From Eledone cirrhosa (Eukaryota): a DNA stretch of 64,000 nt. This document shows, piece by piece, positions 1-64,000 of this stretch (positions are counted from its first letter, which is position 1; the number at the start of each line of letters is the position of its first letter). The notes under the pieces were generated by a model. It was given only the letters and a program-made list of their open reading frames with translations, was not told the DNA's origin and did no database searches. The stretch spans positions 55,800,001 through 55,864,000 of the forward strand of contig OZ024747.1 of NCBI GenBank assembly GCA_964016885.1. Reading direction: 5' to 3'. The position numbers were made by a program, and so were the translations under genes.

Positions 1-152
1 AGCGTTCAATGGTAAAAGAAACCAACATTGATAAAAATAAAATATATATAAATATAAAAGACATTTTGATCATACATACATATAGATTTATATACGTGTA
101 TATGTATGTGTGTATATATGTTTATATGTATGTTGATCATACACACATATAG

Positions 153-192
<40 letters not shown>

Positions 193-1209
193 ATATGTAT
201 AATGTTCATACATATATAAATATAAAAGACATTTTGATCATACATGCATATAGATTTATATACGTGTATATATATGTATGTGTGTATATATGTTTATATG
301 TATGCTGATTATACACACAAATAGATATATATATATTTATGTGTATATGTATAATGTTTATATATATATATATATAGATTTATATGTATGTGTATATGTT
401 TAATCATACATATATATAGAGAGAGATTTATATATATCTATGTTTATCGTACATACATATAGATTTATATATACTTATCTGTATGTTGACCATACACATA
501 TATAGATTTATATGTATATGTATGTGTATATGTATGTTAATATGTAACTACAAATATATATATACTCTCTCATCCTCTATTGTTCCCATCTTTTTCTACT
601 TTCCTCTCTCTCTCTCTCAATATACACTTTTACTAGTTTCTGTCATTAGACTGCAGCCATGCTGGGGCACTTTCTATAGTCACTCATAACAAACCCAATA
701 CATGTTTCTTTCAAATCTTGTACTTATTTTATTGATTTTTCTGTTGAACCATTAAGTTAGAGAACATAAACAAGGACACACATGTCAATGGACTTCTGCA
801 GTTTCTGCCTACCAAATTCTTCACACAAGGCATTTATCAACCTGAGGATATAGTAAAAGGCACAGTGGGAGTAAATTCAAGATCATGTGGTTGCAAAGCG
901 AATTAGTGACCCATACATCTATTCTTGCACCTCTACATACACATATATAGCATATTTCCCAGCATCCAACACACACTGACATTGAGGGCACACCCACATT
1001 TTGTGTTGCCAAATTTTGAACAAAATAGACTAGGACTGTTTCATTTATTTGTAATCATAAACGTAGAAAACAATTCTTGCCCTGTAGAAGTAATTTCTAT
1101 ATGAGATAGATGTGTACCTTCTCTACTAATGTATTGAGTACCTCATTTAACAGTGTTTCTCTTCTATTCCTCTTCAAAAAACCGTTCTTAGTTTATATAT
1201 ATATAATAT

Positions 1210-1413
1210 ATAGGAAAATGTTTGACCCTGACGGCAGAGCTCAAGCTGTTTCAACGGGTATTTCTGGACTAAATTTAGTCCAGAAATAGCCATCAAAACG
1301 GCTTGAGCTCTGCCGTCGGGGTCAAACATTTTCCTATTACCCACTCTACTACCCTAAGTATTGAGTACTCTGGTGCGTTATGGTCAATCTGGTTCCTTAC
1401 CACACTTCCTTCG

Positions 1414-1415
<2 letters not shown>
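1210..1415 (+). mobile_element. Short fold-back element (64-bp inverted arms plus ~78-nt tail), probably a PLE 3'-end derivative
   Basis: 1210-1273 is the imperfect reverse complement of 1274-1337. A unique tail then runs into (TA)n. A homolog lies in the opposite orientation at 16825-17033. Confidence 0.65.
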
Positions 1416-1447
<32 letters not shown>

Positions 1448-3292
1448 TCCTTGCTAGCAGGGAAAATGGACATTAAATGATGTTGGTGGTTATGATGATG
1501 TAAATATTTACCCTGTGTATTTTGTATTTGGAATGCAAAAGCTGTGAGTTGCTCCTGTGTGTTTTGTTATGTTTTGTATTACAGAGAATCAGTTCTCTGA
1601 AGTAGAACTGATCTGGACTGTTGAACAACAACAATAACTACAACAACTAACATACAATCATATATAATGAATACAATAGTGATATATAAGTGTGATTAGG
1701 CTGTTGTTTCAATTAAGTGAATACTTGATTAAAAAGCCAATCAGATAGGGTATTTTTTATCCAATATTAATAATTACCACAACCTCGAAAACTGATTAAT
1801 ATTTTAATTACTTGTGTTTTGTTTCCTGTTCTTTGGTTTATTGTGTCCATTCCAGCAGATAGCTCTACCTTAACCCTTTCATCAATAGATTTAGGTTTTT
1901 CGTGTGGCTTTATTCTCTTCTCACTGCAGATAGTGTTCTACACAAACATATACTGCTGTAACTATTACAAAATAAATAAAAAAAATATTATTGATATCAA
2001 CCATAGCATGATGATCATCATCATCCAGCTGCTTTCCATGTTGGCATGGGTTGGAGGGGTTGTCACAGTTCTAGACTAAACTGGTTAGAGAGACCTCATC
2101 TTGCTCAAATGTTCCATATTTGGCATAGATTCTACAACTAGATGCTCTTTCTAATACCAATCACCTTACAGAGTGTATTGAATACATTTTATTATAGAAA
2201 CAGCACTATTACTTTACAGTGTACTGGCTGCATGTTATCATAGTACCATCATGAGATAGGCTTTTATATGCTTGCTCAGAGTGGAGTGTTCTCTGAATCT
2301 TTACATTCTATCCTTTCAACTACCATCCACCTTATAGAGTGTACTGGGTTTATTTTATAAGATCCAAAGCACATGAAAGCAACAATGGTTTCTAATTTAG
2401 TTATAGGACCAACAATTTGAGGAGAGATGAAAGTCAAACAAACATCAGTACTTGATTGGTACTTGATCTTACTGACTCCAGAAGAATGAAAGTAAAGTTG
2501 ACCTCAGCAGGATTTGAATTCAGAATATGAAAAAAAAAAAATAGATCAAATACTGCAGGACATTTTGTCCAATATCACTAATAACTCTGATAACCAACAA
2601 CAGCCACAAGAACAAAAACAACAGCAGTAAGAACAAATGTGATAAATCAATTAAAGCAACAACAACAATAACAATATTACTGGTCAATGAAAGAAACATT
2701 TTATGGCCACTGGAAAAAGCAGCTAAATTTCCCTCAAATTTTACCATGCCATTTTTGAAAAGGGCATGTTGGAAATGGAATCCTGAGTTAGTTATATATA
2801 GGAAAAGGTGGGATGGTCATGCCAAGAAATGCCTTTGACTATAGGTCTGCTTGGTTTGAGCTGACCAGCAACGACAACAGAAGTTAACAAAGGAATACAA
2901 GTGATTACTTGATCTGCTAGAAATAGCAACTGTATTTCCCTTTGTAGAAAAGAGAGGTCACCAGTTTATGACTGGATGAATGTCATCCCAGTTCCAAGTA
3001 TTGTTAAGCAACTGAGAGTGCAATACTTTTCCTTTTGATGGGCTCCAAGTATCTAGTAAGGTTAAACTTCAGTTACTACTGGTACTCATTTTTACCACAA
3101 GAACTGGAACAAGAAAAATTTGAATTGTTTTTCCCAAGGAAATAAACTGCTTACAACTGTGCTACTACCATCATTACCACAAAGCTATGGGCCTTCATTC
3201 TCTGGGTTCACTGCTAGCAAGAAAAGGATGTTCATGTGATAGCCATGGTTACAATGCCTTTGATGTTAGATCTACTCAATCAATATTGACAT

Positions 3293-3609
3293 CAGGGTTG
3301 GATTTAGATTTTAGGGAGCCCAGGGCACTTCAGGTTTGGGTGTGGCCCCTGATACACAAAACATTAGAATACACAGCAAAGCCTCCCAATTTTACATATC
3401 AAAGTTAGCTTGGCACAAGTAATTAGGACCTAAAAGTTAAACATACAGGTATAAAATTCAAAAATTCTAACTATCCTAAAACTAAAAAGCTCAGCTGAGG
3501 GCACAAATAAATTGTTATAGCTATTGCTGGTGCCCCCCACCCGTCACCCCACCACATTGACCTGGGGCAAATTCCTCTTTTGCCCCCCCCCCCCTTAAAA
3601 CCAGCCTTG
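3293..3609. mobile_element. hAT-type MITE
   Basis: Imperfect TIRs CAGGGTTGGATTTA / TAAAACCAGCCTTG. Flanked by a near-identical 8-bp TSD, ATTGACAT (3285-3292) and GTTGACAT (3610-3617). It interrupts one copy of the ~180-bp repeat. Confidence 0.7.
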
Positions 3610-3884
3610 GTTGACATAGGGCTAAAAAAACAATAGCCAATAAAAGAGCCTATATATGGTCACATGACCTATGAGATATAGCAGCCAAGTCTTCCCCAAA
3701 TTACGCCATACTGTCCTTGAAAAGAACATGTTAGATAATGTGGTCCTAGTTTTATTGTACATAGGATGATGACAAAATAAGCATGGTCAAAATACCTTGG
3801 ATGATTGGATATGCTCAATCAGGACTAATTCAGGGCTAAATAACAGCATTCAATGAAAGGGAATTTATATAGTCATTGACTACT

Positions 3885-4497
3885 AGAGAACTTCAAGTAT
3901 ATCGGGGCCATATTCTAGAGTGATGGAAGGCAAGAGGCTGAATTAAGTGCAAGAATTCCAGGAGCTGGTGCAGTAATGTGCCAGCTTCAGCATTCAGAAA
4001 TTAGAAAAAAGGGAGGTAGGTGTAAAAGCCAAACTTGCTATCTTCAATTCAGTATTCGTGCCACCCTTACCTATGGTCATGAATCTAGACTGAAAAATAC
4101 GATCGAATACAAGCGACTGAAATGGGGTTCCTCTTAAGGGTCTAAGGGGTAATGTTACTCAATAAAGTGTGTAGCTCAGAGATCAGAGAGTCACTCCAGG
4201 TAGAGCCACTCTTCTCTGAATTGAGAGATCACAGCTTCGATATTACGGGCATGTGGTAAGAATGTCTCAGGAAAGAATCGTTGGACAGATTTTACAGGTA
4301 ACACTAACCAGCAGAAGGTCCAGTTGTAGACCTCAAGCAAGATGGTTGGATAACATCCATGTGCTTTACTGATCTTGCTTGGAGATCCGGCAGGATCTGT
4401 TGGAGACAGTTGTTTCTGATAGGGCCCGGTAGAAGGAGTATTTGAAGACTCTGCCCCCACGACCATCTCAGGAATAAGTGGGTGAAGAAGAAAAAGA
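3885..4497 (+). pseudogene. Degraded 3' fragment of an RTE LINE (Expander-like)
   Basis: Broken frames read ENFKYIGAIF*SDGRQEAELSARI..GAGAVM, KAKLAIFNSVFVP and VEPLLL*IERSQLRYYGHVVRM, matching the RTE ORF C-terminal region. It ends in a GAA-rich tail. Confidence 0.75.
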
Positions 4498-5970
4498 GAC
4501 TACTAGAAATAACAGCCCAATGTCCTCTAAATCACATCCTACTTTCATAGAAAATGAGACAAGATGTGGCCCTAGGTTACACACATACGGTCAAAAGTTG
4601 GGAGGACCATTGACGGAATTCATTTGACCATAATTCTACATAACATGGACCTGAAACTAAACAACACTACCAAATAAATGCCTATATATGCTATTTCAAA
4701 TCACTAGAAATAGTAGCCAAACCTCCCTCAAATCGCCCTAAAAGCCTGGAAAAACACATTGGTATAGAGTGATAGTGTTTTCCAGGGTTGGAATGGATCT
4801 GATTATAGATATACTTGATAAGGGATGACCTGGGGCTAAACAATAACAATAATAAAAGCAAGATAAACAATAACAATAACAAGGACAATATCATACAAAA
4901 ATAAATAAATGAAGTTGCAAAATTGATTTGAAAAATAGGAATAACCATAATCCCAATCATCACTATCACCATCAACAGCATTATTATCATCATCATTATC
5001 ATCGTCATCAGTAACATCATTCTCATAATCATCATCACAACTGCCGCCACCAACACAACACCCCTACCACATCACCACTAACAATAATACCACCACCAAC
5101 CCAACACAATACCACCAGCAGCAGCAACAGACTACTACCACCATCACTACCACACCAAGAACACAATACCACCACCACTAACACAACATTAGTACACCAC
5201 CACCACCAGCAACACCAACTACTATTACCCCCACCACCATTCCACTTCTCCTAACACACTCTATTCTAATGAAATCATTAGCTCCTTCTCCAATCCAACC
5301 ACTTTCCCCCCTTTTCCCTATCCATAATACATGTAAATATACCATCAAAGAAATGGAGTTTTCAATTATTCAATCCCACCACATAAAAAACACCCATCCT
5401 ACACCACCTCCACCACCTCCACCACCACAACCTGCTTCAATAAGTCAGCATTGGAACCTCTATATGGTTGCTTGAAATGCTAGAAATAGAAACCAACCCA
5501 TTGAATGTTGTATTCCAGAGATCCCTATACACAGGAGAAAGTTGGAGTGGTCATAGCTAGAATAGCTTTGATCATTAGTCTTCTTAAGCAATTTGACCCA
5601 GGGCTAAACAACATCAATCTTTCTGTCTCCATCACTCCTCTCTATCTTACATGTTCATCATCCTTTCACTCTAATTTTCTATACTTGCATTGGTTGGACG
5701 ATTACTCTTCAGCACAGTTTCCCCTCCTCCTGTTGGTTTCATTTGTCAACTCTTCTGTGAATTCAGTGTTTTGAGATCCACTCTTCTCACTTTTGTGCCC
5801 AGGGCTTCTTTAATCTTTCTCTACTGCAGCATCCTTTAACCGGGAATTACCCTTATATATATATAGAGAGAGAGAGAGGTAGAACACTGGAAGGTAATAT
5901 CCGTAGTGGTAGAGCACTCAGTCCATGGGACGAGTTTGGTAGAAGTAGTAACACAACAGTTAGTTCACCA

Positions 5971-6010
5971 TACCGAGAACAATTGTTTCACCTTTCATCT
6001 TCAGCTCGTA
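5971..6010 (-). ncRNA. Minimal hammerhead ribozyme motif (type I, PLE-type)
   Basis: Minus strand reads TACGAG-CTGAAGA-TGAAAGGT-GAAA-CAATTG-TT-CTCGGTA. Stem I is CGAG/CTCG and stem III is the palindrome ACAATTGT. Stem II is poorly formed. Confidence 0.5.
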
Positions 6011-6033
6011 CTAGTCATGGTTATACTTGATCA

Positions 6034-6110
6034 CATATCTGATAAGATATCGAAGAAGATTAGGGCCCCGTTATCTTGAGCAGATTGTTATTGAAACAAT
6101 TGTAATTTGC
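6034..6110 (+). ncRNA. Degenerate hammerhead motif, same family as the 59771 copy
   Basis: CTGATAA (6039-6045, a variant of CTGATGA) ... GAAA-CAATTG-TA (6093-6104). The downstream CATATGCTGCAACACT is shared with 59868-59883. Confidence 0.45.
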
Positions 6111-6291
6111 AAATTAAGTTATATACATATGCTGCAACACTGACTCCAATTCTTTTAAATAGCTCTCACTCTCTCTCTCTCTCGGTAAGGTGGCTGTGTA
6201 GGAGACATGGTAAAAAGGCTCCCAGTCCACACTGTAAATGTGGTTAGTGTTAGGACCATCTAATCCATGCTAGCGTTGAAGATGGATGTTA

Positions 6292-6600
6292 AACGATGAT
6301 GATGATGATGATGAAATGGTTCAGGTCCCCGACGACTGAGCTCCGACCATTTCGACAGCTAGATCTAACGATGATGATGATGATGATGATGAAATGGTTC
6401 AGGTCCCCGACGACTGAACTCTGACCATTTCGACAGCTAGATCTAACGATGATGATGATGATGATGGTGAAATGGTTCAGGTCCCCAACGACTGAGCTCC
6501 AGCCATTTCGACAGCTAGATCTAACGATGATGATGATGATGATGATGAAATGGTTCAGGTCCCCAACAACTGAGCTCCAACCATTTCGACAGCTAGATCT
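6292..6600. repeat. Four tandem ~80-bp units of AAC(GAT)n plus a ~52-bp PLE-end-like sequence
   Basis: The unit AACGATGATGAT..GAAATGGTTCAGGTCCCCGACGACTGAGCTCCGACCATTTCGACAGCTAGATCT is repeated four times. Confidence 0.9.
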
Positions 6601-6886
6601 GAACTCCTAATTAGTAAGTCGTAACTGTCAGGGTTGACGATATAACATTTCCAGTTTTATCTGAATGTACAAGAATGTCATTGGTGCTTCTGTACTCTGA
6701 TATTTTGTTACGGAGTTGTCGGTCTCAAGTGGCGATAGCAATGGGTTTGGTTGAGGATATTTCTAGGTGTTAAATCGATCCGTATCCTTAAAGTTATGTC
6801 CTGTATATCATGGTATCTAGCATAGAAGAAGGTTCTCCATCTGAATCGTTTCACGAAAGTGTCGATTTTTCTGAGTAAGAGTCTTT
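6601..6886 (-). pseudogene. Degraded N-terminal fragment of a Naiad-like PLE ORF
   Basis: Minus strand reads RLLLRKIDTFVKRFRWRTFFY and STNDILVHSDKTGNV. These match LLIEKTDSFVRRLRWTAYFY and SSKNVLVHSDKTNNL in the 50071-51972 ORF. Confidence 0.75.
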
Positions 6887-6900
6887 ATATATATATATAT

Positions 6901-7163
6901 CATCATCATCATCATCACCGTTTTACGTCCGTTCTTCCATGCTAGCATGGGTTAGATGGGTTGTCCTGATGTGGGCAGTGTCCAGTTGGCTGATCTTGCC
7001 TTGCTCATCCGGGAACTGATTCCGGCTTGATTTCTACAGCTGGATGCCCTTCCTAACACCAACCTCATTTACAGTGAGTGTTGGGTGCTTTTTTTCTGTG
7101 GCGCCTACACGTCCACTTTACAGTGTGGGCTGGGTGCTTTTTTTGCCGTGGCACCTCCACGAC

Positions 7164-7165
<2 letters not shown>
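6901..7165 (-). mobile_element. RTE 3' UTR fragment with (GAT)n tail
   Basis: Homologous to the 3' UTR at 44737-45000 and to 24395-24720. It is flanked by (TA)n. Confidence 0.8.
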
Positions 7166-7220
<55 letters not shown>

Positions 7221-7974
7221 CAACAATCGATCAACTTTCATTAAATCGGATTGAGGAAACAATGTTTCTGTTGGTCTTTCCAATTGCTAATACTATCTAT
7301 TGGCTGCAACTCTAGGTAGAAGGACATGATGCAACGGTCAATCCAGGAATCAAACTCACAATTGCAAATCCAATTCTCTAACCACTCAGCCACGCAACTT
7401 CACCAAATAAATATATATATAATGTCACACCTCCATCTTGCATACAACATTCTCAGCTCTGTAGTTGACTTCACCCTAGATTTTGTAGGGTTAATCCATG
7501 AGTCACTTGCTAGTCTTTACAATGTATATTGTATATTCATAAGAAAAAAATGTCTGACTTATATACATGCATATATAATCTGTGTATATGTGTATATGTG
7601 TGTGTGAGTGTGTGTGTAATTGAAGGTGTGTGCTTTAGTGGCTAGAGTGTTCGGCTCATGATCGAAAGGTTATGGGTTCTGTTCCAAATTATGCATTATG
7701 ATTTTATGCAAGACACTATTTCACATGGCTGCAGTTCATTAAGCTAGCGAAAATAAGTTGTAGCTGTAATTTAGGGGCCCACCCATGTCACACCCTCTGT
7801 CACACTGAATCTCCCTGAGAATTATATTAAGAGTATACATGGTTCTGGAATGGTCAGCCACTTTGATTTTAATTTCATGAGCAGGCTGTTCCATTGATTG
7901 TATCTACAGAAACACTCATCGTCAGAACCAACGAATATCCAACAAAGTGCGGGTTCATGCACATGCAAACACAT

Positions 7975-8005
<31 letters not shown>

Positions 8006-8448
8006 TACACACATACATACATGCATACACATTCGCACAAATACACACACATACATGCATCCACACACACATTTGCACACATACATACACACACATACAA
8101 AAACATACATGCACACATACACACGCCCATACACACATACATATACACATACATACATAGACACATACACCCACAGATCCACATATAGACTTACACACAT
8201 ACATATACACAGTGAGTGTTCAAAGGTGAGATGTTAATATTGATAAGCTTCTTTATTATTTATACATATTGTAAGTTCAAACTGATTTGGAGTTGTTTGA
8301 AGCGATTAAGCTATTTTTTGCCATCAGTTTTATGTTTTTTGATCATGTGAGCATGGGTTGGGAGTATTTAGGGGGCTTCTGCTGGTTTCATGAAGTATAA
8401 AGCAATCAAAGGTACAAGTCATCTGAAACTTAACCTTCATCTATTTCT

Positions 8449-9440
8449 GCAGTAGTAATAGTAGTAGTAGTAGTAGTTATTGTAGTTGTAGTTGTAGTAG
8501 TAGTTATAGTACTAGTAGTAATAGTTATAGTAGTAGTAGTAATAGTTATAGTAGTAGTAGTAATAGTTATAGTAGTAGTAGTAATAGTAGTAGTAGTAGT
8601 AGTTATAGTAGTAGTAGTAGTAGTTATAGTAGTAGTAGTTATAGTAGTAGTAGTTATAGTACTAGTAGTAGTTATAGTAGTAGTAGTTATAGTACTAGTA
8701 GTAGTAGTTATAGTACTAGTAGTAGTAGTTATAGTACTAGTAGTAGTAGTTATAGTACCAGTAGTAGTAGTTATAGTACTAGTAGTAGTAGTTATAGTAC
8801 TAGTAGTAGTAGTTATAGTACTAGTAGTAGTAGTAATAATACTAGTAGTAGTAGTAGTAATAATACTAGTAGTAGTAATAATACTAGTAGTAGTAGTAGT
8901 AATAATACTAGTAGTAGTAATAATACTAGTAGTAGTAGTAGTAATAATACTAGTAGTAGTAGTAGTAATAATACTAGTAGTAGTAGTAGTAATAATACTA
9001 GTAGTAGTAGTAGTAATAATACTAGTAGTAGTAGTAGTAGTAATACTAGTAGTAGTAGTAGTAATAATACTAGTAGTAGTAGTAGTAGTAATACTAGTAG
9101 TAGTAGTAGTAGTAATACTAGTAGTAGTAGTAGTAGTAATACTAGTAGTAGTACTAGTAGTAGTAGTAGTAGTAGTAGTAATACTAGTAGTAATACTAGT
9201 ACTAGTACTAGTAGTAGTAGTAATACTAGTAGTAGTACTAGTAGTAGTAATACTAGTAGTAGTACTAGTAGTAATAATACTAGTAGTAGTAGTAGTAGTA
9301 ATACTAGTAGTAGTAGTAGTAGTAATACTAGTAGTAGTACTAGTAGTAGTAGTAATACTAGTAGTAGTACTAGTAGTAGTAGTAATACTAGTAGTAGTAC
9401 TAGTAGTAGTAGTAATACTAGTAGTAGTCCTAGTAGTAGC
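8449..9440. repeat. ~1-kb (TAG)n / (ACT)n compound microsatellite
   Basis: Continuous AGT/TAG repeats with AAT/ACT variants. This explains the 350-aa poly-Thr ORF. Confidence 0.95.
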
Positions 9441-9969
9441 AGGAGTGGTTTGTAGCAATGTGAAATAAAGTACTTTTCTCAAGGTCTCAACTTATTATTT
9501 GATCAAACAGTTGATTTTACAATCATAGGAAATAACACCCTAATCATTAGGCAATGCACCTTCATTAAAGGTGTTATTCCAGCTATGACCACCCCAACTT
9601 TCCCCTGTGTGTAGGGTTCCAGGAATACAACATTCAATAGGTTGGTTTTTATATCTGGAGTAGTAATGGGGGTGGGTAGGGGCAATGTGAAATAATGTAC
9701 TTTGTTCAAGGACTCAACATATTCCTTGATCAAACACTTGATGTTATAATTGTGGGAATCACACCCTAATCATTAGGCAATGTACCTTCAGCAAAGTTAT
9801 TATTATGATATTTAATGATGTTTTGAGCTCTCTTAAATTGGAGGTAGTGCATGACTTGTGTGATATGTTGAAATTTCTTGATCTCAGATTCAGCAGGTAG
9901 GTCTATGATAAAAAGAAATTCAGTTGTGACCATTCTGTATATTTTATATATACATGCATGCATGCCCTC

Positions 9970-10238
9970 GTGTGCTACAAGCTAGCACGTTGAGCCAGTG
10001 CTTATCCCGGTTTCATGGCATGAAGTTACTGAGAATACAAAACTTCCCCCTGGATGCCTGCCTGCTCATCACAGGGTTAACACCTGAGTTATTGCTGGTA
10101 CTCATTTTCATCTGAGTATATTGCTGGAATGTGAATTGAAGTGTTTTTCTCAAGAACACAACATGCAACCCAGCCCAGGAATTGAACCCACAACATTACG
10201 ATCATAAATCCAACAACCTTACCACTAGGCCATGTGCC
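9970..10238 (-). mobile_element. tRNA-derived SINE with CORE-like central domain
   Basis: Minus strand shows box A TGGCCTAGTGG and box B GGGTTCAATTCC, then GTGTTCTTGAGAAAAACACTT..CTCAGATGAAAATGAG. Confidence 0.65.
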
Positions 10239-10924
10239 TTTGTATATACAGAAATCAATTGCCTAAGTTGGCAATCATATAAAACCTCAAAATAACAATT
10301 TCTAATAGTCTTAAGTTTAAATTTTAAAATTATTGAAAATGAAAATATTGACAGTTTCAAAAACTGTCTGAATATAATATGCTTCAGGAAAGAAGAAATA
10401 TGTTCATAACCTTTTGGTAACAAAATTGTTTGAAGGAATTATGTTGCTATTTCTAGCATATCAAGAAACTAAATCATAGCACTGTCATCATTTCACTTTT
10501 TTCTTTTGTGCATATTCTTAAATTACTTATTCAAATGCAGTAACATCCTGTACCACATGAAACCACATTAATAAAACATTCTTTAAAATTACAAGACCAG
10601 CACTAATTATATTAAACAGTGAAGATTTTGTTTTAGTTTACTGCAAATTTTCACAAATATCTGTCCAAATAATTAGTAAATGGATTACTTTGATGAGTTG
10701 TAGTGCACCTGAGCACTGTACACAATAATTTCATTATTATTATTATAAACATTTGAATAAATAAATATGCTTTTTAAATATAAATCATTACAAGATGGAA
10801 AATGAAGGTTTAGTAGACTCTTATGTCCTTTATAAACCCGAGAACTATACAAACATTTACTCTCCCCACTACAATAAATCACTGTTACTAGTATTATTAT
10901 TGTTTCAAATAATAATATTATTAT

Positions 10925-11050
10925 TGCCATTCTGAGTTCAAATACTGCCGAGGTTAACTTTGCCTTTCATCCTTACAGGGTCGATAAAATAAAGTACCAG
11001 TAATGCACTGGGTAATTGCTGGCCTTGTGCCAAGAGTAGAAACAATTATT
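10925..11050 (+). mobile_element. SINE fragment of the second SINE family
   Basis: GAGTTCAAAT..GCCGAGGTTAACTTTGCCTTTCATCCTTACAGGGTCGATAAAATAAAGTACCAG..TGGCCTTGTGCC..AGAAACAATTATT. Further copies lie near 20535, 36140-36770, 37010, 39810-40140, 55560 and 59185. Confidence 0.7.
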
Positions 11051-11801
11051 GTTTCAAATGGATTTTAATTTCAAATGGATTTTAGCTATTTCATGAACAC
11101 TTTTATAATGAAATGAACGGTATTTCAAATAATCAATGAAGAATGTGGAGGAATTTACTAAAATTACTGAGCAAGTCATTATTATGATAGTATTTATAAA
11201 GAAACTGAACAAAAGTTTCCGATATCAACCCCTTTAAAATGGTTGGTTTTGTTCAATAGAATCAGGGAGAGTTTTGGGGCAGGTTGGTATCAGAAGAGCA
11301 ACAACAGACACAAACAACAACAATTTTTTTTTTACTAAATCATTTTTGGAAGTAAATAATTTTACACACTTAAATGCCCGTCTCGCACAAAACCCTGCCC
11401 CCCCCCCCTCCTGCCCCAATAAAATAACAAAGAAAGATAGCCAAAAACAAAAAATCCCAAAGATATCTTATAAAATATGAAAAACAAAAGAATCTAATGG
11501 GGAGAGGGGTAGAAATGTGGTAAAATGTGAAACAAAGGAATTTGCTTGAAGAAAACCATGAACAGACACAAGGAATAAGACAGACTGAAGAACAAAGAAC
11601 TCATGAAAGAAATGGTTTAAGATAGAAATGGAGAACAAATGAATTCCCAATGAATTGTGATATTGGTAATAATGAAACATTTAAAGAAATGGTGAATGTT
11701 AACAAAAAAAACAAAAAACAATTCTTTCTCTCCATATATATTTATATATTTTTATAAAATAGTGTACTATATATATATATTTATAGATATACATAATCAT
11801 C

Positions 11802-11841
<40 letters not shown>

Positions 11842-12496
11842 AAATCATATATACAAATATATGGAAAATAATATATACCGGTATGTATATATATATATAG
11901 ATATATATGTATGTGTGTGTAGATATATATATATGTATGTATAGTTGTATGTGTGAGCCAATAGAGGAGAAAAATGACAGAATAGAAAATGTCCAGATAA
12001 ATTTGGGTGAAGAAAATTTCTACATTCTAATTCCACATCATTGAAAAGTCTTTGAGTCAGTAATATTACTATCGCAATACTTTCTATATTGTACTTATAT
12101 TCGGTTTTCAGTATTTTTTTTTTTTTTTTTTTTGTAGATTTCTGTTTACATTTTTTTGTTGATTTTTGTCAGTAGATCTTCTCTGCTGTATTCCATATTC
12201 TATAATTTTATTTTTCTTCTCAGACAACATGGCATAATTATTTGACTAAATAGATAAATAGGTAGATATGCCACATATATATATGTGTATATGTGTGCAT
12301 ATATACATGTTTATAGATATATAATGTATATATATATATATATATATATATACATACATATATAATATTTATATATATAATATACATATATATATATACA
12401 TGTATATAGATAATATGTATATAGATAATATGTATATATATAATATATATGTATATATAATATATATGTATATATAATATATACACATATATATAT

Positions 12497-15400
12497 ATGG
12501 TCACGTTGGACAACATTGTGACGGCTACGACGAAATCCATGGAGGCTATGGGTTTGGTACTAGAAATGAGGAAGGCTCCAGAATCCTGGAATTCTGTGAT
12601 GCAAATAACCTAATTATCTGTAACACTAACTTCAAAAAACGTGACAATCACCTGATCACCTATAGATCCGGGGAACACACAAGCCAGGTAGATTATATCC
12701 TTACCAGAAGACGTGACAGAGTGTCTGTTGTAAACACTAAATCCCTCCCCCATGAAGAATGCACCTCCCAACATAGACTGATAATTAGCGACCTCATAGT
12801 CAGGACGAGACGTACTCGACAGCAGAAGAGGACTATCCTCAGGAGAAAAATATGGAAGCTAAAGGACCCCACAGCCAGAAATAAATTTCTAAGCATATTA
12901 CTTCATGCTTTCGACAGTAAGGAAGAACATTTAGAGTCGGACAATATAGAGGGACAGTGGGAATTTCTGAAAGCAAACCTGCTGTTGGCGACAGACGAAG
13001 TCTGTGGCTGGAGCAGGCCTGTAGGCAGGAGGAGAGTAACATGGTGGTGGAACAGTAAGGTGGCGGGGTCAATTAAGGCCAAAAAGCAGGCTTGGAAAGT
13101 ATGGCGGGATGGGGGAAGTAGAGAAGACTATCAAGTGGCCAGGAGGGAAGCTAGGAGAGAAGTGTACTTAGCAAGAAGGGAAGCTGAGGAAAGAAAGTTC
13201 AAGCATGTTCTACAACGCGATGACCAAAAACGTGAGGTGTTCAGGATTGCTAGGCAATGCGTCAAGGAAAACCGTGATATTGTCGGGGAGAAGTGTGTAC
13301 TTAACGATGATGGCATACTTGCCATCACCGACACTGATAAGAAGGTAGCTTGGAAGTGTCACTATGAAAGGCTACTAAATCAGGAGAATAAATGGGAGAA
13401 AGACAGTCTCCCCCATATCGACCCAATAGAGGGACCAGCAGTGTTAGTCGAGGGGAGTATAATAAGTAAGGCAATCAAGGATATGAAGACGGGTAAGGCG
13501 GCTGGGCCTTCGGAAATAGTTGCTGAGATGCTGAAGGCATCTGGCACGGTGGGACACACCATGGTCACCCGCATAGTTAACCAAGTCGTACAGAATGGGG
13601 TTGTTCCGAAGGACTGGCATAGCAGCATCATTGTTAACTGTTATAAGGGTAAAGGAGACGCCCTAGATAGGAGTAACTATAGAGGCATTAAATTAATCGA
13701 CCAGGTCATGAAGGTCACGGAAAAAGTAATAGCGCAACTAATCAGAGAGAGAATTGACCTAGATGAAATGCAGTTCGGGTTTGTGTCAGGCAAAAGTACC
13801 ACAGACGCTCTTTTCATAGTACGACAACTACAGGAGAAGTACCTAGCTAAAGGTAAACCCCTCTACTTAGCTTTTGTCGACTTGGAGAAAGCCTTCGACA
13901 GAGTCCCCCGCTCCATTATCTGGTGGGCTCTTAGAAAACTAGGCGTTGACGAATGGCTTGTGAGGGCTATACAAGCCATGTATAAAGAAACAGTCAGCAA
14001 GGTTAGAATTAACAACGAATATAGTGAAGAGTTTAGCGTAAAAGTTGGCGTCCATCAGGGCTCTGTTCTCAGCCCCCTACTATTTATTATTGCCCTTCAG
14101 GCTATAACAGAGGAGTTCAAGACAGGCTGCCCATGGGAACTCCTATAGGCAGACGACCTGACACTCATAGCGGAATCAATGGCCGAGCTAGAGAAGAAAT
14201 TCCAAACATGGAAGCACGGCCTAGAGTCAAAAGGACTTAAAATTAACCTGGCTAAGACCAAAGTTCTAGTTTGTAGGAAAGAAAACAAGGCGGCGGTCCC
14301 TTCTGGGAAATGGTCGTGCTCGGTGTGTAGGAAAGGCGTAGGTAGAAACTACATTTTATGTCCTAAATGCAAAGTATGGGTGCATAAAAGATGTAGTGGG
14401 ATCACAGGTAAGCTAACTAAGAACATAGATTTTACATGTGGCCGGTGTTCTGGTGCAATAAGTAGCAGCAAGTGCCCACAGAATACTAGCTCTTTCAATT
14501 GCGCAGAGGGTTCTATAGAAATAGTGGACAGCTTCCGTTACCTGGGCGATAAAATCAGCAGTGGGGGAGGGTGCTCTGAAAGTACTGTAGCTAGAGTCAG
14601 AACTGGTTGGAAAAAATTCAGAGAGCTTATACCACTATTAGCTGCTAAAGGGTTCTCCCTAAAAATGAAAGGCAGGTTGTACGATGCCTGCATACGAACA
14701 GCAATGTTGCATGGCAGTGAGACCTGGGCATTGTGTGCAGAGGATATACGCAGACAAGAGAGGAACGAAGCTTGCATGCTCCGCTGGATGTGTAACAGTA
14801 ATATACGTGAACGGCAAAGCATAAACGAACTAAGGAAAAAATTAGAGATAAGAGGGATCAGATGTTGTTTACTCGAGAGAAGGCTACGTTGGTATGGACA
14901 CGTGATGCGCATGAAAGTCGATAGCTGTATAACAAAGTGCAGGGCAATAAAGATAGACGGTAGGCACGGAATAGGCAGACCTAGAAAAACCTGGGACGAG
15001 CTGATAAACTCCGACATCACACACTTACACCTCTCCAAGACAATGTCACTGGACCGAGACCTTTGGCGGTACTCAGTAACAGAGAAGACCCGCCTTACCT
15101 AAATATATATAGTAAAACCTACTCCAGCCAGTAGGCATCTCTACCAAAATACACCCCGTCCCACCACCACCACCCCCGCCCCATCCACACCACCCCGTTC
15201 TACGTAAAGTTATGTTGGTGCCGCGTCATCCAGGCCGAAACAAATGAGATCGTGTAGGCCGAAACAAATGAGATCATGTAGGTGTCACGACAAAAAAACA
15301 CACAGTCCACGCTGTAATGTGGCCATGTAGGCAACACGGTAAAAACCTCCCAGACCCACACTGTAAATGTGGTTGGTGTTAGGAAGGGCATCCAACTGTA

Positions 15401-15527
15401 GAAAACCTGCCAGACAGTCCTATGCGAGCAAGACAATCACTCTTGCCTCAAGTGGGACTACCCCCCGTCCAAACCCATGCGAGCGTGGAACACGGACGTT
15501 AAACGTTGATGATGATGATGATGATGA
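12497..15527 (+). mobile_element. RTE LINE copy A, 5'-truncated, with a nonsense mutation in YADD
   Basis: Nearly identical to 28467-31440. TAC>TAG at 14146-14148 splits ORFs 12721-14148 and 14179-15102. It has a (GAT)n tail and (TA)n on both sides. Confidence 0.95.
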
Positions 15528-15530
15528 TAT

Positions 15531-15562
<32 letters not shown>

Positions 15563-15993
15563 CAAATATATACATATACATATATATATATAATATATAT
15601 ATATTTAATATATATATATACATATTTAATATATATATATATATATTTAATATATATATATATATAATATATATATATTTAATATATATATATACATATT
15701 TAATATATATATATATATAATATATATATATTTTATATATATTTATATATATTTAATATATATATATATATATTTAATATATATATATACATATTTAATA
15801 TATATATATATATATATAATATATATATATTTAATATATATATATACATATTTAATATATATATATATATAATATATATATATATATAATATATATATAT
15901 ATATATAATAATAATATATATATATATAATATATATATATATATAATATATATGTATATAATATATATGTATATAATATATATATATATATAC

Positions 15994-16578
15994 ACGCTTA
16001 CACCTCTCCAAGACAATGTCACTGGACCAAGACCTTTGGCGGTACTCAGTAATAGAGAAGACCCGCCTTACCTAAATACAAAGTAAAAACCTACTACAGT
16101 CAGTAGGCACCTCTATCAAAACACACCCCCGTCCCACCACCTCCACCCCACACACACCGCCCCTTTCAATGTAAAGTTATGTTGGTCCCACAACATCCAG
16201 GCCGAAACAAATGAGATCGTGTAGGTGTCACGACAAAAAACACACAGTCCACGCTGTAAATGTGGCCGTGTAGGCAACACGGTAAAAACCTCCCAGCCCC
16301 ACACTGTAAATGTGGTTGGTGTTAGGAAGGGCATCCAGCTGTAGAAAACCCGCCAGACAGTCCACGCTGTAATGTGGCCGTGTAGGCAACACGGTAAAAA
16401 CCTCCCAGCCCCACACTGTAAATGTGGTTGGTGTTAGGAAGGGCATCCAACTGTAGAAATCCCGCCAGACAGTCCTATGCGAGCAAGACAACCACTCTTG
16501 TCTCAAGTGGGAAAACCCCCGTCCAAACCCATGCAAGCGTGGAACACGGACGCTAAACCAGATGATGATGATGATGAT
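15994..16578 (+). mobile_element. Short 3' fragment of a related RTE subfamily with an internal ~110-bp duplication
   Basis: Matches the RTE ORF end and 3' UTR. The block CAGTCCACGCTGT..GGAAGGGCATCCA..GCCAGA occurs twice. It has a (GAT)n tail. Confidence 0.85.
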
Positions 16579-16589
16579 ATAATATATAT

Positions 16590-16623
<34 letters not shown>

Positions 16624-16706
16624 ATATATATATATATAATATATATATTATATTTATAGTAAATATATATATATTATATATATATATATTAAATATATAT
16701 ATATAT

Positions 16707-16740
<34 letters not shown>

Positions 16741-16753
16741 ATTATATATATAT

Positions 16754-16784
<31 letters not shown>

Positions 16785-16824
16785 AAATATATATATATAT
16801 TAAATATATATATATATATTATAT

Positions 16825-17033
16825 AACGAAGGAAATGTGGTAAGGAACCAGGTGGACCATAACGCACCAAAGTACTCAATACTTGGGGTAGTAGTGTGGG
16901 TAATAGGAACCAGTAAGACCCCGACGGCTGAGCTCAAGCCGTTTCGACGGCTAATTCTGGACTCCAGAATTAGCCATCGAATTAGCCGTCGAGACGGCTT
17001 GAGCTCAGCCGTCGGGGTCTTACTGGTTCCTAT
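16825..17033 (-). mobile_element. Short fold-back element, same family as 1210-1415
   Basis: Arms are 16903-16961 and 16963-17033, with a 12-bp duplication in the right arm. The tail 16825-16902 is homologous to the reverse complement of 1338-1415. It is embedded in (TA)n. Confidence 0.7.
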
Positions 17034-17106
17034 ATATTATATATATATATTAAATATATATATATATTAAATATATATATATATAATATATATATATTAT
17101 ATATAT

Positions 17107-17146
<40 letters not shown>

Positions 17147-17222
17147 CTTATATATATATATTATATATATATATATATTAAATATATATATATATAATAT
17201 ATATATATTATATATATTATAA

Positions 17223-17254
<32 letters not shown>

Positions 17255-17278
17255 ATATATATTATAAATATATATATA

Positions 17279-19247
17279 TCATCATCATCATCATCATCAA
17301 CGTTTAACGTCCGTGTTCCACGCTTGCATGGGTTTGGACGGGGGTAGTCCCACTTGAGGCAAGAGTGATTGTCTTGCTCGCATAGGACTGTCTTGCAGGT
17401 TTTCTACAGTTGGATGCCCTTCCTAACACCAACCACATTTACAGTGTGGGTCTGGGAGGTTTTTACCGTGGTGCCTACACGGCCACATTACAGCGTGGAC
17501 TGTGTGTTTTTTGTCGTGACACCTACACGATCTCATTTGTTTCGGCCTGGATGGCGCGGCACCAACATAACTTTACATAGAACGGGGTGGTGTGGATGGG
17601 GTGGGGGTGGTGGCGGGACGGGGTGTAGTTTGTTAGAGATGCCTACTGGCAAGGCGGGTCTTCTCTGTTACTGAGTACCGCCAAAGGTCACGGTCCAGTG
17701 ACATTGTCTTGGAGAGGTGTAAGTGTGTGAGGTCGGAGTTTATCAGCTCATCCCATGTTTTTCTAGGTCTGCCTATTCCGTGGCTACCGTCTATCTTTAT
17801 TGCCCTGCACTTTGTAATACAGCTATCGACTTTCATGCGCATCACGTGTCCATACCAACGCAGCCTTCTCTCGAGTAAACAACATCTGATCCCTCTTATC
17901 TCTAATTTTTTCCTTAGTTCGTTTATGCTTTGCCGTTCACGTATATTACTGTTACACATCCAGCGGAGCATGCAAGCTTCGTTCCTCTCTAGTCTGCGTA
18001 TATCCTCTGCACACAATGCCCAGGTCTCACTACCATGCAACATTGCTGTTCGTATGCAGGCATCGTACAACCTGCCTTTCATTTTTAGGGAGAACCCTTT
18101 AGCAGCTAATAGTGGTATAAGCTCTCTGAACTTTTTCCAACCAGTTCTGACTCTAGCTACAGTACTTTCAGAGCACCCTCCCCCACTGCTGATTTTATCG
18201 CCCAGGTAACGGAAGCTGTCCACTATTTCTATAGAACCCTCTGCGCAATTGAAAGAGCTAGTATTCTGTGGGCACTTGCTGCTACTTATTGCACCAGAAC
18301 ACCGGCCACATGTAAAGTCTATGTTCTTAGTTAGCTTACCTGTGATCCCACTACATCTTTTATGCACCCATACTTTGCATTTAGGACATAAGATGGAGTT
18401 TCTACCTACGCCTTTCCTACACACTGAGCATGGCCATTTCCCAGATGGGACTGCCGCCTTGTTTTCTTTCCTACAAACTACAACTTTAGTCTTAGCCAGG
18501 TTAATTTTAAGCCCTTTTGATTCTAGGCCGTGCTTCCATGTTTGGAATTTCTTCTCTAGCTCGGCCATTGATTCAGCTATGAGCGTTAGATCATCTGCGT
18601 ATAGGAGTTCCCATGGGCAGCCGGTCTTGAACTCCACTGTTATAGCCTGGAGGGCAATAATAAATAGTAGGGGGCTAAGAACAGAGCCCTGATGAACACC
18701 AACTTTTACACTAAACTCTTCACTATATTCGTTGTTAATTCTAACCTTGCTAACTGTTTCTTTATACATGGCTTGTATAGCCCTCACAAGCCATTCGTCA
18801 ACGCCTAGTTTTCTAAGAGCCCACCAGATAATGGAGCAGGGGACTCTGTCGAAGGCTTTCTCCAGGTCGACAAAAGCTAAGTAGAGGGGTTTACCTTTAG
18901 CTAGGTACTTCTCCTGTAGTTGTCGTACTATGAAAAGAGCGTCTGTGGTGCTTTTCCCTGACACAAACCCGAACTGCATTTCATCTAGATCAATTCTCTC
19001 TCTCATTAGTTGCGCTACTTTTTCCATGACCTTGATGACCTGGTCGATTAATTTAATGCCTCTATAGTTACTCCTATCTAGGGCGTCTCCTTTTCCCTTA
19101 TAACAGTTAACGATGATGCTGCTATGCCAGTCCTTCGGAACAACCCCATTCTGTACGACTTGGTTAACTATGCGGGTGACCATGGTGTGTCCCACCGTGC
19201 CAGATGCCTTCAGCATCTCAGCAACTATTTCCGAAGGCCCAGCCGCC
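17279..19247 (-). mobile_element. RTE LINE copy B, 5'-truncated (RT and C-terminus, ORF 17633-19216)
   Basis: The 527-aa ORF contains [17 protein letters not shown] and YADD. The (GAT)n tail is at 17279-17298. It lies tail-to-tail with copy A. Confidence 0.95.
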
Positions 19248-19250
19248 TAT

Positions 19251-19292
<42 letters not shown>

Positions 19293-19309
19293 ATATATTA
19301 TATATATAT

Positions 19310-19340
<31 letters not shown>

Positions 19341-19901
19341 ATATATAATATATATATATATCATATATATATATTATATATATTATATATATATATATTA
19401 TATATATATTATATATAATATATATATATATCATATATATATATTATATATAATATATATATATCATATATATATATTATATATATTATATATATATATT
19501 ATATATATTATATATATATATATATATTATATATATATCATATATTTATATATGTTATATATATCATATATATATATAATATATATATATTATATATATT
19601 ATATATATATATATTATATATATATCATATATATATATATTATATATATATCATATATGTATATAATATATATATATATATTATATATATATTATATATA
19701 TTATAAATATATATATATATTATATATATTATATATATATTATATATATTATAAATATATATATATTATATATATATTATATATATATATATATTATATA
19801 TATATTATATATATATCATATATATCTATTATATTTAATATATATATATCATATATATTATATATATATCATATACATATATTATATATATATAAATATA
19901 T

Positions 19902-19932
<31 letters not shown>

Positions 19933-20120
19933 ATATATATTATAAATATATATATATTATATATATATATATATATATGTTATATATATATATATGTTAT
20001 ATACATATATATTATATATATATATATATATTATATATATATCATATATATATATATTATATATATATATATATCTATTATATATATTATATATATATAT
20101 ATATTATATATATATTATAT

Positions 20121-20154
<34 letters not shown>

Positions 20155-20193
20155 CATATATATATATTATATATATATATTATATATATATAT

Positions 20194-20225
<32 letters not shown>

Positions 20226-20311
20226 CATATATATATTATATATATATATATATATATTATATATATTATATATATATATAATATATATATATATATATTA
20301 TATATATATAT

Positions 20312-20343
<32 letters not shown>

Positions 20344-20383
20344 CATATATATATTATATATATTATATATATATATAATATAT

Positions 20384-20425
<42 letters not shown>

Positions 20426-20447
20426 TATATATATATATAATATATAT

Positions 20448-20512
<65 letters not shown>

Positions 20513-20683
20513 ATATATATATTATATTATATTTACGATCTGAGTTCAAATCCCGCCGAGGTTGACTTTGCCTTTCATCCTTACAGGGTCGATAAAATAA
20601 AGTACCAGTAATACACTGGGTAATTGCTGGCCTTGTGCCTAAAGTAGAAACAATTATATATATATATATAAAATATATATATA

Positions 20684-20726
<43 letters not shown>

Positions 20727-20760
20727 ATTATATATATATATATATTATATATATATATAT

Positions 20761-20792
<32 letters not shown>

Positions 20793-20882
20793 ATATATTA
20801 TATATATATATATATATTATATACATATATATATATTATATATATATATATATATTATATATATATATATATTATATATATA

Positions 20883-20956
<74 letters not shown>

Positions 20957-21170
20957 CATATATTTATATTATATATATATCATATATATATATTATATAT
21001 ATATATATATATCATCTATATATATTATATACATATATATATCATATATATATATATTATATATATATTATATACATATATATATATCATATATATATAT
21101 ATATATTATATATATATTATATATATATTATATATATATATATATATTATATATATATATATTATATATA

Positions 21171-21215
<45 letters not shown>

Positions 21216-21434
21216 ATATTATATATTATATATATTATATATATATATATTATATATTATATATATTATATATATATATATATTATATATTATATATATT
21301 ATATATATATATATTATATATATATATATTATATATATATTATATATATTATATATATTATATATATATATATTATATATTATATATATTATATATATAT
21401 ATTATATATATTATATATATAATATTATATATAT

Positions 21435-21471
<37 letters not shown>

Positions 21472-22342
21472 TATATATATATTATATATTATATATATAT
21501 CATATATATATATTATATATTATATATATATCATATATATATATTATATATATATATATATTATATATATATTACATATATTATAAATATATATATGTTA
21601 TATATATATTATAAATATATATATATATTATATATATATTATATATATTATAAATATATATATGTTATATATGTTATAAATATATATATATTATATATAT
21701 ATTATATATATTATAAATATATATATATTATATATATTATAAATATATATATATTATATATTTATTATTATATATATTATAAATATATATATATTATATA
21801 TATATTATATATATTATAAATATATATATATTACATATATTATAAATATATATATATTATATATATATTATATATATTATAAATATATATATATTATATA
21901 TACTATAAATATATATATATATTATATATACATATTTATATTTTATATATTATAAATATATATATATATTATAGATACATATTTATATTATAAATATATA
22001 TATATATATTTTATATATTATATATATATATATATATATTTTATATATTATAAATATATATATATATTATAGATACATATTTATATTATAAATATATATA
22101 TATATATTTTATATATTATAAATATATATATATATATATTATATATTATAAATATATATATATTATAGATACATATTTATATTATAAATATATATATATA
22201 TTATATATACATATTTATATATAAATATATACATATTTATATTATAAATATATATATATATATATATATTATATATACATATTTATATTATAAATATATA
22301 TATATATATTTTATATATTATAAATATATATATATATTATAT
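19248..22342. repeat. ~3-kb degenerate (TA)n array with a SINE fragment at about 20535-20657
   Basis: Almost pure A/T alternation with TTA, TCA and TAAA interruptions. Confidence 0.95.
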
Positions 22343-22356
22343 ATCGACATCTATAT

Positions 22357-22890
22357 CTAAGGCGGGTAAAATTCCCGAGATCCATGGATGAGTTCTCTCC
22401 AGCGGTCTCTGTCCCTCATTATCACTGCCATATGCTGCATCTCCAACAGACCAGCGTCTGTCCTTAGGGCATCAACATATGTTAACCTTGGTCTTCCTCT
22501 TCTAGTGTGTCCATGTTGGGGCTCCCAAAGGAGCACTGAGTGCAATGTCAACTCTGGATGTCGGTGAGCATGTCCAGCCAACCTCAGTCTCCTCTGTGTC
22601 ACTTTTGAGCTGACTTTTGGGATGCTCCCATACAGCTCTGAGTTTTTCATCCTCAGTGTATACTGATTAATGTTCAGAGCCATCCTCAGCATTCTCGTGT
22701 AGCACCCATCCACCATCTGAGTGAGTCTTTTTGGTCCGTGTCCAAGTCTCAGACCCATACAGCAGCACAGACTCCACTACAGCAATGAAGAGGCGGATTT
22801 TCAGGTCTCTACGAAGGTCCGACTTCCACACCGATCTCAAGCTGTCACACGCCGCCCAGGCCTTGCTCTTCCTCTCAACCACATCATCTT
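22357..22890 (-). pseudogene. 3' fragment of a different RTE-clade LINE (frameshifted)
   Basis: ORFs 22667-22882 and 22357-22758 join to give KAWAACDSLRSVWKS..LKIRLF..ESVLLYGSETWT..RRLRLAGH..GRPRLTYVD, an RTE C-terminus. Confidence 0.8.
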
Positions 22891-23119
22891 CCGTATTCCC
22901 ATAAATATATACAGATCAGAGCAAACATCACAGACACTCTATCTCAAAATTATTTTTGAAAAGCATTAGAAATGCGCAACCGGTAAAACTTAAAACCGAA
23001 ACTGAATACTAACCAATACTATTACTAATTCTCACTTATTCCTAATTAAACTATTTTTCACTGTGAACAATTTGTCAGCATTTTCTTTTCCATTTACCAA
23101 TATATAATTAAATATAGTT

Positions 23120-23918
23120 ATATATATTATATATATATATATGTCTATTATATATATACATATATATATATGTGTATATATATGTATTTTATATATATAC
23201 ATATATATATATGTATATATATGTCTATTATATATATACATATATATATATGTGTATATATATATGTATTTTATACATATACATATATATATGTGTATAT
23301 ATATGTATATTATATATATACATATATATATGTGTATATATATATATTTTATATATACATATATATATATATGTGTATATATATGTATATTATATATATA
23401 CATATATATATATGTGTATATATATGTATATTATATTTATACATATATATATGTGTATATATATGTATATTATATTTATACATATATATATGTGTATATA
23501 TATGTATATTATATATATACATTTATATATATATATATATATATGTATATAATATATATGTATATTATATATATACATATATATATATATCTATCTATAT
23601 ATATGTATATTATATATATACATATATATGTGTATATATATATGTATATTATATATATACACATATATATATATATGTATATGTATATTATATATATACA
23701 TATATATATATATGTATATGTATATTATATATATACATATATATATGTATATATATGTATATTATATATATACATATATATATGTATACATATGTATATT
23801 ATATATATACATATATATATGTATACATATGTATATTATATATATACATATATATGTATACATATGTATATTATATATATACACATATATATATGTATAT
23901 TATATATATACACACACA

Positions 23919-23963
<45 letters not shown>

Positions 23964-23995
23964 ATATATGTATATTATATATATACATATTTATA

Positions 23996-24072
<77 letters not shown>

Positions 24073-24170
24073 TTTTATAGATATAAAATGTATATATATA
24101 TGTATATATATATACATTTTATATCTATAAAAATATATATATGCACACGTATACACACATATATATATGT
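23120..24170. repeat. (TA)n-derived minisatellite (TATGTATATTATATATATACA-type units)
   Basis: Directly visible in the sequence. Confidence 0.9.
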
Positions 24171-24394
24171 GGCATATCTACCTATTTATCTATTTAGTCA
24201 AATAGTTATGCATGTTGTCTGAGAAAAAAATAAAATTATAGAACATGGAATACAGCAGAGAAGATCTACTGACAAAAATCAACAAAAAAATGCAAACAGA
24301 AATGTACAAAAAAAAAATGTATACTCTAATACAGAACTAATACATTAGTATGTAACATTATAATTTTGCATACATATATATATATATATTTATA

Positions 24395-24720
24395 TCATCA
24401 TCATCATCATCATCACCATCACCGTTTTATGTCCGTTCTTCCACGCTAGCATGGGTTGTCCTATTGTGGGCAGTGTTCGGTCGGCTGACATTGTCTTGCT
24501 CATATGGGAACTGATTGTGGCATGATTTCTACAGATGGATGCCCTTCCTAACAGCAACCTCATTTACAGTGAGTGATGGGTGCTTTTTTCCGTGGCGCCT
24601 ACCCATCCACTTTACAGTGTGGGCTGGGTGCTTTTTTGCCCTGGCACCTCCACGACCACTTTGCAGTGGGAGGTTGTGGGGGCATATTGTCCTATATGCT
24701 TCAGCTCGGCTTGTACCGAT
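24395..24720 (-). mobile_element. RTE 3' UTR fragment
   Basis: Homologous to 44737-45045, with a (GAT)n tail at about 24395-24422. Confidence 0.8.
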
Positions 24721-25504
24721 ATATATATATATACACATATATATATATGTAAAATTATATTCATACATACAAATGTATTAGTTCGGTATTAGAGTCTCCA
24801 TTATGCCTCAAAAGATATATTTAATAAAATGAAAAAAATAACAGTATAAAACAAACACCATCTTATATACATTTACATATCTACACACATTCTCTTTCAC
24901 AATTAACCCCTTGAATAATTGCTGGCCTTGTGCCAAATGTAGAAACAATTATTTTTACTATATTTATTATTAATATAATTATTGTCATTATGATCATTTT
25001 ATTTTCCATTATCATTATTATTATTATTTATCTTATAATAATAATTATACTTATTATTTTACTCTATCTATTATGGCTATCAATATTATTATTATTATTT
25101 TTACTGTATTTATTATTATTACTTTCATTTACTTTTCATTTTTTTGTGAGGTGATTTTTTTTTTTGCTTTTTTTGCTTTTTGTTTTTAAAAAAAAGTTTT
25201 AAAAAAATATATATATATATATATTGAAAGCATAACCCAACAACATTATGCATTATAGCGAGAGAACAAAAGTGGAACTAGTACCTACTGCTCATAGGCA
25301 AAGTGCATTCTTATGCATGTGATATACGACTAATTGCATTTTTCTCCTATCAGATTATACCAAGTTGTCGCAGCCTCGAGAAACATAGCTCTCCTCTTTC
25401 ATGGCCAATATAATTGAATTGGTCGCAGTTTCTCTAGCAATCAATTTTAAAAGATACATGCATAGTTCTTATAACAGCAGTCACAATTTCACTCTTATCA
25501 ATGA

Positions 25505-26504
25505 AGTGTATATATATATATATATGAATGAATATATGTATGTATGAATATGTATATATATATATATGAATGTGTATATATATATATGAATGTGTATATA
25601 TATATATGAATGTGTATATATATATATATATATGAATATGTATATATATATATATATATATGAATATGTATATATATATATGAATGTGTATATATATATA
25701 TGAATGTGTATATATATATATGAATGTGTATATATATATATGAATATGTATATATATATATGAATGTATATATATATATATATGAATGTATATATATATA
25801 TATATGAATGTATATATATATATATATATGAATGTATATATATATATATATGAATGTATATATATATATATGAATGTATATATATATGAATGTATATATA
25901 TATATATATATGAATGTATATATATATATATGAATGTATATATATATATGAATGTATATATATATATATGAATGTGTATATATATATATGAATGTGTATA
26001 TATATATATGAATGTATATATATATATATATGAATGTATATATATATATATATATATATGAATATGTATATATATATATATATGAATGTATATATATATA
26101 TATATGAATGTATATATATATATATATGAATGTATATATATATATATGAATGTATATATATATATATATATGAATGTATATATATATATATATATGAATG
26201 TATATATATATATGAATGTATATATATATATATATATGAATGTATATATATATATGAATGTATATATATATATATATGAATGTATATATATATATATGAA
26301 TGTATATATATATATATGAATGTAGATATATATATATGAATGTATATATATATATATGAATGTAGATATATATATATGAATGTATATATATATATATGAA
26401 TGTATATATATATATATATGAATGTATATATATATATGAATGTATATATATATATATGAATGTATATATATATGAATGTATATATATATATATATATATC
26501 AATG

Positions 26505-26535
<31 letters not shown>

Positions 26536-26540
26536 CAATG

Positions 26541-26585
<45 letters not shown>

Positions 26586-27568
26586 ATATATATATATATA
26601 TGAATGTATATATATAAATATATCAATGTATATATATATATATATGAATGTATATATATATATATGAATGTATATATATATGAATGTATATATATATATA
26701 TATATGAATGTATATATATATATATGAATATGTATATATATATATGAATGTGTATATATATATATGAATGTGTATATATATATATGAATGTGTATATATA
26801 TATATGAATATGTATATATATATATGAATGTATATATATATATATATGAATGTATATATATATATATATGAATGTATATATATATATATATATGAATGTA
26901 TATATATATATATATGAATGTATATATATATATATGAATGTATATATATATGAATGTATATATATATATATATATGAATGTATATATATATATATGAATG
27001 TATATATATATATGAATGTATATATATATATATGAATGTGTATATATATATATGAATGTGTATATATATATATGAATGTATATATATATATATATGAATG
27101 TATATATATATATATATATATATGAATATGTATATATATATATATATGAATGTATATATATATATATATGAATGTATATATATATATATATGAATGTATA
27201 TATATATATATGAATGTATATATATATATATATATGAATGTATATATATATATATATATGAATGTATATATATATATGAATGTATATATATATATATATA
27301 TGAATGTATATATATATATGAATGTATATATATATATATATGAATGTATATATATATATATGAATGTATATATATATATATGAATGTAGATATATATATA
27401 TGAATGTATATATATATATATGAATGTAGATATATATATATGAATGTATATATATATATATGAATGTATATATATATATATATGAATGTATATATATATA
27501 TGAATGTATATATATATATATGAATGTATATATATATGAATGTATATATATATATATATATATCAATG

Positions 27569-27599
<31 letters not shown>

Positions 27600-27604
27600 C
27601 AATG

Positions 27605-27649
<45 letters not shown>

Positions 27650-27883
27650 ATATATATATATATATGAATGTATATATATAAATATATCAATGTATATATA
27701 TATATATATGAATGTATATATATATATATATGAATGTATATATATATATATATCAATGTATATATATATATATATATATCAATGTATATATATATCAATG
27801 TATATATATATATATCAATGTATATATATATATCAATATATATATATATATATGAATATATATCAATATATATATATATATAT

Positions 27884-27941
<58 letters not shown>
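25505..27941. repeat. (TA)n-GAATG satellite with a 1,064-bp internal tandem duplication
   Basis: Units are (TA)4-9 followed by TGAATG. Identical junk ORFs recur at a fixed 1064-bp offset (25786/26850, 26086/27150, 26396/27460). Confidence 0.9.
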
Positions 27942-27944
<3 letters not shown>

Positions 27945-30900
27945 AGCACTCCTCTTTGTTTCGTCCGCGGATGGCTAACATAACCCTATCTCCTCCCGCC
28001 CCCCACCACCCCCACCCTCCAAACGCAACCCAAAACTTCAGAGTTGGTACCATAAATGTAGGCACCCTAAAGGGTCGCGCTAACGAGGTTGTAGAAATGC
28101 TTGAACGTAAGGAGGTCGATGTTTGTTGTATTCAAGAGACCAGGTGGAGGGGTGGGTCTGCTAGATTCATTGAGGGTAAAAAACGATGTTATAAGCTTTT
28201 CTGGGTGGGAAACGACGATGGGCTGGGTGGAGTAGGAATCATGGTAGCAGAAAAGTGGGCAGATAAGATAATAGACGTAAATAGAGTGAACGACAGAATA
28301 ATTAAAATAAGACTTGTCCTCAATAGAACTACGGTGACAGTAATATCTGCGTACGCACCCCAATCCGGACTGCCCGGCACTATAAAAGACAGATTCTATG
28401 AGACACTGTTGCTAACTACCTCCCAAATATCTGACAGTGACTATATAATTATTGCAGGCGACCTAAATGGTCACGTTGGACAACATTGTGACGGCTATGA
28501 CGAAATCCATGGAGGCTATGGGTTTGGTACTAGAAATGAGGAAGGCTCCAGAATTCTGGAATACTGTGATGCAAATAACCTAACTATCTGTAACACTAAC
28601 TTCAAAAAACGTGACAATCACCTGATTACCTATAGATCCGGGGAACACACAAGCCAGGTAGATTATATCCTTACCAGAAGACGTGACAGAGTGTCTGTTG
28701 TAAACACTAAATCCCTCCCCCATGAAGAATGCACCTCCCAACATAGACTGATAATTAGCGACCTCATAGTCAGGACGAGACGCACCCGACAGCAGAAGAG
28801 GACTATCCTCAGGAGGAAAATATGGAAACTAAAAGACCCCACAGCCAGAAATAAATTTCAAAGCATATTACTTGATGCTTTCGACAGTAAGGAAGAGCAT
28901 CTAGAATCGGACAATATAGAGGGACAGTGGAAATTTCTGAAAGCTAACCTGCTGTTGGCGACAGACGAAGTCTGTGGCTGGAGCAGGCCTGTAGGCAGGA
29001 GGAGAGTAACATGGTGGTGGAACAGTAAGGTGGAGGGGTCAATTAAGGCCAAAAAGCAGGCTTGGAAAGTATGGCGGGATGGGGGAAGTAGAGTAGACTA
29101 TCAAGTGGCCAGGAGGGAAGCTAGGAGAGAAGTGTACTTAGCAAGAAGGGAAGCTGAGGAAAGAAAGTTCAAGCATGTTCTACAACGCGATGACCAAAAA
29201 CGTGAGGTGTTCAGGATTGCCAGGCAATGCGTCAAGGAAAACCGTGATATTGTCGGGGAGAAGTGTGTACTTAACGATGATGGCATACTTGCCATCACCG
29301 ACACTGATAAGAAGGTAGCTTGGAAGTGTCACTATGAAAGGCTACTAAATGAGGAGAATAAATGGGAGAAAGACAGTCTCCCCCATATCGACCCGATAGA
29401 GGGACCAGCAGTGTTAGTCGAGGGGAGTATAATAAGTAAGGCAATCAAGGATATGAAGACTGGTAAGGCGGCTGGGCCTTCGGAAATAGTTGCTGAGATG
29501 CTGAAGGCATCTGGCACGGTGGGACACACCATGGTCACCCGCATAGTTAACCAAGTCGTACAGAATGGGGTTGTTCCGAAGGACTGGCATAGCAGCATCA
29601 TCGTTAACTGTTATAAGGGTAAAGGAGACGCCCTAGATAGGAGTAACTATAGAGGCATTAAATTAATCGACCAGGTCATGAAGGTCACGGAAAAAGTAAT
29701 AGCGCAACTAATCAGAGAGAGAATTGATCTAGATGAAATGCAGTTCGGGTTTGTGTCAGGCAAAAGCACCACAGACGCTCTTTTCATAGTACGACAACTA
29801 CAGGAGAAGTACCTAGCTAAAGGTAAACCCCTCTACTTAGCTTTTGTCGACCTGGAGAAAGCCTTCGACAGAGTCCCCCGCTCCATTATCTGGTGGGCTC
29901 TTAGAAAACTAGGCGTTGACGAATGGCTTGTGAGGGCTATACAAGCCATGTATAAAGAAACAGTCAGCAAGGTTAGAATTAACAACGAATATAGTGAAGA
30001 GTTTAGCGTAAAAGTTGGCGTCCATCAGGGCTCTGTTCTCAGCCCCCTACTATTTATTATTGCCCTTCAGGCTATAACAGAGGAGTTCAAGACAGGCTGC
30101 CCATGGGAACTCCTATACGCAGACGACCTGACACTCATAGCGGAATCAATGGCCGAGCTAGAGAAGAAATTCCAAACATGGAAGCACGGCCTAGAGTCAA
30201 AAGGACTTAAAATTAACCTGGCTAAGACCAAAGTTCTAGTTTGTAGGAAAGAAAACAAGGCGGCGGTCCCTTCTGGGAAATGGTCGTGCTCGGTATGTAG
30301 GAAAGGCGTAGGTAGAAACTCCATCTTATGTCCTAAATGCAAAGTATGGGTGCATAAAAGATGTAGTGGGATCACAGGTAAGCTAACTAAGAACATAGAC
30401 TTTACATGTGGCCGGTGTTCTGGTGCAATAAGTAGCAGCAAGTGCCCACAAAATACTAGCTCTTTCAATTGCGCAGAGGGTTCTATAGAAATAGTGGACA
30501 GCTTCCGTTACCTGGGCGATAAAATCAGCAGTGGGGGAGGGTGCTCTGAAAGTACTGTAGCTAGAGTCAGAACTGGTTGGAAAAAGTTCAGAGAGCTTAT
30601 ACCACTATTAGCTGCTAAAGGGTTCTCCCTAAAAATGAAAGGCAGGTTGTACGATGCCTGCATACGAACAGCAATGTTGCATGGTAGTGAGACCTGGGCA
30701 TTGTGTGCAGAGGATATACGCAGACTAGAGAGGAACGAAGCTTGCATGCTCCGCTGGATGTGTAACAGTAATATACGTGAACGGCAAAGCATAAACGAAC
30801 TAAGGAAAAAATTAGAGATAAGAGGGATCAGATGTTGTTTACTCGAGAGAAGGCTGCGTTGGTATGGACACGTGATGCGCATGAAAGTCGATAGCTGTAT

Positions 30901-31440
30901 TACAAAGTGCAGGGCAATAAAGATAGACGGTAGCCACGGAATAGGCAGACCTAGAAAAACATGGGATGAGCTGATAAACTCCGACCTCACACACTTACAC
31001 CTCTCCAAGACAATGTCACTGGACCGTGACCTTTGGCGGTACTCAGTAACAGAGAAGACCCGCCTTGCCAGTAGGCATCTCTAACAAACTACACCCCGTC
31101 CCGCCACCACCCCCACCCCATCCACACCACCCCGTTCTATGTAAAGTTATGTTGGTGCCGCGCCATCCAGGCCGAAACAAATGAGATCGTGTAGGTGTCA
31201 CGACAAAAAAACACACAGTCCACGCTGTAATGTGGCCGTGTAGGCAACACGGTAAAAACCTCCCAGACCCACACTGTAAATGTGGTTGGTGTTAGGAAGG
31301 GCATCCAACTGTAGAAAACCTGCCAGACAGTCCTATGCGAGCAAGACAATCACTCTTGCCTCAAGTGGGACTACCCCCGTCCAAACCCATGCAAGCGTGG
31401 AACACGGACGTTAAACGTTGATGATGATGATGATGATGAT
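27941..31440 (+). mobile_element. Near full-length RTE-clade non-LTR retrotransposon
   Basis: About 30 nt of 5' sequence, one ORF, a ~340-nt 3' UTR and a (GAT)n tail. It is flanked by (TA)n. Confidence 0.95.
27971..31084 (+). CDS. RTE ORF: AP endonuclease, reverse transcriptase and PHD-like finger (1037 aa)
   Basis: APE motifs GTINVGT, IQETRW, SAYAPQ, GDLNGH, SQVDYIL and SQHRL. RT motifs [28 protein letters not shown] and FRYLG. There are no stops. The first genuine ATG is at 27971; the track's longer 27734 start lies in microsatellite. Confidence 0.95.
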
Positions 31441-31803
31441 ATATATATATATATGTGTGTGTGTGTGTAGCTTATGTTCTTCCAATGCTGCCATTTTTCT
31501 CTTTCATGTTTTTAACTTTTTATTTTATTTTTGTCTTTGTGCGATATTTTTGTATTTTTCTTTTAATTTTTGAAAGAGTTTTTATTTCTCCACATTTTTT
31601 GTGTGTGGGATGGGGGAGGTTTTGTGATTTTTCAGTTTTTTTTATTGTTATTCTCCCTCTTCCCACACACTTACAATCATCATCATCATTATATATATAT
31701 ATATATTATGTATGTTCTGCACTCTTTATCTCTTGTCTTTTATCCCCCACCTCTATATTTCATTCCCTTACAACACCCACTCACATATATGTAAATAGGT
31801 GCG

Positions 31804-31877
<74 letters not shown>

Positions 31878-32179
31878 ATGTATATAAAAGTATGTATTTA
31901 TGTATATAATGTATGTACATAAAAGTATGTATATATGTATGTATATATATATGCATGTATATAAAAGTATGTATGTACGTATATATATATATATATATAT
32001 ACATATGAATGTATGTATATGTATTTATGTTCATATATGTATAATTTGATCTCTCTTGCATTCTTTTCCATTTCCCTCCACCATCTCTCTCTCTCACCAT
32101 ATTTTTTTATTTCTTAATTTTCCCTTTTGTCTAAAGATGCTAATCTTTGGACACCAAAACTACAAACAACTCCCCCCCC

Positions 32180-32635
32180 CTCCCTACCCTATACCACCAC
32201 CATCAGTAAGACCAGCCCCCCCCCCTATCACCACTATCAGAATGACCACCACCATCACCACTGCATCTTGCACTCCTCATCCTACCAGCACTACCACCAC
32301 CATTATCACCCCTATCAGATGACCACCACCACCACCACCATGGAGCCATGCACACCATCTACTCCTACCAGCACTACCACCAACACTATCACCAACCTTT
32401 CCACTCCCACCACCATTATCACCACTATCAGAATGACCACCACCACCACCACCATGGAGCCATGCACTCCATCTAATCCTACCAGCACTACCACCAACAC
32501 TATCACCAACCTTTCCACTCCCACCATCACCACCACCACCATTATCACCACTATCAGAATGACCACCTCCACCACCACCATGGAGCCATGCTCTCCATCT
32601 AATTCTACCAGCACAACCACCAGCACTATCAGCAT

Positions 32636-32667
<32 letters not shown>

Positions 32668-32790
32668 CCACCACATGCACTGCCTCTAACACCACTACAC
32701 CCACTATCACCAAACTTTCCAATCCCACCACCACCACCACCACCACCACCACCACCACCACCACTTCCACCATCATCATCACTATCCAAT
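32180..32790. repeat. ACC-rich minisatellite with ~115-125-bp units repeated about three times
   Basis: Repeated ACCATGGAGCCATGCAC..CCTACCAGCACTACCACCAACACTATCACCAACCTTTCC..CTATCAGAATGACC. Confidence 0.8.
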
Positions 32791-33033
32791 GAATTAAATA
32801 CAAAAGATGACTCTGTTGGCATTAGAATCTTCTAAGTTTTTAAGAAACAACAAAGCCAACAACAAGAACAACAACAACAACAATAACTTACGAATATAAT
32901 CAAACAAAAGACAAAATAAGAAGGAAAGAAGAATTAATATGTATTTATACATACATATGTAGATATACAGATAGAGATATATAAAAAAAATGGTATGCAC
33001 AAATTCACAGACACACACTTATCTCTCTCTCTA

Positions 33034-33088
<55 letters not shown>

Positions 33089-33226
33089 ATATATTGATAT
33101 ATACATATATATGTATGTATCTTGTATATAAGTATGTATATATATATATATGTAATGTATACATGTATGTATATATAATGTATATATGTATATGTAAATA
33201 TGTATATATATTTCTATATATATATA

Positions 33227-33289
<63 letters not shown>

Positions 33290-33292
33290 ATG

Positions 33293-33337
<45 letters not shown>

Positions 33338-36300
33338 GAGAGAGAGAGGAAAAGATAGATAAGTGAACAAAGCTATACACAAATAAAATATATATACAAA
33401 CATAATATGGTGATAGATAGATGATAAATAGATAAGTGAATCTAAAACTATAAAGAAATAAGAATATAAATATATTATTAAATCTATTATCAATTTGTCG
33501 AACTGCCATACTTGGCTTCTCTCTGTATGTGACAGATCTGACTGATAGATTTCCTAATGAGATTTCTAAAAGTTAGTCTTTTACCTAACCAAAACTAATT
33601 CTCAGACTATTTGCATCATATTCATATTTCTGTTATTAATGTTAGAAATTATATGAAGAGAGAGAGAGTGCTCTGCTGTCAATGTGGCAATGTTTATTAT
33701 TAATTTTCCAGTAATATATTTTGTGTGCTCAATTGAGAGTATGGGTTCAGTTCACTGTTGAACTACTTAGCTTTGTTGTTTTTTTGTTGTTTTTTGAGCC
33801 TGGATTGCAAGATCAGATTAGTGTTGCTGCATATGTTTGTACAAATCTATAAAATGGAAATTGTTGTTGGTGTTGTTTAGCCAATTTCAGCACTGATTGA
33901 TTGAGGATGGAATTTGAACTCGGTATACATAGAGACATATCAAATGCTGCCAGGAGTTGTAACTGGCTGATATTATCAGTTATGGAAAGACCAGTAGAAA
34001 CATTATTTCATTGTTCTGATCTGATGATTGGTTCCTTTCTTCTTTCTTGTTTTTTTTTATGTTGAAAGAGATTTATAATCAGCAGTGTTCCAGCTGTGAC
34101 CATCTCATCTGCTTTTCAGCCAGAGCATACAGCTGCAAAAATAAAAATTAAATTAAAATACAATAACACTCTAAGAAGGAAGCAAAAATGCAGGAGATAT
34201 GGGCCCTTACAAGCTGCAGTAGAGCGGCAGCCCATTTAGTAGAGCAATTACTTTGAGGAAAATCTCATACAGGGTAGAACAAATAAAACAGAGTTTTTAG
34301 AACAGCAGACAGAATAGATTGAAGAATTTATTCCAGATCCTTGTATTCTGATTTCAAATCTTAGTGATGTCAATTTTACCTTTCATCCAATCAGGATCTT
34401 AAGACAGCAAAATTAGCAGAGTATTTAGGATGTTGGACTAAATATGTTTGAAGTATTATTCTAATTCACTTTGCTCTGAGCTCAAATCCCACTGAAGTTA
34501 ACTTTGCTCTTTATCCTTTTGAGACCAGACTCCATCAAGAGTTAAGCCATTACCCTCCCCATGGAGTGTCAAACAAGACACCCAAACGTATCTATACCAT
34601 TTATTTGACTTTTGAGTGATAGATTTAACTTGATACTGACAGTGGTTCTTGTAAAAATTAAAATATTCTGCATTAGTTAGGTAATGAACAATTTAGAATA
34701 ATTTACTAAAATTATTATTTCATTATTATGATGGCATTTGCGTCATAACAAAGATTTATTCTAGTAAATTATGTTAGGTCTAAGTTCAAATAAAACTCCT
34801 TGAAATGGGCAATCTTGTATCATAGAACTGGGGATGGATTTTAGTGGTTTGATGTCAAGAGTTAATCTATTTCCCAATATATAACCACCACCTGGTCTTG
34901 ATCCTTGACTTCCTGGCTAGGTCTGAAGTTTGAGAGTAACATCTTCCTATCATTCTACCAATGTCCCAGTATATAACCACCACCTGGTCTGATCTTTGAC
35001 TTCCTGGTTAGGTCTGAGGTTTGTTAGTAACTTCCCTTTATTGTTCTACAGTGTCAGAAGCTTACCAAAATATAAGGTCATATAATGGTTTGGGTGTCAC
35101 CCTTCCTTGCCTGACTAAATAGTACAAAAGAAAATAAGAGACTAGTGGAAGTGGAGGAAGACATTCTTAAACAAGAGACCTGACCCAACTGCTTGCAACA
35201 ACGTTGACTCAACTAAAAGAACCAAAAGGTCAGGTGGTGGTGTGAAACCAGCAGACAAATTAAGTCTACTGTAAAAATAAGGCAGAGCAGGTTTTGAATG
35301 CAAAGAGACAGAAAAAAGCCACAAGGTGTTCTGCTTAACTTTAATGATCCCACTGCCACCTTTCCAGATTGTACAATCTGTTCAACGATTCTTTCCTGAG
35401 ACCTTCTAAGCACATGCCCATAATATTGGAAAACTGTGATCTCTCAAATCAGAGAAGTAATGGCTCTACCTGGAGTGACTCTCTGATCTCCAAGCTATGC
35501 ATTTGTTAATGTAATATTGGTAGTGATAGTAGTGCTAGTTAATGGTGATAGTTATATTTGTGATGGTAATAGTAGTAGGGGTAGTGGTGGTGGTCATATT
35601 ATCATTTTTTGTAATGAGGTGGGGTTAGCAATGGTGTGTATTGTGTTAGTAGATTTTGCAATGTGTATGTGAGGGAGTATGTTAGTGATGTTTGTAATGA
35701 CTATCGTGTTATTAGTGTTGGTGGTGGTGTTGTTGTTAGCCGTGATAGTGATGAGGTTATCTGAGATAGTGATGGTGTTGGTAGTGGTGTTGTTATTAGT
35801 AGAGGTGATGTTGGTGGTGGTGATTTTAGCAGTAATGGTTTTGTTAGTGGTGGCAATGGTGTTAGCAGTAATAGTGGTGTTGATGTTGGTGGTGGTGAGT
35901 TTAGCAGTGTAGGTGGTAGTTGTGGCAGTGATGGGATAATGAACCATATTTTCTATATCAATCACATTCTCTTTTGTTTACCATATATAATGTTGGTTTC
36001 TGGTGTCAACATTTCATTTAATAATTGGATTGAACAAAACATTTCTTCTCTTATTACTTAGACCAGACATTTTTCTATTATAATTTCCATTTATTTATTC
36101 ATTTGCATTAAAAAAAACCCACAGGAATAATAATATTAATAATAATTGTTTCTACTTTAGGCACAAAGCCAGCCATTTTGGGGGTAGGGGAAAATCGAAT
36201 GAATCGACCACAGTGTATTACTGGTAGTTTATTTTATTGACCCTGTAAGGTTGAAAGGCAAAGCTAACCTCAGCAGGATTTGAATGCAGAACATAAAGGG

Positions 36301-37618
36301 CCACAACACTATGTAGCAAAGCATATTGTCTGAAATAATAATAATAATAATTAATAATAATATTATTGTTTCTAGAGTTGTCACAAAACCAGCAATTTGA
36401 AGGAGAGGAGAAAGTGATTAAATGTGACCCCAGTCCTTAATTGTATTGACAGACAGAAACATGAAAAGCAAAGTTAATCTCTAACGAGACTTGAACCTGA
36501 GATGTAAAGAGCCAAAACAAATGCCACAAAGTATGTTGTCAAATGCCCTAATGGTTTCTGATTTAGGCACAAGGCCAGTAATTTTTTTAGGAGAGGGCAA
36601 AGTCAATTGAATCGACCCCAGTGCTAAACCGGTGCTTTACTTTATCAAACCCCGTAAGGATTTGAATTCACTAATGTTAGCTTTGCCTTTCCTCCTTACA
36701 GGATTGATAAAATAAAGTCCCAGTAATGCACTGGGGTTGATTTAATTGACTTTCATCTCCCCACAATAAAGATAATAATAAATGTGTAGGGTATAAAAAT
36801 AAACAATGTAAAATGCTTAAAATATTATAAGATGAAAGGGTGGTGGATTGGTCGTATTGGTCAACATGCTTTCATTCATTTTCATTTCATTTTATGTCTG
36901 CTTTTTCCCTGCTTGCAAGGGTGGGACGGGAACTGATTTTGGCTTGATTTCTACAGCTGGATGCCCTTCCTAACACCAACCAATGCTTTACGGCATAGAA
37001 TTATGGTTCTTTACATTCTGAGCTCAAATCCTGCTGAGGCTAGCTTTTCTTTCCATCCTTACAGGCGTCGATAAAATAAAGAACCAATGCTGGCATTGTG
37101 CCTAATATAGAAACAATTATTATGAGATGATAGAAAGTAGATTTATAATTATTTTTAATAGAAATAAGGAAACAAAAGTGTTAATGATTATGTGTATGAA
37201 AAAACCCTTCCCTCATAATTTTATACAAGAAGCTTTGTTAAGTCATGCTTTAAGTACCAGCCTAATAATGAGAAAGTTAGTTATATTACTAAATACCACC
37301 AAATATTTGATTATTTTCAAAATTATTTGGGTATTCAAGGCAGCGTTTTCATTAGAAATATGGAAAGGTAAGGGTTAAAAGGCTTGTTTTTGTTTATTGT
37401 ATACAATTTGATTGCACTCCTAATTGATACTGATCAATGAATTTGGCAATATATTGAGGGGAAAACAAGAAAAAATAAACAACAATGAATATTATGAATA
37501 AATCAATAAATCATAGAACTACATATACATATTGGAAGGAATATCTATTACATATATATATATACATATCTCCATATATATATATGTATATATATATATG
37601 TGTACACACATATATATA

Positions 37619-38020
37619 TCATCATCATCATCATCATCGTTTAACGTCCATCTTCCACGCTTGCATGGGTTTGGACAGGAGTTTTCCCACTTGAGGCAAG
37701 ATTGGTTGTCTTGCTCGTATAGGACTGTCTGGCGGGTTTTCTACGGCTGGATGCCCTTCCTAACACCAGCCACGTTTACAGTGTGGACTGGGAGGTTTTT
37801 ACTGTGTTACCTACACTGCCACATTACAGCCTGGACTGTGTGTTTTTTTTTTCGTGACACCTACACGACCTCATTTATTTCGGAATGGATGTTGTGGTAC
37901 CAACATAACTTTACATCGAAAGGGGTGGTGTGGATGGGGTGGTGGTGGTGTGGGGTGTGTGGGGGGGGGGGGTTTATATTTTTGTTAGAGGTGCCTACTG
38001 ACTGTAGGTTTCGCTTTGTA
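37619..38020 (-). mobile_element. RTE 3' UTR fragment (subfamily of 15994-16578)
   Basis: Reverse complement of the RTE 3' UTR with a (GAT)n tail, flanked by (TA)n. Confidence 0.8.
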
Positions 38021-39095
38021 CTATATATATATATATATATATATAATAAATTTGAAGACTAAAATCCAAAGAGGGCTCGATAAGGATAAGTATATATATA
38101 TACACATGTGTCTATATATCTGTGTGGGTGTGTATGTATATGTGTGTACATATGTATGTGTGTGTGTGTGTGTATATTTATATATATATATGTGTGTGTG
38201 GGTGTGTATGTATATATATGTAAGTATGTGAGTGTATATACAAAGAACTTGTCCAACCATTGGTCATAAAACATTTTGTCTTGATGTCATATATATAAAA
38301 ATGAAGAGGGGTAATGTTGGTGAAGGTAGTGTTAGTGATAAAAGTGAAGGTGATGGTGGTGATGGTGGTAGTAGTGATGTTGTTAGTGATGATGATGATG
38401 AAAATAGTGCTGCTGATGATGATGATGATGATGACAACATTAATAAAGGTGATGATGGTGGTGGAAGTCATGGTGAGGTTGTTAGGGATGTTGTTAGGGA
38501 TGTTGTTAGTGATGATGATGATGATGAAAATAGTGTGGTTGGTGCTGCTGATGGTGATATTGATGAAAATACTGATGGAGGAAGTGAGGATGATGATAAT
38601 GATGATGATGCTAATGATGATGCCAACCACAACAACAACAACAACATGAATAAAAACAAAAGCAACTATCATGATAAGAATAGTAAATATTGAGTCACTA
38701 GATGATGATGATGATTATGATGAAAAACAATAATGATGTTTATGATGAAGATGATGATAAATGATAATGATGATGATGATGGTGATAAAATATACATATC
38801 TCTTCAAATATACCATACCTGTCATAAATAATTCAATGTACAAATTCATATACATGTACATATTTATAGGTATGAACATTTGTGTGTGTATAAATATATG
38901 TATATATATATATATATATATACACAAACATAAAAAAAACACGTATATACCCTCCCTTCATGCAGACAGACTGTCACCCACACACAAACACAGATATAAA
39001 CCAGAGTGAAAAATGAAGATGAAATATAACATGGAAAAATAAAAATAAAAGACAAATTAATAAATGAGAAACAATAAAAATAGTAATTTACTGTG

Positions 39096-39144
<49 letters not shown>

Positions 39145-39268
39145 CAACATGACCCTCCCAAAGCATATATATATATATCTATATATATACAGACATACAT
39201 ACATACACATAGATAATATATATATACATACATACATATATACATATACATATATTTCCATATATATA

Positions 39269-39304
<36 letters not shown>

Positions 39305-40587
39305 ACATAAACATATTTCTGAAATAAAATAGCATAATAATAATTTCATGAAAATATACAAAAAAATAGAACAAAACCAGAAAAAAAAAAACAAAGGAAG
39401 AAAGCCAAAAAAAAAAAAAAAAAAAAATCAAACAAAAATCCAAAAATATGTAGTCACAACTGATAATTCCTTGATAAGATGGAAAGCATATCGCCCCCAC
39501 AAATGATGAGAAACTGTGATAGGTTGGAGGGAGAGACACCCTATGTCTCTCTAGAAATGATGATTTAAATAAAGTGTTTGGACATTACACAGTGTATGTT
39601 TTTAATGTAGGTGTGGCTAACTGACTTGCTGTGCGGGAGGGTGTGGCTTGGTGGTTCAGAGAGTCGGGTTCTAGTTTGGTTTGGTTTAAGCGACATTATA
39701 TAAACCAACTGTTTCATCAGAAAATGAACTCTCAGATATTATAATTATTCAATCATACATTTTGCTTTTTTTTATTTTCTTTCATTTTATCATTATTATT
39801 ATTATATTAAGGGTTGACTTTGCCTTTCATCCTTACGGGGTTGATAAAATAAAGTACCAGTAATGCACTGGGTAATTTCTGGCCTTGTGCCTAAAGTAAT
39901 TATTATTATATTAAGGGTGGGGTATTGGCAGAATTGGTAGAATGTCAGACACCCTGCTTTCCGGCATATAGTAATTGCCCTTTATTTTCTGGGTTCAAAT
40001 CCTGCCAAGGTTAGTTTTACTTTTCATCCTTATGGTGTCAATAAAATAAAGTACCAGTCATGCACTAGGGTTGATTTAATCGACTTTCCCCCTCCACAAA
40101 AATTGCTGGCCTTGTGCCTAAATCAGAAACCATTATTATTCAATCATAAAGATTGCCATGCCGCCTTCCTTTAACAGGGAAGTGTGAGAAACTTTCCTGT
40201 CTTGTGGCTAGGGTGAAAGAGGTAGTGTGGTGGGTAAGACTGGAAGGTCTAAAGAGAGTGTTATTCCTCTTTAATCAAATTCTCATTGGCTTTCCCAAGC
40301 TACATTAGGATAGGAAAGTAAGAGGGGAGAAAGAGGTGCTCTCCTTCAATACATTTACAAAAAGATGGCTTAAAGTAGCAAAAATGGTGAGAGTGAATTG
40401 GACTACACTCAGCTTCTGCCTGTAGGTTGAACAAGATTGGTTGGGGAAGGGCAATAACAACAATAATTACAACACTTTATTAGTTAGTAATAACAACACT
40501 GTAATAGTTGGCAATAGCAACAATAACAAAATCACTATTAGTTAGCAATAAAAACATCACTGTAATAATTTGCAATAACAACATGGA

Positions 40588-40925
40588 CGCACATGGCTTA
40601 GTGGTTAGAGCATTGGCCTTGCAATCGAAAGGTTGTGAGTTCAATTCTCAGACCGGATGATGTGTTGTTTCTTTGAGCAAGACACTTTATTTCACATTGC
40701 TCCAGTTTACTCAGCTGTAGAAATGAGATGATAGGGACTGGGGTCCATATCATTACACTGCAAAGTGGTCGTGGAGGTGCCACGGCAAAAAAAGCACCCA
40801 GCACTCACTGTAAATGAGGTTGGTGTTAGGAAGGGCATCCAGCTGTAGAAATCAAGCCAGAATCAGTTCCCATCCCACCGTTGCAAGCAGGGAAAAGCGG
40901 ACGTAAAATGATGATGATGATGATG
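40588..40925 (+). mobile_element. tRNA-derived CORE-like SINE with RTE-derived 3' tail
   Basis: Box A TGGCTTAGTGG and box B GAGTTCAATTC. The centre TTTGAGCAAGACACTT..CTCAGCTGTAGAAATGAG is CORE-like. The tail GTTGGTGTTAGGAAGGGCATCCAGCTGTAGAAA..GGACGTAAAA(TGA)n is shared with the RTE 3' UTRs. Confidence 0.8.
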
Positions 40926-41301
40926 AACAACAGTGTATTAGTTAGCAATGACAACAGTAACAACAACACTAATAGTTAGCAATGACAACAGTAACAACAA
41001 CAACACTATTAGTTAGCAATAACAACAATAACACTACAAAAGTTAACAATTACGATAACAATAACAGTAAGAACACTGTAAAAGTTAGCAATGATAACAA
41101 CACCAACAAGAAAAACAAGGGAAAACCTCTCACTCCCATCTGAAAAACGTAGAATATTTATGCTGTGAAATAAAACAGCCAAATACATATAATATTTACA
41201 TACATATGTATTTATATATACAGACACATGTGTGTGCATGTGTTTATATATGTATGTTTATGTGATTTATCATCATTTAATGTTCATTTTCTCCTAGTAA
41301 G

Positions 41302-41332
<31 letters not shown>

Positions 41333-41413
41333 CAAATAACGAAACGAAATTAAATTAACTATTCATATGCATACTAGTATTTCAGTATACATATGTGGAT
41401 GTACATTTTTAAC

Positions 41414-41450
<37 letters not shown>

Positions 41451-41451
<1 letters not shown>

Positions 41452-42108
41452 CATAAAAGAGAAAACACAGGTAAGCATTAAGAGAAGGATTTTATCCAGG
41501 TATTTACGACCGTTTCATTGGTAAGTGCAACCTTATATTGCTATACTGCAAATAGCAGCCACTCAATTATAATTGTTGTTCACAGTCCAAATTTTCAAAA
41601 TAGTAAGTTACTCTTGAAATAATTTTTAATATATAGAGAAAAACATTTATTTGGAATTGTATTTACTAGTATATAGAGAGAGGAATCAGAAGGTGAGGGG
41701 GACAAACGGAATAGTATAGAGAGAGAGGAAGGGGGAAGAGGTAGGAAGTAGAGTGACAAACTGTATGGAGGGAGGGGTGGAGGTAGAAGGATTCCTTGGT
41801 CAGTTTTGATAGCAGACTTCATGTCGTGGAATGTAGTGAGTTAAAGAGAATTAAATTGATCATAGTGGGAGGGATGGATAGAGAGGGAGAGAGAGGGGGG
41901 AGATATAAAGAGATCAATGTATATATATTGTTATATTTGGGGAGGGTCATATTTGCGTAATATTGCCAGAATTAATAACAGAACACACTCACTGTTTGGT
42001 TGGTTTTCGCTTCTCGCTGTCTTTTATATATATATATCTGCGATCTAACTTACTCGGTCCTCAATGTTGCCATTGACTGACCGGCGGTCAAAAAACCTCG
42101 CAAAACTA

Positions 42109-42156
<48 letters not shown>

Positions 42157-44710
42157 AAGATAAAGATAATAATGACAAAAATAAAAGCAAAGAAGGGGGT
42201 GAGAAAGAAGAAAAGAAAAGATAGCCAAGAAGGGGAGGGAAGGAAGGAAGAAAACGAAGAAATAGAAGAGGGATGAGGGAGAAGAGGGGGATATATGTAT
42301 TGATTTTGTGGGTAATTAAAAGGGTTTAGATACAACAAAAGGGTATAAAGTCTAAGTATATGCAGTTTGTCAGTTGGTAGTAAGAGGTTAAGGGTTCGAT
42401 TTGTAGTGCGAAAACTTCTCTTTGAGTCTATGGTTACAATAAATAGATCTTTCGATTTTATTGTTGTGTAACTTATTCTTCGAACTTAAGATGTGGAACA
42501 GCTCAAGGTCGCATAACCGACAGCTTCTCATACCACTCCGATATGGGGCCGCGTTCGATAATTTTTTTCCACTTCAGGGTGTATTGATGGTTACTTTCCC
42601 TCAGTTGCCAGGTCTTGTTTGCAAGGGTAGTTACATAACGGTGCTGGGAATGTTTCATTGCGTAACGGTGTGTATACCAACGGGCTTTAAATGTATTCCC
42701 AGTCGCTCCGATGTAATACCATTTCTGGTTGTCTGATCCCACTGTACATTGGTAAACCAGGTTAGACTGCATACATTCATTATGTAATGGACAGGTTTCA
42801 GGTAGGTGGCAGTTACAGTTCTTGTCATGGGCAACTTTGGCATTATTTGTGGGCTGCGATGCCTGTACTAGTGTGTTACGTTTTGTTTGCCTATTAGCGG
42901 GTGGCTGTGTATTAGATATTATGTTGTGTTCGGTGGTGATTGTATTGTTATTGTTGTAAATTTGTGTTTTGGTGTTGTTATGTATCTTTTTAGCATTAAG
43001 CATCTTAATGTGTGCCTCTATATTTGGTGCCATGGAGTAAGATAGTCTAATAGATTTAGTATTAAGGATTTTGCTGTATCTATGTGAATCTGGAAAGTGC
43101 TTATTTATTATTCTAAAGAGGGTAGAGGGTAGGTTAGTACTAATAGAGGTGTTAAATATGGGGTTATACCAAATATATTTTCTACTGCGTGACTTGTTTG
43201 ATTTCGATGTTGTATTTCTATTTGCCGTATATTTTGCAGTTCTATGCGTAAGTGCGTGTGTGCGTGTGTTACCGGAGTTTGTGTTATGCGTGTTCGTGTG
43301 CGCTTCACGGAGGCTTTCATCTATATATTCTACTCTATCTAAGTGGCCTGCCTTGTCTAATGCGGTATTGTAGTATTCTGCATGTTCTTCGAAGATTTGT
43401 TGGTTAGACGAGAGGCGGGAGATCCTAAGGGATATGCTGCGTGGAATGGATTTAATTGTGGATAGTGGGTGGTTTGAGTTACAGTTGATGTATGCTAAGT
43501 TTTCATTAATCTTGTGAAAAGGTCTTTAGGTTAAGCGTCACGTCTAGAAAGTTAACTAGCTAAGTTAACTAGGCCTAGTTTTCCTAGTTTTCTTTCTAAT
43601 ATCCTTACGGAGTCTTTCTATGCTCTGGTTATTTAGGTTCTTAACTAGGAGAAGGGCGTCGTCTCTGTAGATTCCACCGTGAAGGTTGCTAAACTCACTT
43701 TGTAAACTATGGGCTATGTAAATACCTACTAAATCTGTGACTTGAGCCGAGTCGTTAGCCCCATCGTGATGTCAAAGTTATTTAATCTATCCTTACGTTC
43801 CCAATAGGCGTTTTCAAATTTAATTATTGTTTTCCTAGCAGCTAATATGATTTTTATCTCGTCGTCTGTTATGTCAGAATTGGCTTTGGCGAATGCTAAG
43901 GCTTTATCCAAGGTCTTGGGGGATATAGATGAGTAATAATCGTTAATGTCAAATTGTATAAATTTAGATGCTTCTTTGTTAGCTATATTGTTAAACCACT
44001 TAATTGTTTCGGTAGCGTTACCCCATAGTTTAATCACTAGTTTATTATTCATTTGTGCTATCACTCTGTCTAATATATGTTTACTAATTTTCCCGTTGTC
44101 CGATTTGGACGGGCATATAAGTCTAATTGTGGGGTTATAATCAAAATTTACCTTGTGGTCCTTGAGGTTAAATGTGGGTGTACATGGCCTAAGTGGCTCC
44201 GTTCTGTCGTCTATTCCTAGGTGTTTGACTATATTGTGTGCCTCGTTGTTGATGTTTATCAATGCCGCCTCATTAGTTATTTTGTATTTCCTATGTAATT
44301 CCTTCCGTATGAAGCTATTGTATGTATTAACATCCATCGTATACACATTTGATGTTTTGTCCGCTTTGACAATAATTCCATTGGTGGTTCGCAGCTTTTT
44401 TAGGAACGTATTTATGTCATTCTGGAGTTTATTATTCCTCCGCTTTTTGAATTTGATATTCATAATCATCTTCAGTAAGTCCTGTTCAAAGGTATCCAGT
44501 TGAGGGTTGGTAGGTGGGTTCTTACACGATTTGAAGCCGTATGTTTCCTTGTTGTATTCCACGGTGCGACCATTACGTCCTTTGTCGAAATGGAAAGTTT
44601 TCCATCTAACTCTGCGTATAAAGTCGTTTGTTCGCTGTATCATCCCGAGAGTATAATGGCTTTTTTAACCAAGAACTAGATCACAATAAGCAATTTTTGG
44701 CTTCTCTAAC
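41451..44710 (-). mobile_element. Naiad-like PLE, near full length but frameshifted
   Basis: ORF 43729-44643 has FIRRVRWKTF, KADKT, LKDHK..RLICPSKSD and FIQFDINDYY. GGIYRDD lies at about 43655-43680. ORF 42503-43033 has NCNC-x5-CP-x4-C, LVYQC..YYIGATGNTFKARW (GIY-YIG). Assigning 41451-42150 to the same element is uncertain. Confidence 0.85.
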
Positions 44711-44736
44711 TATATATATATATATATATATTTATA

Positions 44737-45995
44737 TATCATCATCATCATCACCGTTTTACGTCCGTTCTTCCACGCTAGCATGGGTTAGACGGGTTGT
44801 CCTGTTGTGGGCAGTGTCTGGTCAGCTGACCATGCCTTGCTCATACAGGAACTGATTTGGCTTGATTTCTACAGCTGGATGCCCTTCCTAACACCAACCT
44901 CATTTACAGTGAGTGCTGGGTGCTTTTTCGTGGCGCCTACACGTCCACTTTACAGTGTGGGCTGGGTGCTTTTTTGCCGTGGCACCTCCATGACCACCTT
45001 GCGGTGGGGGGGGGGGGATATTGTCTATATACTTCAGCTTGTACCCATGGGAGGTCGGGTACTCTGTATTACTGCGTGACGCCAGAGGTCACGGTCGTGT
45101 GTCATTGCCTTTGAGAGGTGTAATTGGGTAAGGTCGGCTTTTATCACTTCCTCCCAGGTCATCTTGGGTCTCCCCACTCCGCGGTTTCCATCGACTTCTA
45201 GTGCTCTGCACCTTTTTATGCAGCTGTCATCCTTCATACGCATCACATGTCCATACCAGCGCAACCGCCTCTCCTGCACACAGCATTTGATTCCTCTTAT
45301 GCTCAGGCTATCTCTCAATTCATTTATGCTTTGTCGTTCACGTATATAACTGTTACACATCCATCGGAGCATGCAGGCTTCGTTTCTCTCTAATCTACGT
45401 AAGTCTTCCACCTTCAGCGCCCAGGTCTCACTACAATGCAACATCGCTGTTCGGATACACGCATCATACAGTCTGCCTTTCATTCTGAGGGAGAAGCCTT
45501 TTGCAGCTAGCAGTGGTAGTAGTTCCCTAAACTTCTTCCATCCCGTTCTTACCCTTGTTATTGTACTTTCTGAACACCCACCTCTGCTGCTAATTCGGTC
45601 ACCTAGGTAGCAGAAGCTGTCTACTGTTTCTACAGAGCCCTCCCAGAGATTGGTGGTACTTGTTTCCTGTGGCTGTTTGCTGCTGCATGTGAAGCCTACA
45701 TTCTTAATTAAGCTTCCTGAGATCCCGCTACATCTCTTGTGTACCCATTGTTTGCATTTGGGGCAGAGAATGGAGTTCCTACCTACACCTTTCCTACATA
45801 CTGAGCAAGGCCATTTCCCTGAGGGGATTTGGGTTCTGTTTTCTCGTCTACTTACAAGGACCTTAGTCTTTGTCATGTTGACTTTGAGACCCTTTCTTTC
45901 TAGTCCCTGCTTCCAAGTTTGGAATTTCTTCTCTAGTTCTACCATAGATTCAGCTATAAGTGCGAGGTCATCAGCATACAGGAGTTCCCATGGGC
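44737..45995 (-). mobile_element. 5'-truncated RTE of a second subfamily (ORF 45034-45945)
   Basis: Begins at [10 protein letters not shown]. The C-terminus is clearly homologous to but diverged from 27971-31084. It has a (GAT)n tail. Confidence 0.9.
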
Positions 45996-45999
45996 ATCC

Positions 46000-46426
46000 G
46001 AACTGCAGAGACTAATGTTTCTAGGTATCACCCTTCATCAGTACAGCTCACTGTTCACCTGCCTACTGTCAGAGCGAGTGAAAATATATGCTATTTTCTA
46101 AAATATACAGTAACTGATCGGCCTAATTTGCATATTAGTAGAGTGGCAGATCAGTCAGATCTGCATATTAGCAGATCCACTGATCAGCCTGATTTGCATA
46201 TCAGCAGACTGGCCCATCTGTTTCCTGTATACAAGCGATAAATGGGCGGCTTTGTCACATTCAAATAAAAATATGCAAATGACTGATCAGCCAGTCTGCT
46301 AATATGCAAATCAGGCCGATCAGTCACAGTATATTTTACAAAATAGCATATATTTTCACTAGCTCTGACAGTTGGCAGGTGAACAGTGAGCTGGGTGATA
46401 CCCAGAAACATTAGTGTCTGTAGTTC
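46000..46426. mobile_element. Palindromic MITE-like element with ~150-bp inverted arms
   Basis: 46000-46157 is approximately the reverse complement of 46279-46426. Internal subrepeats CTGATCAGCCTGATTTGCATATxAGCAGA are present. No TSD was seen. Confidence 0.7.
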
Positions 46427-46576
46427 TGTTTACATGCCAACACAAGAGCAAGAATGAAGGGTTCATTCTACTGAGATGGCTATAAAAATGAGGCTTGTTT
46501 GCATAATTACAAACAAATCAGATGTTATTATTAATATTCGAAAAACTCAGATTACATATATATATATATATATATA

Positions 46577-48190
46577 ATGTAGTGATAATATATCGTTACG
46601 TTAGAGATGAACAGCGTACGTGCAGGTTTGCTCAACGAGTATAAATTATATTCCGGAGAAAATGTAGAAAGGATGAATATAAAATGAAAGTGCTTTTGTT
46701 AAAAAAGGAATTTATTAGGTATTGACATATGTTATGCAATAAACACAATAATAGTCGCACACTACCAAACAGAAGGCGATGTAAGGAGTATATTTGGTAC
46801 AACCCGGTCTATAACAACTCTATTAAAACCAATCTACCCTCAAAATTCTTTCGATTAGTTAAAACACACTTTCCAACATCACATAAATATAATAAAATCT
46901 TAAACCCTAACACTATTCGACTTTCATATTCAACCGCCCCTAATATTGAACAACATATAAAAAAGCTTAACGCAAAACGGTTGTATAAACGCCTTCCAAC
47001 ACATAACAATACACGTAAAACATTAGCTATAACATCACAAAACAACAAACAACGTCCTGTCCTACATAAGCAACCTCATCAACCCATCCATGGCAATACA
47101 ACAACGCAAAATTATAATTGCAACTGTGTCCAACCAGGAATGTGTCCGTTGAACAATCAGTGTCTTGAACGCAACATCGTATACAAATGTACTATCGAAT
47201 CGGATAGACAGAAGTGGTACTATGTGGGATCTACAGCCACCTCCTTCAAATCACGCCTTTATAGACATCGTTACTCGATAAAACATGAAAACCAGCGTTA
47301 TGTAACAACACTCGCAGACAAGGCTTGGCAGCTGCGTGAAAATAACCAACAATTTCACCTAAAATGGGATATAATAGTGGCTGCCCCCCCATATACCCAT
47401 GGACAGGATTTTGTAAATTATGTAATGTAGAATTATTTTGTATTATGAAATCCAAAAACATTTTATTAAATAACAGAATAGAGCGATCGTTATACTGTAA
47501 CCATCGCTTAAAATCTACATTTTCATATTATAAATACTACCAGGATTGAACGCCTGTCTCTATCCCAGTTTGATTGTCAAAATAGATATTAACATTCTTT
47601 ATTAGTCTTAATTCTATCAACTCTTCTATTATTTACCTTTTAATACAAACTGCTATAGATAAAATGAGATTTCTGATTTCTTGATTCAATTCCCTAATGC
47701 ATATACCAGCTGGCTACTAGCATTGATGTTATTTAGTAGCAATCGAAATCTCCCCCTTCCCCAATTGACACTTTATAATTAATACTACTGCACCAAATGA
47801 CCAGCCCTGTCCACTGTCCAGTTGGTCAAGTAGAGATTAAAATTGGCACTCCCAAAATTCTTATTTAGATTTACTCATGGTATTCTCATTAGAAACCCAT
47901 TATATACTTGTTTAGCAGTAAATTAATTTACCATCTGTCATATACTATCCCCTCTGTTCCTTCCTCTTTTACTAATATAAATACTTCAATTTTTCTGATT
48001 TTATCCAATTTATCCAAAATCTCTGAAGAAGTGACAACTGATTATACATTTGCTATCGAATACTTGCTAACATTATATGATTACGCAAGCAGCGATACAT
48101 AGGTATTCGGTCTGTTACAGAAACATATGTCAATACCTAATAAATTCCTTTTTTAACAAAAGCACTTTCATTTTATATTCATCCTTTCTC
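46577..48190 (+). mobile_element. 5'-truncated Naiad-like PLE with an inverted tail-bearing terminal copy
   Basis: ORF 46729-47430 has IWYNP, NCNC-x5-CP-x4-C and IVYKC..YYVGSTATSFKSRL. ORF 47364-47549 has CKLC..CNHR in another frame. 46667-46732 is the reverse complement of 48123-48188. Confidence 0.85.
48023..48138 (+). ncRNA. Hammerhead-like motif with long stem II in the PLE 3' end
   Basis: CTGAAGA (48023), a ~90-nt hairpin closed by GTGACAACTG/CGGTCTGTTAC, then GAAA-CATATG-TC (48120-48131). Stem III is the palindrome ACATATGT. Stem I is poor. Confidence 0.5.
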
Positions 48191-48393
48191 TCTATATATA
48201 TATATATAAAGGTTTAATATAGAAATGGCTTCTACAGGACTGATAACATGATGTTTACACTCTACTAATGTATTGAATACCTTACTCTGGTTACCCTCAA
48301 TTGAATCCAGTACTTATATATATAACAAATAAAAAAATGGAGTTAAAAACTCATATTAAACATATATCTCTGTGTACTTCTCTCTATATGTTG

Positions 48394-48430
<37 letters not shown>

Positions 48431-48554
48431 GTAGGAGGTGAGTTTTATTGTAGTACAATAAAGCAATGCAGATATCGGATAAGAAGCACTCTACAGTTTG
48501 TAGGACTGGAGTATACATAATATAAGATCAAAAGATGGTTAAAGGAGTTCCATG

Positions 48555-48625
48555 TATTTTATTATGCGCATTTCAAAAACAAACATCATCATGCAATAAT
48601 ATTTGTGTTTTCATCAGATAAAACA
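48555..48625 (-). ncRNA. Hammerhead ribozyme (left-arm copy)
   Basis: Reverse complement of the 54573-54643 motif, with TCATCAG at 48611-48617. Confidence 0.8.
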
Positions 48626-50070
48626 GGAGAACATGATATGAAGGCTAAAAGACACTTGTGGATAGTGCAGTTTTAAATCAACATATGAAAAGTGGTTTTA
48701 GATTGATGTGTGATATTGGGAAAAATATTTTATTTAGAGAGGGGTGGGGGTGGGGGTGGGGGGTGGAAAGGATGAAAAAGGGGAGGAGATGAGAGGGACA
48801 GATGGGTGATAGAGAGAAAGAGATAGTTTTTATAACTGAGAGGAGATATATTGTTTTACATAGAGAGGTTGAAAACCGTTGGAAGATAATGTATAAATTA
48901 AAAGAATTTGAAAATTAACTAAGGGAGGATATGTGCGAGGAAAAAATATTTTATTTAGGGAGGGGGGTGGAAAGGATGAAAAAAGGGGGAGGAGATGAAA
49001 GTGAAGGTGGAGAGGGAGAGATGGGTGATAGAGAGAAAGAGATAGTTTTTATAACTGAGAAAAAGATATATTGTTTTATATAGAGAGGTTGAGAACCGTT
49101 GGAAGATAATGTATAAATTAAAGGAATTTGAAAATTAACGAAGGGAATTTATGTATGAAGATAGAGAGAAAAAATAATAATTGTGGATGAATATTCTAAC
49201 GTCAAAAAAAGTGTATGTTGATAAGTATTGTGGCAATTTCAAAATTAACGAAGAGAAAAATTATTAAGGTTTGTGTGTAGAAGGATTTGAGAAAAATAAT
49301 GTGAAGTTAAAGTTTGTATATTGAAGGAATTGATAATATATGCGACTAAAGAGTTAATATGTATTAAGAATGAGTTCGTTGATGGGGAGAAAAAAATAAT
49401 AAATTAAGGATAAAATTGAGATTAAAAAGATTTATGATAGAGAGAAAAAATAATAATGATTGCGGATGAATATTCTAACGTCAAAAAAACAAATGTATAT
49501 GTTATGAAGGATTTTACAAGGTGAAGATAGAATGAGGGTAATGAGTAAACAAGTATTATAGAGTGTATAATACCCTTTAAAGTAAGGTAGGAAGATGGGT
49601 ATATTTTAAAGAGGTGTATGTATATGTGCCTTTGAGAAAAGATTCTAAATTGATAAAGAATTGAATATTAACTGTATACTTTGTGAAAAGTCCTATGGAA
49701 TTTATGCAGGCAGATAGAAAACAAATCTGTACGTCTATTTATTATAGAATCTAGGTTAGAGATAATGGTAAATTTTTCATTTAGGCAGAGATTAAAGATT
49801 TTAGAATAGAGAGCTGTTCGAGTATGAGGATGCAGAAGAAACCTTCTTCCAAAAGATGGTATATTTAATGTTTTTGTCTTTTAAGGACCATATGAGTTCT
49901 GAGAGAGCAGTGTTGGTTCTTTTAAGTTTGTATTTGAAAGATGAATGATGATTATAGAGACGAGCTTTAAAAGAGGTGGAAGTGGAGCCAAAATAGGCGA
50001 AGGAATTGGTGCTAGTTATAATTTTACATTCATAAATTAAGTTTTTATCGAGACAATGGTTGTTGAGAGG

Positions 50071-51972
50071 TCATTTATTTTTAATGCGGCAGTTGCAATT
50101 AGAGAGATTATTAATGAGTGACCTAGTGTTATCTATAGAAGGAATTGGATTGGAGAAGTTGTTTGCGATAGGAATAATAGTTTCTTGATTTAGAGTTGGA
50201 TTATGAACATTTAGCGAAGTTGTGTTTGACGTTGTATTTGGGTTTACAGAAGTTAGCCTAGGGTTTACAATGACGTCGGGAGTACTATTACTGTTATTAT
50301 GAAATTCAATATTGGAAGGAAGAGATTTAGTATTTAGTATTTTATTGTTGTGTTTAGAGATGATGTTGGAAATATTGGAGGATGTAGAATAAGAAAATTT
50401 GATGGTGGGTTTGTTAAATATTTTACTATAGATATGTGAGGGAGGGAAGCATTTATTTAAGGCACTAAAAAATAATTTAGGAATATTGTTATTAATAGAG
50501 ATGGAGAAAGGAGCATTATACCAGATTATGTTTTTGTATCTAGGTCTTTTATTAAAATTATTGGAATGATCATGATTAATTATTCTACTGTAAGTTTTTC
50601 TAGAATTTGTTTCTTTACTATATTTGATTTTATCTGGATAGCCGGCTTTAGAAAGTGCGTTATTATAGTAATTGGCGTTAGCATCAAAGATGTTTTTATT
50701 AGAAGATATGTTAGATATTCTTTTTCCAATATTACTAACTATAGCATTCTTGATATTGGTAGGATGGTTAGATTTAAAGTTAACATAATTTAGGTTCTCA
50801 TTGTTTTTATGGTAAGGGTAATATAGGCCAGTGTCAAGATTAAGAGATACATCCAAGAAATTAGCTAGTTTGATACTATTATCAAATTCAATTTTTAGGT
50901 TATGTTGGTTAAAGAGATTACGTATATTGTTCTTAATAATATTAAGGTTAACTATATTGCAATTTAGGATAGTAAAAAGTCCATCGTCACGATAAATTCC
51001 ACCGCGAAGTTGAGGAATTTTCCGACTCAAAGAGTTCAAAATGAAGATACCAATTAAATCAGTCAATTGGGATGAATCGGATGCTCCCATTGTGATGTCG
51101 AAGTTGTTAGAGGTATCGGCTCTGGTCCAATATTCGTTGTTGAACTCTAGGATGGTTTTACGTGCGGTGAGGATGATGTGAAGTTCATCTGTGGTGATGT
51201 CAGAATATTTAAGTGCGAAAGATAGAGCATTATTGAGAAGTGAAGGCTCCTTAACGGTTGAGCGTTTACTAACAACCCCCAGATCAGATTTAGAGGGGGC
51301 GATTAATCTAACAGGTAGTTCAGTGCGAAAATTGTTTCTGTGATCCTTGAGATTTATCCTCGGAGTTCTTGGGAGGAATGGTTCGGTCTTTTTTTCAATG
51401 CCAAGTTTTGACATAATCTCAGAGGCTTCAAGGTTTATGTATTCTAAATTTTCATGGTTGGTTTTACGATACTTTTTCCTAAGTTCCTTTAGGATAAGGT
51501 TGTTATAATTATCCTTGGAAATACCATATAAGTTATTGGTTTTGTCAGAGTGGACTAAAACATTTTTTGAGGAATTTAGGTTAGAGATTGTGTTCTTGAG
51601 ATTTACAAGGTGCTCTTGTCCTTTGTAAGGGTATCTCTTGAATTTAAGATTTTTTATTATTTTAGTTAATTCTTCCTCGAATTGTACTAGATTTTTGTTG
51701 GAAGGAGGATTTCGTCTAGAATTAAAAAGATGATCGAGGAAGTTATGTTCTTTGGTATGGAAGTTCCCTTTTAGGCGCTGGTCATAGAAATAGGCTGTCC
51801 ATCTAAGTCTTCTTACGAAGGAGTCAGTTTTTTCAATAAGAAGTTTGGTGAATTCAGATTTACCAGGTATAGGAATGTCTTTAGTTGAATTGGTTATGTT
51901 GTAATAATCCATGTTGTAGAAGAAGAGGTGAAGGACCATCAAAAGGTATCCAATATGAGAGTAAGCGCTCAA
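50071..51972 (-). pseudogene. PLE ORF, left arm: N-terminus plus RT lacking motif A, stopped by TGA in the zinc finger
   Basis: STKDIPIP..FVRRLRW, HSDKT and RLIAPSKSDLGVVSK are joined directly to RSTVKEPSLL. About 50 aa including FDIxxxY are missing relative to ORF 43729-44643. GGIYRDD is present. The likely start is the ATG of MDYY near 51912. Confidence 0.85.
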
Positions 51973-53570
51973 CCGTTAAGGAGCCTTCACTTCTCAATAA
52001 TGCTCTATCTTTCGCACTTAAATATTCTGACATCACCACAGATGAACTTCACATCATCCTCACCGCACGTAAAACCATCCTAGAGTTCAACAACGAATAT
52101 TGGACCAGAGCCGATACCTCTAACAACTTCGACATCACAATGGGAGCATCCGATTCATCCCAATTGACTGATTTAATTGGTATCTTCATTTTGAACTCTT
52201 TGAGTCGGAAAATTCCTCAACTTCGCGGTGGAATTTATCGTGACGATGGACTCTTTACTATCCTAAATTGCAATATAGTTAACCTTAATATTATTAAGAA
52301 CAATATACGTAATCTCTTTAACCAACATAACCTAAAAATTGAATTTGATAATAGTATCAAACTAGCTAATTTCTTGGATGTATCTCTTAATCTTGACACT
52401 GGCCTATATTACCCTTACCATAAAAACAATGAGAACCTAAATTATGTTAACTTTAAATCTAACCATCCTACCAATATCAAGAATGCTATAGTTAGTAATA
52501 TTGGAAAAAGAATATCTAACATATCTTCTAATAAAAACATCTTTGATGCTAACGCCAATTACTATAATAACGCACTTTCTAAAGCCGGCTATCCAGATAA
52601 AATCAAATATAGTAAAGAAACAAATTCTAGAAAAACTTACAGTAGAATAATTAATCATGATCATTCCAATAATTTTAATAAAAGACCTAGATACAAAAAC
52701 ATAATCTGGTATAATGCTCCTTTCTCCATCTCTATTAATAACAATATTCCTAAATTATTTTTTAGTGCCTTAAATAAATGCTTCCCTCCCTCACATATAT
52801 ATAGTAAAATATTTAACAAACACACCATCAAATTTTCTTATTCTACATCCTCCAATATTTCCAACATCATCTCTAAACACAACAATAAAATACTAAATAC
52901 TAAATCTCTTCCTTCCAATATTGAATTTCATAATAACAGTAATAGTACTCCCGACGTCATTGTAAACCCTAGGCTAACTTCTGTAAACCAAAATACAACG
53001 TCAAACACAACTTCGCTAAATATTCATAATCCAACTCTAAATCAAGAAACTATTATTCCTATTATTCCTATCGCAAACAACTTCTCCAATCCAATTCCTT
53101 CTATAGATAACACTAGGTCACTCATTAATAATCTCTCTAATTGCAACTGCCGCATTAAAAATAAATGTCCTCTCAACAACCATTGTCTCGATAAAAACTT
53201 AATTTATGAATGTAAAATTATAACTAGCACCAATTCCTTCACCTATTTTGGCTCCACTTCCACCTCTTTTAAAGCTCGTCTCTATAATCATCATTCATCT
53301 TTCAAATACAAACTTAAAAGAACCAACACTGCTCTCTCAGAACTCATATGGTCCTTAAAAGACAAAAACATTAAATATACCATCTTTTGGAAGAAGGTTT
53401 CTTCTGCATCCTCATACTTGAACAGCTCTCTATCTAAAATCTGTAATCTCTGCCTAAATGAAAAATTTGCCATTATCTCTAACCTAGATTCTATAATAAA
53501 TAGACGTACAGATTTGTTTTCTATCTGCCTGCATAAATTCCATAGGACTTTTCACAAAGTATACAGTTAA
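51966..53570 (+). CDS. PLE ORF, right arm: C-terminal RT, zinc finger and GIY-YIG endonuclease (5'-truncated, open frame)
   Basis: FDITMGA, GGIYRDD, NFLDV, SNHP, IIWYNAPF, NCNCRIKNKCPLNNHC, LIYEC..YFGSTSTSFKARLYNH, CNLCLNEK and CLH. Confidence 0.85.
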   Translation, partial: RSTVKEPSLLNNALSFALKYSDITTDELHIILTARKTILEFNNEYWTRADTSNNFDITMGASDSSQLTDLIGIFILNSLSRKIPQLRGGIYRDDGLFTILNCNIVNLNIIKNNIRNLFNQHNLKIEFDNSIKLANFLDVSLNLDTGLYYPYHKNNENLNYVNFKSNHPTNIKNAIVSNIGKRISNISSNKNIFDANANYYNNALSKAGYPDKIKYSKETNSRKTYSRIINHDHSNNFNKRPRYKNIIWYNAPFSISINNNIPKLFFSALNKCFPPSHIYSKIFNKHTIKFSYSTSSNISNIISKHNNKILNTKSLPSNIEFHNNSNSTPDVIVNPRLTSVNQNTTSNTTSLNIHNPTLNQETIIPIIPIANNFSNPIPSIDNTRSLINNLSNCNCRIKNKCPLNNHCLDKNLIYECKIITSTNSFTYFGSTSTSFKARLYNHHSSFKYKLKRTNTALSELIWSLKDKNIKYTIFWKKVSSASSYLNSSLSKICNLCLNEKFAIISNLDSIINRRTDLFSICLHKFHRTFHKVYS

Positions 53571-54572
53571 TATTCAATTCTTTATCAATTTAGAATCTTC
53601 TCTCAAAGGCACATATACATACACCTCTTTAAAATATACCCATCTTCCTACCTTACTTGTTTACTCATTACCCTCATTCTATCTTCACCTTGTAAAATCC
53701 TTCATAACATATACATTTGTTTTTTTGACGTTAGAATATTCATCCGCAATCATTATTATTTTTTCTCTCTATCATAAATCTTTTTAATCTCAATTTCATC
53801 CTTAATTTATTATTTTGTTCTCCCCATCAACGAACTCATTCTTAATACATATTAACTCTTTATTCGCATATATTATCAATTCCTTCAATATACAAACTAT
53901 ACAAACTTCACATTATTTTTCTCAAATCCTTCTACACACAAACCTTAATAATTTTTCTCTTCGTTAATTTTGAAATTGCCACAATACTTATCAACATACA
54001 CTTTTTTTGACGTTAGAATATTCATCCACAATTATTATTTTTTCTCTTATCTTCATACATAAATTCCCTTCGTTAATTTTCAAATTCCTTTAATTTATAC
54101 ATTATCTTCCAACGGTTCTCAACCTCTCTATGTAAAACAATATATCTTTTTCTCAGTTATAAAAACTATCTCTTTCTCTCTATCACCCATCTCTCCCTCT
54201 CCACCTTCACTCTCATCTCCTCCCCCTTTTTTCATCCTTTCCACCCCCCCCCTCCCTAAATAAAATATTTTTTCCTCGCACATATCCTCCCTTAGTTAAT
54301 TTTCAAATTCTTTTAATTTATACATTATCTTCCAACGGTTTTCAACCTCTCTATGTAAAACAATATATCTCCTCTCAGTTATAAAAACTATCTCTTTCTC
54401 TCTATCACCCATCTGTCCCTCTCATCTCCTCCCCTTTTTCATCCTTTCCACCCCGCCCTCTCTAAATAAAATATTTTTCCCAATATCACACATCAATCTA
54501 AAACACTTTTCATATGTTGATTTAAAACTGCACTATCCACAAGTGTTTTTTAGCCTTCATATCATGTTCTCC

Positions 54573-54643
54573 TGTTTTATCTGATGAAAACACAAATATT
54601 ATTGCATGATGATGTTTGTTTTTGAAATGCGCATAATAAAATA
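54573..54643 (+). ncRNA. Hammerhead ribozyme, type I, with palindromic stem III
   Basis: Stem I is TGTTTTAT/ATAAAATA and the core is CTGATGA (54581-54587). Stem II is AAACACAAATATTAT/ATGATGTTTGTTTTT, followed by GAAA (54624-54627). Stem III is ATGCGCAT, with an AUA cleavage triplet ending at 54635. Confidence 0.85.
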
Positions 54644-54673
54644 CATGGAACTCCTTTAACCATCTTTTGATCT

Positions 54674-54722
<49 letters not shown>

Positions 54723-54910
54723 AAGTCCATTGAATCATTAGATAAAATATATACAGTATTTCTTCTCCCAATTAACATAATTCAACCACACAACAAATCA
54801 TTTAAACGAGGCTATAAGTTTAAAATATATTTATGAAGAAACAATTGATAAATTATATAGCTTTTACTCTGCGACTTATAGCTACAGAAAATTTACCTAA
54901 TATTTCTAAT

Positions 54911-54941
<31 letters not shown>

Positions 54942-55773
54942 TATATGTGGGTGTGTGTGTAATGAAAGCTGTTTTATGGCTCCATTTTATTGTAGAGTAA
55001 TTTTTTACTTCTCATATCTTTTATTTCATGTTGTGTGGGTCTTATTGTCTTGTTGTTAGGATCAACAGTAGGGTGGTAGTAGTTGTGGTGTTCGAGGACA
55101 CATTGTCACTATTGTTGTCTACATTATAATAACGGTGTCATTGTTTGCAGCAGAGGTGGTGATAGTGGAAATTGTTCTGGTGTTTTCATAATGGGTAGTG
55201 GTTTATATTTTTGTAAACAATTCTCTACTATGGCTTTAAGAACGACCATCAAGTTGACTGCATTTACCCACAGACATGAAAACAGTGTTCTGTAGCAGAA
55301 GCATTTGAGTGAGAAAGTCCAAAGTTAAGAGCAAGGAACACATCCTGAGCAAGTTTTAAAACTGTCATTCTCAGCCTGGGATCTGTGGACTCCTAGGATT
55401 TACAAAGATTGCCTGATTAAAATGTGGTGAGACCTTAAATTGTATAAAGCATTGAGAATCCTCATTTATCCTATTGATACCAAGCTGCCTGAAACTGTAG
55501 CTTATTCAGAGAGATGATGGTGAGGAAGGGACTGTCTCACAGTGTAAGCTCTGTGTAATATAATAATTGTTTCTACTTTTGGCACAAGGCCATCAATTAC
55601 CCAGTGCGTGACTGGTACTTTATTTTATCGACCGACCCTGTAAGGATGAAAATAATGACTCATTGGTTTATTGGATGATTCACCACACACCCAGACACAC
55701 ACTTATATCAACCATCATAATATAGCATACAAGTTTGAGACTGCATTTGTGTAAATTTTAAGAGTTACAGACA

Positions 55774-55804
<31 letters not shown>

Positions 55805-57768
55805 GTATATATATATCATGATGATGATGTTGATGATATTTATATATATATATATATCTGTCTGTAACTCTTAAAATTTACACACATACAGCCACACTCA
55901 CACACACTGTATTTCATCTCACATTAGTACAATAAGTTCTGTCATGATAAAAAAAATAGGATAAATTTGACACTTCGATGCAATAATGTATCTTTGATGA
56001 ATAAAGTATCAGGTCAGTGTTGAAAATGATGTATGAATTAAATATTATGTCACTGCTTTGAAGTTCATACACTTGGTGACAAACATCAGTGCCAAATGAA
56101 TCTTCTTTTTTTTGTCATGTCAACTTGATTCATGACTTATTGCAGCAGCATGACTAGGGATTGTATATATGTGTTTGGATATATAAATGCACTTGTTAGT
56201 GTGAGTATCATATAATGGCACATCCACACAACCTACATGGAGGTCAGTGACTCTGCTGCTTGAGCACTGACCAGTCTGTGGTAACATGTCCAACCCTTGC
56301 TAACAAGGAAAATTGATGCTAAATGATGATGAAAATGATGAAAAGTTCCTGGTTTTGGGTAAAAGAAAAATTACAAGAGGATCAGTTAATTATGATTTAA
56401 TTCAACATATTCGCCTCTCAGATTCATACACCTTATTGCAGCAGTTTTTCTAAACCATGTAAAAAGACCTCTGTAGCAGTGATCAAGCTAAGAACTTTTC
56501 TGCACCCCTTTTTGTGTGTATGTATATATATATATATATATATAGTGTGTAAACTGAGTGCTGTTAGAAAGGTAATCCAGCTGTAGAAAAGATGCCAAAC
56601 AAAGGGTTAGGATGATACATCAACAATGTCATTGACATGTTAACCTCTCTTTTGTTTCTATGTCAATAAATTACATTCTGAAAAGTGATTTGTAAAAGAA
56701 AGGGCATCCAATTATAGAAATGATGTCAAACAAGGGATCAAGTGGACTTTTCAGATGTGACAAGTGCCTGTACCTATGCAAGAGGCACCTAGTATACTCT
56801 GTAAAGTGGTTGGCTTTAAGAAGGGCATCCATAACATATATGAGACATCCTTCCTTCCCCTCGACAACCAGTCAAGTCAAGGATGACAGTAGCTCGGTAC
56901 TTAAGTAATCATCTGTCTGTGACAACCCGTCCAACCTATGCCAGCATGAAAGAAGGAATGTTAAATAATGCTGTTGTTGTTGTTGATCATGATGATATAC
57001 CATTATAAGCAATGCTAATCTCCATCACATTTCCTTCTATATTTCTCACTCAGAAATATATTTTCTTTCATAACACTTGTTGTTTTGTTGTTTTCCAGTG
57101 CAGAGATCAAATCAGTTGATTTCACATTGCAAGGATTAAGGATCATATATGATGGGTTTGGGGGAGGGGAGGTCTGAAAAGAGCAGAGCTAGGAGGGGTG
57201 GTTAAGCCAAGATGTGTAAGACCAACAAGAATGGTCAGCTAAGGCAAACAAACAAAAACAAATAATACAAACATTTAAAAAAACCCCAGAGAAAATAAAC
57301 AAAGGGAAAAACAAATAAAGGCACCAGATAGAATACACACATGAAGCATTCAATGATACTACAAATATTACTACTAATAATAATAAAAGAATATAAAAGA
57401 AAAAAGTGGTCAAAAACCAACAAAGCAACATGTAAACAGTTTTTATTGCACAAAATACAAGGAAAACAAGAGGGATTTTACATCTCTCTCTCTCTCTCTT
57501 TCTCTGTCTCTCTCTATATATATATTTAAACATGTGTATGTATGTATTTACAAATATGTATATATATATATATAGTATTTATATTATATATATGCATAAA
57601 CATGTGTATGTATATATATATGTATATATATATATATATAGTATTTATATTATATATATGCATAAACATGTGTATGTATATATATATATGTATATATATA
57701 TAGTATTTATATTATATATATGCATAAACATGTGTATGTATATATATATGTGTATGTATATATATATT

Positions 57769-58380
57769 ATGTCAGGTCACCAGTTGGTGCTACTGGTAAC
57801 ATGTATCCCAGTACAACCTGTTACATGGTCGGGTCGTTGGCGACTAAACTGGCAACCCCACCAAGTTTTCTTGGTGAGAAGGGTGACTTTGGACATCCTG
57901 CAGGACTAAAAACAAAACCTGTCAAAGGGCAAAGGAGCTCTTAAGAGTCAATGGCCATCCAAAATCACCGGGAGAGATGACCCCTTAGCCTTTGTCAAGG
58001 CAGAATTCTAGGAGAAGGAAAACTCTGATATAACACCTGCAACCCTGATGGTATCCAATGATGTTGACTTGTTCTTCTTTTTGGTAAATATCATCTTGGT
58101 TAAGAGAGTGGGACTGGCTTTGTGCAGTGCCTTTGCTCACTATAAAAGCTTCACGGCACAGGCATTGCTTTATATCTGGAGATCTCTCTGCACTTGTCGT
58201 CACATGGTACCATGGGCCCAGCACTATGTGTCAATAATTGTCACAGGTGTAGTGTTTGTACCAGAGTTTTCAAGTCGCTGGCTGGACTCAAAAGTCACAC
58301 TCGTTCAGCGCATCGGTAGGGGTTCTCCTACATGTATATAAAGTAGTGGCCGTACTCGAAAACGAGTTGGCAGCCACCAT
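57769..58380 (+). mobile_element. Internally deleted (bipartite) RTE/BovB-like element: 5' UTR fused to 3' end
   Basis: Contains CTAGGAGAAGGAAAACTCTGAT (about 58008-58029), which I recall as an RTE/BovB 5'-UTR motif. The 3' part encodes HRCSVCTRVFKSLAGLKSHTRSAHR*, a C2H2 finger like the BovB C-terminus. It ends in a CTCG-AAAA-CGAG hairpin before (TA)n. Confidence 0.6.
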
Positions 58381-58524
58381 ATATATATATATATATAGTA
58401 TTTATATTATATATATGCATAAACATGTGTATGTATATAGAAATATAGTATTATATTTCTATTATATGTATATAGTATTATATTTCTATTATATGTATAT
58501 AGTATTATATTTATATATACTATA

Positions 58525-58800
58525 TCATCATCATTTTACGTCCGCTTTTCCCTGTTTGCAAGGGTGGGACGGGAATTTACAGCTGGATGCCCTTCCTAAC
58601 ACCAACCTCATTTATATTGAGTGCTGGATGCTTTTTTGCTGTGGCACCTCTGCGACCATCTCATTTCTGCAGTTGAATAAACTGGAGCAATGTAAAATAA
58701 AGTGTCTTGCTCAAGAAAACAACACATCACCCGGTCTGAGAATTGAACTCACAACCTTTCGATTGCAAGGCCAATACTCTAACCACTAAGCCATGTGCCT
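58525..58800 (-). mobile_element. tRNA-derived CORE-like SINE with RTE tail
   Basis: Reverse-complement homolog of 40588-40925. Confidence 0.8.
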
Positions 58801-59184
58801 CTATATTTATATATATATAGTATTATATTTATATATATATATAGTATTATATTTACATTATATGGATAAACATGCATTTCTGCACATATATACACTCACA
58901 AACACACATGGGGTAGAGCTGATAATTCTTTCTTACACCTTCTCCGGAAGCTTACTTTTGAATTGGATGAGACAAAGTGTTGTATCAAGAGGCAAGATAT
59001 TGTTGTCAAGGTGACTGAACCACCATTGGGCCATGCCAGGAAGTGAATTATCTCTTCCTAAGTCAATAACTAACAGCTTAAGACTAAGGATTTCAACCTC
59101 AGATCTTTAGTATGTTACATTTTATTCTTTATTCTCAAAGAATATTCTATTATTATTATTATTATTATTATTATTATGCTTAAA

Positions 59185-59385
59185 AAGGCAGTGGTTTGGC
59201 AGAATCGATAGAGCATCAAATACCATGTTTTGTAGCATAGAGTTATGGCCCTTTACGTTCCGAGTTCAACTCCCACTGAGGTTAACTTTGACTTTCATCC
59301 TTACGGTGGTCAATAAAATAAAGTACCAGTAATGCACTGGGATAATTGCTGGCCTTGTGCCAAAAATAGAAACAATTATTATTAT
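59185..59385 (+). mobile_element. Most complete copy of the second SINE family
   Basis: TGGCAGAATCG (box A-like) ... GAGTTCAACTCC (box B), then GAGGTTAACTTTGACTTTCATCCTT..AAAATAAAGTACCAG and an (ATT)n tail. It is inserted in (ATT)n. Confidence 0.7.
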
Positions 59386-59750
59386 TAATAAAGGCACCAA
59401 CCACTTTACAGCATGTAACTTGGTATGTTTATCATGTAGATGGCCAACACTAGGGAGGTTGTTGTCTTTGACACAACTAAAGGGACCTCTCAACCCTTTT
59501 CGGCACAATTCTGCAGTGGGGTGCTCTCCCTAATGGCGATCAACCTTTCAGAGTGTACTGGGTGCATTTTCATGCCACCATCACCAGAAAGGCTGTTGGT
59601 CATAGTGCCAACTGTAGAGCCATCTCAGCTCTGGGGAGGAGAGCAATAGGGGAGGCAGATAGATATGAAGTTATAGGTGAATGTGGGAATTTGGCAAGAC
59701 AATGAGTAAAGAGTAGCAGTGGCTGATTAGTGTATGGGGATGTAGATGTT

Positions 59751-59868
59751 GCACATATAAGCTCAAATATCTGATGAGAAGTTGAAAAAGAGTCAAACCC
59801 CGTCACCTTGATTGTACCCTGAGCTGATTGATATTGAAACAATTGTAATACGCAAATAAAATGTGTGC
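59751..59868 (+). ncRNA. Hammerhead motif in a PLE-end relic
   Basis: CTGATGA (59771-59777) ... GAAA-CAATTG-TA (59836-59847). Distal stem I pairing is GCACATAT/ATGTGTGC. Confidence 0.6.
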
Positions 59869-60053
59869 ATATGCTGCAACACTAACTTCAAATCTTTTAG
59901 ATCTCTCTCCTCTCTCTCACCTCTCTCTCTCTCTCTATATATTTTTTTTTTTCTCCATTATTGGTGTATTATATCTAGCTGTATTAAAACGTTCGTAGAT
60001 GTGTTGAATTGAAGATTCTAGACCTTAGCCGTATGTCGTATAACCAATCTCTT

Positions 60054-60122
60054 ATATATTTTATCTGATGAAAACGTACTGAAACACCATTGTACCTTTG
60101 AAATATGTATAATAAAATATAT
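60054..60122 (+). ncRNA. Hammerhead ribozyme, type I
   Basis: An 11-bp stem I ATATATTTTAT/ATAAAATATAT and core CTGATGA (60065-60071). Stem II is AAACGTAC/GTACCTTT, followed by GAAA (60100-60103). Stem III ATATGTAT is near-palindromic, with an AUA triplet. Confidence 0.8.
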
Positions 60123-60670
60123 ACTTTAGTTATGATAACATTTCTCATTTATTAATATTTTGAATAATATAGATACTCCAGATAAATTTTCGTCGAGTGC
60201 TTCTAATCTATTGTAAAATTGAATTCGTTGAATAATCAACAAACCATATAAACTTTTGATTATATATATATATTTTTTTTTTTCCCTACATCTTACGTTA
60301 ACTATTTTTCCCATCTTGACGCCATAGTCACATATATGTTATGGAATACTATTAGCTTCTCGCTAAAACAATTTCTATACCTTTCATTTATATATAAATT
60401 CGCTGGATTTTCTGATTAGATTTTCACCTCGAAACTGGATACCAACCCGGAGTACACCTGAACTTCCACCAGGAATACTTTCGTATCTTTGAAATTTTCT
60501 TTGCTTCTTGCATTTAAATATTCCACGACTCTCTATCACTTTTCCTCCACTACAATCTTCTTGCACCACCTTCTTCTTCTCACCCATCTATTTCTCACTC
60601 CCACCCTAGTAAGACATTTTTTCCAATTCCATCCCGCCCGTCCCCTCAATCTATCTTATTTCTCATTCTT

Positions 60671-60706
60671 TCTTCTGATGAAGGACTAGCGTCCAAAACG
60701 TTAAGA
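60671..60706 (+). ncRNA. Minimal hammerhead with a core mutation (GAAA>AAAA)
   Basis: TCTT-CTGATGA-A-GGAC-TAGC-GTCC-AAAA-CG-TT-AAGA. Stem III is the palindrome AACGTT. A ~90-nt tail follows into (TA)n. Confidence 0.6.
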
Positions 60707-62132
60707 CCCTCTTTCTGCTATATCAAGCGTTAACCTAATATATCCCTTCCATATACTGTACCGATTGTGTTGTTATTTCTGTTTACCTTTTACATACATA
60801 TATATATATATAAATGTGGTGATGATGATGTGGATATATATATATATATACACATCATCATCACCATTTAACGTCCATTTTCCATGCTAGCATGGGTTGT
60901 TGTTGTTATTGTTATTAGTCCTGTTGTTGTTTCTGTTGTTCTTGTAGTTTTGTTGTTTGTTTTGTATGTTGTAATTTTGCTGATGATATTAATAATGTTA
61001 AAATTACTCTAGAGTTGTAATATTATTTCATAAACACTCTGTACAGATAAACGTAAATATACAGACACATAGATACATACATACACACCAGTGGCAAAGC
61101 GTAACCTGGAAATCAGGGCATGCAGTCCAATCGCCATGGCGGAAAGTGGGGTTGTGCATCCTACCCCACCCCAATTCCCTCTAAATGACCCGCCCGGTCA
61201 AAGCTGCATGTAGTGTTATCTAGTGTGTGTGTGTGCGTTATCTTTTTATGTGTCTACGATTTAGTAAGCAGTCAAAATTCTACTTGCCCCAAAGCTGTCG
61301 TGTGTTTGTGTGTGTGTTATCTTTTTATGTGTCTACGATTTAGTAAGCAGTCAAAATTCTACTTGCCCCAAAGCTGTCGTGTGTATGTGTGTGTGTGTGT
61401 GTGTGTGTTATCTTTTTATGTGTCTATACGTTTTAGTAAGCAGTCAAAGTTCTGCTTGCTTCACCCAATGCAATTGATCAACTCAAGATTTTATAACACA
61501 TGCACTGCATGCGTTGCATGCACGGACCCTTCGCCCCTGATACACACATACATACAGATACATACAGATACAGATACATACATTCATATACATACATATA
61601 TACATATACATACATACATATACACACACACATACATACATACACACATGCATGCATATATGCATACATACATACATACATATACACATCCACATACACA
61701 CACATACGTTCACACATCACACACACTTTCACACTCTCTCTCTCATATGCACACTTACTCACACCCCTGTCATTCATGTGTGTATATATATACATATTTT
61801 TAGTATGCGTGTAATACATTTTCAGGATGAGAATGGAACTAGTATATAATACAGCTATTCTTGCACGTGTGAGTGCATGTGCATGCATGGATGTATGCAT
61901 CTGTTTGAGGTTCTGCATTTGTAATGTGTGCATATATATATATATATATGTGTGTGTGTGTATGTGTGTATGTGTGTGTGTGTGTGTGCATAACTATGTA
62001 TATATAAATGTATATACATATACAAACACATATATAATTCATTTCCATACACATTTTATTTTATATATATAGATATATATATATTCCAGTGTTCTACCAC
62101 TATATATATATATATATATAACAAATAGGACT

Positions 62133-62227
<95 letters not shown>

Positions 62228-62519
62228 AGTTTGCTGGTGTTTTAATATTTTTCTTATGTATGATATGTATGTAATGTTTTCTATCATTTTTACATTTCTT
62301 CTACCCCCCCCCCTCCGCACACACGCATACACACACACACACACATACACATACACACATACACCTATTCCACAAGGTGGGCGGAGAATTGGTGATTCCA
62401 GAGTGAATAGCAGGGCTGCAAACATTTCTTTTGTTGTTTTACATTAGGTTCCAAGCGAAAGGTATTCCGTTGATAAGAAAATGCATTACGCATTCACTTT
62501 GAACATTGATTTCCTTATT

Positions 62520-64000
62520 ATCATTATTATTATGATGTGGTGTTGTTGTTGCTGTTGTTGGTGCTGGTAGTAGTGTGGTGGTAGTGTTGTGACTTTGTTT
62601 GTGGTGGTGGTGTTGCTGTTGTTGGTGCTGGTAGTAGTGTGGTAGTGGTAGTGTTGTCTTTGTTTGTGGTGGTGGTGTTGCTGTTGTTGGTGCTGGTAGT
62701 AGTGTGGTGGTGGTAGTGTTGTCTTTGTTTGTGGTGGTGTTGTTGCTGTTAGTAGTGTGGTGGTGGTAGTGTTGTGACTTTGTTTGTGTTGGTGTTGTTG
62801 TTGTTAGTGATGGTAGAAGTGGTAGTGTTGTGACTTGGTGTTGTTGTTGTTAGTGATGGTAGAAGTGGTAGTGTTGTGACTTTGTTGGTGTTGGTGTTGT
62901 TGTTGTTGTTGGTGATGGTAGAAGTGGTAATGTTGTGACTTTGTGTTGGTGTTGGTGTTGTTGTTGTTGTTGGTGATGGTAGAAGTGGTAATGTTGTGAC
63001 TTTGTGTTGGTGTTGGTGTTGTTGTTGTTAGTGATGGTAGAAGTGGTAGTGTTGTGACTTGGTGCTGTTGTTGTTAGTGATGGTAGAAGAGGTAGTGTTG
63101 TGACTTTGTGTTGGTGCTGTTGTTGTTAGTGATGGTAGAAGTGGTAGTGTTGTGACTTTGTTTGTGTTGGTGTTGTTGTTGTTAGTGATGGTAGAAGTGG
63201 TAGTGTTGTGACTTGGTGTTGTTGTTGTTGTTGTTGGTGATGGTAGAAGTGGTAGTGTTGTGACTTTGTTGTTGTTAGTGATGGTAGAAGTGGTAGTGTT
63301 GTGACTTTGTTTGTGTTGGTGTTGTTGTTGTTAGTGATGGTAGAAGTGGTAGTGTTGTGACTTTGTGTTGGTGTTGGTGTTGGTGTTGTTGTTGTTGTTG
63401 GTGATGGTAGAAGTGGTAGTGTTGTGACTTTGTTGGTGTTGGTGTTGTTGTTGGTGATGGTAGTAGTGTGGTAATGGTAGTGTTGTCTTTGTTTCTGGTG
63501 GTGGTGTTGATGAAGTGATGATGATGTTGTTGGTGTTGTTGTTGTTGAATGGATGATGATGTTGTTGGTGGTAGTAGTGTTGTATTTTTGTTTGTGGTGG
63601 TCTTGTTGTTGGTAGTTGTAGTGTTGTGTTTTTGTTGGTGTTGTTGTTGTTATGGTGTTGTTGTAGTTGGTTGTCGTGTTGTTGTGGTTGTTGTTGGTGG
63701 TGGTAGTGTTGTATTTTTGTTTGTGGTGGTCTTGTTGTTGGGATGATGATGTTGGTAGTGGTAGTGTTGTGTTTTTGTTGGTGTTGTTGTTGTGTTGTTG
63801 TTGGTTGTGGTGGTAGTGTTGTATTTTTGTTTGTGGTGGTCTTGATGTTGGTGTCAGGGTGATGCTGTTGTTGTTGTTGGTGTTGGTGGTGGTATTGTTG
63901 GTGTTGCTAGAGATGGTGTTTTAGTGTATTGGTGGTGGTGGTGGTGGTGGTATTGTTGTTGGGGTGATATTGTTGGTGGTGATGATGTTGGTGCTGGTGT
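62520..64000. repeat. GT-rich minisatellite / low-complexity array
   Basis: The unit GTGATGGTAGAAGTGGTAGTGTTGTGACTTTG..(GTT)n repeats from about 62800 to 63450 within GTT/GGT runs. Confidence 0.9.

What the first reader, a model, noticed from the sequence alone, without database searches (positions are those of the whole stretch)
1210..54681. One rule at several scales: PLE insertions are head-to-head pairs of a tailed arm and a tail-less arm in (TA)n
Seen at four loci: 1210-1415, 16825-17033, 46577-48190 and 48428-54681. At each, two 3' ends point outward into (TA)n. One arm continues ~80-90 nt past the point where the other stops, and that point lies a few tens of nt after a GAAA hammerhead-type motif. 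Either arm can be the longer one: at 46.6 kb the tailed arm is ~155 bp and the tail-less arm ~1.45 kb. Two tails from different families end alike (CACTACATT and CCTACATT, then TA repeat). Inference: two distinct priming events, one per target strand, start from two defined RNA positions at a palindromic (TA)n site. This extends the known pLTR-plus-tail organisation of Penelope into a testable mechanism.
Basis: partly seen in the sequence, partly recalled or inferred. Interest (0 to 1): 0.8.

Follow-up and report, generated by a model that had tools for sequence, protein, structure and literature searches.

The report
One-tailed twin-primed Penelope insertions
These are back-to-back insertions of Penelope-like jumping genes in TA repeats; across this genome about 97% of such pairs carry the extra end piece on exactly one arm, which likely means both cut DNA strands prime copying of the same RNA at two fixed sites, a sharper and testable form of a layout already described.

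Summary
Observation confirmed. They belong to four Penelope-like families; the intact ORF of one meets the Hydra-clade motifs. Genome-wide, family A gives 5,005 one-tailed pairs against 76 both-tailed and at most 97 untailed (independence predicts about 172); family C gives 422 against at most 14 both-tailed. The layout (inverted truncated copy, one-sided tail) and two internal priming sites bounding the tail are published, and this scan noted the one-tail rule in another genome. Not found in my searches: arms of either kind stop at one nucleotide with promoter signs and often an extra G (cap-like); both arms share source variants; the tailed arm is often only a piece of the tail; junctions are symmetric more often than chance. 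This excludes simple fold-back for many insertions and favours fixed-site twin priming on one RNA (0.55) over two RNAs on a dimer (0.3). No RNA data or empty sites were available.

The parts
1212..1275 (-). Family A tail-less arm (locus 1); ends 5 nt beyond the family's usual stop
1272..1415 (+). Family A tailed arm (locus 1); 3' half of hammerhead, tail 1336-1415
16825..16963 (-). Family A tailed arm (locus 2); tail 16825-16904; stops at the candidate start site, next base reads G on the arm's strand
16964..16978 (.). 15-nt filler, a partial direct duplicate of the arm start
16979..17031 (+). Family A tail-less arm (locus 2)
41450..44656 (-).
44657..44711 (+). Family D inverted tailed arm made of the last 55 nt of the 133-nt tail only
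46577..46733 (-). Family B short tailed arm (locus 3); tail 46577-46665, minority tail end
46736..48189 (+). Family B long tail-less arm: end of ORF (GIY-YIG part), 3' UTR, pseudo-LTR
47976..48007 (+). Candidate core promoter of family B: TATAAAT at 47976, candidate start A at 48007, 31 nt apart (predicted)
48023..48131 (+). Hammerhead-type motif of family B: CTGAAGA, long stem II, GAAAC, GTC; stem I weak
48428..51985 (-). Family C near full-length tailed arm (locus 4); tail 48428-48518; lacks about 168 nt of the RT region present in other copies
51960..54679 (+). Family C tail-less arm: rest of RT, linker, GIY-YIG, 3' UTR, pseudo-LTR
51960..51985 (.). Junction of locus 4, on a 25-nt stretch repeated inverted at 51245-51269
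54512..54512 (+). Family C pile-up point of arm 5' ends (-167), candidate transcription start (predicted)
54581..54641 (+). Complete type I hammerhead motif of family C (CTGATGA, stem II, GAAA, stem III, ATA, stem I)
   Evidence: core consensus recalled

Best explanation
These are insertions of Hydra-type Penelope-like retroelements in which, likely, both nicked strands of a (TA)n target prime reverse transcription on one sense RNA, one at the far end of the tail and one at the tail boundary. Shown in DNA: one tail per pair, either arm longer, same source variants in both arms, a hard inner stop in families A and C. Inferred: the two sites are internal, TA-rich positions flanking the tail and occur twice per transcript (5' and 3' pseudo-LTR). 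Priming in the 5' copy gives short cDNAs that run off at the capped RNA start, the thousands of 200-430-nt hairpin copies. Priming in the 3' copy gives long arms. The tail-primed cDNA either stalls in or near the tail, where the other enzyme already sits, or displaces the other cDNA and goes on, so arms overlap. The two cDNA ends are joined head to head by short homology, filler bases or a U-turn of one enzyme onto the other cDNA; host repair fills in.
For: One-tailed 5,005 vs both 76 vs neither at most 97; odds about 850-fold over independence. Family C 422 vs at most 14. Sampled pairs, counted by eye: A 61 of 63 resolved, B 30 of 30, C 39 of 41-42, D 18 of 18 plus 2 with tail fragments. Tailed arm ends inside or within 12 nt of the tail boundary while the other arm is longer: C at +78, +38, +34, +9, 0, -6, -9, -12; A at +56 to +30 in 7 loci. 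Family A arm ends: 121 of 288 fall at -60 to -58; base outside an arm ending at -59 is G in 22 of 33 with filler vs 22 of 90 non-T bases at other ends (p 3e-5); family C G in 10 of 22 by eye (p 0.03). TATA-like word 31 nt upstream and initiator-like word at the stop in A and B. Family B arms differ 0.2-1.1% within pairs (2.5% in one older pair) vs 1.6-2.6% (6.5%) between; 14 of 14 pairs share minor variants. Junctions symmetric within 20 nt, away from the start site, in 5 of 24 vs 0.68 shuffled (p 1.4e-4). In vitro precedent for two-strand nicking, two start sites and a predicted dimer; extra G and twin priming in L1.
Against: Long overlapping arms (up to about 2 kb in B, 2.7 kb at locus 4) need long strand displacement, not shown for any Penelope enzyme. 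Some pairs join arms of different subfamilies, so two RNAs are sometimes used: L071 among 52 one-tailed, L126, L130, L135, L153 among 47 both-tailed. Both-tailed pairs also mostly share variants (37 of 47 within 1 edit, vs 40 of 52 one-tailed and 23% of random pairs), so sharing does not separate one RNA from two RNAs of one locus. In vitro the start site did not differ between strands. Locus 1 ends 5 nt past the candidate start. Family C has no TATA at -31; family B has only a loose cluster at -178 to -189. Locus 4 also fits fold-back. About a sixth of family-A copies are single-armed or unresolved.
Confidence: 0.55

Rival explanations
1. An enzyme dimer holds two RNA molecules, usually from the same source locus; each subunit primes one target strand, and an asymmetry in the complex makes one subunit use the tail end and the other the tail boundary.
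For: No strand displacement needed for long overlapping arms; mixed-subfamily pairs exist; a dimer is predicted for the anole protein; both arms can carry the extra G (L068); both-tailed pairs share rare variants.
Against: Gives no reason for the tailed arm to stop in or at the tail boundary, for junction symmetry at arbitrary positions, or for strict one-tail use when both sites are free on each RNA.
Confidence: 0.3
2. One priming event at the tail end; the cDNA folds back on itself and is copied as DNA up to the tail boundary, where it is joined to the other target end (akin to the self-priming proposed by Arkhipova et al. 2013).
For: Identical variants in both arms; palindromic junctions (AATT at locus 1); the 25-nt inverted repeat at locus 4; symmetric junctions.
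Against: The copied arm cannot reach further than its template, yet the tail-less arm is much the longer at loci 3 and 5, in 6 of 30 family-B pairs and in many A and C pairs, some with no overlap. Extra G on tail-less arms and on both arms. It may still finish some junctions as a U-turn step.
Confidence: 0.08
3. The short hairpin copies are a non-autonomous, MITE-like family copied as whole units from a few masters, so the one-tail rule is inherited, not remade each time.
For: Thousands of copies of similar length; a few junctions recur.
Against: Junctions differ from copy to copy (144 pairs); a recurrent junction occurs with the tail on either arm and in several subfamilies; long young family-B pairs with unique junctions obey the same rule.
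Confidence: 0.05
4. Two independent insertions land in the same TA run and look like a pair, or later gene conversion makes the arms alike.
For: Nested insertions of different families in one TA run are common (L055, L214, L320); conversion may explain part of the arm similarity and the odd interior of locus 4.
Against: No TA run between the arms; independent events would not give 97% one-tailed pairs.
Confidence: 0.03

Closest known systems
Canonical endonuclease-bearing Penelope-like insertion unit (Craig et al. 2021, PMC8557442, Fig. 2 legend; Arkhipova et al. 2013, PMC3846280; Schostak et al. 2008, PMC2377424)
   Same: Inverted 5'-truncated copy joined head to head, partial tandems forming pseudo-LTRs, tail often at one end only, hammerhead in the pseudo-LTR, transcription start within it.
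   Different: Tail here is 80-133 nt and lies before the ATG (family B ATG at +157), against 30-40 nt reaching into the ORF. The one-tail rule is counted here. Those papers explain the tail by endonuclease resolution or the inversion by self-priming on an antisense template; the data here point to two primings on a sense RNA.
Poseidon element of Anolis in vitro (Frangieh et al. 2024, PMC11167929)
   Same: Both strands nicked and extended, AT-rich target, two internal start sites bounding the tail, uncleaved RNA as template, predicted dimer.
   Different: That work saw no difference in start site between strands and does not, in the main text I read, derive the inverted arm or the one-tail rule; it assumes ordinary second-strand synthesis. 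Different clade.
Hydra clade of Penelope-like elements (Craig et al. 2021, section 11)
   Same: RWK, DKT, CxCx5C linker, CxxC and CxH motifs, no CCHH, C-terminal GIY-YIG, (TA)n target, hammerhead.
   Different: Described from about two dozen families, mostly cnidarian, under 3 kb. Here four families with 633 to 15,117 exact core hits each in one 3-Gb genome; units of 3.1 kb and more.
Twin priming of L1 (Ostertag and Kazazian 2001, not held; seen through passages of PMC11702581)
   Same: Second target end primes internally on the RNA; 3' ends point outward; junction microhomology; extra G at full-length 5' ends.
   Different: In L1 the second site is variable and the two pieces barely overlap; here it is one fixed site, used in most insertions, and arms often overlap by tens to thousands of bases.

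Membership tests
Penelope-like element, C-terminal endonuclease | Single ORF with RT followed by GIY-YIG endonuclease | tested here: met
   Unbroken 772-aa ORF in L341 with YRDD and YVGST, and a like one in L343; identified by motifs, since Pfam and PDB sequence searches gave no relevant hit
Penelope-like element, C-terminal endonuclease | Pseudo-LTRs from partial tandems, adjacent inverted copy, optional tail | tested here: met
   L338-L342 show inverted arm plus partial tandem with 3,116-nt unit
Penelope-like element, C-terminal endonuclease | Hammerhead motif in the pseudo-LTR | tested here: met
   Complete in C; core with long stem II and weak stem I in B; variant core in long A copies; 5' core not found in D. 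Rfam listed no hammerhead in the window
Hydra clade | RWK, DKT, CxCx5C, CxxC, CxH; CCHH absent | tested here: met
   All found in family B; family C has RWT, DKT and the three Cys motifs. A and D checked only in part
Hydra clade | Insertion into (TA)n | tested here: met
   All five window insertions and most sampled loci
Hydra clade | Placement with named Hydra RTs in a tree | not tested
   No reference proteins were fetched
L1-type twin priming | Two non-overlapping pieces of one RNA, variable internal priming site | tested here: not met
   Second site is fixed and arms usually overlap; works like it only in geometry
L1-type twin priming | Both cDNAs from one RNA molecule | tested here: inconclusive
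   Same source shown; same molecule only inferred
MITE (non-autonomous DNA transposon) | Uniform unit with equal terminal inverted repeats copied whole | tested here: not met
   Variable junctions, one-sided tail, continuity with RT-coding copies
Active hammerhead ribozyme | Self-cleavage | not testable with these tools
   Most arms read across the predicted cut, so templates were mostly uncut

The most novel reading that the evidence does not exclude
Penelope-like elements integrate by programmed twin priming: one RNA, clamped by its tail, is reverse transcribed twice from two fixed sites by a dimer, one start per target strand, so the inverted arm replaces ordinary second-strand initiation. 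The abundant short hairpin copies are cap run-off products of the 5' copy of the same signal, and their inner ends map each family's transcription start.
Probability: 0.45. Interest if true: 0.7.

Novelty: new variant of a known kind. Interest (0 to 1): 0.47.

Why it matters
How Penelope-like elements make their tandem and inverted insertions is named as an open question by Craig et al. 2021, and the one in vitro study leaves the steps after first-strand synthesis untested. The genome counts show that the two start sites are not chosen independently, which any model must explain, and they give a direct mixing experiment with an intact protein that this genome supplies. They also explain tens of thousands of small hairpin repeats as by-products of one mechanism and not as MITEs or microRNA-like genes, and show a very large expansion of a little-known clade.

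Tried and rejected
Rfam scan of the window: only weak microsatellite-driven microRNA matches, no hammerhead. Pfam and PDB sequence searches with the ORFs: nothing relevant. Sequencing runs: no RNA holder listed. Contigs of four runs laid on locus 1: none spans the site, no empty allele could be read. The element at 41.4-44.7 kb first looked single-armed; rejected once the family-D tail was known. Idea that both-tailed pairs come from two RNAs and one-tailed pairs from one: 4 of 47 vs 1 of 52 clear subfamily mismatches, too few to claim. Shared tail structure or sequence across families: folds are weak, alignment shows only short words. Alike tail ends as a shared signal: not supported in family B. 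Arms ending at the hammerhead cut: about 13 of the 100 listed very short family-A pairs, by eye, and L339; a hint only. Three family-A arm ends at -23 were deletions between short direct repeats, not stops. Supplements: Frangieh's three text files held none of my terms, and its figures are not held, so Fig. S2 may bear on novelty; Craig's supplement was searched by term only.
Full report
Observation. The four loci are as described: two arms of one family joined at their 5' ends, 3' ends facing outward into TA runs, one arm with an extra 80-91 nt. A fifth insertion at 41450-44711 follows the same plan with a tailed arm of only 55 nt. Positions below count from the tail boundary (0), tail positive.

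Identity. The window lies in a 3.0-Gb genome. Loci 1 and 2 (family A) are truncated ends of a coding element: longer copies carry the end of a GIY-YIG ORF. Exact core words occur 15,117 times for A, 633 for B (46.6 kb), 14,563 for C (48.4-54.7 kb) and 1,299 for D (41.4-44.7 kb); these are hits, not insertions. Family B has unbroken 772-aa ORFs with RWK, DKT, YRDD, CxCx5C, YVGST, CxxC and CxH and no CCHH, the features Craig et al. 2021 list for the Hydra clade, which also targets (TA)n (section read whole). No tree was built. Pfam and PDB searches were blank.

The one-tail rule. Gapped patterns spanning both outer ends of short family-A pairs gave 5,005 one-tailed, 76 both-tailed and 97 untailed matches. 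The last includes satellite matches (4 of the 15 loci fetched, L110-L113, and others), and one listed both-tailed match joins two neighbouring elements. Independent choice of start would give 172 one-tailed for those flanks; the odds ratio is about 850. Family C gave 422 one-tailed and 14 both-tailed, one of which (L259) is really one-tailed; the untailed class was not counted genome-wide, but independence would need about 3,180 and none was seen among 41-42 sampled pairs. Samples taken by core word, tallied by eye: A, 90 of the first 100 listed hits, 76 insertions, 61 one-tailed, 1 both, 1 neither, 13 single or unresolved; C, 39 one-tailed, 2-3 both, 0 neither, about 10 single; B, 30 of 30 pairs, about 16 single or unresolved; D, 18 of 18 pairs, 2 more with tail fragments, 1 unresolved. 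Most B and D pairs beyond the first 30 hits were picked because both strands had a hit, which does not favour a tail state.

Two RNA-primed events. The tailed arm is often only part of the tail while the tail-less arm is longer: A at +56, +39, +36, +36, +33, +32, +30; C at +78, +38, +34, +9, 0, and just past the boundary at -6, -9, -12. A fold-back copy cannot exceed its template or gain a tail, so fold-back fails for these. The sites are internal: tandem copies continue past the tail into the body, and both sites share 1-4 bases with the TA run. In family B the ATG is at +157, so the tail is non-coding.

A hard inner stop. In 144 short family-A pairs, 121 of 288 arm ends fall at -60 to -58 (the set mixes all samples, and one subfamily is mis-scored at -49). 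The A at -59 sits in an initiator-like word with TATTTAT 31 nt upstream; family B has TATAAAT 31 nt upstream of an A at -182, near which several arms end; family C piles at -167 without a clear TATA (promoter consensus recalled). Where filler separates the arms, the base outside an A arm ending at -59 is G in 22 of 33, against 22 of 90 non-T bases at other ends (p 3e-5); C gives 10 of 22 by eye (p 0.03). An extra G marks the copied cap in full-length L1 insertions (PMC11702581, passages). I infer that arms of both kinds run off the capped 5' end of a sense RNA after priming in the 5' pseudo-LTR. No RNA data could test this.

One source, perhaps one molecule. Family-B arms are closer within pairs than between and share minor variants in 14 of 14 pairs. 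Family-A arms match within one edit at a subfamily-marking stretch in 40 of 52 one-tailed pairs against 23% of random pairs, but so do 37 of 47 both-tailed pairs, and five pairs mix subfamilies. Away from the start site, both arms end within 20 nt of each other in 5 of 24 pairs against 0.68 in shuffles. Stalls at the boundary and symmetric ends favour one RNA; long overlaps and mixed pairs favour two.

Hammerheads. C has a complete type I motif downstream of its start; B a core with a long stem II; long A copies have a core reading TTGA(A/C)AA in 9 of 11 listed, upstream of the start, so short A copies hold only the 3' half; no 5' core was found in D. Most arms cross the predicted cut, as in the anole element, where cleavage was dispensable.

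What is known. Craig 2021 (outline, passages, section 11, supplement by term): inverted truncated copy and a 30-40-bp tail often at one end. Arkhipova 2013 (passages): head-to-head most frequent, self-priming on an antisense template proposed. Schostak 2008 (passages): internal promoter and inverted repeats in Drosophila. Frangieh 2024 (parts 1-3 of 4 read): both strands nicked and extended, two internal starts bounding the tail, no strand difference. A 2026 retrozyme preprint (passages) did not bear on the tail. Searches for a twin-priming, cap or structural account of these insertions found none in the held library, which lacks most subscription journals. Earlier notes of this scan report the one-tail rule and the arms' stop near the ribozyme in other genomes; they are unchecked and add no support.

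Verdict. Real, general in this genome, and mostly an instance of a described layout. The added value is the size of the coordination, the start-site run-off with extra G, the tail-only arms and the Hydra-clade expansion, which together turn a vague layout into a one-RNA versus two-RNA test. New variant of a known kind; interest 0.47.

Noticed in passing
L003, L007, L024, L025, L031, L038, L171, L181, about -105 to -95 of family A: The hammerhead core reads TTGA(A/C)AA: both partners of the usual C3-G8 pair are changed, to U and A (numbering recalled). L026 and L027 differ again.
   Followed up: partly
window 51245-51269 and 51960-51985: The tailed arm of locus 4 lacks about 168 nt of RT found in other copies, replaced by an inverted copy of the element's 5' leader; the arm junction sits on the same stretch. 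Could be a defective source, later conversion or misassembly.
   Followed up: partly
window 12478-15506, 17300-19248, 28464-31418, 44740-46000: Several copies of a LINE with AP endonuclease and RT (1,116-aa frame at 27734-31084), 97-98% alike, ending in (CAT)n/(ATG)n next to TA runs; one lies beside locus 2 and a relative beside the fifth insertion.
   Followed up: no
window 46000-46426: A 430-nt imperfect palindrome (74%) unrelated to the Penelope families, just left of locus 3.
   Followed up: no
window 36599-36753, 24316-24802, 55741-55891: Further inverted-repeat structures; the last flanks a TA-rich core.
   Followed up: no
L339 (G000:C1:57217500-57221900), about 416-564: Short tailed arm ends at the predicted hammerhead cut (-58); with about 13 of 100 very short family-A pairs this hints at a minor class copied from cleaved RNA.
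   Followed up: partly
L037, L179, L238, L276: Poly(T) or poly(A) filler at the inner end or junction of some copies, as if another polyadenylated RNA had been copied there.
   Followed up: no
L055, L214, L225, L311, L320, L371: Different Penelope families nest in one another's flanking TA runs, building clusters like window 46.5-54.7 kb.
   Followed up: no
window 48760-49160 and 54050-54485: Family C 3' UTR holds 110-220-nt internal direct repeats whose number differs among subfamilies.
   Followed up: no
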